This document shows positions 1 to 64,000 of a DNA stretch of 64,000 bases, piece after piece; within the stretch, counting starts at the first letter, position 1; the number at the start of each line of letters is the position of its first letter. Source of the DNA: Halobacteriovoraceae bacterium (GTDB lineage Bacteria; Bdellovibrionota; Bacteriovoracia; Bacteriovoracales; Bacteriovoracaceae); NCBI GenBank assembly GCA_963719505.1, contig CAVRCF010000005.1, positions 160,001 to 224,000 of the forward strand. The letters are read 5' to 3'. Under the pieces are notes generated by a model. That model made no database searches. It had not been told where the DNA came from and saw only the letters and a program-made list of their open reading frames with translations. The translations under genes and the position numbers were made by a program.

Positions 1-961
1 TTTTTTTACCAAACGAAGTTTTTTCGTGAGCTTTGGCTCTTTAGTTGGGCTCTTTATCGGAGGCTATGCTCTTAGTCACGTTGAATTAGTTGTCGGGCAG
101 TTTAATTCTTTCTCACTCCTTTTTCTTATGGGCTTTATTTTAAGAACATTGTCTTCTTTAACCTTGGCAACCCATAAGAGTGTCGACTTTGAAAAACAAG
201 CCTTAAAGTCCATCTCTAAAGCCTATTTTGCCTTTCCCAATCAATATGCTTATTTGAAAAAGATTGTGGCCTTTGTCGTCCTTTTTAAATTTGGTGTTTT
301 CTTCTCCGCGGGATTTTTCTCGCCTTATATGCTTAGTGTGCTCAATCTCACTTATATTGAATATATGAATATTCTTGGGGCGGCTTTTCTTGGACGAATG
401 ATCTTTAACCTCCTTGCAAAACGTATGCTCAAGAGGCTAGAGCTCACGAAGGTTCTTTTTTATTCGTGTTTCGGCATTTGTATTATCCCTATCTTATGGG
501 TTATTTTTAAAGACTATAATACACTTTTATTTTTAGAGGTTTTTACGGGGATTCTTTGGGGTGGCTTTGAGCTGGCCTTTGTTCTCATCTCCTTTAGAGA
601 AGCGCCTAGTAGTTTTCAGTCATTCTATGTTTCTTATTTTAGTTTTTTCCACGTGATCTTTGGGGCCTTGGGTGTTTTTCTTGGTATTATGGTTTTTAAG
701 ACTTTTGAAAGCTATGCCAATGTTTACTACCTTATCTTTATCCTCTCCGGTGGATTAAGACTTTTATCCCTTGTCTCCTTTCCTGGATTTAGAGAAATTA
801 GATTTAAAGACAATATTAAAATGTACTACCGAGTCTGGGCCATTAGACCAAATATGGGATGGATTCAGCGTCCCTCAATTTCGATTATAAATAAAAGTGG
901 AAAAAGAAATTTGAAGTTTAAAAAATCCAAGCACGATGAGATTGATATTCCAAAAATTTAG
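1..961 (+). CDS. MFS-type membrane transporter, 5' partial
   Basis: Frame is open to the window edge; about 8 hydrophobic segments with an MFS-like C-terminal half. Confidence 0.7.
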   Translation, partial: FFTKRSFFVSFGSLVGLFIGGYALSHVELVVGQFNSFSLLFLMGFILRTLSSLTLATHKSVDFEKQALKSISKAYFAFPNQYAYLKKIVAFVVLFKFGVFFSAGFFSPYMLSVLNLTYIEYMNILGAAFLGRMIFNLLAKRMLKRLELTKVLFYSCFGICIIPILWVIFKDYNTLLFLEVFTGILWGGFELAFVLISFREAPSSFQSFYVSYFSFFHVIFGALGVFLGIMVFKTFESYANVYYLIFILSGGLRLLSLVSFPGFREIRFKDNIKMYYRVWAIRPNMGWIQRPSISIINKSGKRNLKFKKSKHDEIDIPKI

Positions 962-1773
962 GACTGGCATTTTGGGCAGTGATAGGTCCCTCTTTGACCT
1001 AGAACGGTCTTAACGACTTGAGTCTTTTTACACTGCTGGCAAATCTTTTGGTAAAAGACAACCAGGTGATTGACTCCGCCTCCCACACTTCCTGTGGTGT
1101 CGGCGTAACCTCCAGCGAAAGTTGTGCCTCCCGTTTCAGTTGCACCATCAATAACCACAAAGACGGCCTCATAGAGCTTTTTTATCTCTTTTGGTTTTAA
1201 AGTCTTAACTTGTCGGTTGGGAAGAACAAAGGCCCTGGCACATATTTCATTGGCGATATAGTTTCCGGTTCCCGCAAAAAGTGATTGATCGAGGAGAGTG
1301 ACTTTTATAAATCTTTCCGGGTATTTTAAAATTTTCTCTTTGAAGTATTCAAAAGTAAAAGTGTTGCTTTTAAGGTCTTCACCAAGTTCGCTGAGTTTCC
1401 TATCAGCGTCCGCTTTTTCATACAGATACATATGACCAAAACGCCTTGGATCGACATAGGCGATAAACACCTTCTCATCGTTATGCATGCCCATAAACTG
1501 CAAGTGTGTGTGTTTTTCGACAACCTTGGTTTTTGATATTCTCCATCCACCGGTCATGCCAAGATGGGAGAGTATATGTCTACTATCTGAGAGAAGGAAA
1601 TTTAGCATCTTACCTTTTCTTTGAACCTCTAAAATGATTTTGCCTTTAAGTTTATCCATTTTGGTGTGGATGATGGAGTCTGAAACACCTGATAGGGCAA
1701 CACTTTTGATCGTGAAGGGTGTGATCAAGTTGAGTTGATTTTTAATTGTTTCGACTTCGGGTAACTCAGGCAT
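958..1773 (-). CDS. mutM: Formamidopyrimidine-DNA glycosylase (Fpg/MutM)
   Basis: N-terminal MPELPEVE, RKGK, HLGMTG, DPRRFG, LLDQS..AGTGNYIANE (H2TH) and a C-terminal C4 zinc finger. Confidence 0.97.
   Translation of the reverse strand: MPELPEVETIKNQLNLITPFTIKSVALSGVSDSIIHTKMDKLKGKIILEVQRKGKMLNFLLSDSRHILSHLGMTGGWRISKTKVVEKHTHLQFMGMHNDEKVFIAYVDPRRFGHMYLYEKADADRKLSELGEDLKSNTFTFEYFKEKILKYPERFIKVTLLDQSLFAGTGNYIANEICARAFVLPNRQVKTLKPKEIKKLYEAVFVVIDGATETGGTTFAGGYADTTGSVGGGVNHLVVFYQKICQQCKKTQVVKTVLGQRGTYHCPKCQS
1757..1763 (+). repeat. Left att core TCGGGTA
   Basis: Identical 7-mer at 16667-16673; 1757-1774 vs 16667-16684 is 15/18 identical. Confidence 0.85.
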
Positions 1774-1803
1774 ATCTTTCTAACCTTCTGAAAATACTGA
1801 TTG

Positions 1804-1812
1804 ATTATAGCA
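1804..1812 (-). promoter_or_regulatory. Island-supplied extended -10 promoter (TGcTATAAT) for mutM
   Basis: Reverse complement of attatagca is TGCTATAAT, about 30 nt upstream of the mutM ATG; GAAGG RBS lies between. Confidence 0.65.
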
Positions 1813-1823
1813 CTTTATCACTC

Positions 1824-1854
1824 TATGCCATCCCATGCCAGCCGTATGCCAGCA
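1824..1854 (+). repeat. Three tandem ATGCCA(G/T)C repeats, putative integrase arm-type sites
   Basis: ATGCCA at 1825, 1835 and 1846; inverted copy at 1911-1920; two more at 16530-16547. Confidence 0.7.
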
Positions 1855-1859
1855 AAAAG

Positions 1860-3116
1860 CTAAGAATCTGTGCCATTTTTGTAGTTTGATAGTGAAATAA
1901 CATTAGAAAAGCTGGCATGAGTTTCCTCTTCCTTTCTAGTTTTCTTTCTAATATGTTCCATTATCATTTGCGAGAAATGCTTTTGATCATCTTCATTACT
2001 TTTTGAATAGTGATCAGCAAGTTTTAAATCCTTATGGCCTGTCATCGCTATTACCGCGTCTAGGCCACCACCAATTTTACGAGCAAGCTTCGCCATCCCA
2101 TGTCTAAGAATATGAGTACCCGAATAGGGAACTCCACTTTTTCTTTGAGCTTCACGGTAGTTTAGCTGAATTGTGCCGTAGTTTAATGGATTGCCTTCTA
2201 CATGAAAAACAAAGTCACAGCCATGTACTCTAAATGCATCACGCTTAGTTAGAATTTCCATGATTTCATCAGTAATGAAAACAGGACGTGATTCTTTATT
2301 TTTTGGAAATGCTTTTAGCTCTAAAAAAGTCTTGTTACTCGGATGAAAAATACTCGTGTGTTTGATCATCATTCTTCTATTTTTCATATCAATATTGCTC
2401 CACTGAATTCCGCATATCTCTCCGATACGTCCAGCACAGTAAAACTGCATTTGTGCCAACTCTCTATAAAGAGGTGGTAGATAATCAAAAAATAAAAGAG
2501 CACTATCAAGATCAATTTGTTTTCTCTTATCCGGTACAGGTCTGATAAAACCAAGCTTTCGATGCTTGGTCTTAATTGGACATGTTAGTAACATGGCTTC
2601 TTTTTCAAATTCTTCACTTTGCTTGTACCAATTAAAAATTGTGACCAGAAGATTTAACTCATTATTGAGATTACATCTTCTAGCATTTCCTCTACCTGAT
2701 TCTAGATACTGTTCACTTTTAAAGTATTCTACAGTCTTGTTTACCCATGCCGTTATTTTTGAAGGAGTGATCCTGTCCATAGGTAAATGCTCAATACTCT
2801 TTAAAAGATGATAGCGTCTAAGCCAAATAGTTTTTGTACTGGTTGCAAGGGTCGGGAAGTGATGCTTTTGCATCACCTCCCACACTTCCCTTAATGTTGA
2901 AAAACTTGAATTTAATTCATTGTTTGAATTTGCTGTTGTTTTGGAATACGAGATTCCATCAAATGTTTTGCGCCACTGCTTTGCTTCAAATAAAGTCTCA
3001 AAAGTTTCTTGGAACTGCTTGCCATTGATTTTTTTCATAGCAAGATAGGTTCCAGACTTTTGATACTTATAGATTGCAGTTGCATTTTTTACTTTTACGT
3101 AACCTTTTTTACTCAT
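1860..3116 (-). CDS. int: Tyrosine recombinase / integrase
   Basis: GRIGE (R), HILRH (HxxR), TGH and ADHY (Y) catalytic motifs; AAGGAG RBS before the ATG at 3116. Confidence 0.95.
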   Translation of the reverse strand: MSKKGYVKVKNATAIYKYQKSGTYLAMKKINGKQFQETFETLFEAKQWRKTFDGISYSKTTANSNNELNSSFSTLREVWEVMQKHHFPTLATSTKTIWLRRYHLLKSIEHLPMDRITPSKITAWVNKTVEYFKSEQYLESGRGNARRCNLNNELNLLVTIFNWYKQSEEFEKEAMLLTCPIKTKHRKLGFIRPVPDKRKQIDLDSALLFFDYLPPLYRELAQMQFYCAGRIGEICGIQWSNIDMKNRRMMIKHTSIFHPSNKTFLELKAFPKNKESRPVFITDEIMEILTKRDAFRVHGCDFVFHVEGNPLNYGTIQLNYREAQRKSGVPYSGTHILRHGMAKLARKIGGGLDAVIAMTGHKDLKLADHYSKSNEDDQKHFSQMIMEHIRKKTRKEEETHASFSNVISLSNYKNGTDS

Positions 3117-3361
3117 AGTTCTCCTTTGAGCCAACTAATGACTTCACTAGGAATGAACCAGAGCCTTCCGCGCTTTTTTCTATATGGTATATCGCCTTCA
3201 GATACTAAGTTATAAATGGTTCCCTTAGAATACCTTGTAAAGCGAGCTACCTCATCAATACCCCATATTAATTTGTCAAAGAACACTTCCGTTGTACGGA
3301 TATCACTAGGGTTATGATCATAGCTTAAATTCCCAGAATTGTAATTATTTTTGTAAACCAT
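3113..3361 (-). CDS. Excisionase-like helix-turn-helix protein
   Basis: EVARFTRYSKGTIYNLVSEGDIPYRKKRGRLWF, an HTH_17-like pattern; overlaps the int start. Confidence 0.85.
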   Translation of the reverse strand: MVYKNNYNSGNLSYDHNPSDIRTTEVFFDKLIWGIDEVARFTRYSKGTIYNLVSEGDIPYRKKRGRLWFIPSEVISWLKGEL

Positions 3362-3551
3362 TCACTTCCTTTGATTTAGAGTGTTTAGTTGTTTTATTCT
3401 TAAAATGCTCCATGACTTCATCATAAGAAAAGCGGATATGTTTCCCCATTTTTATATAGGGAATTTCATCCTTACTTATCCAGTAGTAGATCGTATTAAC
3501 GGGAACATTAACAAGACTTGCTAACTCCTTTGGAGAAAGATTATTCTTCAA
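3345..3551 (-). CDS. Second excisionase-like HTH protein
   Basis: LSPKELASLVNVPVNTIYYWISKDEIPYIKMGKHIRF; likely TTG start at 3551 after GGAG. Confidence 0.85.
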   Translation of the reverse strand: MKNNLSPKELASLVNVPVNTIYYWISKDEIPYIKMGKHIRFSYDEVMEHFKNKTTKHSKSKEVNGLQK

Positions 3552-3900
3552 ATTTAATCTCCTTTCCCCATACGGGATTTGAGTAGCGCTTACCATCAAA
3601 ATCCATTTTTACAGGTAAAAGTCTGTCCTCGTAACAATCAGCCTCCCACTGATCCCATTGAAACCATTTGATCTGATTATGAGGAACGTTTCTCAAATTA
3701 TGCATTCTTACGTCTGATGCAAAATTTTCAAAGTTCATTTCTAGTCCAATCCCTTTATAGTTTTTATCTCTGGATTTAAATAAAATGATCTCGTACCCTG
3801 TATCCGTTTTTATTATTTTGTGACCGTACTTTCTTTTTTGCCCTGCTTTATTCCACGTAACTTCTTCTGTATGATATTTTAGATTTTCTTTTGTTGGCAT
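3541..3900 (-). CDS. Hypothetical island protein (119 aa)
   Basis: ORF with RBS, overlapping the downstream xis-like gene. Confidence 0.6.
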   Translation of the reverse strand: MPTKENLKYHTEEVTWNKAGQKRKYGHKIIKTDTGYEIILFKSRDKNYKGIGLEMNFENFASDVRMHNLRNVPHNQIKWFQWDQWEADCYEDRLLPVKMDFDGKRYSNPVWGKEIKFEE

Positions 3901-3926
3901 ATATTTTCCCTTGTCTAATCGGCCCG

Positions 3927-3976
3927 CTTTCTGACCTCCTTCTCCAAGTTTACGTAGCGAGAGGGAGGTCAGAAAG
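3927..3976. repeat. 18-bp inverted repeat (1 mismatch) with 14-nt loop
   Basis: CTTTCTGACCTCCTTCTC (3927-3944) pairs with GAGAGGGAGGTCAGAAAG (3959-3976). Confidence 0.85.
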
Positions 3977-4246
3977 TAAGGGTCGAAAAAGTTAATAATT
4001 TAAAAGATTTGCCAACTAAAGCATAAAGGTATTGGAACGCAGTGGATGCGTATTACCCTATGAGTAGATTGGCATTCTCTCTTTCTATATATTTAATAAT
4101 TGTTTTAAACTCGTCTCATATCCTCGGTGCAAGGCCTTAGAGTTTATTAAATTAAATGTCTGATTATTAAAGTCTTTTTCATAAATAAAGATGAACTTGT
4201 CTGTATTTATTTCTTTTCTAAGTTCTGGATTGGACCCCGTTTTAGG

Positions 4247-5050
4247 CTACCTTTGATTTTCTAATAAATACTCTTTCGGGCTCAACATGCCAAGCCCTGA
4301 ATGAGGTGCTATTTCATTATAATCTTTCATCCAACCCTTGATCATCTTCAGCACTACATCCGCACTGTAACAGTCGCTGTTGTAGACATAGTCTCGCTTG
4401 ATCGTTTTCACAAAAGCTTCACTCATTCCATTTGATTCTGGGCTATAGGCAGCTGTATAACAGCTTTTTAAACCAAGATGGTTCGCCAAATTCTTAACAG
4501 AATGGGCTCGATAAATACTTCCTCTATCCGATAAAAATTCTATCGTTCTCAAAGTTTTGTAATCTTTAAACCTGTATTTAACTGCTTTCAGCATCAGACT
4601 CTCAATATCAGTCGCAAGCAGTGGTGATTTTGAAGCTACAAATGAGAGAACCTCTCTGTCACATGTATCTAAAACAAAAGAAACAAAAACTTTTTCTCCG
4701 TTAAAGCACTTAATCTCAAAACAATCACTGCACCACCTTGTATTTGAATGCAGAGTCATTACTTTGCCAGTTGGAGTGTGAGTTCTCGTCACAGCAGACT
4801 TTGGAAGAAGAAGTCCATTCACTCTCATGATCCTGTAGATACGCTTCTTATTAAGCCTTGGATGCCCCAGAGTAAGTCGAAGACGATTGACCATGGCCGT
4901 AACTCGTTTATAACCATAAGTTGGTCGTAAGGAAACAATTGACCTAATCTGGCTTAGTATTTCTCCATCTTCAGCTTTAAAGTAAAATTTCTTTGAGCTA
5001 GTCGTTTTATAAATTGATTTTGAGTGGACTCCAAACATTTCACAGATCAT
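4247..5050 (-). CDS. IS3-family transposase OrfB (DDE)
   Basis: YGYKR, SNTRWCSD, LSDRGS, SPESNGMSEAF and YN..PHS.L motifs. Confidence 0.95.
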   Translation of the reverse strand: MICEMFGVHSKSIYKTTSSKKFYFKAEDGEILSQIRSIVSLRPTYGYKRVTAMVNRLRLTLGHPRLNKKRIYRIMRVNGLLLPKSAVTRTHTPTGKVMTLHSNTRWCSDCFEIKCFNGEKVFVSFVLDTCDREVLSFVASKSPLLATDIESLMLKAVKYRFKDYKTLRTIEFLSDRGSIYRAHSVKNLANHLGLKSCYTAAYSPESNGMSEAFVKTIKRDYVYNSDCYSADVVLKMIKGWMKDYNEIAPHSGLGMLSPKEYLLENQR

Positions 5051-5412
5051 TTTTTTTGATCCTTTCTTTTTGAGTTTGATGAATTCTTTTGCTCGATCAA
5101 CTCCTGTTCCAAGATCTTTTTTTTATAAAAATCGATGATATCCTGAGCGACCTCTTCTCTGAGGGTAGATTCACCAACTTTCTTGAGTAGTTTATCTTTG
5201 TCTTTTTTAAGTTGATCAATTTGTTTCAAAAGGTCAGCAACATCGATATTAGTATCAGGTTTGTCTTTCATAGCTCTTTTCCATTGGTATAAAGTTACTG
5301 CATTTATATCATGGACTCGTGCTAAAACTGAAATTGGAACACCTTTTGAACGATGTTCCTGTAGAATTTGGATTTTTTGATCTTCGGTAAATCTTCTTCT
5401 TTTTCTTTCCAT
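5047..5412 (-). CDS. IS3-family transposase OrfA (HTH)
   Basis: RRRFTEDQK...ARVHDINAVTLYQWK; A-rich overlap with orfB. Confidence 0.93.
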   Translation of the reverse strand: MERKRRRFTEDQKIQILQEHRSKGVPISVLARVHDINAVTLYQWKRAMKDKPDTNIDVADLLKQIDQLKKDKDKLLKKVGESTLREEVAQDIIDFYKKKILEQELIEQKNSSNSKRKDQKK

Positions 5413-5722
5413 TTTTTCCTCCGTTAAGAGGTAGCCGTCAAAAGGGGGTCACGAACAAAAAGTTCTTCACATAAAAATTTATTTTCTTCTCTGTCACGGC
5501 ACTTGAACATTATCCATCTTTGATTTCTGTTCATGGCCGCTTCAAGATCAGGGTGTAAGCTCATAATTTAACCTAATTTTGTTACCTTCAATGTACTAGT
5601 GCCAAGAAATCCAAAAACATCATCGAAAAACTTGGAAGAACTTAAATAAAATTAGATTATCTCATGAAAATTAGGTACTTATATATACGGGAAAGTTGTT
5701 CTTGCATTGAGTTAGGGGGAGT

Positions 5723-6196
5723 ATGTTAGATTTATACAGAAGGTTTAGAGTTAAAAAATTTTATGATGAATTTTATAAAACAAAGACTGAGTCTGGGAAA
5801 AAACTGGGAAAGTGCTTACCTACTTGGATTTATAAACATGACATAAAGTGTTGGACTAATAACATGCTAGCTGACTCTATTAAGTGCTATGTTCAAGATA
5901 ATATGACAGCTTTTAGGAATGACGGAATTGTTCCATATATACAGGGGGAGCAGAACCGTCGAGGGAACATTAGATTTTTAATTATTAACTCATTACTTTC
6001 ATTAATCGTTCTTTCTATTTCTCTTTTGGTATCTGTAAGATTATCGAATGATGATTCAAGTTTTGAAAAGGAATGGCTACAAGAGCAGAAAAGACAACAT
6101 GCTGAGAGTATAAAATATTTAGAAAATATAAGTGATAAGTTTTCGATTTCTGATAAAAAATTAATTAAAAGTAATATAAAGAAGAAAATAAAATAA
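5723..6196 (+). CDS. Hypothetical protein with one transmembrane segment
   Basis: 157-aa ORF with GGGGGAG RBS and hydrophobic stretch FLIINSLLSLIVLSISLLVSV. Confidence 0.6.
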   Translation: MLDLYRRFRVKKFYDEFYKTKTESGKKLGKCLPTWIYKHDIKCWTNNMLADSIKCYVQDNMTAFRNDGIVPYIQGEQNRRGNIRFLIINSLLSLIVLSISLLVSVRLSNDDSSFEKEWLQEQKRQHAESIKYLENISDKFSISDKKLIKSNIKKKIK

Positions 6197-6208
6197 TAAA
6201 TACTTAGG

Positions 6209-6637
6209 TTAAGCTTCCATCAAATGAATTTCAGAATACAGGGAGTTTTTTGCAGGTACTTTCTGAACTGGTTTTCTTAAAACTTCAATAGCTTTTTGGA
6301 AAATTTCAATTAGCATTGGCTTGTCGTATTCTTCATGAATAGCAGTAATAACATCAACCTTCCAACCATCTTTATCTTTAAAAGCTGGGAGAGTAAGTAG
6401 GCGATGAATGATAGGTGTATCTAGCGACTCATCGCTTTTTACACATTCTAATAAAAATAAAAGTGAATCTAGGCGCTTTCCAACTTTGTTATCTAAGATT
6501 TCTTTGAAAGGACGTTCAATATTTTGAGAAAGGGCCACACTAGATACACCAATATAGCGTGCGACAACCTTGTGAGATGAATCTCCGAGTAATAGTCTGA
6601 TACGATCTACCACTTCTCTTGTTAATACGTTTTTCAT
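6209..6637 (-). CDS. HTH protein, Xre/MbcA/ParS-antitoxin-like
   Basis: N-terminal HTH-like VARYIGVSSVALSQ followed by KRLDSLLFLLE...LLTLP; family resemblance by eye. Confidence 0.5.
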   Translation of the reverse strand: MKNVLTREVVDRIRLLLGDSSHKVVARYIGVSSVALSQNIERPFKEILDNKVGKRLDSLLFLLECVKSDESLDTPIIHRLLTLPAFKDKDGWKVDVITAIHEEYDKPMLIEIFQKAIEVLRKPVQKVPAKNSLYSEIHLMEA

Positions 6638-6685
6638 AATGAAGTCCTTATCTTTCTACACAGCCTTTCGGCTTATAAAATATAT

Positions 6686-6723
6686 AGCTTTAACAAAATA
6701 CCACCTTTTGTTAAAGCTGTCAA
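6686..6723 (-). promoter_or_regulatory. Sigma70 promoter overlapped by a perfect 13-bp palindromic operator
   Basis: Minus strand TTGACA-17-TATTTT; AGCTTTAACAAAA-N7-TTTTGTTAAAGCT at 6686-6718. Confidence 0.8.
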
Positions 6724-6786
6724 TGTTGTGTTGTAATTTCAGGTAGTTATTGATAATCTTTAATGGTCTAACTTATTGGAAATACG

Positions 6787-7482
6787 ATGGCTTATAATAT
6801 TATTTATTCAAGAACATTTTTGGAGAAGGTTTCTAACTGGCCTGAGAGTTTGAGAAAAATGGCATTCGAAGCAGCAGAGCACGCAGCATTAGATCCCAGT
6901 TTAAATGATTATAAAAGGCCTTATTTAACTCCCTATAGACAAAAGCATCCAACAACAGACCATCAATATACATTGTACTTTTTAGAACTTTCAACTACAG
7001 AAATATTTATTGCTTGGATCAATGATAGTACATGCTTGCATGACACAAGAAATAAGCAAACAGACCCGTGTTTAAAGGAGTTTGAAAAACTTCAGGCACA
7101 AGGCTCTATTGAAAACTTTGATCCAAAATACCACCAAATTGTTTTTGAGGTTCATCCAGACGTATCTAAGCCCATTAGATGTCGCTCGCAGTTTTTAGGC
7201 CATGAGACATATTTGAATACATACTTAGACTCCAGTATCCCTGCTTTTGTTGGCCATGCTTTTAATTGTGATGAACCGAATACCGATATCGCTAAAAGAC
7301 ATGTTAAAGAATTCTTAAGTGAGCTTCATTCTTCTCTTACGTCTTCATCGAAAGAGTTAGAGATTCATCTTGATAAAAAAAGTCACCTTCATGAAATTAT
7401 GCTTCTAACTGAAGGCCATAATCAAAATCAATGGGAGATTATAGCAGATCCAGATGATTTCATTTTAAAGAAGAAATCTTAA
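6787..7482 (+). CDS. RelE-superfamily (YhaV-like) toxin domain with C-terminal extension
   Basis: MAYNIIYSRTFLEKV start; LYF....EIFIAWIND..CLH.....TD resembles the YhaV WxND...TD motif. Confidence 0.5.
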   Translation: MAYNIIYSRTFLEKVSNWPESLRKMAFEAAEHAALDPSLNDYKRPYLTPYRQKHPTTDHQYTLYFLELSTTEIFIAWINDSTCLHDTRNKQTDPCLKEFEKLQAQGSIENFDPKYHQIVFEVHPDVSKPIRCRSQFLGHETYLNTYLDSSIPAFVGHAFNCDEPNTDIAKRHVKEFLSELHSSLTSSSKELEIHLDKKSHLHEIMLLTEGHNQNQWEIIADPDDFILKKKS

Positions 7483-7567
7483 ATATATACCTTTAACTGA
7501 TGAAATATATTTGTCAGGTGTTAAGATAAATTAATTTTTTGCTTTGGCCCCCAATTCAGTAGACACT

Positions 7568-8308
7568 TTAATTAGCACTCCGGTACTGGAGTGGACTCAT
7601 CATCTTTAATGCTGAATGTGGTGCTATTTCATTATAATCCGCAAACCACTCTGGCAACATTTTTAAAACTGTTTCAGCATCCTTACAGTCTGCGAGATAA
7701 GCATAATCTCTTTTGATAGTGTGAACGAAAGATTCTGCCATTCCATTTGAAGAAGGGCTATATGGAGCTGTATAACATGTCAGAAGCCCTAAGTCTCTGG
7801 CCGCATTACGTGTGATGTTTGCTCGATAAATTGTTCCTCTATCTGTTAGCCATTGAATTTTATGTGGCGTCTCAACATCCTTAAATCTATTTAAGACTGA
7901 CTCGCTCATCAAATCTCGAATATCTGTTGCTTGAAGTGGTCGATCTTTGGCCACAAAACTTATTGCTTCCCTGTCCTTACAATCTAAGCTGAAAGCAACG
8001 TAAACTTTTTCTCCGTTAAAGCACTGAAGCTCAAATCCATCAGAGCACCAACGAGTATTTGAATGAAGAGTCATTACCTTTCCAGTTCCAGGATGCTTTT
8101 TTCTTGATGGATATTTTTTAAACAATAAATCGTTCATATCCATAACCCTATATATTCTTTTGCGATTAACAATCGCTTTGTTATGAAGAACTCTTTCTCT
8201 ATTAAGCATCGCTGTAATCCTCTTATATCCGTACGTTGGGCGTTTCTCTTTTAACTCCTTTATGGATTCTAATATTTCAGCATCATCTTTTTTCCTATAT
8301 CTTTTCAT
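7568..8308 (-). CDS. IS3-family transposase OrfB
   Basis: SNTRWCSDGFE, LTDRG, SPSSNGMAESF; frame open up to ~8440, consistent with a -1 frameshift. Confidence 0.95.
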   Translation of the reverse strand: MKRYRKKDDAEILESIKELKEKRPTYGYKRITAMLNRERVLHNKAIVNRKRIYRVMDMNDLLFKKYPSRKKHPGTGKVMTLHSNTRWCSDGFELQCFNGEKVYVAFSLDCKDREAISFVAKDRPLQATDIRDLMSESVLNRFKDVETPHKIQWLTDRGTIYRANITRNAARDLGLLTCYTAPYSPSSNGMAESFVHTIKRDYAYLADCKDAETVLKMLPEWFADYNEIAPHSALKMMSPLQYRSAN

Positions 8309-8415
8309 TTCTAAGCCTTTTGATTTTTTATAAAAAGCTGCCCTTGATACTTTTAAATATCTACAGACGAGACTTACCTTGAATCGTTTTAACTTAACGA
8401 TTTCTTTGGCAGCTT

Positions 8416-8748
8416 CTACTTTTCTTTTTTGGGATTTTTTTTAAAGATCTCTACCGCTTCATTCAGAATTTCTTTTTCTAAAGAAAGGTCCCCGACAATC
8501 TTTTTGAGTCTTCGGATTTCTTCTTTTTGCTTTTCATTTTCTGAAATTAGCTCTGATTGAGAATGATTCATCTTTGGATTTTTGTCTGACATCTGTCTTT
8601 TCCATTGAGCTAGAGTTACTGGGTGTATGCCATGTTTTGTGGCAATACTGATCATTGAATTCTTTTGATCAAAGTACTCTGCTAAGATAGCACATTTTTG
8701 TTCTTTGCTAAAATGCTTACGTTTTTTCGGTGACTTAGTAGTCGTCAT
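8416..8748 (-). CDS. IS3-family transposase OrfA
   Basis: KRKHFSKEQK...KHGIHPVTLAQWK, leucine zipper, ends at EIFKK. Confidence 0.92.
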   Translation of the reverse strand: MTTTKSPKKRKHFSKEQKCAILAEYFDQKNSMISIATKHGIHPVTLAQWKRQMSDKNPKMNHSQSELISENEKQKEEIRRLKKIVGDLSLEKEILNEAVEIFKKNPKKEK

Positions 8749-8870
8749 AACTTCCCCTTATTGGTTGGAAAAGTGTCTACTTGAAAAGGGGGTTACAAAC
8801 ATTTTATTCACTCATAATCCATTCAGAATATCCGATAACTAACTATAAACATTAAGATTTGGGGTTTGTA

Positions 8871-10031
8871 ATGACGAAAGGAAGATCGTCTCGTTTTAAC
8901 GAGAATTGGGAGAGTGTCCGTGATGAAAAAGGTAATTTAACAGATTTTGGCGAGTTTTTAAAAAGTAAGTTAATTAGTTTTTTGGAGCATGATTATTTAA
9001 ATATTTTATGTGGGCTCGGTACTTCTCTTGACTGTACTTCTGAAGGTAAAAAAGTTGCTCCTACTATGGGAGATCTATGGAGCGGTATAAAGACACAGAA
9101 AGAAGAGCTTCTTTTAAAGGTAATTGAGCTAACACCTTATGACTCTTCTGATGATAACATCGAAGAACTATTGTCATGTTGTAAATTGGCAATGGGATTT
9201 TATAAAGAAGGCTCCAAAGAATATAAAGCAGTAGAAGAGTTTGTCACATTCGCAGAAAACCTAATCGTAGACAGATGTAATTTCTGTGAAGATGATAAAC
9301 TCGACTTGAGCAGTCACCAAAGCTTTTTATTGAAGTTTGCAAGGAGAGGGAATAAATCAAGAAGAGCGAACCTATTTACAACTAATTATGATTTAGTTTT
9401 TGAAGTCGCAGCATCAAACACGGGGTATATTTTAAATGATGGTTTTTCATTCTCATATCCACGAAAGTTTTTATCAACAAATTTCAATATAGACTTTGTT
9501 CAAAGTCGTATAGCCAACAAAGAACCTAATTACTTAGAAAAGGTTATAAATTATTATAAGTTGCATGGATCAATTGATTGGGAGAGAGCTGGTGACTCAG
9601 GAGTTACTAAGAAAAACGGTAAGGCAGATTCTCCATTGATGATTTTCCCAAGAGCTTCAAAATATGAAATGTCATATCAATCTCCATATTTGGAAATGAT
9701 TACAGCTTTTCAGACACAACTATTGAATAACAATAGTTGCTTGATCATCTGCGGTTTTGGTTTTAATGATAATCATATTTCAAGTCACATTCTGAATGCA
9801 TTAAGAACAAATCCTACGATGAGTATTATTATCGTTGACCCTTCAATAGAGGAAAAAGCAAAGGGTAATAAAGAAATATCTGAAATCTCAAAAATGATTG
9901 ATGCAGGTGATGGTCGTATTGTCCTTCTAACATTAACGTTCAAGGAATTTGTAGAAGTGTTTCCTGACCTTGTATCTGAGTCTGAGTGGGAAATTCATAT
10001 GAATAGAGTTAGCAAGACTAAAGGAGAGTAA
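8871..10031 (+). CDS. SIR2-family NADase (SIR2-HerA defence system)
   Basis: GLGTS, FTTNYD, KLHGS and GFGFND motifs; directly upstream of HerA. Confidence 0.9.
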   Translation: MTKGRSSRFNENWESVRDEKGNLTDFGEFLKSKLISFLEHDYLNILCGLGTSLDCTSEGKKVAPTMGDLWSGIKTQKEELLLKVIELTPYDSSDDNIEELLSCCKLAMGFYKEGSKEYKAVEEFVTFAENLIVDRCNFCEDDKLDLSSHQSFLLKFARRGNKSRRANLFTTNYDLVFEVAASNTGYILNDGFSFSYPRKFLSTNFNIDFVQSRIANKEPNYLEKVINYYKLHGSIDWERAGDSGVTKKNGKADSPLMIFPRASKYEMSYQSPYLEMITAFQTQLLNNNSCLIICGFGFNDNHISSHILNALRTNPTMSIIIVDPSIEEKAKGNKEISEISKMIDAGDGRIVLLTLTFKEFVEVFPDLVSESEWEIHMNRVSKTKGE

Positions 10032-10032
10032 T

Positions 10033-11682
10033 ATGAATTATTTTTCTCCTGAAAGAATTATAGGCAGTGTAAATTCCGTTAATGCAAGTTCATGTGTAGT
10101 AAACTTACCTGAGGCCGCTAACAAAAATGGCAGAAGTTTATATGGAAACAACTTAAAGGCAGGGGTTGTAGGAGAGTTTGTTGTTATAGAAATGCACCAG
10201 TATGCTTTACTAGGAAAGATTATAACAACAAAGGTGCCAGAGTCTGAACGTTTATCAGTGAATGTAGATCTCGGGCAAAGTGTAAGTGCAAATCCATTAG
10301 GTATTGTTCAGCTTTTAGCAAGCTTTGACTCAATAAATGACAGATTCACCCCTGGCTTGAAAGAGTATCCCAGGATTGGAGCTAAAGTATATGCAGCACA
10401 CCCTGATTTGATTCAGAAACTTTCAAGTGTTGATATATCCAAGAAGGTATTTAAATTAGGTGAGATACCGGAAGCAAACTATATAGATATGAATGTAGAT
10501 GTGACGAATCTTGTAGGTAGGCATTGTGTTATTTTAGGGACCACTGGTGGGGGAAAAAGTTGGACTACTGCTACTATTGTAGAAGGTCTTGCAAAAAACA
10601 AAGTAAAGACTATTCTCCTTGATCCGACTGGAGAGTACCATACAATAAGTTCAAGTGTTAAGAATGTTTACTTGGGTGACTATGATTCAGCTCCAGATTC
10701 TCAGCAATGCTTCTTCCCATATACATCTTTAGAAGAAAGAGATTTATTTGCAATTTTTCAACCTAGTTCTGCGAGTCAGATACCAAAGTTAAAAGAGGCA
10801 ATCGCAAGTTTAAAACTAGCTAAAATTGATCCTACAATTGCAACATCAGGCATGGTTTTAAAGGCAGGAAAAGATAAGACAAATTTTGAAGCTTCTATGA
10901 TAACAAACGGTAAGGCAATTGTTAGTGGTACATCTGACTTTGATATAAGCCTGTTGTCTAAGCAAATAGTAGAAGAGTGTGTCTGGCCTCAAGACTTCAA
11001 GAAGCCGACATTCTGGGGTGGGCGAAATGACCAAATGTATGGTTACAATATAAGTCTTATTTCTCGAATAGATTCATGTTTGAATAGTAATAGTTTAGAT
11101 TGTTTATTTGATACCTCACAGGGGAATAGCTTTATTGATGAAGTTGATAAGTTTCTAAAGGGAGAAGACTCAATTTTAAGGGTTTCTGCAGAGTCTATCT
11201 CCTTTGAAAATAATGCAAGGGAGATCACAGCAAATGCAATAGGAAGGTACCTCTTGAAGTTAGCAAGACAAAATTGTTTTAAGAAAAATCCCGTTGTTGT
11301 TATTGTTGATGAGGCACATCAGTTTATGGACAAAAGCGTTGGAGATGAAATAAGCAAGGTTAAACTTGACTCTTTTTCCTTAATTGCTAAAGAAGGGAGA
11401 AAATACGGATTGAATATAATTTTAACAACACAAAGGTCTAGGGATATTTCTGAGGGAGTTTTAAGCCAGATTGGAACATTTATTGTACACAGATTGATTA
11501 ATGAGTCTGATATTAGAGTTGTAGAAAAAGCATCAGGAGAGGTTGATGGAAAAGTAATTAATTTCTTACCGACACTATCTCAAGGTGAAGCTATCGTTCT
11601 AGGAGTCGACTTTAATATTCCATTGACTGTTAAAATACATAAACCAACAAATCCGCCAAAATCTGAAGGACCAAAATACTAA
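10033..11682 (+). CDS. herA: HerA/FtsK-family ATPase
   Basis: HAS-barrel-like N-terminus, Walker A GTTGGGKS, DPTGEY, Walker B VDEAH, EGRKYG, TQR. Confidence 0.92.
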   Translation: MNYFSPERIIGSVNSVNASSCVVNLPEAANKNGRSLYGNNLKAGVVGEFVVIEMHQYALLGKIITTKVPESERLSVNVDLGQSVSANPLGIVQLLASFDSINDRFTPGLKEYPRIGAKVYAAHPDLIQKLSSVDISKKVFKLGEIPEANYIDMNVDVTNLVGRHCVILGTTGGGKSWTTATIVEGLAKNKVKTILLDPTGEYHTISSSVKNVYLGDYDSAPDSQQCFFPYTSLEERDLFAIFQPSSASQIPKLKEAIASLKLAKIDPTIATSGMVLKAGKDKTNFEASMITNGKAIVSGTSDFDISLLSKQIVEECVWPQDFKKPTFWGGRNDQMYGYNISLISRIDSCLNSNSLDCLFDTSQGNSFIDEVDKFLKGEDSILRVSAESISFENNAREITANAIGRYLLKLARQNCFKKNPVVVIVDEAHQFMDKSVGDEISKVKLDSFSLIAKEGRKYGLNIILTTQRSRDISEGVLSQIGTFIVHRLINESDIRVVEKASGEVDGKVINFLPTLSQGEAIVLGVDFNIPLTVKIHKPTNPPKSEGPKY

Positions 11683-11683
11683 A

Positions 11684-13618
11684 ATGTTTACTATGCCATA
11701 CAGTCTTATTCATTATGCACACGAAAAAGGTCTTAAAAGAGGCAAGAAGTCTGTATTTGGTAATATCAATGGACAAATAATTACGCTTACTCCAAGCGCA
11801 GATGCTACTATTCTTATTACAATTCACTTGCATGATCCATCTAGTATAACAACTGAAAGGTTGCGGTCCTTCGACTCATTCAAAAAATCTTCTGCTCAGC
11901 CTCATGACGTTGTAGAAGATGTATGTCGCTTTGGAATTACTCATAAGTCATTCGAGAAAAAACAAATTAAAGTACTACAGGATGGCATAGACGATATTAT
12001 CAAAGTCGTTGAGTCTTTTAATAAGCCAACATATCAAAAGGATTTAATTCTCATAGGTGGAGTTGCAAGACCAAATTCTGAAGAAGAAATAGAAAAGTAT
12101 AAGGCTAAGAATACTGAAAAGTTTAATAGGAAGGTCGATTATATGTCCGCTGGGATAGTAACTTTGTTATCCTCCATTATAGGTGGCTATTTGTTTGGCT
12201 ATGGTATGGCCATGATTTTTTCTAAGCTTAAAGCTGGCCTACATATGATCTCAAGAGCCTTTTTCTACTATATGATTCCTGGTGGGATTTATCTCAAAAG
12301 AGCAAAGAAAATAGATCGGAATGGTAGGATAATTGTAACACTATGTGCTCTAGTCATGCTCGTCGTGGCCGAGTTTATGCTTATCTATTATGGAACTAAC
12401 TCTAAAGGATATGGATACTCTTTTAATGAAGCCATGGACTTGTTTATAAATCTTCTTTCAAATAAGGGGCAGTATCAAAGAGAGTTCATTATAGGGCTTG
12501 TTATTGTTCTAGGGTTGAATTTCTTACCAGCACGACTCCAATTTAATAAAGACATTAGGATTGAGGAAGGTATTGATGTAGATGATGAATACTATAATAG
12601 AGCAACAGAGCTAAAAAGTGCGAATAAGTGGAGGACAGGTATCCTAGTTTCTTCGATATTTATCGGAATGTTTGGGTTTGTTCGTCATGTAACCTTGGGA
12701 GCTGACTTTGATTACGTATACCCGATACATCAATGGGGTTGGTTTTTTGGATCTTGGCTTCTTTCATTTATATTTGTTGCCTTGCTTGTTCAGCTAGTTC
12801 CTATGTTGAGAAAGAGTGTTGGCTCAAATGATTATAAACCAATAAAGAAATCTATTAAGACCCTTGAGATATTAGTTTATTCAGCATCTATAGCTACTTG
12901 GATCTTGTCAGGGGTGAATTACGTTAATCTAGAGTTTCCTTCTAAAGAAATAACTCAAGAAGGCTTGGTTACTAAGCTTGATTATAATTACAAGACCAAG
13001 GAATACTTCCTAGAATTTAAATCCGATAAGTATCCTAATGTGTTTATGAATGCGCATACTAAAAAACAACCATATTTGATAGATAATACAAAGGCACGAG
13101 CCACGATTAAAGAGGGATACTTAGGGTCACCATTAATAACAGAAATGAGCTATTTCGAGGTGAATACCTTTGAATCAGCAAGTAAACACTTCAAAAGTGA
13201 AAATGAGCTTAGAAGCTCAAACATTGAAGCATTTGTTAAATTTGATAAGAGTGATGCTTTTTTAGTTCAAATTGATAAATGGGCAACTCAATGTAAAGAA
13301 AAGAAAGATTACAGCTGTAGACTTTCTAGTTATGTATATGCTCACAAGAAAGATACCTTGAATCAAGCTCGCTTTGTAAAAATGGGTTGCTTAGAAGCAG
13401 ATGATCCTATTTCTTGTTATGGATATTTCTTTGGAGGTAAGTTTGATGATACTTCAAAGAAGACGGCACTTGAAAGACTTGAAAAGGGCTGTGATTTATA
13501 TAAAGCTGATCACTGTCTTTACTGGGCATATTCTTTAAGAAAAGTTGATCATCCTAAATACCACAGAAAAATAAAAGAATTAATCAAGAAAGGTGCGGAG
13601 TTGAAGAGACTCAAGTAG
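11684..13618 (+). CDS. Multi-pass membrane protein with Cys-rich Sel1-like C-terminus
   Basis: About 7 hydrophobic segments; C-terminal GC..(D/A)..SC / KGC.L....HC repeats. Confidence 0.6.
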   Translation: MFTMPYSLIHYAHEKGLKRGKKSVFGNINGQIITLTPSADATILITIHLHDPSSITTERLRSFDSFKKSSAQPHDVVEDVCRFGITHKSFEKKQIKVLQDGIDDIIKVVESFNKPTYQKDLILIGGVARPNSEEEIEKYKAKNTEKFNRKVDYMSAGIVTLLSSIIGGYLFGYGMAMIFSKLKAGLHMISRAFFYYMIPGGIYLKRAKKIDRNGRIIVTLCALVMLVVAEFMLIYYGTNSKGYGYSFNEAMDLFINLLSNKGQYQREFIIGLVIVLGLNFLPARLQFNKDIRIEEGIDVDDEYYNRATELKSANKWRTGILVSSIFIGMFGFVRHVTLGADFDYVYPIHQWGWFFGSWLLSFIFVALLVQLVPMLRKSVGSNDYKPIKKSIKTLEILVYSASIATWILSGVNYVNLEFPSKEITQEGLVTKLDYNYKTKEYFLEFKSDKYPNVFMNAHTKKQPYLIDNTKARATIKEGYLGSPLITEMSYFEVNTFESASKHFKSENELRSSNIEAFVKFDKSDAFLVQIDKWATQCKEKKDYSCRLSSYVYAHKKDTLNQARFVKMGCLEADDPISCYGYFFGGKFDDTSKKTALERLEKGCDLYKADHCLYWAYSLRKVDHPKYHRKIKELIKKGAELKRLK

Positions 13619-13994
13619 ATCATCCTTATGAAAATTGTAAAGTCTTTGTATATAATTACATTTGTTTTGACTATTGTTTCTGGTTTTTATGCAAATCATA
13701 TCTTTGAAAGAAGTATAGAGATTAATGATGTCGAAATATCTAATATTAAAAATATATTAAATTCACATGGGTTAAAGGCTGAGAATCTAGATGATTACAA
13801 AATTTATGTAGCAGATATTGGTATTTTGCAGGTAAGTTTGTTTGATAATATAATTCTAGTAAATAGTAGATATTTAAAAAACCTTCATGAAAATGAAAGT
13901 CATATAGCATTCTTTTTTGCACATGAAACAAGTCACAATCCTATATATTTGTTCGTGACCCCCTTTTGACGGCTACCTCTTAACGGAGGAAAAA

Positions 13995-14360
13995 ATGGAA
14001 AGAAAAAGAAGAAGATTTACCGAAGATCAAAAAATCCAAATTCTACAGGAACATCGTTCAAAAGGTGTTCCAATTTCAGTTTTAGCACGAGTCCATGATA
14101 TAAATGCAGTAACTTTATACCAATGGAAAAGAGCTATGAAAGACAAACCTGATACTAATATCGATGTTGCTGACCTTTTGAAACAAATTGATCAACTTAA
14201 AAAAGACAAAGATAAACTACTCAAGAAAGTTGGTGAATCTACCCTCAGAGAAGAGGTCGCTCAGGATATCATCGATTTTTATAAAAAAAAGATCTTGGAA
14301 CAGGAGTTGATCGAGCAAAAGAATTCATCAAACTCAAAAAGAAAGGATCAAAAAAAATGA
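13995..14360 (+). CDS. IS3-family OrfA
   Basis: Identical protein to 5047-5412. Confidence 0.93.
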   Translation: MERKRRRFTEDQKIQILQEHRSKGVPISVLARVHDINAVTLYQWKRAMKDKPDTNIDVADLLKQIDQLKKDKDKLLKKVGESTLREEVAQDIIDFYKKKILEQELIEQKNSSNSKRKDQKK

Positions 14361-15159
14361 TCTGTGAAATGTTTGGAGTCCACTCAAAATCAATTTATAA
14401 AACGACTAGCTCAAAGAAATTTTACTTTAAAGCTGAAGATGGAGAAATACTAAGCCAGATTAGGTCAATTGTTTCCTTACGACCAACTTATGGTTATAAA
14501 CGAGTTACGGCCATGGTCAATCGTCTTCGACTTACTCTGGGGCATCCAAGGCTTAATAAGAAGCGTATCTACAGGATCATGAGAGTGAATGGACTTCTTC
14601 TTCCAAAGTCTGCTGTGACGAGAACTCACACTCCAACTGGCAAAGTAATGACTCTGCATTCAAATACAAGGTGGTGCAGTGATTGTTTTGAGATTAAGTG
14701 CTTTAACGGAGAAAAAGTTTTTGTTTCTTTTGTTTTAGATACATGTGACAGAGAGGTTCTCTCATTTGTAGCTTCAAAATCACCACTGCTTGCGACTGAT
14801 ATTGAGAGTCTGATGCTGAAAGCAGTTAAATACAGGTTTAAAGATTACAAAACTTTGAGAACGATAGAATTTTTATCGGATAGAGGAAGTATTTATCGAG
14901 CCCATTCTGTTAAGAATTTGGCGAACCGTATTGGTTAAAAAGCTGTTATACAGCTGCCTATAGCCCAGAATCAAATGGAATGAGTGAAGCTTTTGTGAAA
15001 ACGATCAAGCGAGACTATGTCTACAACAGCGACTGTTACAGTGCGGATGTAGTGCTGAAGATGATCAAGGGTTGGATGAAAGATTATAATGAAATAGCAC
15101 CTCATTCAGGGCTTGGCATGTTGAGCCCGAAAGAGTATTTATTAGAAAATCAAAGGTAG
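14357..15159 (+). pseudogene. IS3-family OrfB with frameshift near 14930
   Basis: AACCGTATTGGTTAAAA here vs AACCATCTTGGTTTAAAA in copy A; mutation or sequencing error. Confidence 0.75.
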
Positions 15160-15552
15160 CCTAAAACGGGGTCCAATCCATATTTTATAATCTCTTTATG
15201 TTCTTTATGCCTTGGTGCTTACCTAGTTTTTAAAAAGGAAAAGGTAAAGCAATCTTTAATTAGGTATATTTTAGGATTATCGATAGCTTGCTATATGGAG
15301 AGTAATGCAGATATTGAAGGTTGTAAGCTAATAAATAATCAACAAGCCGCCTTGTCGGGCCTAGACCATCTTGATCAAGAAGTTAGTAGTATAAGAAGTA
15401 TTTTAGGCTTATTTAAGCTCAATGCACATCCTCCTATTTTAGTAAGAAAGCTAGTATTAAAATCTTATTGTCGTGATGCGTCATTCTTGAAAACTGATAA
15501 ATAAGTTATATTTTAGGTTCTATGAGTGAATTCTATCTGGCATAATATATTT

Positions 15553-16476
15553 ATGGATAAATTAATTAAAAACAGAAACATTATATTGCTTCTTGTAGCG
15601 CTAGTTCTAATGACATCATGTGCACTCAATAATGGTTATAAAAATTCACCTGGTAAAACAGATGAAGAGAAAAAGTATAACTTTATAATGAGTCTATATG
15701 AGCAAGAGCGATTCATTCTTTCATATGAAAACATAAAAATGTTTATAACTGAGTATCCAGAATCAGATAAGTTACAAAAACTTAGATGGATGAAGGTTAG
15801 GATTGCAAACGATCAGCAGGACTATAAAAAACTACAAAGAGTAAGTCGAGATTACTTAGAAAAATATCCTGATACAGACAAAAAAGATGAACTTGTTAAA
15901 ATGAAAGATCAGGCAGATGAGAGATTCAATACATTTGATACTCATATGGAATTCAATTATTACTTTGGTTGGGCTATGGGGCAAAGTGGAAATTTTGATG
16001 ATAACCATAAAGACCGCGTTACAAATATGGGACTGCACTATTATTTCAAGGAAAACTATGCATTTGGAGTTGATAGGACTGTAATACTTTATGATGGAGA
16101 TGATTCTCAGTTTAATTCAGTAGATACTTCTGAAAAGAATGATCAAGTCAGTATCACTCTCGCTACGCCAACGTTTACCTATCGCAATTTGTTTCACGAT
16201 AAGTTTACATTTATGTACCGTGTAGGTTACTCATGGGTTCAAAATGGTCTTGGTGATCGGTTCGAGAGTTCAGATGAGGTAAACGATTCAGGGCATGCCA
16301 TTTCTCAAAAGTTCCTGTTTAATTACTGTTATGACAAAGAAGGAAAGGTTAAATGTTGGAACGGAGACAATGTTTCATTTGGATTCTTTACCTTTAATTT
16401 TATTGATGGTGCGGTAGGAAAAACAGAATTAAAAGATAGTATGCTATGGGGGTTCTTACTAGGAATATCAACATAG
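15553..16476 (+). CDS. Lipoprotein with BamD/TPR-like N-domain and beta-barrel-like C-domain
   Basis: Lipobox LMTSC; FITEYPES and YLEKYPDT TPR motifs; C-terminal amphipathic strands. Confidence 0.6.
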   Translation: MDKLIKNRNIILLLVALVLMTSCALNNGYKNSPGKTDEEKKYNFIMSLYEQERFILSYENIKMFITEYPESDKLQKLRWMKVRIANDQQDYKKLQRVSRDYLEKYPDTDKKDELVKMKDQADERFNTFDTHMEFNYYFGWAMGQSGNFDDNHKDRVTNMGLHYYFKENYAFGVDRTVILYDGDDSQFNSVDTSEKNDQVSITLATPTFTYRNLFHDKFTFMYRVGYSWVQNGLGDRFESSDEVNDSGHAISQKFLFNYCYDKEGKVKCWNGDNVSFGFFTFNFIDGAVGKTELKDSMLWGFLLGIST

Positions 16477-16529
16477 TTTACAGGTCCCATTTTTTATTAG
16501 TCCTTGTCTAAAATTCATTTCGTTATTTT

Positions 16530-16547
16530 ATGCCAGCCATGCCAGCC
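16530..16547 (+). repeat. Tandem ATGCCAGCC x2, putative arm-type sites at the right end
   Basis: Matches the repeats at 1835-1853. Confidence 0.7.
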
Positions 16548-16620
16548 GAATTCTGAAACATAGTTAAATCGAATGAAGTATTATGAAATCGAAAAAAGCG
16601 CAAAAGGCCTGTATCCATCG

Positions 16621-16683
16621 CTAGTATGTTGAAATTAAAAAACTTTTCAAATTGTAGAACGACGCCTCGGGTAGTTCTGGCAT
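16621..16683 (-). pseudogene. mutM: Displaced native mutM 5' stub / right att site
   Basis: Reads MPELPE-ASFYNLKSFLISTY* with a GAAGAGAG RBS-like sequence; contains the TCGGGTA core. Confidence 0.85.
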
Positions 16684-16831
16684 AAATTATCTCTCTTCGG
16701 CATTACTACTTAAATTTAGACTGACTCTTCTATCATGACACCATATTAATTTTAGTTAAATTTACAGCCAAAAAATGGTGTAGTAAAGGTCGAAGGTTTC
16801 TGTCATAATAATTTAAGGGGCTTGTATCAAA

Positions 16832-17341
16832 ATGAAAAAAACTTATTACGATATATTTATGATTGTTGGCTGTGTTGGAATGATTATACTTGCAAGTATA
16901 TACTATCTAATCATGCGCGATTTCATTCCTTCTTTGTTCATGTTAGCTATCTCTTTGGTCTTTTTTCTGTTTTCAAGAAGACAGGTTCCTGACTTGGAAG
17001 ACTTAGGTCTGATCCACGAAGATATGGATAAAAGGTTTGTTTGGGGTGATCCTCAAAAATACGTTTGGGATAATGAACAATTCAAAATGTTATTTACCGA
17101 ATACAAAATCGCTGATTTGAAAGGTAAAGGTAGTCCTGTCACAAACGGGGGAATTCTTGTTACAGTTATTCTTAAAGGCTCTATGCCCTCTACTTTAGAA
17201 GAGTTAATAAAGAATGAAGGTTTTGAAAAAGATGATGGGGATGAAAGTCATTTTTGGAAAGTGTCTAGGGAAAGTACTTACAGCCCCGTTTCTGTCCAGA
17301 AGTTAGCTACTCATTATCAAAGTGTCCTTGTCAAAGTTTAA
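16832..17341 (+). CDS. Hypothetical membrane protein
   Basis: Two N-terminal TM segments. Confidence 0.6.
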   Translation: MKKTYYDIFMIVGCVGMIILASIYYLIMRDFIPSLFMLAISLVFFLFSRRQVPDLEDLGLIHEDMDKRFVWGDPQKYVWDNEQFKMLFTEYKIADLKGKGSPVTNGGILVTVILKGSMPSTLEELIKNEGFEKDDGDESHFWKVSRESTYSPVSVQKLATHYQSVLVKV

Positions 17342-17352
17342 ATACCTCTTTC

Positions 17353-17381
17353 TTGACAGTCCTATAAAATAGACCTAAATT
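17353..17381 (+). promoter_or_regulatory. Sigma70 promoter TTGACA-17-TAAATT
   Basis: Near-consensus elements upstream of a leader ORF and GNAT gene. Confidence 0.7.
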
Positions 17382-17407
17382 GAAAATTCATCACCAAGGA
17401 GGTTCTT

Positions 17408-17461
17408 ATGAAAAATTCAAACACAATTTCAAATAGAACATCTTTGGGTCTTTTAAAATAA
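17408..17461 (+). CDS. Putative leader peptide MKNSNTISNRTSLGLLK
   Basis: Strong RBS AAGGAGG; lies between the promoter and the GNAT gene. Confidence 0.55.
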   Translation: MKNSNTISNRTSLGLLK

Positions 17462-17530
17462 TTAAATCCATCCATTTTTGTTCTTTATCTTAAGTTTAAT
17501 TTTTTAACTAATTTAAAGGGTATTATTATT

Positions 17531-18469
17531 ATGTCATCGAATCATGAAAATGTGCAGCTATTTGCTAAGGCTGCTTTAGATACGTTTAACCTAAAACAAT
17601 TTAGCATTGATAAAGAAAAGGCTCTTGTTGGTCTTAAAGATGATATTGGCTCTGAGTTTGAGGATTTAAATGCCAAGGAGACTAAGAAGGCGAGATGCGA
17701 TCATTTTAAAGTTACTGGAGCAAAGCCAAAGGGATATGAAGAAAAAGTTCTTTTCTTAGACTCAGGAAAAAGCGTTATTTATGGAATTCGGCATATGGGT
17801 GGGAACCCTGATTTACCATTTATTCAGTTCACTCCTAATTATCCAATATCTTCTAAAGCCGAGGCTTTAGAAGTATATGAGAAAGTTGGACATGAGTTTT
17901 TGGTGTTTAAACCAAAATATCTAAGCTTTTGGTCTAGAGATGAAATTGATGCAGACTTTTTAGGTTCAACCTTTATGGTTTCGACGTCAAATGAAATGAA
18001 AAATTTAAATGAATGGCCTCTAGAGAGAGATCTAAAATTTACTAAAATAACTGATGATTCTTACTATGAATGGTATGAAAACGGTTACAAAGAGTTTCAC
18101 GAGTCTTCTCCAGAATTAAGGGAGAAGGTTACCGTTAACAGTGTTGATTCGATGAGAGATTCAATGCAGGAAGGATTACTTTACTTTGTTGAGCTCAATG
18201 GACAAAGAATGGGGTTAATCGCTGGAGAGAAGAGTAAGCTTCTTGGTCACGACGGGCTCTATTTTCATGAAATATATATTTCTAAAAAATGGAAAGGCAA
18301 GGGAGTTGCTAAGGCTATCCAGAGAAAATTTGTAGCATCTAAAACTGCCGGACACGAATTTGTTTGGGGAACGATAGACTCTCACAATTTGCCGTCATAT
18401 AAAACTGCGAAGTCTAATGGAAGAATTCCCATTCGATTTGAGTGTTTTATCAATATAGTTTCAAAGTAA
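17531..18469 (+). CDS. GNAT-family acetyltransferase domain protein
   Basis: EIYISKKWKGKGVAKAI acetyl-CoA motif; GTIDSHNLPSYKTA. Confidence 0.75.
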   Translation: MSSNHENVQLFAKAALDTFNLKQFSIDKEKALVGLKDDIGSEFEDLNAKETKKARCDHFKVTGAKPKGYEEKVLFLDSGKSVIYGIRHMGGNPDLPFIQFTPNYPISSKAEALEVYEKVGHEFLVFKPKYLSFWSRDEIDADFLGSTFMVSTSNEMKNLNEWPLERDLKFTKITDDSYYEWYENGYKEFHESSPELREKVTVNSVDSMRDSMQEGLLYFVELNGQRMGLIAGEKSKLLGHDGLYFHEIYISKKWKGKGVAKAIQRKFVASKTAGHEFVWGTIDSHNLPSYKTAKSNGRIPIRFECFINIVSK

Positions 18470-18827
18470 AATATCAAAGAATTGTGAAAGGGAAGTGAGC
18501 TCTTATTTTAAAGTAAGAGTTCTTATCCTAATAAAGCTAGACGTCTCATTGGGCAACTAGGTGAGATCAGATTTTTCTATGACTTCGTGTTTATCCTTAA
18601 GTTTTTCTTAAACTTTTAAATTCAGATTTACTCCACATAAGGCTTATCTATCTCTATGGCACGCATGGGTTAAACCTTAACCTATGTTAACGAAACACCG
18701 ATTTTTGTAAGTACACCCTGTAGTAATTTCTAAAGATATTGAGATCGATCATTAGTTCCTCTATTTTGACATTAAAATTTATATTATCTAATTGAATGTT
18801 TGAAAAAACGAAGTCAGGAGTATCAAA

Positions 18828-19799
18828 ATGAAAAAAAGCCAGTCAATTTTTCAAAAAGGTGGATTATCTTTAATTCTACTTTTAAGTCTTACTTTCATCT
18901 CATCAAGTGCCTTTTCAGAAGTTATCAAAATTCCTGAGTTTAAGCATACTATTTGTTTAACAAATACTGCACAGATGCAAGAGCAGAAACTGTATCTTTC
19001 ATGTAATTATCGAAATTTTTTAGAGTTCTTAACTGGTGTGCGAAACAGTGAAGTTGAAAATGTTTTGGTAAATCAATACACAGAAGACAAAAAAAATGAA
19101 TTTGGAAAAACTAACTGCTACGAGTATCTTGTACCAAGACAGAAGGTGAGAATCAGAACCCGTGGTAAATTTATGTGTAGAATGAGAATGAGAGCTACTG
19201 CGATAACAAGTGCAGGTGTCACCCACTCAACAATGGATCAAGGTCTTGATGCTTTTAATTTAACTCTTTCTGCGACTTATTTTGGTCGGGAGATCTTTGG
19301 CGTAAATGAATTAACAATGAGTGGTATTCAGGCATCTATCGAGAGTTACCAAAGGTATTCAAACGGTAAATTTTATTTCAAGCCAATGAAACATATATCC
19401 CAAGATAGAGACATATTAGGTGGGATTCAAAATCCATATACACAAAGAATGGAATACTATTCTTGTAGAGAAAAGCGAGAAGCATATGGGAACGGTATTC
19501 CAGAGATAAATATCACTGAGTATCGCGGAAAAATCATTAAAGTCGAGTCCATCCCTGGTATGACTGAGGATACTGGCGTTTATGTTCCAGAGTTTAACGA
19601 TAACAATGGTGTCCTGGTTTCGTCTAGCTCTAATGGTCTTCATAAAGAATACGTGGTGAGAGCTAAAGATACTGATGGTAGAGAATATTGCCTAAAAGTT
19701 ATCGGCTCTTTTGAAGATGGCAGAAAGATGTATATGACTGATAATTCTTGTAAGTTCGAGGAAAAGGAAAGCCTAGGCTTCTGTATTAATCCGTCATAG
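18828..19799 (+). CDS. Secreted Cys-containing hypothetical protein
   Basis: AGGAG RBS; signal peptide ending SAFS. Confidence 0.65.
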   Translation: MKKSQSIFQKGGLSLILLLSLTFISSSAFSEVIKIPEFKHTICLTNTAQMQEQKLYLSCNYRNFLEFLTGVRNSEVENVLVNQYTEDKKNEFGKTNCYEYLVPRQKVRIRTRGKFMCRMRMRATAITSAGVTHSTMDQGLDAFNLTLSATYFGREIFGVNELTMSGIQASIESYQRYSNGKFYFKPMKHISQDRDILGGIQNPYTQRMEYYSCREKREAYGNGIPEINITEYRGKIIKVESIPGMTEDTGVYVPEFNDNNGVLVSSSSNGLHKEYVVRAKDTDGREYCLKVIGSFEDGRKMYMTDNSCKFEEKESLGFCINPS

Positions 19800-19867
19800 A
19801 TATTGAGGATACATTCACGCAAACTATTAAACTTTTTTAACTACCCCAAAAATAAGGAAAAACTAAC

Positions 19868-20638
19868 ATGAAAAAAATTATTTATTTATCAATTTGTACT
19901 ATTATTCTCTCAAATACAGCTTTAGCAGCTGATCAGGATTTTATCTGTAAAAAGGTATATGAAGACAAAATAGCTAAACTTGAATGAAGCTATGGCCTGC
20001 GTCGAGCTGGAAGATTTGTAGGCTTCTCTTTAGTTGGTGCCGCAGGTGTAGGGGCTCTCGTTTTAGGTGCAACTGCAGGTGGTTTAACTCCTCTAGGCGT
20101 CGCTCTTCTTGGTGGTGGATTAGGTGCACCATTTGGTGGTTCATTGGCCTTGGATATGGAGCCGGCTAAAGATGAACAGATAAAAATGGCCTATGAAGCT
20201 CAAGGCCTAATGAGAACAAGTCATGACGAGTTAGTTGATGAGGTGAGAGCTGAGCGAGAGGGTGTACTAGCTGAAGCTATCAATACATTTGAAAGTAAGT
20301 TAACTCATGCAGGCTTTAGAAGACAGGTTGTTGCTGAGGTTAATGAGCAGAGATTTCAAAATGGTCTACCACACTTAAATGATCAAGAAGCTATTGAAGA
20401 AAGAAAAGACGAGATAGAAAGTAGTATTTTACATGGAGAAATAGTTATTCATAACTCTATTTCATATGCACTAGAAATCTCAAAAAATAAAGGTTGGTTA
20501 TCTTCAGATGCCAATTATGATGACATGAGACTTTTATTAGTTAAAAATGAAAAAGAATTTTGTCCTGAGGGCAATCTTTCTGGCAAGCCTAAAGCCCTAC
20601 GCTTAAAAAAGGTTTTAAAGAATATCCTTAAAAAATAA
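19868..20638 (+). pseudogene. Secreted glycine-zipper protein with one in-frame TGA (19985-87)
   Basis: MKKIIYLSICTIILSNTALA... continues in frame past TGA through a Gly-rich hydrophobic segment into the 20144-20638 ORF. Confidence 0.75.
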
Positions 20639-20651
20639 AATCTCAGTTCAA

Positions 20652-20686
20652 TAAAAGCCGGTAGACATTAAATCTATCGGCTTTTA
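20652..20686 (+). terminator. Rho-independent terminator
   Basis: TAAAAGCCGGTAGA...TCTATCGGCTTTTA hairpin. Confidence 0.65.
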
Positions 20687-20813
20687 TATTTCTTGGCGCC
20701 ACCATAGAAAGTCTTTGCCCTATAAATTTAACCCAGAGACTAAAAGGGTCACTATCTAGAGTCATTAAGCCCCTTTATTATCCTTAAATATTGAAAATCA
20801 CATATATTCTTCT

Positions 20814-20828
20814 TGGCATTCTTTTGGC
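20814..20828 (+). promoter_or_regulatory. Possible sigma54 promoter
   Basis: TGGCATT-N4-TGGC with correct GG-N10-GC spacing. Confidence 0.45.
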
Positions 20829-20867
20829 AACTAAGATGATTAGATATTTGTCACCAAGGAGGGTTGC

Positions 20868-20993
20868 ATGAATTTAATGAGATTGGCCTTTATTATTTCC
20901 CTTACTCTTTCACTTGATCTTAAGGCTTCTGATGAGAACTTTACGATTAAAGAGACACAAGTTCAGACTGTAAAATACTGGGTGATTGATTAG
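20868..20993 (+). CDS. Small secreted-type peptide (41 aa)
   Basis: AAGGAGG RBS; MNLMRLAFIISLTLSLDLKASDENFTIKETQVQTVKYWVID. Confidence 0.5.
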   Translation: MNLMRLAFIISLTLSLDLKASDENFTIKETQVQTVKYWVID

Positions 20994-21069
20994 TTGATTG
21001 TTTTAGTATTTTAGTTTAAGGATTTTTTAATATTACTTAAAAAATAAGCTAAATATCCGATAAGTCGAT

Positions 21070-22413
21070 GTGAAGCTTTTTATTCAATTAATATTCATTT
21101 TATCATCTCAGTATTCTATGGCCCAGGATCTTCAAAGCGTAGTGAAAGATTCTGATATGGTTTTAAAAAGTTTATCCAATATTCAAAACTGGAGCGCTAA
21201 TTGCTCTGATGGCCCAGATGCAATTAAAAATAAAGCCACCAATACTTATGATTGTGCCTGTGATGAAAGTAAAGATCGCGAACAAGAATATGTGGTCGTC
21301 CCAAAAGAGCATAAGCTTAATACAAAACATGGAATAAGACTTATTGGTGTCAATACAAAGTTTAAAGTGGTCAATGAAAATCATATCGCTCATTACCTAG
21401 GTGTTGAGGGAGATGATCGTGGTAATACATTTGGTGGAGACATAGGCATCGGTGCCCAGTTTAAAACATCTAAGAATAGAATACGAGTAGGTCTTGATTA
21501 TAAACTTCGTCAATACACTCTTCCCATCGAGGGATATACATTAATCAATAAAGAAAAAGATCAGTTACAAGTCTTTGCAAGAGATCGTGACAATGGGACA
21601 TTCCACCTCGATACACGGACAAGAAGGGAACTTCAAAAAGAATATGGATCAGAAGAATTTTTAAAAAACCAAGCTTCTGTTACGATGGATATTCTTGAAG
21701 TCGACATGGTGATTGAAAGACCAAAAAGTAAAAATGGTATAGGCCTTGAATATGGAATTGGTGTGGGTTATAAAACCTTAGATGACTCTACCGACCAGCT
21801 CGGGGCCAATATTCAAGACAACCATCACAGTAGTCAGAAAATTTATCGCTTTGAATGGGATAGTTTCTCGAACCTTTTAATTGGTGGTAAAGAAAATTAT
21901 CTGACTTTGAGACCTAAAGCTAAAATAAACTTTCCTGACCTTACTCATGGTATATGTACTTTAAAATCAAGCACCGAGTTTTCAGTGCTCTTTAATACTC
22001 CCATTCAAAAATCATCGCCCAATTATTCACTCAACACGGTTGAGCCAAGCTTTCGCTCCAGTTTTGAAGTAGGACTTATCCCCCTAAAGAAAAATAAAGA
22101 TAACTCTGTCTTTGAGCTCTATGCCAACTATGCCTATGACCCAAATAATCGATTACCAACAAACACTGATCCTGGAAATAAGTCACTTTTAACGACGGGC
22201 CTTAAAATAAATGGAAACTTAGGGAAGAGAACAAGCTTCTACATTATTCCGATTGAATTTTTCATTCCTATGGGAAAGAAAGATGAAAAGAATATTTTAG
22301 GAAAAGACTTTTTGGAGGTTGATGGTCAATACATCAAAGCTAAAGAGCTTGACCGAGATGTGCTAGGAACATGGGGCGAAGTTGGCCTTACTTATCGAAT
22401 AAGAAAAAATTAG
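21070..22413 (+). CDS. Secreted / outer-membrane beta-barrel-like hypothetical protein
   Basis: Signal peptide; amphipathic strands; ends GEVGLTYRI. Confidence 0.55.
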   Translation: MKLFIQLIFILSSQYSMAQDLQSVVKDSDMVLKSLSNIQNWSANCSDGPDAIKNKATNTYDCACDESKDREQEYVVVPKEHKLNTKHGIRLIGVNTKFKVVNENHIAHYLGVEGDDRGNTFGGDIGIGAQFKTSKNRIRVGLDYKLRQYTLPIEGYTLINKEKDQLQVFARDRDNGTFHLDTRTRRELQKEYGSEEFLKNQASVTMDILEVDMVIERPKSKNGIGLEYGIGVGYKTLDDSTDQLGANIQDNHHSSQKIYRFEWDSFSNLLIGGKENYLTLRPKAKINFPDLTHGICTLKSSTEFSVLFNTPIQKSSPNYSLNTVEPSFRSSFEVGLIPLKKNKDNSVFELYANYAYDPNNRLPTNTDPGNKSLLTTGLKINGNLGKRTSFYIIPIEFFIPMGKKDEKNILGKDFLEVDGQYIKAKELDRDVLGTWGEVGLTYRIRKN

Positions 22414-23552
22414 TTTTTCTCCAAATGCTTAAGCACCGCAACTATAGGCTCCAGCATATCAAAACCAAGTTTCTGGCTTCTTTCTCCACTCCATCCAAAC
22501 TCATGAGAGGGATGATTCTTATTGTCTTTAAAAGGCATCTCAAGCGTATAGGCCATGCAGCCAAATCTATTGGCGATTGCTGTGGTCGCTATGCTCAGAT
22601 TTCCTTGTCCTGGTTTAGACAGGGGATACCCAAACTCAGTTTGAAACTCTTTAGTGGCTTTTAGAAAAGCATCTTTAAAAATGGTTTCTTGTTTTGCAAT
22701 GTCATCGGTATAAGTTGGATTTCCTTCACTTCCTGCAACAAAATTATAAGGAAGGTTTTCATCTCCGTGAATATCTAAAAACAAATCAACGCCAATCTTA
22801 TCCATCTCGGCTCTTGTGTAAAAAACCTCGGGACCAGTTTCTAGGCTTGGTTCTTTCCATTCTCTATTGAGGTTAGTCCCTTTAGCGTTGGTTCTCAGGT
22901 GCCCTCTAAAAGAGCCGTCTGGATTCATATTGGGAATAATATAAAAGTTGGCTTTAGCTAAAGCCTCTGTCGTCAAGCTATCATTTTTGTCAAGGAGTCG
23001 ATTGAGAAAACCTTCAACGAACCACTCGGCCATGGTTTCACCTGGGTGCTGCCTTGCTATCATCCAAACATTTAATTTCTTTGTGTCAGAGCCAACTTTT
23101 AAAAGATCGATATCTCTGTTATCAAAAGTTTTTCCAATTGATTTTAAAGAACAATTCTCAAAGCTTTGAGAATGAGCGATTAAATCGAGATGCCTTTCAT
23201 GACTATAGGGAGTGAAATAAGACAAATAGAATGAATCGTGTTGGGGGGTATGACTTATCTCTAATTCTTCTCCATCAAAGACTGTATCGACTCTAAACCA
23301 ATTTTTTCTATCGTAAGAGCAGACGGCTCTGTATTCCTTCCACCCCGGAGGGTAGGAGCTATCTTTGGCATTGATAATTTTTAAGGTATGGGGAGTATTC
23401 TTTGTTGAGGTTACTCTAAAGTAGAACCACTGAAAAAACTCAGATTGATGGTCTTTATTTATCTCAAGAGTAATCTTGTTGGCGTCGTCACAATTGATCA
23501 CCTTTATATTACCACCGTCAAAGTCTGATGAAATCTGTATGTCTTTTTGCAT
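22410..23552 (-). CDS. M14 cytosolic carboxypeptidase (CCP/Nna1-like)
   Basis: SDFDGGNI, QWFYF, ARQHPGE, NPDG, NLNR, DIHG and TLEMPF. Confidence 0.92.
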   Translation of the reverse strand: MQKDIQISSDFDGGNIKVINCDDANKITLEINKDHQSEFFQWFYFRVTSTKNTPHTLKIINAKDSSYPPGWKEYRAVCSYDRKNWFRVDTVFDGEELEISHTPQHDSFYLSYFTPYSHERHLDLIAHSQSFENCSLKSIGKTFDNRDIDLLKVGSDTKKLNVWMIARQHPGETMAEWFVEGFLNRLLDKNDSLTTEALAKANFYIIPNMNPDGSFRGHLRTNAKGTNLNREWKEPSLETGPEVFYTRAEMDKIGVDLFLDIHGDENLPYNFVAGSEGNPTYTDDIAKQETIFKDAFLKATKEFQTEFGYPLSKPGQGNLSIATTAIANRFGCMAYTLEMPFKDNKNHPSHEFGWSGERSQKLGFDMLEPIVAVLKHLEKN

Positions 23553-23640
23553 GTTAATTCTCCTTTTGCGTTAGTATAATTCTTCTGCTCTATTAATTCA
23601 CCTTTAAATTGCCCATCATTGGAATTTTACTTATACTCCT

Positions 23641-24081
23641 GTGATGAGTGATCTTTATGAATTTGTTTTAAAGCGTACGGCCAATATTTCTGACATTACT
23701 TGTCGAAAGCTCTATGGATTGGACGCTTTTTATATTAGTGATAAGCCTTTTATTGTGATTTCTGCAAAGGATCAGATTATTGTCAAAGTAGAGGATTTTG
23801 AAGTTAGAAAGAGTCTTCAAAAAATACCAAATATAGAGCTTTGGAAGTTAGGTTCTAAAATTATGGAAGACTGGTTTGTCCTTCCTGAAACTTATAATAA
23901 AAAGAAAAATAAACTCTCTCCTGTTATAGAGATGACGGCAAAAGTTCTTCTCAATCCAAAGAAAAAGCCCAAGAAAAAGAAAGTAAAATCTAAAAAAATT
24001 CAAATGACACCCAAAAGAGAATCTAAAGTCAAAGAAGATGAACCGTTTTTAAAAAAGCTCTTTAAAAAAATATTCAAATAA
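23641..24081 (+). CDS. TfoX/Sxy N-terminal-like protein
   Basis: ITCRKLYGLDAFYISDKPF resembles the TfoX_N R-K-M-F-G motif. Confidence 0.5.
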   Translation: MMSDLYEFVLKRTANISDITCRKLYGLDAFYISDKPFIVISAKDQIIVKVEDFEVRKSLQKIPNIELWKLGSKIMEDWFVLPETYNKKKNKLSPVIEMTAKVLLNPKKKPKKKKVKSKKIQMTPKRESKVKEDEPFLKKLFKKIFK

Positions 24082-24236
24082 GTCGAATAGGCGCTTTTTA
24101 TTGATGCGTAAAGCACAGGTGCTCAGTTTTATTCTTCTTTGCCTAGACAAAGGTTAGTTGTGTAGCGTTTGAGGTATAAAGATATTTGCGTCTTAACTAT
24201 CCTTTGGTGGTTATTAATGAATCAAAAGGAATAGTG

Positions 24237-24917
24237 ATGAAAAAGAAAGTTTTAGTTTTTTTAACCAATCATGCCACACTTGGAGAAGAGAAAGAGAAGA
24301 ATGGAACCTATCTGGCCGAACTGACTCATGCAGTAGAGGAGTTTAGCAAAGCAGATATTGGTTATGATCTCGTTTCTATTGACGGTGGTAGTGCTCCAAT
24401 TTATGGACATGAAGATGCGGATAATAAAGATCCTATGAATGAGAAGTACCTGTCTGACGAAGAATTTATGTCAAAGCTTAATAATACTCATAAAGCTTCA
24501 GATATTAAAGCATCCAACTACGATGCTGTCTTCTATCCAGGGGGATATGGACTTCTCTACGATCTCGCTAAAAATGAAGAGGTTGCAAATATCACAAAAG
24601 GTCTTTATGAAAACAATAAGACAGTGGCCGCTGTTTGCCATGGTCCGGGTGGACTTCTTCCTATTGTTCTCTCAAATGGTAAATCGATTCTTGATGGTAA
24701 ACATATTACAGGTTTTACGAGGGAGGAGGAGATAGCATTTGGTACTATTGATAAGATTCCTTATCTTTTAGAGGAGAGTCTAATGCACAAGGCTTATAAG
24801 TACTCAAAGCTTCAACCTGGTGTTGAGCATGTTATTGTCGATGGGCATTTGATTACTGGTCAAAACCCTTCTTCAGCCGGCGCTGTTGGAAGAGAAATCG
24901 TTAAACAACTTCAATAG
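24237..24917 (+). CDS. DJ-1/PfpI (Hsp31-like) type 1 glutamine amidotransferase domain protein
   Basis: YPGGYG, AVCHG, ITGF and ITGQNPSS. Confidence 0.92.
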   Translation: MKKKVLVFLTNHATLGEEKEKNGTYLAELTHAVEEFSKADIGYDLVSIDGGSAPIYGHEDADNKDPMNEKYLSDEEFMSKLNNTHKASDIKASNYDAVFYPGGYGLLYDLAKNEEVANITKGLYENNKTVAAVCHGPGGLLPIVLSNGKSILDGKHITGFTREEEIAFGTIDKIPYLLEESLMHKAYKYSKLQPGVEHVIVDGHLITGQNPSSAGAVGREIVKQLQ

Positions 24918-24924
24918 TATAATT

Positions 24925-24956
24925 TTTGCTCATATCTTATTTGAGGATATGAGCAA
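24925..24956. terminator. Bidirectional terminator hairpin
   Basis: TTGCTCATATC...GATATGAGCAA between convergent genes. Confidence 0.7.
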
Positions 24957-25751
24957 TTAAAATTTAATCACAGCTGCTCTTGAACCTATGACAACATTTT
25001 GTAGGTTTTCAATCATGCCCTGTCTTATCAAACTTTTTGTTGGAACAGTGATGATATTTGAAAGAATGTATTGTGTAACTAAGGTTTCATTTGCATTTTG
25101 ATATTCATAAATAATAAGGGCACTGGCCATTTTAGCGGTCCTAAAAAACATCACTCTTCCAAAGCTGTCTTGTTGCATAAATGAGACTTTCATTTTTCCC
25201 TCAGTCATCTTTTTAGGGTCAATTTGTTTCATTATCTTCAACTTTGGATCATCTGCTTTTAGAAAACGAACTGAAACATTAAAATCGGGAGTCATAAAAG
25301 ATCCCCCTACATGAAAGCCGTTAACAATCTTTGTGACTTCGTATTGGGGAAGAGTTTGTTGAAGGTACTCTTTACTTGTAAATTTATCTTCATCGACTTT
25401 CTCTATAGAAATAGGGAGAAGGTAGCTAAATTTAGAAACTGCTAAATAGTGCTCCTCTTTAGGTTCCCACAGATTCTCTACATCTAGAGGTAGGAAAAAG
25501 TCTGCTATGACGGAAGCCTTGGTTTTTGATTGCTCGGCGGTGAGATTTTTAAAATGCAGGCTTCCGTCTTTCTCTACTTGTTTTAAAAGAGTATAGAAAT
25601 ACTGAAAGTCTCCCTCTCTTAGGGAATCAAGCTTTATTTGATAGTCAAGTTTGTCTTCAAGGAGGGCTTCATTGTCTTTTGCCAAGACTCCAAAGGAGAG
25701 TAATAATAAAAGGAGCGAAGCCCATGAGAAATGTGATTCTTTATCTTTCAT
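24957..25751 (-). CDS. Secreted hypothetical protein
   Basis: Signal peptide; in operon with the desaturase. Confidence 0.6.
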   Translation of the reverse strand: MKDKESHFSWASLLLLLLSFGVLAKDNEALLEDKLDYQIKLDSLREGDFQYFYTLLKQVEKDGSLHFKNLTAEQSKTKASVIADFFLPLDVENLWEPKEEHYLAVSKFSYLLPISIEKVDEDKFTSKEYLQQTLPQYEVTKIVNGFHVGGSFMTPDFNVSVRFLKADDPKLKIMKQIDPKKMTEGKMKVSFMQQDSFGRVMFFRTAKMASALIIYEYQNANETLVTQYILSNIITVPTKSLIRQGMIENLQNVVIGSRAAVIKF

Positions 25752-25754
25752 AGT

Positions 25755-26447
25755 TTAATACTTTTTGCTTTCTGTTCCCATCCACTTATCCCAAAAAGTG
25801 AAATAGAGTCCATAGTTTGTCTTAAATTCTTTGTGGTGGAGCGCGTGGTGTGAAGCCCCGATAAGTTGATTAAAGGGAAATGTATGTCTAAAAAATTTGG
25901 GATAGATTTCGTGGTTAAGATGATTAATGGTTGCCGACACACTCATGAGTGTGAGGAGAAAAATGATGCTGTAAAGGTGCAGAGGCACTACTAAAACAAT
26001 GAGATAAAAAGGAAGCACCTGAAAGAGAGTTTCTAGGGGATCAAAGGCGAAAGCTGTCCAGGAGGAGACTTCAACTGAATCGTGGTGACCTTTGTGCAAA
26101 AGGCGATAGAGTTTTTTATGGTGCATGATTCTATGAAGCCAATAATAGTATGTTTCATGGATAAACATAGCAGCGGCTATACTCAAAGGATGATACCAAA
26201 GGGGATAGCTAGTATCCGCCAAATTAATTTTACCGTTTAACCAAAGAGCATAGAATCCTGCGAATGAGAGTCCAAAAATGATTGATGAATAAAGAGAGAG
26301 GATAATTTCCTTTTTTCTTTGATTCTCGGGACGCTTAAAAACAAAAATCTTTTGATGTTTAGAGTTTTTTACCACTTTTTCAACAATGATACTCAATATT
26401 ATGTAGCGGATGAAAATGGCTGTGATGAGGATGAGAGCGACTATCAT
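25755..26447 (-). CDS. Sterol desaturase / fatty acid hydroxylase family
   Basis: His boxes HRIMH, HKGHH, NHLN and HHALHH; NYG...FWD. Confidence 0.92.
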   Translation of the reverse strand: MIVALILITAIFIRYIILSIIVEKVVKNSKHQKIFVFKRPENQRKKEIILSLYSSIIFGLSFAGFYALWLNGKINLADTSYPLWYHPLSIAAAMFIHETYYYWLHRIMHHKKLYRLLHKGHHDSVEVSSWTAFAFDPLETLFQVLPFYLIVLVVPLHLYSIIFLLTLMSVSATINHLNHEIYPKFFRHTFPFNQLIGASHHALHHKEFKTNYGLYFTFWDKWMGTESKKY

Positions 26448-26448
26448 A

Positions 26449-26853
26449 TTAAAACTGTTTGAGCTCTATATTGACTTTATTATTAACTTTTCGGACTTTA
26501 AATTTAGCGTTTTCAAATGAAGGAGGGCCCATTACTCCCAAGACATTATTTGAAAAACCAAAAGCTTCTTTAGGAATACTGATGAAGTTCGTGTCCAATT
26601 TCTTGTTCTCATTTTCATCATGAAAAAGAGAAATAGCGTAGTCACCTTCTGGAAGATCGATTTTATACGGAAAACTCTTGATAGATATAAAATCTTTGAA
26701 AATAGCCTTCTTCGCCTTATCAGGAAATCCTATCTCTGAATTAAAGATTACGATTCCAACACTTCCAAGATCTGACGGCTTTTTAGACAAATCAATTTCT
26801 AAGTCATAGCTATGACTCAATGTGCTTAAAACGATCAAAAAAAGATATTTCAT
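26449..26853 (-). CDS. DUF2141 family protein
   Basis: GDYAISLFHDENENKKLD...PKEAFGFSNN...GPPSF. Confidence 0.9.
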   Translation of the reverse strand: MKYLFLIVLSTLSHSYDLEIDLSKKPSDLGSVGIVIFNSEIGFPDKAKKAIFKDFISIKSFPYKIDLPEGDYAISLFHDENENKKLDTNFISIPKEAFGFSNNVLGVMGPPSFENAKFKVRKVNNKVNIELKQF

Positions 26854-27033
26854 GGGAAATTCTTATCAAATGGGGCTTCAAATGAAAACTCCAAAAGTAG
26901 ACACAAGCAACGGGGGCCAATGGTCTGTCTCTTTTCAACTGTACCCTTGAAAATAATTCATAGTATAAGCGTTGTCTTGGTAAAAATGAAAGTAAGTGCG
27001 TTATATATGGAAAAATTTAAAAACGGGGTATAT

Positions 27034-27840
27034 ATGATCAAATTATTCATGATTCTAATCGTGTCTTCTACTATTGCTTCGGCATCTGAGTGTGAAAATC
27101 TTTATGAGCAAAGAGGGGAGAGTCTCCAAACAACACTAGAGGCCTTTGAGTGTTTTGAAAAAGCTAATGAAGGTGTCTCGGATCAGTTTGAAAAGTCAAA
27201 GAACCTCAATAAAATGGCCTATTTGAAATTCTTCCAAGGCTCTTTTTATGAAAACGATTCCTTAAATGTTCTATACAAATCTTTCTCCTTGGTCCAAGAT
27301 TCTATCAAGTTATTTGGTCCACTTTTTAATAGAGACGCCATTGAAGTCTTAACACAAGATCAAATAGAAGAAGTGGCCCTCTCGTATTATCTGTATGGAA
27401 CTTCGGTATCTAAATATGTTGATTTAAAGGGAAAATGGGAAGCGATCAAGAGAATGTCTGAGATCAAAAATACCATGAAAATGATTCTCTCTCTCAAGCA
27501 GCCAAGCACGTTTCATTTTGGCGCTTATAGAACACTTGCTATTTTCAATTTGAAAGTTCCAAAAATTGCTGGGGGAAGCCTCGCGCGCTCTAAAATGTTT
27601 TTTGAAAAGTTAATGGAAGAAAGTAAAACCTCTCTAGGGGTTATCTCTTATCCTGTAGGACATATCTTTTATGCTGAATATTTAATTAAAACAGGAAACA
27701 AGCAAAGTGCCTGTGCAGAGTTAAACCTGGTTAAATCTTTAACTGATGAACAAATTGAAGCAAATTTTAAAGATCTTGTTTATGAGACCAAAAAAGATAG
27801 AGAAGTCGCAAAAGAGACATTTGAGAACTACTCTTGCTAA
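27034..27840 (+). CDS. Secreted TPR protein, TRAP TatT-like
   Basis: Signal peptide; GAYRTLA....VPKIAGGSLARSK.FFEK motif. Confidence 0.6.
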   Translation: MIKLFMILIVSSTIASASECENLYEQRGESLQTTLEAFECFEKANEGVSDQFEKSKNLNKMAYLKFFQGSFYENDSLNVLYKSFSLVQDSIKLFGPLFNRDAIEVLTQDQIEEVALSYYLYGTSVSKYVDLKGKWEAIKRMSEIKNTMKMILSLKQPSTFHFGAYRTLAIFNLKVPKIAGGSLARSKMFFEKLMEESKTSLGVISYPVGHIFYAEYLIKTGNKQSACAELNLVKSLTDEQIEANFKDLVYETKKDREVAKETFENYSC

Positions 27841-29054
27841 AATTTTTACTTCTTTTATCTCTTTTTAATGTCGCCAACGCCAAAGAGGTTTTGTCTTCAT
27901 ATAATTTTTTGGCAAATGATCTGTTGCCCCAAGGTGTCTTTACCTTTGGCTATAATAGAGGGCGCACATCAGTCATCACCAACCGTTACAATGATAATGG
28001 TAGAAGAATAACGAATGATGCTTGGAACTCCAGAGATTTAAGCTTTAATGATCTGGTTGAATCATCAAAAGACAAAACGGATAAAGTTTTATCCTCATCA
28101 GCTTTTAAAGCTTTTGGTGTTGAGCTCGATTCTCAAGCGGGGAGTGTTGAAAATAATTTAAATGTTAATACTTCTTCTGAAGTCTTTGTCTTGGGGTATG
28201 GGATTAATAAGAAATCAAACTTCTTTATTATTATACCCACGGTAAATGTAAGTTTTGATATAGAAAGTACTTTTAAGGCTTCAGATTCTTACAATAAACT
28301 TATCGGAGATTTAAGAAATAGCGGCCAGGCCCAAAAAGCGGACTACTTAGAACAGGTCAAAAGAGCCCCGTTAAAGACACGACTAAATGATAACGGACAG
28401 AGGCTTCCAACTGATATTAACTCTATCTCAAATATCTATCTCAATTATAGAAGACAGTTTGATGGCCTTATATCTGACACCTTTGCGATTATCCCTTATG
28501 GATACAAATATAAAACTTCTGATTTTATCGATTTTAGACTCAATGATAACTCTTTGGGGATCAAGCAAGGTCTTGGCTACGATTACTATTTAAATAAAAG
28601 TTCAATTTTAGGTCTCTATGGTAGTTACCACTATAGGTCCCCTTTTAAGATGGACTATAGGATCCCAAGAACACAAAACGATCCCATGTCTTCAGACGTA
28701 GAAGAAGATGTTAATATCAAATACGGTGATCAGGTCGATATGTCGACTCAGTTTGCTTATAAGTGGAATTCTCTTTTAGGCAATTATATTAATTTTAGGT
28801 ATCTCTATTCTTTTCAAGACAGTTATCAGGGGTCAAGGTTTGGGCAAGAACGATATGAGCTCCTTGAAAGAGAGACCGATTCAAAATCTTTAAGTGCACA
28901 GGTGGGCCTCACAATTAATACGATCTCCTCCTTTATAGCCAAAAAGTTTATTCTACCGATTGACTTTAATATTCAATATTCAAAAACTCTTTATGCTCAA
29001 AATTCTTTTGATGCGGATTGGGTCTCTTTGAATCTGATGGTGTTTTACAAATGA
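27834..29054 (+). CDS. Outer-membrane beta-barrel-like hypothetical protein
   Basis: Signal peptide; C-terminal VSLNLMVFY strand. Confidence 0.55.
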   Translation: MLKFLLLLSLFNVANAKEVLSSYNFLANDLLPQGVFTFGYNRGRTSVITNRYNDNGRRITNDAWNSRDLSFNDLVESSKDKTDKVLSSSAFKAFGVELDSQAGSVENNLNVNTSSEVFVLGYGINKKSNFFIIIPTVNVSFDIESTFKASDSYNKLIGDLRNSGQAQKADYLEQVKRAPLKTRLNDNGQRLPTDINSISNIYLNYRRQFDGLISDTFAIIPYGYKYKTSDFIDFRLNDNSLGIKQGLGYDYYLNKSSILGLYGSYHYRSPFKMDYRIPRTQNDPMSSDVEEDVNIKYGDQVDMSTQFAYKWNSLLGNYINFRYLYSFQDSYQGSRFGQERYELLERETDSKSLSAQVGLTINTISSFIAKKFILPIDFNIQYSKTLYAQNSFDADWVSLNLMVFYK

Positions 29055-29803
29055 TTAAGTTTCTTTTGATCGCTATTTTTCTCGTTTCTTGTCAGCCAGA
29101 GGTAGATTATAAAAATCTATCAACTTCTTCGGCGACTAATTCAGTTGAGGCTTTAGAGATGCTAGAATTTAATCCTCAAATTGAGATGATGATTCTTTTT
29201 TTATGGCCAGAGGATTTAGGACCAGAAGATGAAAAAGAAGTTGTTGAGATTATTTCAACATCGAGAAAGATCTCTGAAGATAAAGAGAGGTATCTAAAAA
29301 ATCTCTATAAGCTCAATATTGAATACTCTCAAAATAATTGCGACTGTCACTCATTTGGCTTGTGTGATGATGAAGTGGAGATGGATGATGAAATCTTGCT
29401 CATCTGTGATGATATTTCTTCTAACCAAGCTTCAAACAATATGATTCTTGCTAATCTCACCTTAGACCATGAATTTATTAAAGAGAAGCTTGCAGCTATT
29501 GGGGCCATTAATATCGATGTTGGAGTAGACGACGACTATCTTGATATCGGAACTTACGACACGGGATCAAAAATTTTAGTTCTCAATAAATTTGGGTATC
29601 TCGGACAAGAAAAGAAAATTGAATTTAAAATTATTCCTTATTTAGATCTCAATCCAAAAGCAAAATTTGAATTCTCCCTTGATGGAGAGGTTTTCAAAGG
29701 AGATCTTGGGATCTCCAATAGAGAGCATAACGTCATCTACTCAGGCGAAATTGAAACAAGTCGTGGTCTGAGAGGCTTAATCTACTGGGAACATCTAAAA
29801 TAA
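29051..29803 (+). CDS. Hypothetical lipoprotein
   Basis: MIKFLLIAIFLVSC lipobox. Confidence 0.65.
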   Translation: MIKFLLIAIFLVSCQPEVDYKNLSTSSATNSVEALEMLEFNPQIEMMILFLWPEDLGPEDEKEVVEIISTSRKISEDKERYLKNLYKLNIEYSQNNCDCHSFGLCDDEVEMDDEILLICDDISSNQASNNMILANLTLDHEFIKEKLAAIGAINIDVGVDDDYLDIGTYDTGSKILVLNKFGYLGQEKKIEFKIIPYLDLNPKAKFEFSLDGEVFKGDLGISNREHNVIYSGEIETSRGLRGLIYWEHLK

Positions 29804-29896
29804 TTCTCTATTAATAAAGTTCTTTTATCAGTTATTCTCATTTTTTTGACTATTAGAGGTGGTTTTGTAACTCTATTGTCTTAAAAAGGAGCTCTT

Positions 29897-30700
29897 ATGG
29901 ATAAAACGAATATAACGAACGAATTTAAAGAAATCATCAAACACGGACCCTATAAACTTCGTTTTCCTGAGGGTGAGCTACTTGATCAAGATGAAGAGTG
30001 GTGTGAGATCTTAATTGATGAGGCTTGGGAAAAAATTAGGTTTCACGACTATAGTGATATCTATAAAATCCCAGGTCTTTACGAGACTATCTTTTATAGA
30101 ACACTGGGGACAAATTCACCCTTTCGTATGAGCGAATTTTTAGAGTCCGTCATGACGGAGAAAATGATCAAGCCCAAAGAACTTAGAGTGCTTGATTTTG
30201 GTGCCGGCAATGGGATGAGCGGTGAAGCTCTGCAAAACATTGGGGTTAGAACAATTGTTGGATCCGATCTTTTGCAGGAAGCTAAGAAGGCCAATTGGCG
30301 AGACCGTCCTTGGGTGTATGCTGACTATTTTGCAGAGGACTTTACAAAACTTTCTGAAAGTACTGTCAAGGAGCTTGAAGGTTATAAATTCAATTGTCTT
30401 CTCACCGTGGCAGCTCTTGGATTTGGCGATATTCCACCAGTGGCATTTTTTAAGGCCTATAATCTTATTGAAGATGGTGGTCTGGTGGTCTTTAATTTAA
30501 GAGACGAATTTCTAAAGACCAAAAATAAAAAAGGTTTCTCCAAACTTATAAGCCATATGCTGCAAGAAGAATTTATGGAAATAGAACTTTATAGAAGGTA
30601 TCAACACCGTTTTAATGTTCATGGAGAGGCGCTTTATTATGTTGGAATAGTTGCCACTAAACATAAAGACTTATGTCTTGATGATTTAAACTTTGATTAG
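29897..30700 (+). CDS. Class I SAM-dependent methyltransferase
   Basis: VLDFGAGNG motif I. Confidence 0.85.
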   Translation: MDKTNITNEFKEIIKHGPYKLRFPEGELLDQDEEWCEILIDEAWEKIRFHDYSDIYKIPGLYETIFYRTLGTNSPFRMSEFLESVMTEKMIKPKELRVLDFGAGNGMSGEALQNIGVRTIVGSDLLQEAKKANWRDRPWVYADYFAEDFTKLSESTVKELEGYKFNCLLTVAALGFGDIPPVAFFKAYNLIEDGGLVVFNLRDEFLKTKNKKGFSKLISHMLQEEFMEIELYRRYQHRFNVHGEALYYVGIVATKHKDLCLDDLNFD

Positions 30701-30728
30701 TGCTTAATCTTACCTCTAGGAATTACAG

Positions 30729-31250
30729 ATGAGACATCTCAAAAGCGTCATCCATCCCGATATCGACACCCTTGAAAATAAGTCTATTGTGGTGAGAAAA
30801 GCTGCCAGAGCGATTGCTCTTAGGGCACAGAAGATTCTTATGTTGTACACGCAAAGATATGATGACTACAGTCTGCCTGGAGGGGGCTTGGATCAGGATG
30901 AGCAAATCATTGATGGAATGAGACGAGAATTAGAAGAGGAGACTGGAGCAAAAAATATAAGAGATATAAAAGAGTTTGGGATCTATGAAGAATTTAGACC
31001 TTGGTATAAGAGTGACTATGATATTCAGCATATCATTTCGTTTTGCTACACCTGCAGCGTTGATGAACGTCTTGGCCAAACGGCTTTTGAGCACTACGAA
31101 GTAAGCAATGGCATGAAGCCGGTTTGGATCAATATCCATGACGCCATTGCTCACAATGAGAAAACCCAAGCTTTTAGTGACAAAAAAGGCATGTCTATTG
31201 AAAGAGAGATCTCTCTTTTGCATCTGATAAAGAATGAACTCATCAAGTAA
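30729..31250 (+). CDS. NUDIX hydrolase
   Basis: PGGGLDQDE...RELEEETG Nudix box. Confidence 0.92.
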   Translation: MRHLKSVIHPDIDTLENKSIVVRKAARAIALRAQKILMLYTQRYDDYSLPGGGLDQDEQIIDGMRRELEEETGAKNIRDIKEFGIYEEFRPWYKSDYDIQHIISFCYTCSVDERLGQTAFEHYEVSNGMKPVWINIHDAIAHNEKTQAFSDKKGMSIEREISLLHLIKNELIK

Positions 31251-31281
31251 GTTGATAAAAAATATCTTGTGTGATCAGCTT

Positions 31282-31818
31282 TTATAATCTCTTTATTACG
31301 CTAACTGGGACCGCTCTTTCATCTGAGGCCAGATTCATGATGCCATCTTCAATCGTGCAAGTCAGCCTCATCGATTTTTCGACAAGGTCTTCAAGATTCC
31401 CATCTTCCAATAGCTCAAAGTGATAGATATTGATTTTTTCGTTATCAATGAATTTATCCTTGATTTTGGTTAGCCACTCTTGGGTTTTATTTTTGTGGTA
31501 GGTATAAATACTCACTTTCTTCGATTTACCAGCAGCTTGCTTTATTCTTTTCTCATCCGGTAAACCCAGCTCAATCCAGTGAAGAATGTCACCTGTAAGA
31601 CTTTGTTGCCATAACTCGGGCTCATCCACATTGGAGAGTCCTTGTGTAAATTTTAAATCCTCATGAGCACTATGGATGAAGGCCAAGAGGCGAAACATCA
31701 TACGCGACTCACTTTCTGAGGGGTGCTGGGCCAATGTCAGATCAAACTCTTGGTAAAAGTGAGTTTCAAGATTTGAGATGAAAATATTTAGTTTATATAT
31801 GGTCGCACTCAAGGCCAT
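31282..31818 (-). CDS. yaeQ: YaeQ family protein
   Basis: MALSATIYK, LAQHPSE, GLSNVDEPELW and WIELGLPD. Confidence 0.9.
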   Translation of the reverse strand: MALSATIYKLNIFISNLETHFYQEFDLTLAQHPSESESRMMFRLLAFIHSAHEDLKFTQGLSNVDEPELWQQSLTGDILHWIELGLPDEKRIKQAAGKSKKVSIYTYHKNKTQEWLTKIKDKFIDNEKINIYHFELLEDGNLEDLVEKSMRLTCTIEDGIMNLASDERAVPVSVIKRL

Positions 31819-32038
31819 TAAAACTCCTAAGATTGAGATTGAGAACTTAAAGCTTAGCTTTATGACGTACTCAAGACAATAACTTTTACTAAGTAGTAAC
31901 CTGTAATAGTCAGCTACTTCGTTCAAGAAAAGTAAATAACATACAACCTTAATAACTTTTAAGGTTCTTTATTAAATATTTAAAGTAAAATTGTCGATAG
32001 TGAACAACACTATAAAACCAGAGACGGAAAAGTAATTT

Positions 32039-35000
32039 ATGGCCACTGAAGCACCTTTACCAGACTCTGAGGAAGAGAGAATTGAACAGCTTAAAAGCTT
32101 TAGCATTCTCGATACTGAGGAAGAAGAGTTATTCGATGAGATAGCGCGAACAGCAGCAGCTATTTGTGAAACCAAAATTTCATTAATTAGTCTTGTTGAC
32201 TCTAATCGTCAGTGGTTTAAATCTCACCATGGATTGGAAGCTCGTGAAACACCCCGAAATATTTCTTATTGTGGTCATGCAATACTGGGTGATGATGTTT
32301 TCATTGTTGAAGATTCTCAAAAGGACGAAAGATTTCGAGACAACCCTCTTCATTTGAGTGCACCACATGTAAGATTTTATGCCGGTGCACCTTTAGTAAC
32401 ACAATCTGGCCATAAAATTGGAACTCTTTGTGTTATAGATCACGAACCAAGAAAACTGACTAAAACGCAGGTATCGGCTCTAAAGTCTTTATCGCGGCAA
32501 GTTGTATCCTACCTAGAGCTACGAAAAAACCAAAAAAAAATTAGTGATCTTGAGTCAAATGCTAAAAAACTACTGTCCAATATGGCCGAAGGTTTTGTTA
32601 TCCAAAACCAAAAAGGGGAGATAGTTGAATTTAATGATTCCGCTTTGAAAATTCTAGATGTTTCGGCTGACCAGCTCTTAGGAGCAGATCAACTCGATCC
32701 GAAATGGCAAACTATAAAAGAAGATTACTCACCTTTTCCTCCTATTGAGCATCCTTCTTTAGTGTGTTTAAAGACAGGCAAGAAGGTTCAAGATGTTATT
32801 ATGGGGGTAATGACTCCTACTAATAAACTGAGCTGGATTAAAATTAACTCTAGTCCTATAAAGATAGACAATGAAAGTCATTGTCTTACAACCTTTCAGG
32901 ATATCACTCAAGAGAAACTTCAGTTAAATTCAAAAGAAGAGGTCCTTGCAAGTATTAGTGAGGGATACTGGGACTGGAAAATACAAGAAGACTTTGAATA
33001 CATGTCTCCAAAGTTTTGGGAGATTTTAGGGATCGATCCTAAAACGAAAAAACATCATCCTGGAGAATGGCAAAAACTCATTTTTCCTGATGACTTAAAG
33101 TTATTAAATGAAAATTATGATCTTCACGTTGAGTCCAAGGGAGAGCATGTATTTAATCAAAATGTTAGATACTACCACTCTGATGGAAGAATTATTTGGG
33201 TTAAGTACGAAGGAAAAGTCATCGAGTGGGACGGTGATAAACCTGTTCGAATGGTTGGTACTCAAAGAGATGTTACAGATGAATTAAAAAGAACTCTAGA
33301 CAATGAGGCCTATGCTAAAGGTCTAGATACTTACGCAATAGTTGCGAGAACAGATTTCAACGGTGTCATCACTTACGTTAATGATAAATTTTGTCAAATA
33401 AGTGGATATGACTGTGAAGAACTAATTGGAAATACTCATAGCCTAATAAATTCCGGATACCACGACGATGCTTTTTTTAAAAACTTTTGGGAGACGATCA
33501 AAAGTGGAAAGCAGTGGAGAGGGGAAATTAAAAATAAAGCTAAAAATGGTGATATATACTGGGTGGATACAACCATTACTCCCGCCTTAGATGACCGTGG
33601 AAATGTCGTCGATTTTTTTTCTTTTCGCTATGATATAACAGAGCGAAAAAACAAAGAGAAAAGAGATCTCTTTATCTCTCAGATCCGAAAGCAATACATT
33701 AAGAGCTACGAGGATCCAAAACCTTTCTTTGATTATCTCTTGGCGAGAGTTGTTGAAATCTCTGATAGCGAGTATGGTTTTATCGGAAGAATTCTTTTAG
33801 ATGAAAATGGTGAAAAGTATTTAAAGACCTACGCTTTAACAGATATTTCTTGGGATGAGAAAACGAGAGAGCTCTTTCAAAACAATTCACTAGAAGGGCT
33901 TGATTTTAGAAACTTAGACACTCTTTTTGGACAAGTTATTAAAACTGAGACAAAACTTATTACGAATAATCCCAGTGAGCACGAAAGCTCCGGTGGGCTT
34001 CCCTTTGGGCACCCTCCTTTAAAATCTTTCTTAGGGATTCCTTTTTTTCAAAGTGATAAATTTATTGGGATGGTGGGAGTAGCCAATCGAGCCATTGGTT
34101 ACTCAGAAGAGTTTTATCAATTCATCGCCCCTCTCATTGAAGTCATCGGAGAGACAGTCGGTAGTTATCATCTTCAAAAACAAATCAAGAGAAAAGATCA
34201 TGAACTTCTAGAAGCATTAAGGATTATTGAGATACAGAATAAAATTTTGACAGTTTCAACTCAAGATAAACCTTTAACCGAAAAACTAAAAGATTCATTG
34301 GATATTGTTTTAAGCATTGATTGGCTTTCAATTAAAAAACAAGGTGGAATCTTTCTTAAAAAAGATAATGCTGACAAACTAATATTAACTGCTCAGTACG
34401 ATTTAGCGACTCCACTTTTGAGCATTTGTAGAGAAATCGACTTTGGCGAGTGCCTGTGTGGAAGAGCTGCAAAAGAGCGAAAAACAATTTTTACTGGATG
34501 TGTCGATCATCGTCATGAAAATACCTTTGAGGGAATGAAGCCTCATGGACATTATAGTGTTCCCATTTTTTATGGTGAAAAACTGCAAGGTGTTATTGTA
34601 CTTTATCTTGATCATGGACATATTGGAGATGAAAGTGAAGTTAATGCTTTAGAGCGAATTTCTCAAAGTATTGGTACTCTTATTTACACCTCTAAAGTTA
34701 AAGAACAACTAGAGAAACAAGAACGTTTCTCCTTTCATAACGCTAAACTAGCCTCACTAGGTCAACTTGCTGCAGGGGTTGGACATGAAATAAACAATCC
34801 CATGGCCATCGTGAAAGGACACACAAGCTTTCTTAAAAAATATATAGACCAGGATACACCTAATCGTGAAAAGTTTAATGAGAGCCTTAATATAATAAAT
34901 TTAGCTGTTGATCGGGTTACGACGATTGTAAAAGGCTTAAAAACTTTCTCTCGATCCGATATGGGGGATTTTACCACTTTTAATATGTCAGTGATGCTAT

Positions 35001-35863
35001 TTGAAACAGTAGATATGTTAAAGGAGATTTACGTTAAAGAAGCTGTTTCAATTGAGGTTGATATAGAAAGTGATCTTTATATAATGGGGGATCGAGGACG
35101 ACTTCAGCAGGTCATTATAAATCTTTTTTCTAATGCAAAAGATGCCATGAAGGGTAAATTCAATAAGATCATTTTAACTGCCAAATCTTCCTTTGGATCG
35201 GTTGAAATATGGGTGAGAGATAATGGAGCGGGCATCCCTGATGATATCATCGATAAAGTTTTTGATCCTTTTTTCACCTCAAAGGGTGTTAACGAAGGAA
35301 CTGGTATAGGTCTGGCTTTGTCCCATCAAATTGTTGTTGAACATAGTGGCAAACTAGAGATAGAGAGCACGGGTGTTAATGGGACAACATTTTATATTAG
35401 TTTGAAGCAAGCAGCTTTTGAGAAGACAGTTTCAGAAAATATTCATCCAGAACCATCAATTGAGGCTGCTGAAATATCCGGAACAGTTTTAATTGTTGAA
35501 GACGAAAAGCCTATAAGAGATATTATAGAGCTCTTTGTAAGTGAATTTGGACACAAGGTGATTACTGCTGAAAATGGGAGAGTTGCTTGGGATCTTTATC
35601 AAAAGGAAAGTGCATCTATAGATATTATCATTACTGATATGCAGATGCCAGAGATGGATGGCCAAGAACTACTGACAAAGATCCATTCTTTTTCTGATTC
35701 AAGACCAGGATGTCTCATTATTACTGGTGGTGTTAATATTAATTTTGAAGATCAAAATTCAGATTTAGGAAAACTTATCGATGGGTTTATTCCAAAACCT
35801 TTTGATATGGATATTGTTGGTGGCAAGATAAAAGATCTTCTGATTAAAAATAAATCAAAGTAG
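32039..35863 (+). CDS. Cytoplasmic hybrid histidine kinase (GAF-PAS-PAS-PAS-GAF-GAF-HisKA-HATPase-REC)
   Basis: RFYAGAPL GAF; PAS motifs; GHEINNP; DNGAGI; GTGIGL; IITDMQMP. Confidence 0.92.
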   Translation: MATEAPLPDSEEERIEQLKSFSILDTEEEELFDEIARTAAAICETKISLISLVDSNRQWFKSHHGLEARETPRNISYCGHAILGDDVFIVEDSQKDERFRDNPLHLSAPHVRFYAGAPLVTQSGHKIGTLCVIDHEPRKLTKTQVSALKSLSRQVVSYLELRKNQKKISDLESNAKKLLSNMAEGFVIQNQKGEIVEFNDSALKILDVSADQLLGADQLDPKWQTIKEDYSPFPPIEHPSLVCLKTGKKVQDVIMGVMTPTNKLSWIKINSSPIKIDNESHCLTTFQDITQEKLQLNSKEEVLASISEGYWDWKIQEDFEYMSPKFWEILGIDPKTKKHHPGEWQKLIFPDDLKLLNENYDLHVESKGEHVFNQNVRYYHSDGRIIWVKYEGKVIEWDGDKPVRMVGTQRDVTDELKRTLDNEAYAKGLDTYAIVARTDFNGVITYVNDKFCQISGYDCEELIGNTHSLINSGYHDDAFFKNFWETIKSGKQWRGEIKNKAKNGDIYWVDTTITPALDDRGNVVDFFSFRYDITERKNKEKRDLFISQIRKQYIKSYEDPKPFFDYLLARVVEISDSEYGFIGRILLDENGEKYLKTYALTDISWDEKTRELFQNNSLEGLDFRNLDTLFGQVIKTETKLITNNPSEHESSGGLPFGHPPLKSFLGIPFFQSDKFIGMVGVANRAIGYSEEFYQFIAPLIEVIGETVGSYHLQKQIKRKDHELLEALRIIEIQNKILTVSTQDKPLTEKLKDSLDIVLSIDWLSIKKQGGIFLKKDNADKLILTAQYDLATPLLSICREIDFGECLCGRAAKERKTIFTGCVDHRHENTFEGMKPHGHYSVPIFYGEKLQGVIVLYLDHGHIGDESEVNALERISQSIGTLIYTSKVKEQLEKQERFSFHNAKLASLGQLAAGVGHEINNPMAIVKGHTSFLKKYIDQDTPNREKFNESLNIINLAVDRVTTIVKGLKTFSRSDMGDFTTFNMSVMLFETVDMLKEIYVKEAVSIEVDIESDLYIMGDRGRLQQVIINLFSNAKDAMKGKFNKIILTAKSSFGSVEIWVRDNGAGIPDDIIDKVFDPFFTSKGVNEGTGIGLALSHQIVVEHSGKLEIESTGVNGTTFYISLKQAAFEKTVSENIHPEPSIEAAEISGTVLIVEDEKPIRDIIELFVSEFGHKVITAENGRVAWDLYQKESASIDIIITDMQMPEMDGQELLTKIHSFSDSRPGCLIITGGVNINFEDQNSDLGKLIDGFIPKPFDMDIVGGKIKDLLIKNKSK

Positions 35864-36598
35864 TTATATAATCGGTTTAATTTTTATCTCATTTAAAACT
35901 TCTTCTATCACTTTTTTAATTCCCTCTTGATTGGCGATGCCATAGAGTTCGTACTGCGATTGAGTGAGGACTTTATTTATTTCTCTTTTTTCATCTTTAG
36001 TTTTGTGATGACTATTTGAAAAGTCTAACTTTTTCAAATTCACGTAAAATAAGATGTTAAGATCAGCCCCATCCATTTTAAACTGGATAATCATTTTTTG
36101 AATACTGGCCCATTCTTTAGAGTCAGGGGCTTTCGCAGCTGCTTCAATAAAGCCTTTTTTATTTTTAAAAGCCTTAAGTTGAAAACGAAAAAATTGTTCA
36201 AAAGTTTTCACAAAATATAAGATAGGTTTTATTGGGGTGATATTAATTTGTAAAAAGCCTGCATCAAAAGGAGTCTTTATATCTCCGTAAATAATATAAA
36301 GACTACCAGAGGTGTCTGTAATGGGACAGTTATCTGAGAGATTAAAATTGAATTCCATCTCAGAGGCTTTTGATGGCAGAGCTATACTTTCAAGGACGGT
36401 TATAGCCTTTTCATCTTTGGCCTTAAACTTTTTACTCGCACAAAAACACAAATGACATCCAAGAAAAGATAGATCTGATTTTTGATCAGTGTGGTCTAAG
36501 GCCTTAAAGGTTCCTGATACTGTCTCTCCCTGGCTCCATGACTCTCCATCAATCGTTATATTTAATTCGAGTGGCTTTTTAAAGAATGTTCCTTTCAT
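35864..36598 (-). CDS. Hypothetical protein (arrestin/SpoOM-like N-terminus possible)
   Basis: 244-aa ORF; WSQGETVSG start. Confidence 0.55.
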   Translation of the reverse strand: MKGTFFKKPLELNITIDGESWSQGETVSGTFKALDHTDQKSDLSFLGCHLCFCASKKFKAKDEKAITVLESIALPSKASEMEFNFNLSDNCPITDTSGSLYIIYGDIKTPFDAGFLQINITPIKPILYFVKTFEQFFRFQLKAFKNKKGFIEAAAKAPDSKEWASIQKMIIQFKMDGADLNILFYVNLKKLDFSNSHHKTKDEKREINKVLTQSQYELYGIANQEGIKKVIEEVLNEIKIKPII

Positions 36599-36650
36599 AG
36601 GAGGACTTTATAGAAACCAAAGCTTGGAGTCAAAAGCTTATCCTCTTCAA

Positions 36651-36665
36651 TGGCACGAACCATGC
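36651..36665 (+). promoter_or_regulatory. Sigma54 promoter
   Basis: TGGCACG-AACC-ATGC, near consensus. Confidence 0.7.
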
Positions 36666-36764
36666 AACATATTATTATATAAACAGTTAAGTTTACGTGA
36701 AAACGACAAGTTATAGTGTTTTTGGGTGTCACATTCCTAACACTTGTACAAAACGGGAGATTGC

Positions 36765-37820
36765 ATGAAGTTACTATCTTTTTTATTACTCGGAGTATTC
36801 CTTTTAAGTTCAGGGACAGTTTTTGGTCAAAGTTCTACCGAAGATAGTGGTCCAAGGCTTGATCCACAAAAGATTACCAAATTCATCTCAGATCTCTTTA
36901 GAGAAAAGACTCCAGAAGAAAAAGCTTTGAGAAAAGAAAATAGAGAACAAAGAAGAGCGGCCAGGGAAGCTAGAAGAAGGAAAAAAAGACAATTAAAATG
37001 CTCTATTGCAAAGTCTTTGAAGCCTGATTGTTGGCAAGAAAGAGATGAAGCCGTTATTAATGTTGCTCTTGTCTATTACGGTGATGATTCGATGAAATTA
37101 AGTGATCTCAATAGAATTGAACCAATACTGCAAGAGAGATTTCTTAAGGCCACAGATCACGCCCTTCGACTAAACGTCGTAGCAAAGAGAGTTCTTCCAT
37201 TTAAACAACAAATGCCAAAGAATTTCACGTATAAAGATATCACTGACAAAAAAAGACTTCAAAGAATTTGGTACTATGAAAATGTTGGAGCAAAAGTTCT
37301 AACAGAAGTTTATGAAGAATACACTTCAGCTGAAGATATCGAAACTGTTCACAGACTTGATGCCGTTTTAACAATAACCAGCGCACAGTTTAATGCTCTT
37401 GGATTTGCGACAGGAAGAATGTCAGTGACAGAGTATCCTTCAGAAGTTGCTTTTGGAGCGCCAGGTGGAGGACGAGTCGATTATCCATCTGACTTTACTC
37501 TTGTTGATGAACTTATCCATGAGCTTGGACATAATATGTTTTTAGGCCACACTTCAACTCCTTGCCTTGTTTCAAAAATACAAGAACAAATGGGGATTAC
37601 GACGATCACAAGAGAATTACTTCAAGAAGTTGATAGATGTTGTGCTGATTCTCCAAGTGGTAATGATGTTATGTCTTACTGTAGAAAAAGAGGAAATGTT
37701 TCAGAGGACTTTATGCATGGGTTTGAGAGTTGTAATCTCGATATGATTAAAAATAAGATCATTCCAAATATGCTTAAGGGTGGAACTTGGTTTACTCCTA
37801 ATAGATCTCGATGTATCTAG
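36765..37820 (+). CDS. Secreted metzincin zinc metalloprotease
   Basis: Signal peptide; HELGHNMFLGH and VMSY Met-turn. Confidence 0.8.
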   Translation: MKLLSFLLLGVFLLSSGTVFGQSSTEDSGPRLDPQKITKFISDLFREKTPEEKALRKENREQRRAAREARRRKKRQLKCSIAKSLKPDCWQERDEAVINVALVYYGDDSMKLSDLNRIEPILQERFLKATDHALRLNVVAKRVLPFKQQMPKNFTYKDITDKKRLQRIWYYENVGAKVLTEVYEEYTSAEDIETVHRLDAVLTITSAQFNALGFATGRMSVTEYPSEVAFGAPGGGRVDYPSDFTLVDELIHELGHNMFLGHTSTPCLVSKIQEQMGITTITRELLQEVDRCCADSPSGNDVMSYCRKRGNVSEDFMHGFESCNLDMIKNKIIPNMLKGGTWFTPNRSRCI

Positions 37821-37832
37821 CATATTGATATA

Positions 37833-38888
37833 GTGAAAATCTTCAGTTATGGTAGGGTGGTGAAGCAATCATTCTACCAATTAACCCATCCTCAATTAAC
37901 GGCAATTCTGAAAAAACAGAACTTTAATAGCTCCGGGGCAAACCTCCTATTTAATTGGCATTATAAAAAAAGAGAAACCTCTGCGTGCACGACTGATTTG
38001 GCCAAAGAGACAAGACAATATCTAGAAGAGAATTTCGACTTCCAACTTCCAACAATTGATCAAGCCTTTGAATCCAAAGATAAGACAGTTAAATTTTTAT
38101 TTAAACTTAAAGATGGAAATAAGGTTGAGACGGTGCTCATTCCCTTTAATAATCGCTATTCTATTTGCCTGTCTTCCCAGGTAGGGTGTGCCATGAAGTG
38201 CTCTTTTTGTTTTACGGGAACCCAAGGCTATAAAAGAAATCTTACGGCTGATGAAATTGTTGGGCAGTATCTTAAAGCTTGTCAGTGGCTTGAAAGCGAA
38301 AGACCAGAAGATGGGAAAATTCTCAATATCGTTTTTATGGGACAAGGCGAGCCACTGCATAATTTTGATAATGTACGAGATGCCTGTGAGATTTTAATTT
38401 CACAAGCTGGAACTTCAATAGCCACTCAGAAAATAACGATATCGACCTCGGGTTATTTGCCTGGTTTAAAAAGGTGGATTGATGAGATGCCTGGAGTTAA
38501 TCTCGCATTGTCTTTGCACTCTCCCATAAAAGAGAAAAGAGATGAGCTTATTCCTATTAATAAGAATTATCCTCTGCAAGACGTCTTGGCCTATATAGAT
38601 AAAATCCCTCTTAAGAAAAAACAATTCATCGTTTTTGAATACCTTCTCGTTGCCGACTTCAATGATACCAAAGATGATGCTCATGCAACTGGTGCTCTTC
38701 TTCGTGATAAAGGGGCCCATGTCAATTTAATACCCTTTAATCCCTTTCCGGGCTCAAAGTATAGAAGACCAGACAATGGGAGTATCTTTGCTTTTCAGCA
38801 TATCTTGGAATCCTATGGTATCGCCGCCTTAGTAAGGGCTACCAAAGGTGATGATGTCCTGGCCGCTTGTGGACAGCTGAAGACCTAA
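37833..38888 (+). CDS. rlmN: 23S rRNA/tRNA m2A radical SAM methyltransferase
   Basis: CLSSQVGCAMKCSFC, MGQGEPL, NLIPFN and AACGQL. Confidence 0.93.
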   Translation: MKIFSYGRVVKQSFYQLTHPQLTAILKKQNFNSSGANLLFNWHYKKRETSACTTDLAKETRQYLEENFDFQLPTIDQAFESKDKTVKFLFKLKDGNKVETVLIPFNNRYSICLSSQVGCAMKCSFCFTGTQGYKRNLTADEIVGQYLKACQWLESERPEDGKILNIVFMGQGEPLHNFDNVRDACEILISQAGTSIATQKITISTSGYLPGLKRWIDEMPGVNLALSLHSPIKEKRDELIPINKNYPLQDVLAYIDKIPLKKKQFIVFEYLLVADFNDTKDDAHATGALLRDKGAHVNLIPFNPFPGSKYRRPDNGSIFAFQHILESYGIAALVRATKGDDVLAACGQLKT

Positions 38889-38985
38889 AAAATTTGTAGT
38901 TTTTATATGAGTAGATGGTTTCTATTTAGGATGTCTTTAAAGTGGGGTATCAAAGTTTTCATAACCGAAAGTTAAGGATTACCCT

Positions 38986-39474
38986 TTGAAAATTATAATC
39001 TTATCATTTATTTTGCTCACCCAAGTCAGTTTTGCTCAATCTTTGCAGGAGTTTAATCTTCTGTCTGACGATCAAAAAATTGAGCTCATTTATTCAAGTG
39101 AATTTATAGAAGTTGATGATCAACAGACAATGAGTGAATTACTTTTGCCCGAGCTTTTAGGGAAGGTTCATACTTTGGCCAATTCCCTGGTGGACGTTTG
39201 GGGTGATACTGTCCTTGAAGGTCCCTATGCTATTGTTCAGGTGGATCTGTCAGTGACAGTTGAGAGTCTCTTTATTAAAAATAATCAGATCTATGCCATT
39301 AAAGCGAGTGTCTCAAATCCGGCTATTATAATTGAATCAGAGGACTGTCATTACAGTTACGAGTCAAGTCAGTATACGGATGAATGTTACGAGGGAATAA
39401 TCTCTCAAGACTTTTATCTCGATGTTAATGGGCAAGAGATAGAATCAGATAACTATGCAGATTTTGATAGTTAA
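38986..39474 (+). CDS. Secreted acidic hypothetical protein
   Basis: Signal peptide ending VSFA. Confidence 0.6.
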   Translation: MKIIILSFILLTQVSFAQSLQEFNLLSDDQKIELIYSSEFIEVDDQQTMSELLLPELLGKVHTLANSLVDVWGDTVLEGPYAIVQVDLSVTVESLFIKNNQIYAIKASVSNPAIIIESEDCHYSYESSQYTDECYEGIISQDFYLDVNGQEIESDNYADFDS

Positions 39475-39740
39475 ATAAGAACATCAACATAAGTCGTTCC
39501 ACTATTAACGGAAGACTTCGCCTTGGCACTTTGACCTTTTATAAGAACTTTCTTCTCAGTAAAAAGCCTCTTCATATGAAGTTTTGAGATCTGGCTGAGC
39601 TGTTCGTTTTCTGTCTGAGAACGAAGGGCTTCCATAAGAATTACATCCAGTCTTGGAGCAGAAGCTTCAAGTTCTAAAGTAACACGAAAGGAATTGTCTG
39701 GTTGTTCTGGTATCTTATAAGTCATGCCTTGATTTAGCAT
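39471..39740 (-). CDS. Small S4-like RNA-binding domain protein
   Basis: RLDVIL...ISK..MKRLFTEKKVLIKG. Confidence 0.55.
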   Translation of the reverse strand: MLNQGMTYKIPEQPDNSFRVTLELEASAPRLDVILMEALRSQTENEQLSQISKLHMKRLFTEKKVLIKGQSAKAKSSVNSGTTYVDVLI

Positions 39741-39878
39741 TCAAGCTTCAGAGAGTCAATTTAACCTTATGCTAATCTCATATGTAAAATCTCTAGTTAT
39801 GCGGATCATTGATGGCCATATAGGATATTTACAGTTAACTACAGTCTTTAATAAAATTTGATGAATTTGCGGTAAAAG

Positions 39879-41378
39879 ATGATCCAGTTAAACAGTATTT
39901 CTAAGCACTTTGGTGTTCAAGTTCTTTTCGATGATTTAGATCTTATGGTGGGACGTGGTGAGCGGATCGGCTTTGTGGGAAGAAATGGTTCGGGAAAATC
40001 CACTCTTTTTAAAGTTATTCTAGGTGATCTTACTCCTGATGCCGGGGAAATCAATATCCCAAAAGGCTACAGAATTGGAGCCCTCGATCAGCATATTCAT
40101 TTTACTAAGCCCACAGTTCTTGAAGAATGCTGCCAGGTTTTGACTGAGGATGAGCAATATGACTGGTGGAAAGCCGAAAGAATCCTTTTTGGTTTAGGTT
40201 TTACTGAAGAAGACATGCAAAAAGCCCCGGAGAGTTTCTCTGGAGGATATCAAGTGCGCATCAACCTCACAAAAGCCCTTGTTCAAAACCCTAATCTTCT
40301 TCTTTTAGATGAGCCTACCAACTATCTGGACATCGTCTCTTTGGCCTGGTTAAAGGGCTTTTTAAGATCATTTACAGGTGAGGTCTTATTGATTACTCAC
40401 GATAGAGACTTCATGGATTCTGTGGCGACTCACACCGCTGGTTTGACAAGAAAAAGACTCAGAAAATACAAAGGTGACACCTCAAAGTTCTATGAACAAG
40501 TTGCCGTAAGTGATGAGATGTATGAGCAGACGAGACTAAATCAAGAAAAAAAGAAAAAAGAACTTCAAGGATTTGTCGATCGCTTTGGAGCGAAAGCTTC
40601 AAAAGCGGCTCAGGCCCAGTCCAGAGCAAAACAAATTGAGAAGATGGGAACCATTGCAAAACTTAGTGATGAGCACAGTCTGGGGTTTCGTTTTCATTAT
40701 AAAGAATGTCCAGGTAAGGTTATCTTAGAAGCTAATGATTTAAGCTTCTCATATTCAGGTGAGGCTTGTGATGATCTCTTTTCAAACCTCTCTTTAAGTA
40801 TCGGCCGCCATGACAGGATTGGTATTATTGGGAAAAACGGAAAAGGGAAGTCGACTCTTTTAAATGTTTTAGCCGGTGAACTCAAGGCCAGAACAGGAAC
40901 AATAACAAGCCACCCTTCAATTTCTATGGGGCATTTTGGTCAAACGAATATTGAAAGACTCCATCTTAATAATACGATTCAAAATGAAATAACTGAAAGT
41001 AATCCCGACCTGTCTTTTGCACAGGTGAGAAAAATTTGCGGAACAATGATGTTTGAAGGAGATTTGGCCAATAAGGAAATCTCCGTTCTCTCCGGTGGTG
41101 AAAAAAGTCGAGTGATGCTTGGAAAAATTTTGGCCCATAAATCAAACATCCTCCTTTTGGATGAGCCCACCAACCATCTTGATATGGAATCAATTGAGAG
41201 TCTCACCAATGAGATTGAAAACTTTGAAGGGGCCGTTGTTGTCGTTACTCACTCTGAGCTTATGCTTCGGGCCATCGCCAATAAACTGATTATCTTTCAT
41301 AAAGGCATCGCCGAATTTTTTGACGGAACATATGATGAGTTTCTTGAAAAGATTGGCTGGGAAACAGAAGAATACTAA
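39879..41378 (+). CDS. ABC-F family ATPase
   Basis: Two NBDs (GRNGSGKST, GKNGKGKST), LDEPTN twice, no TM segments. Confidence 0.93.
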   Translation: MIQLNSISKHFGVQVLFDDLDLMVGRGERIGFVGRNGSGKSTLFKVILGDLTPDAGEINIPKGYRIGALDQHIHFTKPTVLEECCQVLTEDEQYDWWKAERILFGLGFTEEDMQKAPESFSGGYQVRINLTKALVQNPNLLLLDEPTNYLDIVSLAWLKGFLRSFTGEVLLITHDRDFMDSVATHTAGLTRKRLRKYKGDTSKFYEQVAVSDEMYEQTRLNQEKKKKELQGFVDRFGAKASKAAQAQSRAKQIEKMGTIAKLSDEHSLGFRFHYKECPGKVILEANDLSFSYSGEACDDLFSNLSLSIGRHDRIGIIGKNGKGKSTLLNVLAGELKARTGTITSHPSISMGHFGQTNIERLHLNNTIQNEITESNPDLSFAQVRKICGTMMFEGDLANKEISVLSGGEKSRVMLGKILAHKSNILLLDEPTNHLDMESIESLTNEIENFEGAVVVVTHSELMLRAIANKLIIFHKGIAEFFDGTYDEFLEKIGWETEEY

Positions 41379-41393
41379 ACAAAATAGGAATTT

Positions 41394-42659
41394 ATGGCAG
41401 ACTTTAGTGCATTAAAACTTTTACCTGAAATTTTAGAATCAATCAGTGCGAAAGGGTATAAATACCCCACGATTATTCAGGAACGGACTATTCCCGTTCT
41501 TCTTAAAGGTCATGATCTTTTGGGGATAGCTCAAACTGGTACTGGTAAAACGGCTTCGTTTTCACTTCCTCTGATCGATAGACTTCTTCGAAAAAAGGTA
41601 GATGTTAAACCCAATCATTGTCGGGCATTAGTTTTAGCGCCAACTAGAGAGCTTGCGACGCAGATTCATAAAAATATTATCTCTTATTCAAAAAATTCAG
41701 AACTGACATCAACCATTATCATGGGTGGAGTTCGAAAAGAGCGTCAAATTGAATTTATGACTGGGGGAGTAGACGTTATAGTGGCCACTCCTGGCAGACT
41801 TTTAGATCTCATGGGAAGTGAAGATATTCTTCTTGATCAAGTTGAAGTGTTTATTTTAGACGAAGCGGATATGATGCTCGATATGGGTTTTTATCAAGAC
41901 GTTCAAACTATCTGTGACCTTTTACCAACTGACAGACAGACGGTTATGTTCTCTGCAACGATGCCAAAAGTTATAGAAAAATTGGCAAAGTCTATTCTTA
42001 AAAATCCAATAAAAATAGCCGCTGCTCCGCAGTCTTCAACTATTGATAAGATTGAGCAGTCTGTATACTTCACTTTGGAAGACAATAAAATCCCTCTTCT
42101 TTTAAGCCTATTGGAAGATGATTCAATTGAGAGAGTGTTAGTTTTTTGTAAGGCAAAATATTCAGTTTCAAGTATTGTTGAGGCTTTAACTGCAAACGGC
42201 ATCACAACGGGTGAGATTCATAGTAATAGGACTCAGACCGAGAGAAACGAAGCCATTGCTGACTTTACTGAAGGAAATATAAGAGTTCTTGTTGCCACAG
42301 ATATCGCTTCTCGTGGTATCGATATTGATGATGTCACTCATGTTATCAATTATAATATGCCTGAAGACGCTACCTTCTACGTTCACCGAATTGGAAGAAC
42401 GGCACGGGCGGGTCGAGAGGGGACGGCCATTTCTTTTTGCGCTGAGAGAGACCTCGCTCTTCTTCGAAATGTTCAAAAACTTATAGGTTTAGAGATTCCA
42501 AAAGTTGTAGATCAGCCTTTTCACCACGAGTATGCCCCGTTAAAAAAGCAGGGCAATCATAAAGACTCAAGTGCGGCGATGAGAAGAAATGATAGAAAAC
42601 GTCCATCTCAGGCTAGACGAGCCTCTAAGAAAAAGCTTTTGGAAAAATTAAGAAAGTAA
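41394..42659 (+). CDS. DEAD-box RNA helicase (RhlE-like)
   Basis: AQTGTGKT, PTRELA, DEAD, SAT and HRIGRTAR. Confidence 0.95.
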   Translation: MADFSALKLLPEILESISAKGYKYPTIIQERTIPVLLKGHDLLGIAQTGTGKTASFSLPLIDRLLRKKVDVKPNHCRALVLAPTRELATQIHKNIISYSKNSELTSTIIMGGVRKERQIEFMTGGVDVIVATPGRLLDLMGSEDILLDQVEVFILDEADMMLDMGFYQDVQTICDLLPTDRQTVMFSATMPKVIEKLAKSILKNPIKIAAAPQSSTIDKIEQSVYFTLEDNKIPLLLSLLEDDSIERVLVFCKAKYSVSSIVEALTANGITTGEIHSNRTQTERNEAIADFTEGNIRVLVATDIASRGIDIDDVTHVINYNMPEDATFYVHRIGRTARAGREGTAISFCAERDLALLRNVQKLIGLEIPKVVDQPFHHEYAPLKKQGNHKDSSAAMRRNDRKRPSQARRASKKKLLEKLRK

Positions 42660-42664
42660 GAGTT

Positions 42665-43015
42665 TTATCTTTTTTCACAACCGTATTTTGCACTTCTAAA
42701 AATTTCGTTTCTTCGATCGATGTTGGTTGTAACAGAGACACGCTTTGTAACGGAGTTGAAGTTTACTTGTGTTTTTCCAAACTCTCTTCCTAAATATGAA
42801 GCAAAAATATATGAATTTCCATGTTTCTCTTTAAGAGCAATTCTTCCAGATGATTGGTGGACTCTAAAACTTGCTGTTGAGTCATTCACATCATTTGAAT
42901 TGATCATCACTTCTACGTAATACTCTTCGATTCCTTCTAGATAATCACAGTAGTAATAATCTGAGGCAAATGCGCTCATAAAAGTAATAAAAGAAAGTAA
43001 TAGAAAGGTTTTCAT
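42665..43015 (-). CDS. Small secreted hypothetical protein
   Basis: MKTFLLLSFITFMSAFA signal; GGAG RBS. Confidence 0.6.
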   Translation of the reverse strand: MKTFLLLSFITFMSAFASDYYYCDYLEGIEEYYVEVMINSNDVNDSTASFRVHQSSGRIALKEKHGNSYIFASYLGREFGKTQVNFNSVTKRVSVTTNIDRRNEIFRSAKYGCEKR

Positions 43016-43169
43016 GTTTTTCTCCAAAAGGGGTATTTTCTTTAATTTTAACTGCTTCAAGCATTTTTCCCTAGGACCTGTGAAAGATTTATGCAGTGGC
43101 AAATGTGCAGAATCCAAGACCCAGACAAGTTAAGTTCCTGATAAGACAATTAGTTAAGAGAAAGAAGAT

Positions 43170-44058
43170 CTAGATTTGAGAAATGAGACCAGCACATATC
43201 AGAGCGATCTCTTCGTCAGTTCCGGGATCAGACAGAACGGTAAGAGAGTAGTAATTATTTTTTTTCTTAAACACCATAGTGTGGTGTTTAGATTTTGAAT
43301 TTATAAGTTTTCCATCAACAGTAGTTTTACCATTGTAGGTTCCAGTTTTTCCACCGATATTCATCTTTTTAGGTAAATATTTTCTACCTCTAAGCTTTCC
43401 CGTACGAGACAAAAACATCGTTTGAAAGAGGTGAAGGCTTCCTGGGTATTTCTCATCATATGAGTCTTGTATAAATTTTGAAATATCGACGGCATTGACT
43501 TCATTTCCGTGGGTTGTGCCCAAATATCCTCTAAAGCCAATAGATCGAGTTATGCCCAAAAGTTTTAAAAAATCATCCACTCTCTTTCTTCCGATGTTTT
43601 CGGAGCCTTCTCCAATTAATATTTGCAGCGCACTCCAAGATGTATTGCTCGATACAATGATTAAGTTGTTCAAATGCTCAATGGCATCTTCGCTTGGGTA
43701 ACCTTGAGTAAAATTTAAGTATGAGCCAGCGACAAAAATTTTACTTACTGATGCTCCGTAAAACTGTTTAGCTGCATTTGTACTTTGAGAAATTATTTTT
43801 TTTGTTTCTAAGTTTCTAAGAACCCATTGAATATTTGGACTTTGTTGCTGAACTATTTTTAGGTATTGCTGCTTTTTTTTATTATCAAAAAGATAACCGG
43901 ATCCATAGGCCTTTAAGTTGGTCTCTTGATTACTGAAAAAGTCTAAATAATTTCCACCTTCAAAATGATAGAAGCTATCATCCTGGGGCTTTGAGTACAA
44001 CCTTTGAAAAGGTATTCATCGATAGAGATAATATGAGAAGAAAGAAAATATTTTTCAT
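43170..44058 (-). pseudogene. Class A beta-lactamase-like serine hydrolase; signal peptide out of frame
   Basis: SVSK, SSN and KTG motifs; MKNIFFLLILSLSMNTFS (ATG 44058) is one base out of frame near 43985-43990. Confidence 0.65.
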
Positions 44059-44133
44059 AGGTGCTTTCTAGCATTAGAAGATTCTTTTGATAATAGATTT
44101 TTCGAGGTCATTAATTTGTAACTATTGGATATT

Positions 44134-44418
44134 TCAAGTGTTATTTATGGTTTTTAAAAGATCTGGGTAGGACTTTTCAATCTCTGGATTAATGGAGAGA
44201 TACTTTCTAACACCTTCAACTCTTTCACAAAGTATATTGGATTCAATAAGTATCTTAATATGATGGGAAAAGGTGGCTTTTTGCACACAGTACTCAAAAT
44301 CACCACAGGTGATCTCAGGCTTTTCAGATTTGAGAAGCTGCTTAATAACTCCAAGCCTGATTGGATCACCAAGGGCCTTAAGTATTTTATCTAATGGTAA
44401 TTGTTCTGTTTTTTTCAT
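44134..44418 (-). CDS. ArsR/SmtB-family regulator
   Basis: KALGDPIRL...ATFSHHIKIL. Confidence 0.9.
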   Translation of the reverse strand: MKKTEQLPLDKILKALGDPIRLGVIKQLLKSEKPEITCGDFEYCVQKATFSHHIKILIESNILCERVEGVRKYLSINPEIEKSYPDLLKTINNT

Positions 44419-44490
44419 TGTTAGATATATATCTAACATACTTCTTGCTTTATTTAAAGAGTGGGTTTATTGTTAGATAAATATCAAACA
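44419..44490. promoter_or_regulatory. Two palindromic operator copies for the ArsR/nemA divergon
   Basis: Perfect TGTTAGATATATATCTAACA (44419-38) and TGTTAGATAAATATCAAACA (44471-90). Confidence 0.8.
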
Positions 44491-44502
44491 ATGGAGACAT
44501 AT

Positions 44503-45552
44503 ATGAGTTCATTATTTAACCCCTTAAAACTTGGTGATCAAACTCTTAAAAATAGAATTATCATGGCGCCTTTAACAAGAGCGAGGGCCGGAGAAGAAAG
44601 AATTCCCAACGATCTTATGGTCGAGTACTACACTCAACGTGCTAGTGCTGGCTTGATTTTAACGGAGGCCACTTCTATTAATCCTATGGGTGTCGGGTAT
44701 GCAAATACACCTGGAATTTGGTCTGATGACCAAGTTGAAGGTTGGAAGAAAATTACAAGTGCCGTTCATGCACAAGGTGGAAAGATCTTTATACAGCTTT
44801 GGCATGTAGGGAGAATTTCACATTCTTCATTTTTAGATGGAAATAAGCCCGTTGCACCCTCGGCGATAAAACCCAAAGGGCATGTCTCACTAGTGAGACC
44901 AGTGACTGAATACGATACGCCTCGTGCCCTTGAAACTGAAGAAGTTAAACAGATTGTCGAAGACTATAGAAAAGGCGCACAAAATGCCAAAAAAGCGGGC
45001 TTTGATGGCGTTGAAATTCACGCGGCCAATGGCTATTTACTCGATCAATTCTTACAAGACTCGACTAATAAAAGAGATGATATCTATGGTGGGTCGATTG
45101 AAAATAGATCAAGATTTTTGCTTGAAGTTGTCGATGCGGCTATAAGTGTTTGGGGAAGTGAGCGCGTCGGAGTTCATCTTGCTCCAAGATGCGATAGTCA
45201 TGATATGGGGGATTCAAACCCTCTGGAAACCTTCGGCCACGTTGCACGTGAGCTAGGTAAAAAGAATATAGCCTTTATTTTTACAAGAGAACATCAAGCG
45301 GATGATAGCCTTACACCAAAACTTCGTGAGCTTTTTAGTGGAGTCTTTATCGGTAATGAGAAATACACAAAGGATCTTGCCGAAGAAGCGATAGACTCTG
45401 GTCTTGTTGATGCGGTCTCATTTGGAGTTCCTTTTATTGCCAATCCAGATCTTGTGAAGAGATTTGAGACGGGTGCTGAGCTTAATGACCCCGTACCATC
45501 GACTTTCTATGGACCTGATGAAAAAGGCTATACTGATTACCCAACTCTATAA
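44503..45552 (+). CDS. nemA: Old yellow enzyme / N-ethylmaleimide reductase
   Basis: MAPLTRAR, QLWHVGR, EIHAANGYL, YGGSIENR and GYTDYP. Confidence 0.92.
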   Translation: MSSLFNPLKLGDQTLKNRIIMAPLTRARAGEERIPNDLMVEYYTQRASAGLILTEATSINPMGVGYANTPGIWSDDQVEGWKKITSAVHAQGGKIFIQLWHVGRISHSSFLDGNKPVAPSAIKPKGHVSLVRPVTEYDTPRALETEEVKQIVEDYRKGAQNAKKAGFDGVEIHAANGYLLDQFLQDSTNKRDDIYGGSIENRSRFLLEVVDAAISVWGSERVGVHLAPRCDSHDMGDSNPLETFGHVARELGKKNIAFIFTREHQADDSLTPKLRELFSGVFIGNEKYTKDLAEEAIDSGLVDAVSFGVPFIANPDLVKRFETGAELNDPVPSTFYGPDEKGYTDYPTL

Positions 45553-45562
45553 GTAATAATTG

Positions 45563-45594
45563 TTTAAGCTACCTGTCTTTTTGGGTAGCTTAAA
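45563..45594 (+). terminator. Terminator hairpin
   Basis: TTTAAGCTACC...GGTAGCTTAAA. Confidence 0.6.
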
Positions 45595-45667
45595 TATCTG
45601 CAATAAAAAGATCAAACTGGTCAAGTAGTTCTATAGAATTTCCTTTTTTAAACCGATACCAATAATA

Positions 45668-47143
45668 GTGAAATTTCTGATAAACTTACTTTTCATTTTT
45701 TCTTTGAACGCAAATTCATTTTGTGAATCAGCGTTTGTTTCAAAATTTCCTCACAGTCTGAACACATCTTCGATTGAAGAGATATCTCAAGCTCTAAAAG
45801 CGAGCTTGAAAGGTCGTAACGAAACAATAGTCCTTAAAAGTATTGAAAAAGAATTAAAAAGGAATTCTGACTTTAATCATTTAAAACTCCTTCAAGACGG
45901 AAAACTGGAGTCTGAGGTTGTCGTTCTGGGAGGAGGGATTCACGGATCCATAACAGCTAATGGCTTGAAGCAAGCCAATGCAAAGAGAAGTGTCCTAGTG
46001 GTCGATAAATTGGATTGTTTAGGAGTCTTTAATTGCCTTGGAGATACCTTTTTTATCAATAGTCCTGAGTTTTTAAAAGCCAGAAGCTCTGAGCTGTATA
46101 AGCTTAGTAAGAATCATATGACAGGAATGCCTATTCAGCCCTCTGATTTTTCAAACTTGAAAATAAAATCCATGGAAGTTGGTGATAGTGAATTCTTTAT
46201 TCCTGGAAAGTATATCGGAAATAGTTCAAATATGAATATGGCAAGCTCCGGGGCTGACCTGTTGATGGGTGAGAAAATAATGAGTGTGAAAAGGATAAAT
46301 GGATCTCGTTTCAAATATGAGCTTAAACTCTCTGGTGGAAAATCCATTTTTACCAATAAAATTATCATGCCCTCCGGACTTGGGACTCCGAGTATCCCTT
46401 TGAAGGATCTTACTTCTTTAGAAGTGGCCAAAAAGCATCTTGGACAAAAAATCAATCATATAGAGAGCTATATGAGAAAGATGCAATTAAAAATTCAAGA
46501 AGGGACAAATATCTTAAAAGTAATCAAAGGCAAAAAAATAGCCGTGGTTGGTGGTGGAGATGGTGGTGCTATTATAACTGAGCTTCTTTTAGGGAAAGGT
46601 CCAAGTAAGGCCTATATTGGGGGCATAACAAAGTCGGATCTTCCAAAACAGATTGTATGGTTTGGACAAAAAAAATTAAACTCCACTCAGTACATAGAAA
46701 ATACTTGGGAGAGATATAGGGATTTATCTGTTCATTTTCCAGGTGGGAAAGAGAAGCAGTTGATAAATCCAATCGATGGGTACCTAGAGAAAATTAAAGA
46801 GCTTCCTAATGGAAAGTTTAAAGTCTCTCATGAAAATGGTACTGAAATTGTGGATGAAATTGTCTTTAGTGCTGGTTATAAAGATGAATCCAAAACGATT
46901 TTTAAAGAGTTCTTAAAAGGCAGTGGCGAATTTAGCACGAGCGCTAAAACTTTAGACTCGGGCGAAGTCGTCGCCAGAAAACTCACAAATGAAGAGGTTT
47001 ACTTTGTAGGGCCGCAAGGTCAAAATATTGTTCCAGGCGGTGGTGGACTCGCTACTACGGCCCTGGACCCAGGTGGAGTAAACTCCCCACGAATAGAGGT
47101 TTTGGCTCCAAAAACCTTCAGCTTTGCGATCACACTTGACTAA
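45668..47143 (+). CDS. Putatively secreted FAD/NAD(P)-dependent oxidoreductase
   Basis: Signal-like N-terminus; VVLGGGIHG and AVVGGGDGG Rossmann motifs. Confidence 0.65.
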   Translation: MKFLINLLFIFSLNANSFCESAFVSKFPHSLNTSSIEEISQALKASLKGRNETIVLKSIEKELKRNSDFNHLKLLQDGKLESEVVVLGGGIHGSITANGLKQANAKRSVLVVDKLDCLGVFNCLGDTFFINSPEFLKARSSELYKLSKNHMTGMPIQPSDFSNLKIKSMEVGDSEFFIPGKYIGNSSNMNMASSGADLLMGEKIMSVKRINGSRFKYELKLSGGKSIFTNKIIMPSGLGTPSIPLKDLTSLEVAKKHLGQKINHIESYMRKMQLKIQEGTNILKVIKGKKIAVVGGGDGGAIITELLLGKGPSKAYIGGITKSDLPKQIVWFGQKKLNSTQYIENTWERYRDLSVHFPGGKEKQLINPIDGYLEKIKELPNGKFKVSHENGTEIVDEIVFSAGYKDESKTIFKEFLKGSGEFSTSAKTLDSGEVVARKLTNEEVYFVGPQGQNIVPGGGGLATTALDPGGVNSPRIEVLAPKTFSFAITLD

Positions 47144-47235
47144 CGAATCGGACCTGCAAATTTTACAAGTTAACTAGTTGAAAATTCAGATGAATGATAC
47201 AAGACTTTTTTAAATATTAATTTCAAAGGTTAAGT

Positions 47236-47451
47236 ATGTCCGCTCTTAAGAATTTTCTTATTGTCTCTTTAGTCATGGGTAGTATTTCTGCTTTTGCTGG
47301 TTCACTAGGCCAGTACAAAAGTGAAATGGACCTTATATCAAATGTCCTTTTAGAAAAAAACTCAGATATCGAAACATCTAATATCTTTAAAGCCTCAAGT
47401 TTAAATCAACTGGTTTTAAAACTTGAATCAATGAAAGGCCTACCGAATTAA
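47236..47451 (+). CDS. Short secreted ORF, possibly truncated
   Basis: Signal peptide ending GSISAFA; ends just before the transposon. Confidence 0.45.
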   Translation: MSALKNFLIVSLVMGSISAFAGSLGQYKSEMDLISNVLLEKNSDIETSNIFKASSLNQLVLKLESMKGLPN

Positions 47452-47674
47452 CCAAAAATACAAGCTGTTGAATCAACAAATGCTTGTTTGAACATGGAGG
47501 TTCGAAAATGATTATTCTAAACACCCTTTATCATTATCTTTTAATTCATTTATCCAAGCTTTGTAGAAATTCAAAAATCTTACCCAAATTCAAACTTTAA
47601 CTCTGATTTTACAAACCGTTGAATCAGAAAGATCTTACCGAAATTAAATAATCACATGAATTTGGAGTAATAAA

Positions 47675-48834
47675 ATGACACTAGAATTTAAATCAACCTA
47701 TATAAAAGCAATTCAGAAACGATACTATATGGCCTCAAAAAAGGAAAAATCTGCCATACTTACTGAGCTTTGTAGCATTACAGGATACCACCGCAAATAT
47801 GCTATTGAGATACTTGCAAAGGGCCATAAGACTGGCAAAAAGGCATCAGGAAGAATAAAGGTATACTCAAATCAGTCACTATCCCATTTAAAGAAATTAT
47901 GGCATATTCTAGGGCGTATTTGCTCAAAGAAGATGGTCGCAGCCTTGCCAGTTTGGCTAGAGTATTATGAGCATGAACAGTTTAGCGAGGAGATTAAGCA
48001 AGAAATACTAAGTATGAGTTCAGCTTCAATTGATAGATATTTGAAGCCTTATAAAGCTCAGTTTAGTCGTAGAAAAAGAACTGGAACTGTTAGAGCCAAG
48101 AAGTTTGCGCATGTGATTCCAATCAAGAAATTCGACGAAAAAAATGAAGAACCTGGATACCTTCAAGCTGACACTGTAGCTCACTGTGGAAACTCTTTGT
48201 CAGGCTAGTTCATTTGGACAACAACGATTACTGATGAATACTCTGGATGGACAGAAAATCGAGCGAGTTTTGGTAAAGATGCAACAAGTGTTTTAACCGC
48301 TATTACCGCAGGACTTTGGAACTTTCCGTGTACTGTTAAATCTTTTAATACCGACTCAGGAACAGAGTTTATCAATCACAAGCTTCAAGAATTTTTAGAT
48401 AAGAAAGGCATCGAGTTTACGAGATCAAGGCCTTATAAAAAGAATGACAATTGTCATGTTGAGCAAAAAAATTTCACCCATGTAAGAGAGCTTTTTAGCT
48501 ATGAAAGATTTGATAAGGAAGAATTAGTTTTTATTATGAATAGCATTTATTCAAGCTATTTTAATGTTCTCAAAACTTCTTTGTGCCTCAGTTAAAAGCA
48601 ATTGAAGTAACTCGTATTGGTGCAAAATACAAACGCAAATACGACAAAGCCAGAACCCCCTATCAGCGACTGATTGATTCAGGAAAACTCAGTAGTTATC
48701 AAGTTCAACAATTAACTGAGAGATACGAATCACTAAACCCTATTCAACTTAAGAAAGAATTGAATGACATGATGAAGAGATTCAACAGGTTTTTAGAGGG
48801 GAAATCTGACTTTAAGTATAAGTTTGTAGCTTAG
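47675..48834 (+). pseudogene. DDE (rve-type) transposase pseudogene
   Basis: DTVAHCG, DSGTEF and FTRSRPYKKNDNCHVEQKN; in-frame TAG at 48206-08 and frameshift near 48570. Confidence 0.85.
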
Positions 48835-48922
48835 AAGCAAGAAAGCCTGCTTTGTGAGCAGGCTATATTGCTCACTCATAAATTATTAATCTTTATGAGT
48901 GAGGCTTGTACTTTATATTAGT

Positions 48923-50161
48923 TGGAAGTAACACGAATTGCGTTTACAACACCTGACTAAATATTGCCGGTAATATTTGAGTCATGCGTTCTCAGTTAAA
49001 ATTGTAGTAACCACAAAACAATTTTTAACAAAAGGAAAACACATGACTCAACAACAGTATCTCATTAATCGTAAGCTCAACATAGTTGAATTTGCAGACA
49101 CTTTAAAAAATATTACAAAAGCATGCAAAAGACTTGGTGTAAGCCGACAGCATTACTACGATATTAAAACTGCCATACAAGAAGACGGACTTGAAGGCCT
49201 TATAGAAAAGTCTAGAAGAGGTCCAAGAGTTGGAAACAGGTGCGCTCCAGAAGTCGAGAAAGCTGTTCTAGACTATTCTTTACAGTATCCTACCCATGGA
49301 CAAGTTCGAGTTTCGAATGAGCTTAAAAGAAAAAGCAATATTGCTATTAGCGCTGGCGGAATTCGCTCAATCTGGCTCAGGCATGACTTACAAGTAAAAC
49401 ATCTAAGGTTAAAACGTCTAGAGAAATGGTCGGCTCAGGAGAATAATATTTTAACTGAGTCTCAAGTCCAAGCACTCGAAGAGAGAAAGCAAGAGAAAGA
49501 AGCTCATGGCGAAGTAGAGACTCATCACTCTGGATTTCTATTCGCCCAAGATACTTACTACGTTGGCTACATTAAAGGTGTTGGAAAAATTTATCAGCAA
49601 ACAGGAATTGATACCTATTCTAATGTGGGGTTTGCAAAACTCTATCTGGATAAAACTCAAACTGTTGCGGCAGATTTTTTAAACAGCAAAGTACTTCCAT
49701 TCTTCGACGAACACAGGATCTCAGTTCTTAGGATTTTGACAGACAATGGACGAGAATATTGTGGTCACAAAGATGCGCATCACTATCAATTATTCATGCA
49801 CTTGAATGATATAGAACATAGTCGAACAAAAGTAAGACATCCTCAAACGAATGGATCAGTAGAGAAATTAAATCAAATCATCCAAAATGAATTTTATAGT
49901 GTTGCATTTAGAAAGAAGCTTTATACGAGCCTAGAAGGACTGCAGTATGATCTTGATTTTTACATGAAGGATTACAACTTCGACAGAACAAATCAAGGAA
50001 AGAGGTGCAAAGGAAGAACTCCTTATGAAACATTTTCAGAAGGAGTAAAATTGTATAAAGAAATGGTTTTTGACACCGAGGTAGAAAGTAGCGAAATAGA
50101 TTTACAATAGTTTTATATTTTGACTGAGAGCGTTTTGTAAACGCAAGTCGTGACTACTGCA
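48923..50161 (+). mobile_element. IS481-family element
   Basis: IRs TGGAAGTAACACGAATTGCGTTTACAA and TTGTAAACGCAAGTCGTGACTACTGCA; 7-bp duplication TATTAGT. Confidence 0.93.
49043..50110 (+). CDS. IS481-family transposase
   Basis: QDTYYVG, TDNGREY and PQTNGSVE. Confidence 0.95.
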   Translation: MTQQQYLINRKLNIVEFADTLKNITKACKRLGVSRQHYYDIKTAIQEDGLEGLIEKSRRGPRVGNRCAPEVEKAVLDYSLQYPTHGQVRVSNELKRKSNIAISAGGIRSIWLRHDLQVKHLRLKRLEKWSAQENNILTESQVQALEERKQEKEAHGEVETHHSGFLFAQDTYYVGYIKGVGKIYQQTGIDTYSNVGFAKLYLDKTQTVAADFLNSKVLPFFDEHRISVLRILTDNGREYCGHKDAHHYQLFMHLNDIEHSRTKVRHPQTNGSVEKLNQIIQNEFYSVAFRKKLYTSLEGLQYDLDFYMKDYNFDRTNQGKRCKGRTPYETFSEGVKLYKEMVFDTEVESSEIDLQ

Positions 50162-50177
50162 TATTAGTGCTTGACGA

Positions 50178-50615
50178 CTATTTTAGTTTATCGCAATTAG
50201 GTAAAGTTCTAATTGTTTTCAGAACTATGGATCTTTCCATAGATTTACTAGGTATTCCAAGATTAGGTAATCCTCGCCTAGAGCTTCGAGACAAGACAAA
50301 ACCATCAGAAGGATCTTTAATTAATGCTTTCGCTGACCATCTTTCAGAAAGCTTTATAGACAATCTTTCAAAAATGTCATCTTTTACTCGATATTGCCCT
50401 TGATTTTTATGGTACACACTCGATGAATAATTAATAATAAAATCTGGGGATTCCCCGTCAAGTGCCTTTTCAAAACCTTTATCTAGTAATGTTGACTCGA
50501 CTTGCACTGCTAAGCTCTCGTTTAGTGGAAAGCTCGAGCTCGTTTGAAAAGTACATATATTTGCAAAAGCAGAAATACTTCCTAATGCTAATAATCCAAT
50601 TAATAATTTTTTCAT
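50178..50615 (-). CDS. Secreted hypothetical protein
   Basis: MKKLLIGLLALGSISAFA signal; GGAG RBS. Confidence 0.65.
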   Translation of the reverse strand: MKKLLIGLLALGSISAFANICTFQTSSSFPLNESLAVQVESTLLDKGFEKALDGESPDFIINYSSSVYHKNQGQYRVKDDIFERLSIKLSERWSAKALIKDPSDGFVLSRSSRRGLPNLGIPSKSMERSIVLKTIRTLPNCDKLK

Positions 50616-50826
50616 AATTTGTTCTCCATATTTACAGTCATAAACCAAATGGTTTTAATTCAAACCTTGCTTTATAATTTCTTTATATAAGTGAGTATAC
50701 AGACCCAGTAGCGCAGCGCAATACAAGATCCTCATTGATGTAATATCTTCACGATTCAGAGCTGGTATATAACTGGATAGCTCCACGTGGGATTACCTCT
50801 TAAGTTCTCGCTCAACAATATCAGAC

Positions 50827-50857
50827 AAAAAAAGACCTGCTCAAAAAAGGCAGGTCC
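50827..50857 (-). terminator. Rho-independent terminator
   Basis: GACCTGC...GCAGGTC followed by T7 on the minus strand. Confidence 0.7.
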
Positions 50858-50903
50858 AGTTATTCATTATTCCTTAGGTTTTATGTCTAAATATTAGCAA
50901 GTA

Positions 50904-51299
50904 TTACTCTGACTTAAACTTTAGAGATTCGATAAGACTATTAATAGTTCTTTCGTCGTATACTGTGGCTTCATTTAAGTTTAATACTCTCTTAATTGAG
51001 TATCCTGGCTTTCTACCATGCTTATCACACATTTCAATATACACTGGGATGAGGGGCTTATTTGTTATACCAATCTTTAGATTTTCTCTAATATCAACCA
51101 AATCAAAAGATTTTACTGTTAACATCTCAAGACCATTTTCTCCTTTACAGTTTTCAATTGAAAATTCATCTTTCTGATTTTTATACAATTGAGATACCTC
51201 TTCATTCAATTCATCAATTCTTTGTTTGAGTTCTTTCTTAGTTTGAGCTTGTAAAGTAAAGCTTCCTAAAACTAACAAACCAAGTAATAATTTCTTCAT
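50904..51299 (-). CDS. Secreted hypothetical protein
   Basis: MKKLLLGLLVLGSFTLQA signal. Confidence 0.65.
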   Translation of the reverse strand: MKKLLLGLLVLGSFTLQAQTKKELKQRIDELNEEVSQLYKNQKDEFSIENCKGENGLEMLTVKSFDLVDIRENLKIGITNKPLIPVYIEMCDKHGRKPGYSIKRVLNLNEATVYDERTINSLIESLKFKSE

Positions 51300-51616
51300 A
51301 ATTTACTCCCGAGCCATCGCCCATTTAACTAATTAATGTTTTTTATTTTTCTAATACTCACATTCTCTCAGCTTTTATGATTGAGCGCATTCGACATGGA
51401 AATATCTACAGACGGTGTCAGGATAGTTGACACTTTTTCAACGAAATATAATTTCAAGTACTTAGATTCAATATAAATGATATAATAGAAATATAGCAGC
51501 TAGATTCTTACGCTGTTTCGGTAAGCTTATTATCTGATTCAAAACGACGACTAAAAAGGGAAAATAGAGGTATCAAAGAAGTCAGTAAGCAAGACAATAT
51601 CGACTCAAATGATGTC

Positions 51617-51886
51617 GTGAGCTTTATTTTTGATGTCGTTGGTTGGCAGCCAATCTTTTGTGAATCGTTTGTTAGCATTGACCTAAAGGCTGATAGTAGC
51701 TGTAGAATGAACCTCAGTCGCGTTCTTACCCCCTTAGATACCTTGGGGTTTGAAAATACAGGTATGCTCTATGTAAATGGAGATGATCAAACTGATGACT
51801 ATAAAGTCCTCTATATTATTGGAAAGAATGTTTCCGAATCTGAATTTGTTGTCACAAAACTAACGATTTGGGACGAAAGAGAGTAA
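51617..51886 (+). CDS. Hypothetical ORF, possibly a C-terminal fragment
   Basis: No clear RBS; frame open upstream into the transposon end. Confidence 0.35.
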   Translation: MSFIFDVVGWQPIFCESFVSIDLKADSSCRMNLSRVLTPLDTLGFENTGMLYVNGDDQTDDYKVLYIIGKNVSESEFVVTKLTIWDERE

Positions 51887-51939
51887 AAGAGTAGAGTTTT
51901 CATAAAAAAGCTCCGATAGTTATTCATAGGAGCTTTTAT

Positions 51940-52581
51940 ATGAAAAATATAATATCAAAATCTAGTCTTATTTTTGCAATCAGTTTATCCGCATTTTCTC
52001 AGGTCGGAAGTCCAGTGGACTTTGAAGATAGATCTTTACTCGATCTACCGGTGGGGACAGTTGTAACTCTTGATGGCAAGCACCTAAGAAAAATTCAATC
52101 TGAGTGTCCTAATAAAAACAAAGTAAAAATGCTCGTTAATGGAAGAGAAGAAGTTGAGATAGAAACAGCTGATTTACTTTTTCGTGACGGAGATGTGGAA
52201 TGTTCCGGTGGAACTGATCTTGCCCTTATCTACAATGATATTGCCGGTCGCCATATAAGTGTGAAGGGAAAAATCCAAGATAAAACACCGCTAAAATGTA
52301 CAGTTAAAGAAGTGACAGAATTTGAAGGGAGTCTTGCCGTCTATCTCGATAGTCCATGTTCTGTAGCTGTTTTCTTTAAAAGAAGTCTGCTCGACTTTAG
52401 ATCTGTTAAAGACCTATCGATCAAAAGCTTTCAGTACAATCTTGGTAAGTATATAACTTTCAACCTCGATCACACTCATAAAGCACCTTTAAATGTAAGT
52501 TCTGAGTCTGGCCAAAAAGCGGATACTTCACCAAGTTTAAGTTCATCAACAAACAGTCCAAGTCGCGCTATTTTTGAATAG
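51940..52581 (+). CDS. Secreted hypothetical protein
   Basis: AGGAG RBS; signal ending SAFS. Confidence 0.65.
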   Translation: MKNIISKSSLIFAISLSAFSQVGSPVDFEDRSLLDLPVGTVVTLDGKHLRKIQSECPNKNKVKMLVNGREEVEIETADLLFRDGDVECSGGTDLALIYNDIAGRHISVKGKIQDKTPLKCTVKEVTEFEGSLAVYLDSPCSVAVFFKRSLLDFRSVKDLSIKSFQYNLGKYITFNLDHTHKAPLNVSSESGQKADTSPSLSSSTNSPSRAIFE

Positions 52582-52590
52582 AAAAAGGCG

Positions 52591-52935
52591 CTATTTTTTA
52601 GCTTTTTCCAAGTTAATAAAAAAATCATCTGATTTAAATGAAGGTTTGTAGTAAGCGTAAATCTTACTCGTAAGACTCTTAATGGGTGCTCCAATTTGAA
52701 AGATCTATTTTTTCTCAATCTCCACTTGTACTGAGTTTGTGGGAGGAATAGCAAAACAATCTAGGTTTAAGAGAGTTTTCTTTGTTAGGTTTATATCATC
52801 AATCTCCGCAATTGTTACGGGATTAACCTTTTGGTCATGCAAAAAGGTTAGTATCTTGAAGTGGAGATCTGAATCAGATGTATAATTAATAAACTTGAAA
52901 TTTGTAAGAGCCTTTATTTTATTGGTTTTTGATAT
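52591..52935 (-). pseudogene. LysR-type regulator C-terminal remnant
   Basis: FKFINYT...VTIAEIDDINL...EKK*IFQIG...IYAYY with an internal stop and no N-terminus. Confidence 0.5.
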
Positions 52936-53018
52936 TCACTCAGGAGAGCTCATAGATCTAAATATAAACTTCGAGTCAATTCTTAAAAATATAATGGAAA
53001 TTTATCGCCTAGACTAAA

Positions 53019-53954
53019 TTAGATTTGCGCTATCAAACGATTAGCTTCATCGGTTGAGTAGTCATGACGATTCAGATGTTGGATAAGTCTATCTTTTTCA
53101 TCACCTTCATAATCTAGACTCGACTCTTGATCGGCGCATTCCTCGTAAAGAGAAAACCAGGGTTCTTTGTTAAATCTGTCCATCATTAAGTTGTAGAGTA
53201 ACTCCTGAGTCGCATCACTAAGGTCCATTGTATCGACAGTAAGTTGCTCAAAAAGGTTGAGAAGTTTAGATATCTCAATTGTGGACACAAAAGCTTTTAG
53301 GAATTTATCAGAAGATTTCGTATTGATTGACTGAAGATAGTCGGCGTAAAATATTTTTTTAAGGACACTTTGCTCAGTCTCTTGCTTTAAAATACTCAAG
53401 CCATTATCGAAATAATGCCACTGAGGGGTATCGAGATCAGTAATAGTTCTAATACACAGACTAACTGTGGGAGCACTTAAATGGACTACCCTGTGGTTAA
53501 AGCTTACTCCTCTTGGGATGATTTCACAGTCACCAGGACTTAGTATTTTTGAGTTCTCTTTGATAAGTGCGTTTAGAGCAACATCTTGAGAGAATTCATT
53601 TTTCATCTCGATTTTAAAAGTCTCGTGAAGTGACTTTCCAAAGAGAACCTTAAAAGCTCCATTAAAAGCATGACTATGCAAAGATGTATCTGCATGCATC
53701 CAAAAGTAGATATCCACCACAAAACTTTCATTATTAAAGACTGTCACGGGAGGTTGACCAAAAGCATTATAGACATTGAGTTGTCTTGGTAAGGGGTTTT
53801 TAAGAAGCCATTTTCCCAGACTGTCACTAAAGGATTCTAAATCAGTTGTGATATCAAGACTGGATAAAACCTCAAGACACTTTTGATTAAATTCGTCGGG
53901 TTTGAGGTTCTCTTTTTCTAGCGCTGGGCCAATTTCTAATATTTTTTCTAGCAT
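53019..53954 (-). CDS. Cupin-like hypothetical protein
   Basis: TSLHSHAF.GAF and FNHRVVH metal-binding pattern. Confidence 0.55.
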   Translation of the reverse strand: MLEKILEIGPALEKENLKPDEFNQKCLEVLSSLDITTDLESFSDSLGKWLLKNPLPRQLNVYNAFGQPPVTVFNNESFVVDIYFWMHADTSLHSHAFNGAFKVLFGKSLHETFKIEMKNEFSQDVALNALIKENSKILSPGDCEIIPRGVSFNHRVVHLSAPTVSLCIRTITDLDTPQWHYFDNGLSILKQETEQSVLKKIFYADYLQSINTKSSDKFLKAFVSTIEISKLLNLFEQLTVDTMDLSDATQELLYNLMMDRFNKEPWFSLYEECADQESSLDYEGDEKDRLIQHLNRHDYSTDEANRLIAQI

Positions 53955-54030
53955 TTTTTTAATTTACCACAGCTTTTGCGTGAAGATTATTTTTTTAGCC
54001 AATTATTTTTACTTCGCCTATAATGAGCGA

Positions 54031-55137
54031 ATGAAAAATATATTAGTTCTTAGTTCTCTCTTTTTTACTTTTTATTCTCACTCTCAGGATATATCCAAAG
54101 AGTTGGAGGTTATTCGATCCGAGTATTCCTTGCCCTCTCTAAGTGGTGCGACTGTTAAAAAGGGTGAGATGATTATTTCTGGAGTGACAGGTATTAGAAA
54201 GATTGGTTTCTCAAACAAAGTGGAACTGGGTGATAAGCACCATCTGGGCTCGTGCTCAAAATCAATAACGGCTTTATTGGCAGCCAAACTAATTGACTTA
54301 AAACTTTTATCTTGGAAGTCTAAATTATCTGAGCTTTTACCAGATATTCAGATGCATGAAGAGCTTAAAAATGTTGAGTTTGAGCTTCTTTTTGTTCACC
54401 GCTCAGGCTTAGTTGAGAACCTAGAGTATTTTTCAAAGGAGTGGATTGAAGAGCACCTACAAAATAAAAAGTACTCAGCTAGAGTAAGCAGATCGTTTCT
54501 GGCAAATGCGGTGTTAACTCACAAACCCAAATACCAAGCTAGGGTAGACGATAAGTATTCTAATATGGGGTACATGATAGCGGCCCATATATTAGAGAAT
54601 CTAACAAATTCAAGCTTTGAAGATCTTTTGAAAAAATATATATTTAAGCCTTTAAAGATGACTTCTTGTGGAGTTGGTTTAGCGACTAATCCAGCTCTTA
54701 AAGATCCCTTACAGCCTTGGGGACATTATCTTGATGAAGATAACCTAAAGCCCGTCCATGATGATAATCCACCAGCATATGGTCCCGCTGGGGCGATTTT
54801 TTGCTCCCTTAAAGATTGGGGTAAATACCTGAGTCTTCACATAGAGGGTTTTAATAATAGAGGCCAGTTTTTGAGTAAAGAGAATTTTGCAAAGCTATAC
54901 GAGAAATACCCAGCAAAAGATAATAATTATACTTTTGGTGGATGGAATAGGCTTGAGCGTAAATGGTCAAATGGAGATGTCCTGCAACATACGGGGACGA
55001 ATACTTTTAATTATGCAAACGTTTGGGTGGCGCCCCATATTGAAACAGCTCTCATGAGTACAATAAACGCCTACAGAGGTTTTAAAGCGACAGACTCCGC
55101 GATCGCTTTAATGATTAAAAAGCTCAAGACTCCGTGA
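54031..55137 (+). CDS. Secreted serine hydrolase, class C beta-lactamase/PBP family
   Basis: SCSK, YSN and HTG motifs; signal peptide. Confidence 0.9.
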   Translation: MKNILVLSSLFFTFYSHSQDISKELEVIRSEYSLPSLSGATVKKGEMIISGVTGIRKIGFSNKVELGDKHHLGSCSKSITALLAAKLIDLKLLSWKSKLSELLPDIQMHEELKNVEFELLFVHRSGLVENLEYFSKEWIEEHLQNKKYSARVSRSFLANAVLTHKPKYQARVDDKYSNMGYMIAAHILENLTNSSFEDLLKKYIFKPLKMTSCGVGLATNPALKDPLQPWGHYLDEDNLKPVHDDNPPAYGPAGAIFCSLKDWGKYLSLHIEGFNNRGQFLSKENFAKLYEKYPAKDNNYTFGGWNRLERKWSNGDVLQHTGTNTFNYANVWVAPHIETALMSTINAYRGFKATDSAIALMIKKLKTP

Positions 55138-55164
55138 TGTTTTTGAGAATCTTGAGCTGTTAAC

Positions 55165-55335
55165 TTATTTTTCAAGAGTCTTTTCAATTTCTGTGTGGTC
55201 GTTTTGAACAAGATGTCCATCCGCTTCAGCGCCTTTGCCAATAACGTCTTCCTTTAGGAATTCCTCTTCCTTTTGGATGGCTTTTTTAGCGGTTTCATTG
55301 TCTTTTAAATAATTTCTTTCTTTATTTTTTTCCAT
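55165..55335 (-). CDS. Small charged hypothetical protein (56 aa)
   Basis: AGGAGG RBS; MEKNKERNYLKDNE...EIEKTLEK. Confidence 0.6.
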   Translation of the reverse strand: MEKNKERNYLKDNETAKKAIQKEEEFLKEDVIGKGAEADGHLVQNDHTEIEKTLEK

Positions 55336-55533
55336 AATTCCTCCTGAGATTAATCTATCTCAATTGTTTTTCGCAAACCTTAAAGAGATATGAAAAAATG
55401 TGTAAGAAACTAGTTACATACTAATAAAGAGACTTAATATGAAGATTTTTTTACTTTTACTAGGGGCGTTGAAGCACCATAAAATAGCTTTATCTATTTT
55501 TTAAATTGTTTATAATTAAAGAGCGAGGTAACC

Positions 55534-55872
55534 ATGTTTGAAGTGCTTTATAATTTATCTAATGAAAAATTTTGTGTCGTTGAAATAAGACGTCTCGATC
55601 TAGCTGATGAGAGCGACAAGTCGAAAGTCTATTCATGGTTCCACGTAGATATTGAAAAAAAGAATATTGAAAAGTTGTCCTTTAAGTCATCGCGAGAAGA
55701 GGATGTTCAGGGCAAAATGATGAATATTAGAATCTTTGAAAATGCAGAGCTTCGATTTGATAAGATGTTTAGCCGTTTTATCTCAAACGCTCATGAGCAT
55801 ATTCTGATGAACTGCGCGGGTTCAGCCCTTCCAAAAGAAGTGAAAGAGCTGATAGAGAACTATTTAAAGTAA
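55534..55872 (+). CDS. Hypothetical protein
   Basis: GAGG RBS, 112 aa. Confidence 0.6.
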   Translation: MFEVLYNLSNEKFCVVEIRRLDLADESDKSKVYSWFHVDIEKKNIEKLSFKSSREEDVQGKMMNIRIFENAELRFDKMFSRFISNAHEHILMNCAGSALPKEVKELIENYLK

Positions 55873-56165
55873 TTTAATTTTTCGTCGCGAGAGAATGTGA
55901 GTATTTTTGTCTGTTTCTTCTCGGTACTAATATACTCTATAAAATCTTTCGATTTCGAATTGCTTACATTTCTATCGACAATGACAAAGTCATAGGGATC
56001 ATGCTCTAACTTTTGAACAAGCTTTGCTCCGTCCATATAGCTGTCGACAAATTTTATTCCAAGGTCAACTTCTTGGTCTTTAAAGAAATCTAAAATCTCA
56101 ACTCTCATTGTGGGTTTTGTGAGTACGATAAGGGCTTGCTTAAAATTTAAGTCACTTAGTTCCAT
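55860..56165 (-). CDS. Degenerate receiver-like domain protein
   Basis: PYDFVIVD motif. Confidence 0.45.
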   Translation of the reverse strand: MELSDLNFKQALIVLTKPTMRVEILDFFKDQEVDLGIKFVDSYMDGAKLVQKLEHDPYDFVIVDRNVSNSKSKDFIEYISTEKKQTKILTFSRDEKLNYFK

Positions 56166-58327
56166 GAATTCCTTTTAGTGAGAAGCTTTTTATAGCTCTC
56201 TATTAACTTTTGATGTTTGTCTAAATTATCTAGTTTGCTATTTGTTTGTTCCATTCCATAAAATTTCACATCCCCTCGAAGAGTGCTTATTGCAGTGGAG
56301 TAGAGTTTGTCGGTGAACATTCTTTTCAAGTTTTCTTCATAGTTTTTATGACTCTCTTCTTCATCTTGCTCTATATGGATAAGAGCATCTAAAAGTTGAA
56401 AGAATCTTCTTCTTTTGGGGAGATTGTCATTAAACTTACTAAGCATTTCAACGTACTCTTGGGCCTCTTCTAAGTTGCCTATAGCAAGGAGTGAGAGAGC
56501 TTTCAGTTCTCCGATATTGAGTTGTCCCCATACTGAGTTCTCATCAAAAGCGATACCAATAAGCTCGGAGATAGGCATATAATTATCGAGCTCACTCTCA
56601 TCTAGATTCGAGACAAGTGTCGCAAGCTCTTCATTTGTTAAAGAGTGTATATTTAAAATTCGTTCTCTGTAATTTAGGGCTTGATTATTATTATTCCAAA
56701 TTAAATCCTCAATAGGATAAATTTCAGAAAATCCTGGAACTAAGATTCTACAACCTTTTGCCCCTAAGTCTTCATAATCTGCTATATAGGCTTCTAACTC
56801 CAACTCTTCTAACATGTTGAAAAGATAGTCGTGTTCGACTTGTGTCGATCCTTCTATATTCCAGTCGACAAATTTGTAGTCAGGACTATTGCTAAAGAAT
56901 CTCCACGATATAACGCCTGTGGAATCAATAAAGTGATCAATAATATTATTTTGTTCACTGATGGCAAAACTAGAAAACGTCGGAGGAAGAATATCATTCA
57001 TGCCTTCAAAACTTCTTCCCTGCAATAGTTCTGTAAGACTCCTTTCAAGAGCCACTTCAAACTTTGGATGAGAACCAAATGAGGCAAAGACGCCGCCATT
57101 TTTTGGGTTCATAAGGGTGACACAAAGAACAGGGAATTGACCACCCAAAGAAGCATCCTTGACCACAATGGGGAATCCCTTGCTTTCAAGTTCTTTGATA
57201 CCTTCTTCTATCTTTGGAAATCTTGCGATGACGTCCTTTGGAACATCTGGGAGAGTGATCTCTTCAGTAATAATCTTGTTTTTGATAGCTCTTTCATAAA
57301 TCTCAGAGAGCGCTTGTACACGTGCTTCAGTGATAGTATTTCCAGCACTCATACCGTTGCTAACGAAAAGATTACCAATAAGATTAACTGGGATAAAGCT
57401 CACTTTTTTATCCGAAAAACGGGTAAAAGGAATGGCACATATTCCTCTTTCACTATTTCCTGAGTTTGTATCAATAAGATGCGAGAGTTGAAGTTCACCA
57501 TCTTGAGCGTAGGTTTCTAAAAGGTATCCATCCATTAATTCGGGATGAAAGTCTTCTGAAACTGGAAACCATCTTTCATCTTTGTAATGGACAAAGGGTG
57601 AGTTTGAGATTTCTTCCCCTAGATAAAAGTCGTTATAGAAGTAATTATTACTTATTCTTTCTAGGTATTCTCCAAGTGCCGAACAAAGAGCTGCATCTTT
57701 CGTTGCCCCTTTTCCATTTGTGTAACACATAGGACTGTGGGCGTCTCTAACATGAACGGACCAAACATGGGGGACAAGGTTTCGCCAAGAGGCAATCTCT
57801 ATTGTGATTCCTAGATCTTCAATGATTGATGTCATGGTTTTTATTGTCTGTTCTAAAGGGAGATCTTTGCCAAGAATATGTGTTTTTGAGTCCTTTGTTT
57901 CAGACTCATAGATAACTCCTCCAGAAGGTTTTGAAGCGGTTATGGCATCAATTTTAAATTCTGGTGAGTTTTGAATCACTCTTTTAACGGAGCATCTCTC
58001 CATTGCGGCAATGATTCCTTTTTGATCTTTATCAGATATTGTGTCTGGGAGTTGTAATTGGATATGAATCGTTTGTTTGTACCTATTTTCAGGATCAACA
58101 ATATTGTTTTGTGTCAGGGTAATATCATTTGTAGAGATATCGCGGGCTTTGCAGTAGACCTTAACGAAGTAGGCCGCACACATGGCCGAGGATGCTAGAA
58201 AGTAGTCAAAGGGACCAGGCGCTGTAGCGTCACCTTTATAGCGAACAGGCTGATCAGAGACAATATTGTAATCATCAAAATTAGCTTGAAGCCTTAAATT
58301 TTCTAAATACTCTACGTTAACTTGCAT
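56156..58327 (-). CDS. OsmC domain / YcaO domain fusion protein
   Basis: PGPFDYFLASSAMC...ERCSVKR (OsmC); TNGKG, SALGEYLER, SNGMSAGN and ERSLTELLQGR (YcaO). Confidence 0.92.
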   Translation of the reverse strand: MQVNVEYLENLRLQANFDDYNIVSDQPVRYKGDATAPGPFDYFLASSAMCAAYFVKVYCKARDISTNDITLTQNNIVDPENRYKQTIHIQLQLPDTISDKDQKGIIAAMERCSVKRVIQNSPEFKIDAITASKPSGGVIYESETKDSKTHILGKDLPLEQTIKTMTSIIEDLGITIEIASWRNLVPHVWSVHVRDAHSPMCYTNGKGATKDAALCSALGEYLERISNNYFYNDFYLGEEISNSPFVHYKDERWFPVSEDFHPELMDGYLLETYAQDGELQLSHLIDTNSGNSERGICAIPFTRFSDKKVSFIPVNLIGNLFVSNGMSAGNTITEARVQALSEIYERAIKNKIITEEITLPDVPKDVIARFPKIEEGIKELESKGFPIVVKDASLGGQFPVLCVTLMNPKNGGVFASFGSHPKFEVALERSLTELLQGRSFEGMNDILPPTFSSFAISEQNNIIDHFIDSTGVISWRFFSNSPDYKFVDWNIEGSTQVEHDYLFNMLEELELEAYIADYEDLGAKGCRILVPGFSEIYPIEDLIWNNNNQALNYRERILNIHSLTNEELATLVSNLDESELDNYMPISELIGIAFDENSVWGQLNIGELKALSLLAIGNLEEAQEYVEMLSKFNDNLPKRRRFFQLLDALIHIEQDEEESHKNYEENLKRMFTDKLYSTAISTLRGDVKFYGMEQTNSKLDNLDKHQKLIESYKKLLTKRNSWN

Positions 58328-58330
58328 TTA

Positions 58331-58681
58331 TTACCTTGCTGAGCAGTTCATATAACGAGTGAAGTAGAAACCTTCGAACATCGCCTCAATATGACCTTTT
58401 ATTTTATCTGGTCTGTTTTGGACATCAGCGTTTTTAAAAGACAAGACTGTGGGCTCTGTTTGGCCGTAGAAAAAGAATGACGTGACCTTTTGACCACGCT
58501 CAATACTACCAGCATAAGCCTGAGTGATAAGGTCATATCTGCTTATATCTCGTACCCAAATATGAGTTGATCTATCTGTATGAAGATCGAGTTCAATTCG
58601 ATAACCATTTGTTTCACAAACATAGTCTTTGGCCATGGCAAAATTTGAAAGAACAAGTGAGAGAAGGATAATGACTTTCAT
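58331..58681 (-). CDS. Secreted hypothetical protein
   Basis: Signal peptide; paired Cys. Confidence 0.6.
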   Translation of the reverse strand: MKVIILLSLVLSNFAMAKDYVCETNGYRIELDLHTDRSTHIWVRDISRYDLITQAYAGSIERGQKVTSFFFYGQTEPTVLSFKNADVQNRPDKIKGHIEAMFEGFYFTRYMNCSAR

Positions 58682-59596
58682 TTAATTTCCTTTGTTTAAA
58701 AATTGTTTAAAGTTTTCTTTAAGTGTTGGACAGTTAAAAATATTTTTATGATTGATACGGACAAAAGGAATATGTTCTTCTTTTGAGATACAATTGACTG
58801 AAAGATTAAGGTTGATGTCTGCTGAGGGAATTGAATTTCCTCTCACTTTTGCAACGCCTAGACTTCCGTCATCACTTTTTTGATAGTGATTAATAAAAAG
58901 CTCAGTGTTTTGAAGTTTCTTATAAAACCTAGAGTTAGACATCGTCAAAATATTTCGAAGAGCACCAAAGGCGAGAAACCCTTTTCTTACGGGATCAAAA
59001 AAGATAACAGCTTTTATAGGCTCATTTCTAGCATTGAGAGATCTTATAAATCTATGTGCGCCATTAGATCCCCAGCTTGTTGCGATAACTTTTATGTTTT
59101 TACCAATGAGGTCTTTATGACATTGAAGTGCAGCTTTTAAGTCAGAATTTGAAAAGTAAAAATATTCTCGATCTTTATCAAAAGCTTTCTGCTCTCGCAA
59201 AAAACGAAGGGTAGAGGAGTTGGATTTTTTTAGCTCAAATAGGGATAGGGCATAGGAATCAAAAAACCTTTTAAAGCTTTCATCAGGATATATCACTTTG
59301 TCTTCGCGGCTAACAATATTGAAAAATCTTGGAGAGTAGACTCCGCCGCCTTCAAAAACAAAAATAACATCTTTTGTTTGAGGGGAAACTTTATTTGAAC
59401 AATTTAGTTGGGTTGTCTCATAGGATAGTTTCTCAAGCATTGAGCTAAAATCGCACAATTTTTTGGATTCCTCTGATAGAGAATCGCAGTTCGCATGTGC
59501 GCCTAATGCGAATAAAAAGATAAAGAAGTAGATTTTCATTGTGTGGATATAGCTTATGGAGAGGCATAAACCTAGTATAGTGTTGATTTTATACAC
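58682..59596 (-). CDS. Secreted alpha/beta-hydrolase-like protein
   Basis: ATSWGS nucleophile elbow, FFDPV and late His; likely start MKIYFF. Confidence 0.5.
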   Translation of the reverse strand: MYKINTILGLCLSISYIHTMKIYFFIFLFALGAHANCDSLSEESKKLCDFSSMLEKLSYETTQLNCSNKVSPQTKDVIFVFEGGGVYSPRFFNIVSREDKVIYPDESFKRFFDSYALSLFELKKSNSSTLRFLREQKAFDKDREYFYFSNSDLKAALQCHKDLIGKNIKVIATSWGSNGAHRFIRSLNARNEPIKAVIFFDPVRKGFLAFGALRNILTMSNSRFYKKLQNTELFINHYQKSDDGSLGVAKVRGNSIPSADINLNLSVNCISKEEHIPFVRINHKNIFNCPTLKENFKQFLNKGN

Positions 59597-59633
59597 TTCA
59601 CGCGAAACATCTTTATGTGATTTTAGATAGTTA

Positions 59634-59672
59634 TACTTTGGGCTTGGTCATTTCTAGGTCAGGCCCAAAGTA
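59634..59672. terminator. Hairpin terminator
   Basis: ACTTTGGGC...GCCCAAAGT. Confidence 0.6.
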
Positions 59673-59695
59673 TTATCTTTTAGAAAACTATTTTC

Positions 59696-59968
59696 TTAGT
59701 GGCGAGTTTCTTCTCGGACAGCGTCTATGAGTTCATCCTTATTCATATAACTTCGCCCTTCTATTTCAAGTTCTCGGGCCATATTATACATCTGTTCTTT
59801 TGTTCTATATTCATAATGACTATGAGGCACACCAGTGTCTAAATCGGGCTCTTGTTGTAAAGGCTCAAGACTTTCACTTTCTTCATGAGAAACTAGCGGA
59901 TGCCCAATAATTTGTGCATAAACTTCTTTAAATTTCTTAGCGTTAGCATTTGTCATTCCAGTAATCAT
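59696..59968 (-). CDS. Rho N-terminal-like domain protein
   Basis: TKEQMYNMARELEIEGRSYMNKDELIDA. Confidence 0.75.
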   Translation of the reverse strand: MITGMTNANAKKFKEVYAQIIGHPLVSHEESESLEPLQQEPDLDTGVPHSHYEYRTKEQMYNMARELEIEGRSYMNKDELIDAVREETRH

Positions 59969-60075
59969 AATAGCTCCTTGTTGCTTTATTCTTGTTAAAA
60001 TCTTATTTCTTTGGACGGTAATATAATTCCTGTGTTTAACTAAATATTATGTAGATTTCTTTACTTGATTTGAAC

Positions 60076-61402
60076 TGTATAGAAACTAGACGATTATGTC
60101 CTATCCTTATTTCTCAGCGATTATGTCCTATTCAATAATATTTATGTACCCTGATTCCAATCAGTTATCAGGGGAATTGAATGGGAAAAGTCACTATGTC
60201 ACAAAAAGAATTGAAGCAGTATCGCCTGGCCATGGATGTTATTGAAGGTAAGTTAACTATAATTTCCTTCTCTGAACAGATTGGAAAATCGTATCGACAA
60301 TCTCAGAGAATTATCAATAAAGTTAAGGCCAAGGGTTCGATTGGTGTCTTACATGGAAACATTAATCGAACTCCTCACAATAAAACTCCATTCGAAGTTG
60401 AAGAAAAAATAGTCTCTCTTCTAAAAAATCAATATCGAAACTTTAATCTAACTCATTTTCGAGAAAAGATAGAAGAGTATGAGGAAATTAAAATCAAAAA
60501 AGATGCACTTCACTCAATTGCTAGGAAACATTGCCTTGTAAAACATCCTAAACGAAGAGGAAGACGGTGCCATAAACCAAGAGCAAGACTTCCAAAAGAA
60601 GGGATGATGATTCAGTTTGATGGAAGTGATCATACTTGGTTCGGTGATGAAAGAACTGATTTGATTGGAGGAATTGATGATGCTACCGGGATTGTTGTTG
60701 GTGCTGAATTTTTCTATGGAGAGACGTCAAATAACTCTCTGAAGGTGATTAGGGAGATCGTTGATAACTATGGATTGCCAGAAAGTTTCTATATGGACCA
60801 AGCAGGTATTTATGGTAAGAAAGAGCGCGAGTGGGAATCACAAATTTCGAGAGCATTTGATCAAACAGGAATTCAATTAATCTTAGCAGGTTCTTCTCAA
60901 GCAAAGGGAAGAATAGAGAGACTCTGGAGAACATTCCAAGACAGACTGGTAGCGGAGTTAGAATTTAATCACATAACAAATATTGAAGAAGCCAATTATT
61001 ACTTAAAAGAGATTTTTATTCCTGCATACAATTTTCAATTCTCAGTCAAAGCCGAAGAAGAAGAAGAAAAAGCCTGGAGAAAAAATGTTTTTGGAGACCT
61101 AGATATTATATTTTGTAAAAAGATTAGGCGAAAAATTATGGTTGGAAATGTATTTAGTTGGGAGAATGTGACTTGGGTGTTGGATGAAAAAAGGTGTTTC
61201 TATGGACGAGAAATCAATATAAATATTCACCTTGATGGAAGCTACAGCTTCGATGTGATGGGCAGAAAAGTTCAATGTAAAGTTAGTAATAGGAAAAGAT
61301 TAAGTGACTATGGTGATAAGTCGAAACACAGAAAAAGCGCTTAAAGTCTGATAGGACATAATCGCTCAGAAATTAACCGGACATAATTGCCCAGAAACAA
61401 CA
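60076..61402 (+). mobile_element. IS1202/ISNCY-like element with long direct repeat
   Basis: Repeated ATTATGTCC motifs inverted at both ends; 21-bp DR TACTTGATTTGAACTGTATAG at 60062-82 and 61403-23; left terminus ambiguous. Confidence 0.85.
60181..61344 (+). CDS. IS1202/ISNCY-family transposase
   Basis: QFDGSDHTW, IDDATG and SQAKGRIERLWRTFQDRL. Confidence 0.92.
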   Translation: MGKVTMSQKELKQYRLAMDVIEGKLTIISFSEQIGKSYRQSQRIINKVKAKGSIGVLHGNINRTPHNKTPFEVEEKIVSLLKNQYRNFNLTHFREKIEEYEEIKIKKDALHSIARKHCLVKHPKRRGRRCHKPRARLPKEGMMIQFDGSDHTWFGDERTDLIGGIDDATGIVVGAEFFYGETSNNSLKVIREIVDNYGLPESFYMDQAGIYGKKEREWESQISRAFDQTGIQLILAGSSQAKGRIERLWRTFQDRLVAELEFNHITNIEEANYYLKEIFIPAYNFQFSVKAEEEEEKAWRKNVFGDLDIIFCKKIRRKIMVGNVFSWENVTWVLDEKRCFYGREININIHLDGSYSFDVMGRKVQCKVSNRKRLSDYGDKSKHRKSA

Positions 61403-61511
61403 TACTTGATTTGAACTGTATAGCTTTTAGACAGCCCTCTGTAATAGTGTAAAGAGCCTTAATTCCAAGCTTAAAGTTTGCTAGTATTTATAAAAACTTG
61501 TTGGAGCTCAG

Positions 61512-62516
61512 ATGAAGTTAATTGTTACTCTTTTTATTCTCTCTTTTTATAGTTATGGTGAAAGTACCTGTATTGTGACAAGGGCCGGTATTGATATCGG
61601 TAGTGGCACAACCAAATTAAAAGTGGCAAAAGTTGATTTTTGTACGCAAAATATAGTCTCTATTATTCATCAATCCAATATTGCTGTCGGTTATAAAGAG
61701 GATCTAAAGTCTTCTTCGACAAATGAGCTCAGTCTTAATATTTTCAACCAAGGTCTTAGTGCTTTAAACGAGCTCAAGTCAAAGGCGATAAGTTTTGGAG
61801 CTGACTCGGTTAATGCGGTTGCGACATCGGCTTTTAGAACAGCAAAAAATGGTCATCAGTGGGCGAAAAGACTCGAGTTAAAATCGGGTGTGAAGATTAA
61901 GATTATCACTCAAAAAGAAGAAGCTATCATTGGATTCACTGGAGCTATCTCAAAGTCAGACAGCTCAGGAGATACAAGCGTTGTTTGGGATATTGGCGGT
62001 GGATCCATGCAGCTGACGGGTTTTACAACTCATAATGACTTTGAAATCTATGAAGGAAAACTAGCGGCTGTCTCTTTTAAAAATCATATCCTCAGTGAAA
62101 TTAAAATGAATTCAAGTTTGTCTTCACCTAATCCTATGACTAATGATCAAAGGGAGATTGCTTTAAGAGATGCCAAAATAATAGCTAAAATTACCGTCAG
62201 TGATAAGATGAAAGAGAAAATAAAATCTTCAAGCATTATTGGTATTGGGGGAGTTCACTTTAATAGTCTGTTAAAAAATATTACCGATAAAAACTTCTAC
62301 ACCATTGAAAATATTGATAAAAGACTGGAGGAGACAAAGGAGCTTTCAGATCACCAAATTGGTAGTCCTTATGCAAGTACTGATATTTCTAATTTAATAT
62401 TGGTCAAAGGTTTTATGCAGGCTCTAGGTATAAAAAAAGTTATGGCCATTGAAGTTAATTTGGTAGAAGGCATATTAGTTAATCCTGCTCTTGTCACTAA
62501 TGCCAACTCGTTATAA
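61512..62516 (+). CDS. Ppx/GppA-family phosphatase with signal peptide
   Basis: IDIGSGT, ATSAFR, QKEEA and DIGGGS. Confidence 0.85.
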   Translation: MKLIVTLFILSFYSYGESTCIVTRAGIDIGSGTTKLKVAKVDFCTQNIVSIIHQSNIAVGYKEDLKSSSTNELSLNIFNQGLSALNELKSKAISFGADSVNAVATSAFRTAKNGHQWAKRLELKSGVKIKIITQKEEAIIGFTGAISKSDSSGDTSVVWDIGGGSMQLTGFTTHNDFEIYEGKLAAVSFKNHILSEIKMNSSLSSPNPMTNDQREIALRDAKIIAKITVSDKMKEKIKSSSIIGIGGVHFNSLLKNITDKNFYTIENIDKRLEETKELSDHQIGSPYASTDISNLILVKGFMQALGIKKVMAIEVNLVEGILVNPALVTNANSL

Positions 62517-62775
62517 AGCCAAACATATTCTACTAGAGGATATGGACGATGCCATGGAGATTCGTGAGCAAATTCTTCTAGGAGAGTCTTTCGAAAAACT
62601 TGCCAAGGACTTTTCCGAATGCGATTCCAGTGAAAAAGGGGGAATGCTCGGTTGGTTCTCCAGTGGCGCGATGGATGCCGAGTTTGAAAAAGCTCTTTTT
62701 CATCTCAAGAAGGATGAAATATCAAAACCGGTTAAAACAAAATACGGCTATCATCTTATTGTTAGATTAGAATAA
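62500..62775 (+). CDS. ppiC: Parvulin peptidyl-prolyl isomerase
   Basis: AKHIL, FEKLAKDFS, GGMLGWF and KTKYGYHLI. Confidence 0.9.
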   Translation: MPTRYKAKHILLEDMDDAMEIREQILLGESFEKLAKDFSECDSSEKGGMLGWFSSGAMDAEFEKALFHLKKDEISKPVKTKYGYHLIVRLE

Positions 62776-62818
62776 AAAAGTTTGGAGAAAAGAGTGGGAG
62801 GACATCCTTTCTCCAAAA
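62775..62818. terminator. Hairpin with T-run on the minus strand, between ppiC and the riboswitch
   Basis: TTTGGAGAAA...TTTCTCCAAA with A6 adjacent on the + strand. Confidence 0.7.
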
Positions 62819-62866
62819 CTAATTAAAACTTAAAAAGCGAGAAAGAAAATCGAAATTAATTGATTT

Positions 62867-63027
62867 ACTATAAAGCACTCCATCACATTGATGACAGTAA
62901 GTAGGATTCAACCCAATCTTCCCAAGAAGTAGTTACCAGTTACTTCTTTCGGCTCATTATCCCTGGGAAGGTTTCGCGGGCATTTGGTTGCCTCCACCTT
63001 CTTACTTATAAGAGCACCTCTTTAAGT
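62867..63027 (-). ncRNA. Lysine riboswitch aptamer (L-box)
   Basis: AGAGGUGC..AAGUA..GCCGAA..UUGGG..GUUGAAU..ACUGUCA..GGAGUGCU in order; P1-P5 helices and ACCA/UGGU kissing loops can form. Confidence 0.85.
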
Positions 63028-63034
63028 TATTAAT

Positions 63035-63062
63035 ATGATACGTAGATTTTTGAAAAATGCAA
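63035..63062 (-). promoter_or_regulatory. Sigma70-like promoter for the riboswitch RNA
   Basis: TTGCAT-16-TATCAT just 5' of the aptamer. Confidence 0.55.
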
Positions 63063-63070
63063 TAAAGGAA

Positions 63071-63532
63071 ATGATGAAAAATTTTAAAGTTTGGATAGAT
63101 GCTGATGCCTGCCCCAAGATGGTCAAAGAAGTTGTCTTTAAAGCATGCAATAAACAACAAATTAACCTTATTTTGGTCGCCAACTCTTATATGCAAATAC
63201 CCCAGTCCCCTTATATAAGGCTGATTCAAGTTGAAAAAGGGGATGATGTCGCCGATCAGTACATCGTCGATAATCTAGACCCAAATGATCTGGTTATAAC
63301 CGCTGACATTCCCCTGGCCGCTTTCGTGGTTGAAAAAAAAGCCACGGCCATTAATCCTAGAGGAGAGCTCTACACTGAGGAAAATATAAGAGAGAGGCTC
63401 TCTGTGAGAGACTTTATGGCTGATCTTCGAGATTCTGGGGTAGACACTGGTGGTCCAAGTGCCTTTGATCTCAAGGATAAGGAGCGCTTTGCAAATTCTT
63501 TCAATCGAATGGTTACAAAGCTTCTGAAGTAA
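63071..63532 (+). CDS. yaiI: YaiI/YqxD family protein
   Basis: WIDADACP, DVADQYI, VITADIPLA and NPRGELYT. Confidence 0.92.
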   Translation: MMKNFKVWIDADACPKMVKEVVFKACNKQQINLILVANSYMQIPQSPYIRLIQVEKGDDVADQYIVDNLDPNDLVITADIPLAAFVVEKKATAINPRGELYTEENIRERLSVRDFMADLRDSGVDTGGPSAFDLKDKERFANSFNRMVTKLLK

Positions 63533-63545
63533 CGTATAAGCAGGT

Positions 63546-64000
63546 ATGACTAAATTCAAAGACTTAAAATTAGATGAAAAGATTCAAAAAGCACTTATTG
63601 ATAAAGGCTACACTGAACCCACTCCCATTCAAGCCCAGGCGATTCCAGACCTTTTAAAAAGAAGAGATCTTTTAGGAATTGCTCAAACTGGTACAGGAAA
63701 AACTGCAGCCTTTTCTTTACCACTTCTTCATAATCTCAATGAAAACCCTATCAAAACCAATCGCAATAATTGTAGGGCGCTTATACTAACTCCAACAAGA
63801 GAGTTGGCTTCTCAAATAGAGGCAAACATCTTGGGGTATTCAAAGTTTCTGAACTTCTCAACTAAAGTTATCTTTGGTGGTGTTTCGGAAAAACCTCAGA
63901 TTTCAGCCCTCAACTCAGGGGTCGATATCGTGGTTGCCACTCCAGGAAGACTCCTCGATCTTATTGGGCAAAAGAAAATTAAATTTGATCAACTCGAGAC
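63546..64000 (+). CDS. DEAD-box RNA helicase, 3' partial
   Basis: PTPIQ, AQTGTGKT, PTRELA and ATPGRLLD translated by eye. Confidence 0.92.
   Translation, partial: MTKFKDLKLDEKIQKALIDKGYTEPTPIQAQAIPDLLKRRDLLGIAQTGTGKTAAFSLPLLHNLNENPIKTNRNNCRALILTPTRELASQIEANILGYSKFLNFSTKVIFGGVSEKPQISALNSGVDIVVATPGRLLDLIGQKKIKFDQLE

Follow-up and report, generated by a model that had tools for sequence, protein, structure and literature searches.

An integrative island at the start of mutM in a Halobacteriovoraceae bacterium and its probable family of mutM-targeting elements

Why should a DNA-repair gene begin twice? The DNA analysed here, called the window below, is a 64,000-nt stretch from a Halobacteriovoraceae bacterium (GCA_963719505.1 CAVRCF010000005.1:160001-224000), in which the first codons of mutM occur at two places on the minus strand. 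One copy heads the full gene (958..1773, minus strand), whose 271-aa product matches Pfam PF01149 and PF06831 above both cut-offs and shows, by translation and Pfam, the features expected of Fpg/MutM: an N-terminal PELPEV motif with its Pro-Glu, an H2TH domain and a C-terminal CxxC...CxxC zinc finger. Its score against the NCBIfam equivalog TIGR00577 (187.7 bits) lies slightly under the 203.3 cut-off, and a whole-genome search returned it as the single match. The first 17 nucleotides of this gene, ATGCCTGAGTTACCCGA (1757..1773, minus strand), have a counterpart, ATGCCAGAACTACCCGA, at 16667-16683, which continues as MPELPEASFYNLKSFLISTY into a stub of 20 codons and a stop (16621..16683, minus strand). 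Both 17-nt cores encode MPELPE and lie in direct orientation relative to each other; the three differences between them (CCT/CCA, GAG/GAA and TTA/CTA) are all synonymous, and their longest unbroken identity is TACCCGA, or TCGGGTA on the plus strand. All of this agrees with an original prediction, made from the sequence, which had placed two mutM starts at 1773 and 16683 and described the second as a far-end stub.

A second MPELPE copy might have arisen by chance, or by local duplication without any role for an integrase. We rejected this reading, which we regard as wholly improbable: the pattern ATGCCNGARYTNCCNGA has two matches in the 64-kb window against 0.00 expected (100 shuffles), a search with the family's consensus core, three mismatches allowed, finds the same two sites and no others (0.03 expected), and the same layout recurs in dozens of genomes, with the integrase always at the mutM-proximal end. 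The sole point in its favour is that PELPE is a conserved motif and that ATGCCNGARYTNCCNGA has one further match in the whole genome, inside an unrelated aminotransferase-like ORF.

As had been predicted, mutM adjoins a tyrosine integrase (1860..3134, minus strand; PF00589 and phrog_1), which lies 89 bp upstream, on the same strand, and is a full-length ORF. It comprises 424 aa from a TTG, and homologues suggest that it probably starts at an ATG at 3116, giving 418 aa. PF00589 is matched above its cut-off (4.5e-16), the catalytic domain aligns to the 3nkh integrase, and R229, K261, H334, R337, H360 and Y369 are invariant across a 14-sequence integrase alignment (A1). Behind it stand two excisionase-like HTH_17 genes, one at 3113..3361 (minus strand; PF12728, TIGR01764), with tblastn matches beside the integrase in 12 relatives, and a second at 3345..3599 (minus strand; PF12728; TIGR01764 at 49.8 bits, above cut-off); the order is excisionase-like gene, integrase, core, mutM. 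Heterobivalent tyrosine integrases of the lambda type use arm-type sites, are encoded beside attP with excisionase genes near, and leave the core duplicated at both ends of the element. The mutM island resembles such systems in its integrase by attP, its excisionase-type HTH genes, its duplicated core and its short direct repeats in both arms, and differs from them in that a Pfam search recognised no N-terminal arm-binding domain in its integrase. The repeats in question, two direct CTGGCAT copies at 1835..1852 (minus strand), with a third GGCAT at about 1824-1828, and two more at 16530..16545 (minus strand) in the P' arm, are putative arm-type integrase sites; four of the five minus-strand CTGGCAT matches in the 64 kb form these two pairs close to the island ends.

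The element is bounded by positions 1774 and 16666, a 14.9-kb island within the first 17 bases of mutM. Very probably, it is a site-specific integrative element of a family that targets the mutM start and rejoins the gene to a promoter and start from the island; the original proposal of an integrative island in the first codons of mutM stands on the repeat, the gene order and the family-wide link given below. In the mechanism that we propose, the family's attachment site would be the first 17 nt of mutM, that is, the start codon and the PELPE codons, and attP would bear its own 17-nt copy, behind which, on the integrase side, would lie an AGGTTA ribosome-site-like motif and a promoter-like site. 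Recombination by the integrase within the shared core would split mutM: the original promoter, start and core would remain at the far island end as a dead 20-codon stub, while the body of the gene would be rejoined to the promoter, ribosome site and start codon of the island, and would thereby keep the N-terminal Pro-Glu that Fpg needs.

In the window, the island P arm, from integrase stop to mutM start (1774..1859, minus strand), has AAGGTTAG 8 nt before the ATG and a sigma-70-like promoter at 1831-1804 (ATGGCA, a 16-nt spacer and TATAAT with a preceding TG), amounting to 10 of 12 hexamer matches plus the TG extension. The island supplies the promoter-like site, the ribosome site and the start codon of mutM, and the promoter-like site presumably drives the gene. 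An AGGTTA-type arm is found again upstream of island-supplied starts in relatives, and the P' arm has a AAAGTTTTTTAAT-type stretch in common with that of an island in genome G382, whose integrase is 77% identical. Beyond the stub, 16684..16831 (minus strand), unlike the island-type arm, is presumed to be the original mutM upstream region (B arm). A working mutM headed by island-supplied sequence that still codes PELPE, as originally foreseen, is what the locus contains: the target ORF is intact, with 271 aa, PELPEV and zinc finger, the integrase lies beside its 5' end, and a direct repeat of that end lies at the far side.

Integrative elements that restore the 5' end of their target gene are a known kind, with dusA, prfC and mutL as targets; a literature search found no paper naming mutM as an integration target, and mutM joins the few protein genes known to offer their 5' end as a dedicated attachment site. 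Hochhut and Waldor reportedly found in 1999 that SXT/R391 conjugative elements integrate in the prfC 5' end via a tyrosine integrase and supply prfC with a new promoter and 5' coding end. The mutM case involves another gene, another integrase and other hosts, and the window's copy is without the transfer genes of its larger relatives. For dusA islands and prophages, the available excerpts of one account describe a dedicated tyrosine integrase clade that targets a conserved housekeeping gene's 5' end, replacement of that end by the element's own sequence with the original left on the far side, along with putative -10/-35 sites after insertion (Farrugia et al. 2015, PMC4482086). Compared with what those excerpts cover, the mutM islands likewise have an integrase clade at the 5' end, a 5' replacement, a far-side original and a promoter-like site, and differ in the target and host phylum, in a replaced part that holds catalytic N-terminal residues, and in a swapped start codon; the likeness to the dusA-associated integrases (DAI) lies in the mode of working. 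SpyCI islands of Streptococcus pyogenes, in the accessible portions of the reports, sit in the mutL 5' end, block mutL transcription when integrated and restore it on excision, giving a switchable mutator state (PMC4689407, PMC3430984, PMC4129442). So far as those portions describe SpyCI, both are mobile islands that have entered a DNA-repair gene at its 5' end; unlike SpyCI, the mutM island rejoins the gene to a start and a promoter-like site, and mutM would therefore be expected to stay on.

How general is the link between this integrase and mutM? We surveyed 401 genomes of the phylum by cross-matching the coordinates of integrase and mutM matches, counted by hand. With a cut-off of at least 46% identity over at least 350 aligned residues, 47 near-full-length integrase homologues were obtained; among the mutM matches listed, 38 of them sit 76-248 bp ahead of mutM in the same orientation, a further six stand 2-62 kb upstream on the same contig and strand, in tandem arrays, and three are elsewhere or not judgeable. 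Forty-five mutM matches fell outside this listing, which makes 'no mutM on contig' uncertain for some integrases. No integrase match at or below 41% identity adjoins mutM in the 401 genomes, again among the mutM matches listed. When 80 loci were fetched by their integrase, a mutM start was found 75-251 bp downstream in 55 and the core motif alone 83-259 bp downstream in 16, with five contigs too short and four loci arranged otherwise. All 55 island-linked mutM ORFs begin with PELPE, as the search pattern itself demands, and 48 measure 265-277 aa (range 191-320; two run off the contig end). Integrase homologues that never adjoin mutM would have spoken against the original prediction; they are overwhelmingly adjacent (38/47; 55/80). 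These counts define a clade of integrases whose 17-nt target, compact and highly conserved, exists wherever Fpg occurs and could serve site-specific insertion in hard-to-engineer Bdellovibrio-like bacteria, and show that related islands occupy the mutM start in many predatory members of that group.

An empty site with the same flanks had also been predicted; none was found, the right-flank gene having no match in the five relatives searched; nucleotide and protein searches with the island flanks matched no other locus. Six mutM sites look naive, starting with ATG and having neither an island-type arm nor an integrase within 1.5 kb (G006, G009, G014, G008, G010 and G040), and their flanks do not align to those of the window. 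Many genomes without an adjacent integrase still carry an island-type arm or a non-ATG start at mutM. Such integrase-free island scars occur in nine relatives (G007, G020, G024, G005, G017, G022, G012, G016 and G013), and truncated integrases adjoin mutM in G002, G003, G021 and G032. Arms and non-ATG starts that persist without integrase indicate that part of the integrase-mutM association is old and fixed, not active.

Which copy is recoded and came with the island depends on where in the core the strands are exchanged. The crossover may lie in the 7-bp TACCCGA of codons 4-6, where it had been placed, but junctions that share the island arm and not the right arm vary mostly at core position 6, and the start codon always goes with the island arm, so the exchange may sit right behind the start codon. 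A crossover at the core's 5' edge, outside TACCCGA, is a reading to which we give somewhat less than even weight; it would make CCTGAGTTACCCGA (1757-1770) the host's own mutM and derive the stub's CCAGAACTACCCGA from attP, the reverse of the earlier assignment. At locus L058, where the integrase is 91% identical, 45 of 45 nt upstream of the ATG are identical and the core then differs at positions 6, 9 and 10; an X2 contig, about 97% alike, likewise has the CCCGAAC form. In 14 junction pairs that share the left arm but not the right, position 6 differs in six pairs and positions 9, 10, 12 and 15 in one pair each, with two further differences at position 1, where L110 has ATG and L108/L111 TTG in near-identical arms; in six pairs with the same right and different left arms, three of seven differences fall in the start codon. 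The canonical core is present in 12 of 19 stubs vs 17 of 57 mutM-proximal cores (hand count), and CCT encodes Pro2 in all three same-genus genomes despite their differing islands. The pairs are few and non-independent, however, amounting to about four independent comparisons, and drift or conversion between tandem cores could yield the same pattern. Arm identity at the 5' edge in the window covers only 5-6 nt, (T)ATGCC, vs 7 nt for TACCCGA, arms with ATT, TTG or GTG would mismatch ATG within such an overlap, and the rare CCTGAGTTA form reappears with the 77% identical G382 integrase (L062), which fits island linkage.

Wherever the exchange falls, integration at the mutM start has been repeated and stacked. 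Stubs in relatives are all in sense orientation, none antisense, and form arrays, with at least four in G021, three integrases and units of 29.4 and 32.8 kb in G382, and two units in G001; identity between copies stops directly after CCNGA in every case. Comparison of sequences points clearly to transfer of the elements between hosts. Pairwise identities of integrase and mutM correlate weakly (Spearman 0.17; 49 loci, 1176 pairs), and at loci L105 and L106 the integrases share 98% identity and the adjacent mutM genes 56%. In metagenome contigs from three studies, sequence about 97% alike covers 1755-4225, and the likeness ends at the core (1754/1755). Larger relatives (G382, G251 and G147) carry conjugation genes beside the integrase and excisionase-like genes, namely a relaxase-like protein, a coupling protein, TrbI, CagX and a VirB4-like ATPase. 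The mutM start is thus a hotspot in the phylum, where conjugative elements and their reduced derivatives stack in tandem with defence cargo.

The window's element is a reduced, IS-invaded member of this Bdellovibrionota family, whose larger members are conjugative. Next to the excisionase-like genes lies orf119 (3541..3900, minus strand), without a Pfam, NCBIfam or phrog family match, then an IS3-family element, copy A (4226..5457, minus strand; orfA 5047-5412, orfB 4247-5050; HTH_Tnp_1 and rve), which is missing from related islands in metagenome contigs. Three ORFs of 157, 142 and 231 aa (5723..7482) without a family match form a backbone common to related islands elsewhere, contigs from three studies covering 5457-7472 at about 95-97%. 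A second, different IS3-family element (7568..8748, minus strand; orfB 7568-8308, orfA 8416-8748) is followed by a SIR2-HerA anti-phage pair (8859..11682, plus strand), whose genes abut at 10031/10033 (SIR2 8859-10031, HerA 10033-11682) and match the PADLOC models strongly (PDLC04075, 3e-87; PDLC04103, 9e-179) as well as Pfam SIR2_2, DUF87 and HerA_C. The pair has the adjacent SIR2-domain and HerA ATPase genes of that system; it is cargo, with no bearing on the integration mechanism. Directly 3' of HerA come orf644, a membrane protein by sequence, and orf113 (11684..13969, plus strand), for which no family was found, then IS3-family copy B (13949..15181, plus strand), its orfB shortened to 193 aa through a 1-nt length difference, and the lipoprotein-like orf316 (15526..16476, plus strand), with weak family matches only. 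Copies A and B are identical and inverted, and flank the cargo on both sides. The term 'defence island' used in the original prediction is thus right about the defence cargo and incomplete as a label, the larger relatives being conjugative elements and this copy a reduced, IS-ridden one. SMODS with SLATT occurs as defence cargo in related islands elsewhere.

Pfam and phrog profile searches found no relaxase, coupling protein or type IV secretion genes in the island; therefore, the window's copy is not a self-transmissible ICE member, and with its three IS copies it may not be capable of moving on its own. It could, after integrating as proposed, now be a fixed fossil with neither excision nor transfer, the arrangement being kept for mutM's dependence on the island promoter and start. 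We hold this to be a real but rather doubtful possibility: the three IS copies, two of them bracketing the cargo, the missing transfer genes, and the scars and truncated integrases of relatives fit it, whereas the integrase ORF is full length with complete catalytic residues, both cores and both excisionase-like genes are intact, and the islands about 97% alike in metagenomes of three studies carry another core variant. We infer that this integrated element may still be able to excise. The aligned metagenome contigs showed neither a circle junction nor an empty-site joint, and no public read run contains this genome, the best share of sampled words being 0.19.

Takeover of the promoter and start of an oxidative-damage repair gene makes it possible to test whether mobile elements and the mutation rate of bacterial predators are linked. 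The elements might even set the MutM level, not merely preserve the gene, as a switch like SpyCI-mutL spread by conjugative elements among predators, which we consider unlikely. If true, integration would lower 8-oxoguanine repair and increase G:C to T:A mutation, both undone by excision, as a mutM counterpart of the SpyCI-mutL switch. Weak start codons are present in 20 of 57 island-linked mutM genes (ATT in nine, ATC in two, GTG in five and TTG in four), whereas ATG is the start at all six naive-looking sites and in the five outermost stubs whose arms are unrelated and look native (G000, G018, G021, G251 and G256); the ATT- and ATC-start genes are not decayed, 11 of 11 being full length and 10 of 11 having the zinc finger, and it is on these grounds that integration could turn down 8-oxoguanine repair.

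The island, at 1774-16666 of the window, lies between two copies of the start of mutM, both on the minus strand. The mutM-proximal copy, ATGCCTGAGTTACCCGA at 1757-1773, heads a 271-aa ORF (958-1773) with the N-terminal and H2TH domains and the C-terminal zinc finger of Fpg, the MutM protein. The far copy, ATGCCAGAACTACCCGA at 16667-16683, heads a 20-codon frame, or stub, that terminates in TAG. These two 17-nt cores have three differences, all of them synonymous, and their longest unbroken identity is TACCCGA. A degenerate pattern for Met-Pro-Glu-Leu-Pro-Glu/Asp occurs twice in the window (0.00 expected), and the consensus core, with up to three mismatches allowed, matches the window only at 1757-1773 and 16667-16683. 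The whole genome holds one copy of mutM. A third genomic match to the MPELPE pattern (G000:C5:764183-764199, locus L037) was rejected as an attachment site: it is a chance match, located inside an aminotransferase-like ORF (...RMGMPELPEEIF...) and lacking any integrase context.

From the mutM side outward, the island opens with an 86-nt spacer holding a promoter-like site (ATGGCA, a 16-nt spacer, and TATAAT preceded by TG), the AAGGTTAG motif and direct CTGGCAT repeats. It is followed by a tyrosine integrase gene (1860-3134), whose catalytic R, K, H, R, H and Y are all present, then by two excisionase-type HTH genes, the unknown orf119 and an IS3-family element, copy A (4226-5457). Three unknown ORFs (orf157, orf142 and orf231) separate copy A from a second, different IS3-family element, beyond which are SIR2 and HerA genes (PADLOC, 3e-87 and 9e-179). 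Past HerA come a gene for a 644-aa membrane protein and orf113, both unknown, IS copy B (13949-15181), a lipoprotein-like ORF and, before the stub, a second pair of CTGGCAT repeats. PHROGs, NCBIfam and PADLOC returned no match for orf119, orf157, orf142, orf231, orf644 or orf113, family searches revealed neither phage structural genes nor relaxase or secretion genes in the island, and GC content showed no contrast between island and flanks. The 644-aa ORF (11684-13618) begins 2 nt past HerA on the same strand and has long hydrophobic stretches; it could be a third gene of the SIR2-HerA unit, and is without a family match in Pfam as well as in the three collections just named. IS copies A and B are inverted relative to each other, share 994 identical nucleotides and flank 5458-13948, including SIR2-HerA; the transposase of copy B is frameshifted, a 1-nt length difference shortening it to 193 aa. 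We do not claim a composite transposon, because target-site duplications gave no clean reading at either IS copy.

The pairing of integrase and mutM recurs among relatives. An integrase homologue or remnant is found directly upstream of mutM in 8 of 23 relatives' loci taken with 1.5-kb flanks, and longer loci contain upstream stubs of the same core, all in sense orientation and none antisense, frequently as arrays. Two units of about 5 kb each are present in genome G001, and single units in G018 (12.8 kb), G251 (30.4 kb) and G256 (4.3 kb). G021 carries four stubs or more, and the three integrases of G382 come with units of 29.4 kb, 32.8 kb and one that continues past the contig end. In a survey of 401 genomes of the phylum, coordinates of integrase and mutM matches were cross-matched and counted by hand, and 47 integrase homologues were retained at a minimum of 46% identity and 350 aligned residues. 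Among the mutM matches listed, 38 of the 47 have mutM 76-248 bp downstream on the same strand, and another six share contig and strand with mutM and precede it by 2-62 kb. One is 126 bp from a contig edge, one (G253:C12) is on a contig different from that of mutM, and one could not be placed relative to the mutM matches listed, 45 others standing outside that list. None of the integrase matches of 24-41% identity is adjacent to mutM, again among the mutM matches listed.

A second sample, overlapping the first, was fetched by integrase alignment with one genome per species, and consists of the best 80 of 142 relatives, whose titles are mostly those of Bdellovibrionota-type MAGs, a few being odd or generic. 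In 55 of these best 80 loci the mutM start lies 75-251 bp past the integrase. The core motif alone occurs 83-259 bp past it in 16, which are internal array units, and in five the contig is too short past the integrase; the remaining four are L109 (gap 481), L134 (gap 2109), L126 and L130. The original prediction, in which mutM is the attachment target, implied that homologues of this integrase should be found beside mutM elsewhere, and in both samples they clearly are. Two loci with a Bdellovibrionota-type integrase, L084 and L117, carry the record titles Flavobacteriaceae and Sulfitobacter, probably through mislabelling or binning errors; L117 is a contig placed in the window's own family (G152).

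The island is, in our view, a genuine and well-supported case of a known type of site-specific element, and it is widespread in one phylum. Among the closest described systems is SXT/R391, reportedly located at the 5' end of prfC. Others are SpyCI, which sits in the 5' end of mutL, and the dusA-specific integrase islands, whose insertion replaces the dusA 5' end (PMC4482086). As an attachment target, mutM was not found described in the literature searched, where no paper names mutM or fpg as an attachment site; supplements and TIGER/Islander may list it. In the passages searched, two Bdellovibrio-like genome papers mention integrases and not mutM; one of them, on Halobacteriovorax marinus, reports a variable region that holds dnd genes and pseudogenes of integrases. 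Large island databases, with 43.4% of islands in coding sequences (PMC12424338), may already contain the mutM site.

In the mechanism we propose, attP would carry a complete 17-nt copy of the mutM start, preceded by an island arm. Exchange within the shared core would leave the host promoter, start and core as a stub on the P' arm, the far end of the island, and would join the island arm to the remainder of mutM. In all 106 distinct junctions the copies cease to be identical directly after CCNGA and the start codon travels with the left arm, and the working mutM therefore has at least a promoter region, ribosome site and start codon supplied by the island. An AAT-rich stretch recurs in the arms before island-supplied starts, as does an AGGTTA-type motif some 8 nt from the start; the arms before the outermost stubs are mutually unrelated. 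The window's P' arm is similar to the one in a G382 unit with a 77% identical integrase, which fits 1774-16666 as a single unit.

Crossover at TACCCGA, as originally predicted, is favoured by the window alone, but several comparisons with relatives point to a position further 5'. Locus L058, with an integrase 91% identical and an arm identical up to the ATG, has the core CCCGAACTA against CCTGAGTTA in the window, and a contig about 97% alike from metagenome run X2 has the same core form as L058. Junction pairs with the same left and different right arms differ mostly at core position 6, and by hand count the canonical core is present at 12 of 19 stubs versus 17 of 57 mutM-proximal sites. However, these comparisons are few and mutually related, the rare CCTGAGTTA form is found again with a related integrase (L062), and an overlap that included the start codon would be mismatched by arms with non-ATG starts. 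We place the crossover no more narrowly than in the interval from the start codon to the final A of the core.

Gene order around mutM is poorly conserved in the window's group, and synteny is too poor for the empty site that had been predicted in relatives. Searches with both flanks against loci of 26 relatives, at the nucleotide and the protein level, matched nothing but mutM itself. The two genes at 16832-18469, to the right of the stub, code for a membrane protein of 169 aa and an acetyltransferase-like protein of 312 aa. No counterpart of either was found next to mutM in those loci and upstream stretches of relatives that were searched, and the acetyltransferase-like gene is unmatched in the whole genomes of G001, G002, G003, G393 and G253, three of them from the same genus. 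Contigs from metagenome runs X1-X4, in which the share of sampled words is small (at most 0.19), contain related islands, and no contig among them joins 1757 to 16683 or holds a circle joint; joints with one side of 21-22 nt are unreliable and were left out.

Metagenome contigs from four runs, belonging to three studies, match 1755-4225 and 5457-7472 at about 95-99% and do not contain the IS at 4226-5457. Their likeness to the island ends 2-3 nt outside the core, and the island boundary is therefore set at the core independently of the repeat. Identities of integrases and of their adjacent mutM genes are almost uncoupled (Spearman 0.17; 49 loci, 1176 pairs): at L105 and L106 the integrases are 98% identical and the adjoining mutM genes 56%. 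Integrases 76-78% identical to the window's occur in G396, G382, G262, G247 and G147, whose mutM genes are just 43-54% identical to that of the window; in G001, of the same genus, the integrases are 61-65% and mutM 72% identical to the window's.

In larger relatives the integrase and excisionase-like genes have conjugation functions next to them, among which are Replic_Relax, TrbI, CagX, a VirB4-like ATPase and a coupling protein of FtsK or TraG/TrwB type. This makes the family one of integrative conjugative elements, of which the window holds a reduced member. Cargo in the larger relatives includes SMODS with SLATT_4, a RES-domain protein and resolvases. In a mutM-linked element of G382 (L048:7416-8918), a SMODS nucleotidyltransferase adjoins a SLATT_4 two-helix membrane effector as a CBASS-like pair, and a RES-domain protein is at L029:8143-9210, within the G018 element.

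The mutM genes of G006, G009, G014, G008, G010 and G040 look like naive sites: they start with ATG, the arm is unrelated and no integrase is present. Those of G007, G020, G024, G005, G017, G022, G012, G016 and G013 lack a neighbouring integrase, yet the arm is of island type, extra stubs remain or the start is not ATG, so that island-derived mutM starts have become fixed in several lineages. The 57 island-linked mutM genes begin with ATG (37, with the window's own start also ATG), ATT (9), GTG (5), TTG (4) or ATC (2). All 11 ATT or ATC genes are full length and 10 of the 11 keep the zinc finger; in G147 a stop lies five codons upstream of the ATT, with no start codon between. An upstream start would not help these genes, because Fpg requires Pro at its extreme N-terminus. 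Near-cognate codons are poor initiators, and since full-length mutM genes have non-ATG starts, mutM-linked elements might conceivably tune the level of MutM, an idea we consider rather unlikely. Apparent ATT or ATC starts occur in G012 (L008), G016 (L010), G147 (L039), L060-L066, L121 and L134, and gene callers limited to ATG, GTG and TTG would miss or mis-start such ORFs.

Follow-up and report, generated by a model that had tools for sequence, protein, structure and literature searches.

The window, the whole 64,000-nt stretch of Halobacteriovoraceae DNA analysed here, carries towards its right-hand end a lysine riboswitch aptamer on the minus strand, placed between two plus-strand genes: a yaiI/DUF188 gene, divergent from it, and ppiC, encoding a parvulin-type peptidyl-prolyl isomerase, towards which it is directed (Table 1). 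The aptamer is preceded by a putative sigma-70-like promoter and followed, after a linker of ~48 nt, by a hairpin and a U tract that ends on the ppiC stop codon. No ORF is kept on the aptamer strand, where the next gene met is the convergent ppiC, and the element is not the leader of a gene for lysine synthesis, transport or catabolism. An initial annotation, made from the letters of this DNA, had described an L-box-like aptamer with a minus-strand promoter and a U-tailed hairpin, running head-on into ppiC without a regulated gene, and this overall anatomy proved correct in each of these parts.

Table 1 Features of the gene-less lysine riboswitch and its surroundings (window coordinates).
Feature	Position	Strand	Remarks
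yaiI/DUF188 gene	63035..63532	+	divergent; Pfam DUF188 3.4e-49
-35-like hexamer TTGCAT	63057..63062	-	read from sequence; 3/6 consensus match
-10 hexamer TATCAT	63035..63040	-	16-nt spacer after -35
lysine riboswitch aptamer, full length	62865..63030	-	RF00168 covariance model
P1 5' strand AACUUAAAGA	63019..63028	-	pairs with P1 3' strand (62866-62876) or with element B
element A, pyrimidine tract UUUCUUUCUCG	62838..62848	-	pairs with C; predicted antiterminator 5' strand
element B, anti-P1 GCUUUUUAAGUUUUAAUU	62821..62838	-	complementary to 5' leader, P1 5' strand and AGAGG core
element C, SD-like purine arm UUUUGGAGAAAGGAU	62804..62818	-	terminator 5' arm; alternative partner of A
hairpin stem, 13 bp	62817-62805 with 62793-62781	-
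hairpin loop, 11 nt	62794..62804	-
loop motif UCCUCCC	62796..62802	-	within terminator loop; invariant in three lineages
element D, terminator 3' arm CUCUUUUCUCCAAAC	62780..62794	-	pairs with C, 13 bp
U6 tract after hairpin	62774..62779	-	overlaps ppiC stop codon
12-codon ORF MSSHSFLQTFLF	62767..62805	-	start codon in G000 only; probably not a gene
ppiC, parvulin-type peptidyl-prolyl isomerase	62491..62775	+	convergent; Pfam Rotamase 8.9e-25
ppiC stop codon, TAA	62773..62775	+	overlapped by the U tract of the riboswitch strand
homologue of the L082 Rho_N-domain gene	59696..59968	-
homologue of the L082 291-aa gene	58682..59596	-

Scored directly with the Rfam covariance model of the lysine family (RF00168), the aptamer gives 67.0 bits (E 2.4e-17), far above the gathering threshold of 30, and covers the model completely (positions 1-182 of 182), which bears out the L-box-like assignment by the very model proposed for checking it. 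It is the sole RF00168 match in the genome that contains the window (G000; 3.69 Mb in five contigs, 83.5% complete) in a whole-genome search in which 117 of 117 candidates were scored, and a strict aptamer-core regular expression run over the same genome found the same single locus. The core motifs AGAGGNGC, GCCGAA, UGG, ACUGUC and GGAGNGCU are invariant or nearly so in 16 family aptamers including that of G000, and the five-helix junction of the lysine class is present, its helices backed by covariation with the aptamer of G002, a genome of the same genus. Judged from these sequence features, the element genuinely belongs to the lysine aptamer family and is predicted to bind lysine. The fold stability of the region as a whole is unremarkable (z -1.42).

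Routine searches handled this aptamer poorly. An Rfam scan of the whole window at gathering thresholds returned no match, because the filters lost the aptamer and not because it is absent, given the score obtained with the model directly; a gathering scan of 15 loci matched 14 relatives and missed the window's own (L001). An RF00168 search of the family missed G000 under strict filters and missed G002 even with all candidates scored, and the family census below used in its place a motif pattern, with no reversed-control matches, together with a regular expression that recovered 16 of 16 known aptamers. Default Rfam/Infernal filters overlooked this aptamer in four separate searches, and such orphans are probably under-counted.

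The promoter hexamers are kept in three lineages: the TTG of the -35 is common to G000, G002 and the metagenome contig L082, and the -10, in the same alignment columns, reads TATCAT in L082 and TATAAT in G002. A consensus promoter scan listed nothing at the element because the -35 agrees at only three of six positions, and a terminator scan with a stated loop limit of 8 returned no site there, which is attributed to the 11-nt loop exceeding that limit. The U tract has a counterpart in G002 (UUUUUUCUUUU) and a weaker one, UUCUUUC, in L082. The GGAGAAAGG-ATG with its 12-codon ORF (MSSHSFLQTFLF), pointed out in the initial annotation, is indeed present in G000, but G002 and L082 have neither the ATG nor a conserved frame, which rules it out as a gene; an antisense ORF inside ppiC was rejected likewise, no start or frame being kept across the three lineages. 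The true start of yaiI is probably at 63071 or 63074, the homologues in L082 and G002 beginning at the MKNFKVW / MKVW position. This gene adjoins the element in G000 and L082 and sits on a different contig in G002, which rules it out as the regulated gene.

Relatives were found to keep the aptamer without a downstream gene. The G002 aptamer scores 72.9 bits and is followed by an alignable linker and a hairpin overlapping the last ppiC codons, and the near-identical metagenome contigs L082 and L083 (70.1 bits for the L082 aptamer, the one scored) both show the yaiI-aptamer-ppiC layout of the window. The tail-to-tail arrangement with ppiC is common to all three lineages (G000, G002 and L082/L083). 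On the promoter side, G002 has an Ig/fn3-domain gene instead of yaiI, and its far-downstream genes differ too; ppx, which lies near ppiC in the window, is absent beside ppiC in G002 and L082 and was ruled out as part of the conserved unit. With neither yaiI nor ppx a constant neighbour, ppiC is the only one that the three lineages share. Among the best 30 ppiC loci of 121 family genomes an aptamer is present in G000 and G002 only; in two further members of the genus, G001 (87% complete) and G003 (82% complete), no aptamer was seen, and the ppiC homologues found there have different neighbours. The adjacency to ppiC could reflect inherited synteny rather than function.

At the level of the RNA, the aptamer of L082 is 90% and that of G002 68% identical to that of G000, lysC-linked aptamers of other genera reaching up to 71%. 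The consensus fold of G000 and G002 comprises 38 aptamer pairs, of which 12 changed on both sides, five on one side and none is broken; the covariation statistics are thin, no more than three lineages being available and two of these being close to each other (aptamers 90% identical). Retention of the unit with compensatory changes in three lineages makes a fresh deletion scar unlikely. Purifying selection on a working RNA leaves such a pattern, which is hard to square with an inert scar.

Elsewhere in the family the lysine aptamer almost always stands before a gene of the pathway. The aptamer-core motif pattern matched in 103 of 237 same-family genomes, with no match to the reversed control pattern; of the 106 rows returned, three (L161, L162 and L163) had no 3' motif half and were set aside as presumed chance matches, leaving a census of 103 aptamers in 102 genomes. 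Ninety-seven lie directly before lysC, asd-lysC, asd or a dapA-like gene (lysC being identified by a KFGG[ST]S motif close to the N-terminus, not by profile), one precedes a Na:alanine-family symporter gene (G005), one a 349-aa lipoprotein-like gene of unassigned family (G125, first of two copies), and one stands at a contig end where its context is not assessable (L065). The other three (G000, G002 and G095) have no same-strand gene and face a convergent gene. This layout is rare (3/103) and therefore not an annotation artefact. G095, of genus g89, represents a second case of a gene-less lysine aptamer, outside G000/G002. Among ten pattern matches in public collections, five were chance matches without an aptamer (L079, from Paenibacillus, and L084, L086, L087 and L088).

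The lysine pathway genes of G000 and G002 are themselves without the aptamer. In G000, lysC (contig C4, 233961-235280, minus strand) has a divergent asd just 86 nt away, and a leader of 86 nt leaves no room for a lysine aptamer; the gap before lysC in G002 is 131 nt, and the aptamer is lost there too. The aptamer has thus gone from the pathway genes of this small clade, one copy standing elsewhere.

Between the aptamer and the ppiC stop lie four elements (A to D; Table 1), the order and pairing potential of which are conserved in G000, G002 and L082. In these three lineages, in that order, the P1 duplex is worth -4.3, -6.5 and -4.7 kcal/mol, and the anti-P1 helix formed by the 5' end with B -11.8 (16 bp), -8.5 (14 bp) and -12.5 kcal/mol (18 bp); the anti-P1 energies exceed those of P1, so that B outcompetes the P1 3' strand in every lineage, and in G000 and G002 alike the anti-P1 helix is part of the minimum-energy fold. 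Pairing of A with C gives -11.4 (9 bp), -14.9 (10 bp) and -10.3 kcal/mol (12 bp), and the C:D terminator -17.4, -17.6 and -20.6 kcal/mol; in G002 element C has an A-to-C change and element A the compensating U-to-G change. With a closed aptamer and no D, the energies of A:C in the three lineages are -13.8, -16.0 and -15.0 kcal/mol.

Folding of the growing transcript passed through the same states in all three lineages: at the end of B, P1 is replaced by anti-P1; with C out, P1 together with A:C is lowest in energy; with D out, anti-P1 together with the terminator is. If P1 is forced at full length, the minimum-energy structure keeps the terminator and not A:C, so that a prediction of lysine-ON switching rests on co-transcriptional kinetics. 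Since B is spaced from A and from C by only 2-4 nt, and the A:C and 5':B helices cross, we reason that these two helices cannot coexist at full length. In L066 and L081, the lysC-linked relatives whose aptamers are most similar, a UUUUUCCUC(CC) tract directly follows P1 and, once the aptamer is closed, base-pairs with GAGGAAAGAC-AUG, the ribosome site of lysC; this is the usual translational OFF design. That the tract:SD helix of these relatives forms with a closed aptamer supports A:C as the lysine-bound structure.

The predominance of lysine-pathway genes behind family aptamers (97/103) is what would be expected if a rearrangement had split the G000 aptamer from lysC and left an inert remnant, decaying or surviving by chance, with a hairpin that is merely the 3' end of ppiC. 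Element C with its ATG resembles a fossil SD and start codon, an active IS occurs eight times in G000, once at 1.4 kb from the element, and two genus members (G001 and G003) show no aptamer, all in keeping with such a history. However, the aptamers of three lineages score 67-73 bits, with 12 compensatory pairs and none broken; promoter, anti-P1, A:C and terminator are all retained with compensatory change; and the U tract belongs to the riboswitch strand, not to that of ppiC. An inert remnant is on this evidence improbable, and the element is probably functional rather than a relic. The initial annotation had counted the relic of a deleted gene among its readings, to be preferred as a simple deletion scar if relatives had a lysine gene here and the RNA was not expressed. 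Outside the small clade lysC does follow the aptamer, but the conservation of the gene-less form is judged to outweigh this, and the scar, disfavoured as a description of the present element, stands only as to its origin.

For that origin, elements A and C offer a clue. They resemble the tract and SD pair of the lysC-linked relatives, C recalling their GAGGAAAGAC-AUG SD region, and in G000 alone C is followed by an ATG, so that purine arm and ATG look like fossils of the ribosome site and start codon in a leader of lysC type. On the evidence of resemblance, not of an alignment, such a leader would first have lost its gene; a copy of the pyrimidine tract with a U tract (D) would then have arisen 3' of the old ribosome site, and the old SD-masking helix, A:C, would have been co-opted as an antiterminator.

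As a working RNA, the element may be a lysine-ON attenuator whose output is the length of a non-coding transcript. The promoter (63035-63062) would drive a minus-strand RNA starting a few bases before P1, which would fold into a canonical lysine aptamer and then into the four-part platform ending in the hairpin and U tract on the ppiC stop. In the absence of lysine, B would displace the weak P1 and form a 14-18-bp anti-P1 helix with the 5' end; this would exclude A:C topologically, leaving C to pair with D, and transcription would stop at an RNA of ~255 nt. With lysine present, P1 would be locked and B single-stranded, A would capture C as C emerges, and the terminator would be delayed, allowing the polymerase to continue antisense into ppiC. 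Modelled in this way, ON logic is somewhat more probable than OFF or constitutive behaviour; for the wider proposition, that the element is a functional lysine-responsive non-coding transcription unit under selection, we put the chances at about even.

The most likely target in cis would be ppiC, acted on by antisense pairing or by transcription interference. Three points favour this output: no neighbour but ppiC is constant, the conservation of an antiterminator implies a role for read-through, and the end of the terminator coincides exactly with the ppiC stop. The layout of a gated antisense RNA, in which an aptamer under a promoter of its own faces a convergent gene across a terminator, is the same in all three lineages. 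The target of such an RNA is expected to be linked to the ligand, and we know of no link between lysine and ppiC. Antisense control of ppiC is accordingly proposed as the main output only tentatively, at rather less than an even chance. Lysine-dependent antisense control of ppx-ppiC had been among the suggestions of the initial annotation: its ppiC half remains, as a prediction, among the leading explanations, and its ppx half falls, ppx not being a conserved neighbour. A stand-alone lysine-sensing RNA, also suggested there, stays among the leading explanations as a prediction, the unit being kept in three lineages.

Read-through might also serve as a long leader, crossing ppiC and driving distal genes on the same strand, the candidates being a Rho_N-domain gene with a 291-304-aa secreted-protein gene (G000 and L082) and a ceramidase-like gene (G002). 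In L082 the Rho_N-domain gene lies 104 nt past ppiC on the riboswitch strand and is followed by the 291-aa gene, homologues of both lie on that strand in the window (Table 1), and a 251-aa ceramidase-like gene occupies the distal position in G002. Yet the distal genes of G002 differ from those of the other two lineages, those of G000 are 3 kb off, behind ppiC, ppx and an active IS, and none is lysine-related by Pfam, all of which makes control of this kind improbable.

A further possibility lies in the terminator loop. The UCCUCCC of the ~255-nt RNA, or of a read-through RNA with its pyrimidine-rich arm exposed, could pair in trans with ribosome sites, for which asd is the best candidate; a small RNA of this sort would make up for the cis control that the aspartate/lysine pathway has lost, and would be compatible with the antisense model. 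The loop heptamer is invariant in three lineages, the flanking loop bases being variable, and the SD of G000 asd, GGGAGGA, is its exact complement, 5 nt before the ATG. This site occurs in one of 33 distinct asd leaders of the family, that of G000, and just 17 G000 ORFs carry such a site; asd, moreover, lies beside lysC, and the cis aptamer is lost from both genes in G000 and from lysC in G002. Against this, the match is of 7 nt only and is a generic anti-SD sequence, the complementarity to asd is read in G000 alone (the contigs of G002 and G003 end inside asd), a constitutively terminated small RNA would not need the conserved A:C antiterminator, and the loop could be kept for a predicted pairing with the GAGG of the aptamer. 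Terminated riboswitch transcripts are known to act on other RNAs or proteins, as do SreA and SreB of Listeria and EutX/Rli55; in comparison with these, the G000 element has only its 7-nt complementarity to one ribosome site. Action in trans is, on balance, unlikely. The three outputs (ppiC antisense, trans RNA and distal genes) are compatible with one another, and a combined scheme, in which the detached riboswitch has become a domesticated ON sensor and high lysine silences asd in trans through the anti-SD arm and ppiC in cis through read-through, appears quite improbable as a whole.

Set against known systems, the element combines a familiar aptamer with an unfamiliar setting. In Bacteriovorax marinus a lysC-dapB-dapA-dapD-lysA operon is listed behind a lysine riboswitch (PMC5584792). 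The G000 aptamer is the same as that of such lysC-leader L-boxes (full model, five helices, core motifs), and family relatives carry it before lysC; the G000 element differs in having no downstream gene and a terminator placed on a convergent gene, and the G000 lysC has no aptamer. The lysine riboswitches tested so far, among them those of Bacillus subtilis and Escherichia coli, switch OFF and precede genes for synthesis or transport (PMC11477304), whereas ON behaviour is predicted for the G000 element. A lysine riboswitch of Listeria doubles as the terminator of an upstream gene (PMC5449094).

Closer in layout is the SAM-I (S-box) riboswitch of Clostridium acetobutylicum, which is convergent on a methionine-to-cysteine salvage operon and has an antisense RNA as output (PMC2258182). 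Like the G000 element, it has its own promoter, lies downstream of and opposite to a gene and uses a terminator/antiterminator platform; unlike it, it binds SAM, is an OFF switch and has a target operon metabolically tied to its ligand. That paper found no further antisense case at the time, and describes a few aptamers away from cognate genes as maybe trans-acting or 'recently orphaned' (PMC2258182). In Listeria monocytogenes, AspocR is a B12 riboswitch-controlled antisense RNA convergent on pocR (PMC5449094); there, as predicted in G000, a riboswitch convergent with a gene sets the length of an antisense RNA, but the class is cobalamin, the case is experimentally proven and pocR encodes a regulator of a B12-dependent pathway. 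The merRNA of Bdellovibrio bacteriovorus, a massively expressed stand-alone c-di-GMP riboswitch RNA (PMC3627812), resembles the G000 element in being a riboswitch non-coding RNA with no conserved ORF behind it and in coming from a predator of the same broad bacterial group, and differs in the ligand-sponge role proposed for it from its extreme abundance. Sponging of lysine by the G000 RNA seems unlikely, lysine being so abundant.

In its layout, the G000 element matches non-coding or antisense RNAs that are gated by a riboswitch. The literature searched, supplements aside, yielded no gene-less or antisense lysine riboswitch, an absence that is not proof; riboswitch-controlled non-coding or antisense RNAs are already known for SAM, B12 and c-di-GMP, and the lysine class would be new among them. 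What appears new is the ligand class, together with the retention of the unit in three lineages and a predicted ON platform made from an old SD-masking helix. The combined scheme, if borne out, would provide the first lysine riboswitch to act in trans or as antisense, and the first natural transcriptional switch of the lysine-ON kind to use an anti-P1 three-way platform; a single aptamer would then control the aspartate-family pathway from a distance. The locus is also a compact system for studying the re-use of an orphaned riboswitch, and invites the question whether lysine serves marine predatory-type bacteria as a nutritional signal.

Sequencing runs covered only small shares of the stretch. 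A marine RNA library contained one contig of 208 nt, 100% identical to the window, which spans 62698-62905 and so bridges the terminator and reaches into ppiC; with a depth of 2.7, it may stem from either strand, and as it may be DNA or the 3' UTR of ppiC it counts only as a weak hint. The other run contigs are confined to a conserved DEAD-box motif of other organisms, and a run of DNA type covered 62962-63042.

The ribosome site of asd in the genome that contains the window (G000) is the unusual GGGAGGA, an exact complement of the invariant terminator loop of the riboswitch RNA (UCCUCCC), and is absent from all of the remaining 32 distinct asd leaders of the family. The lysC-dapB-dapA operon, present in the genus member G003 (L091) and in relatives, is split up in G000 (L090), where an unrelated 183-aa gene follows lysC, and in G002 (L089), which carries the same gene-less unit beside ppiC and has a dapD-like gene after lysC. 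A search for lysC in a further genus member, G001 (87% complete), did not find the gene.

Features located in the window and in related genomes
Feature	Location	Detail
Insertion sequence, ~1.33 kb	window, about 60075-61402	387-aa transposase-like ORF
asd ribosome site GGGAGGA	G000, contig C4:235340-235369 (L090)	
Lysine aptamer, gene-less	G095:C1, about 2024397-2024552 (L164)	minus strand
Two lysine aptamers	G125:C83, 3124-3279 and 4639-4792 (L166)	

A second gene-less lysine aptamer, apparently independent of that in the window, is present in another genus of the family, g89. A strong GC-rich terminator comes after the aptamer in G095, and beyond this lies a convergent 373-aa lipoprotein-like gene. 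The orthologous copy in G125 has a 349-aa gene (no Pfam match) 261 nt further on, and the second G125 aptamer lies 1.5 kb further along, ahead of an asd-type gene. The sole lysine aptamer detected in G005, also of this family (L003/L054), precedes not lysC but a Na:alanine-symporter-family gene (Pfam, 8.6e-70), which may encode a lysine transporter.

Default Infernal/Rfam speed filters, as well as the first-pass genome search, lost the aptamers at window 62865-63030 and at 1838-2011 of locus L016, which nonetheless score 67 and 73 bits, respectively. Their loss may be due to short P2 and P5 elements, and riboswitch variants of this kind may be under-counted in genome-wide censuses.

The transposase-like ORF of the insertion sequence has no Pfam match; eight copies of the element (99.6–100% identity) are present on four G000 contigs. 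The window copy lies between ppx and a Rho_N-domain gene, which directly adjoins ppiC in metagenome contig L082. At window 63035-63076, the yaiI ORF as listed starts at 63035, within the riboswitch promoter; because its homologues begin at the MKNFKVW position, translation probably starts at 63071 or 63074 instead.
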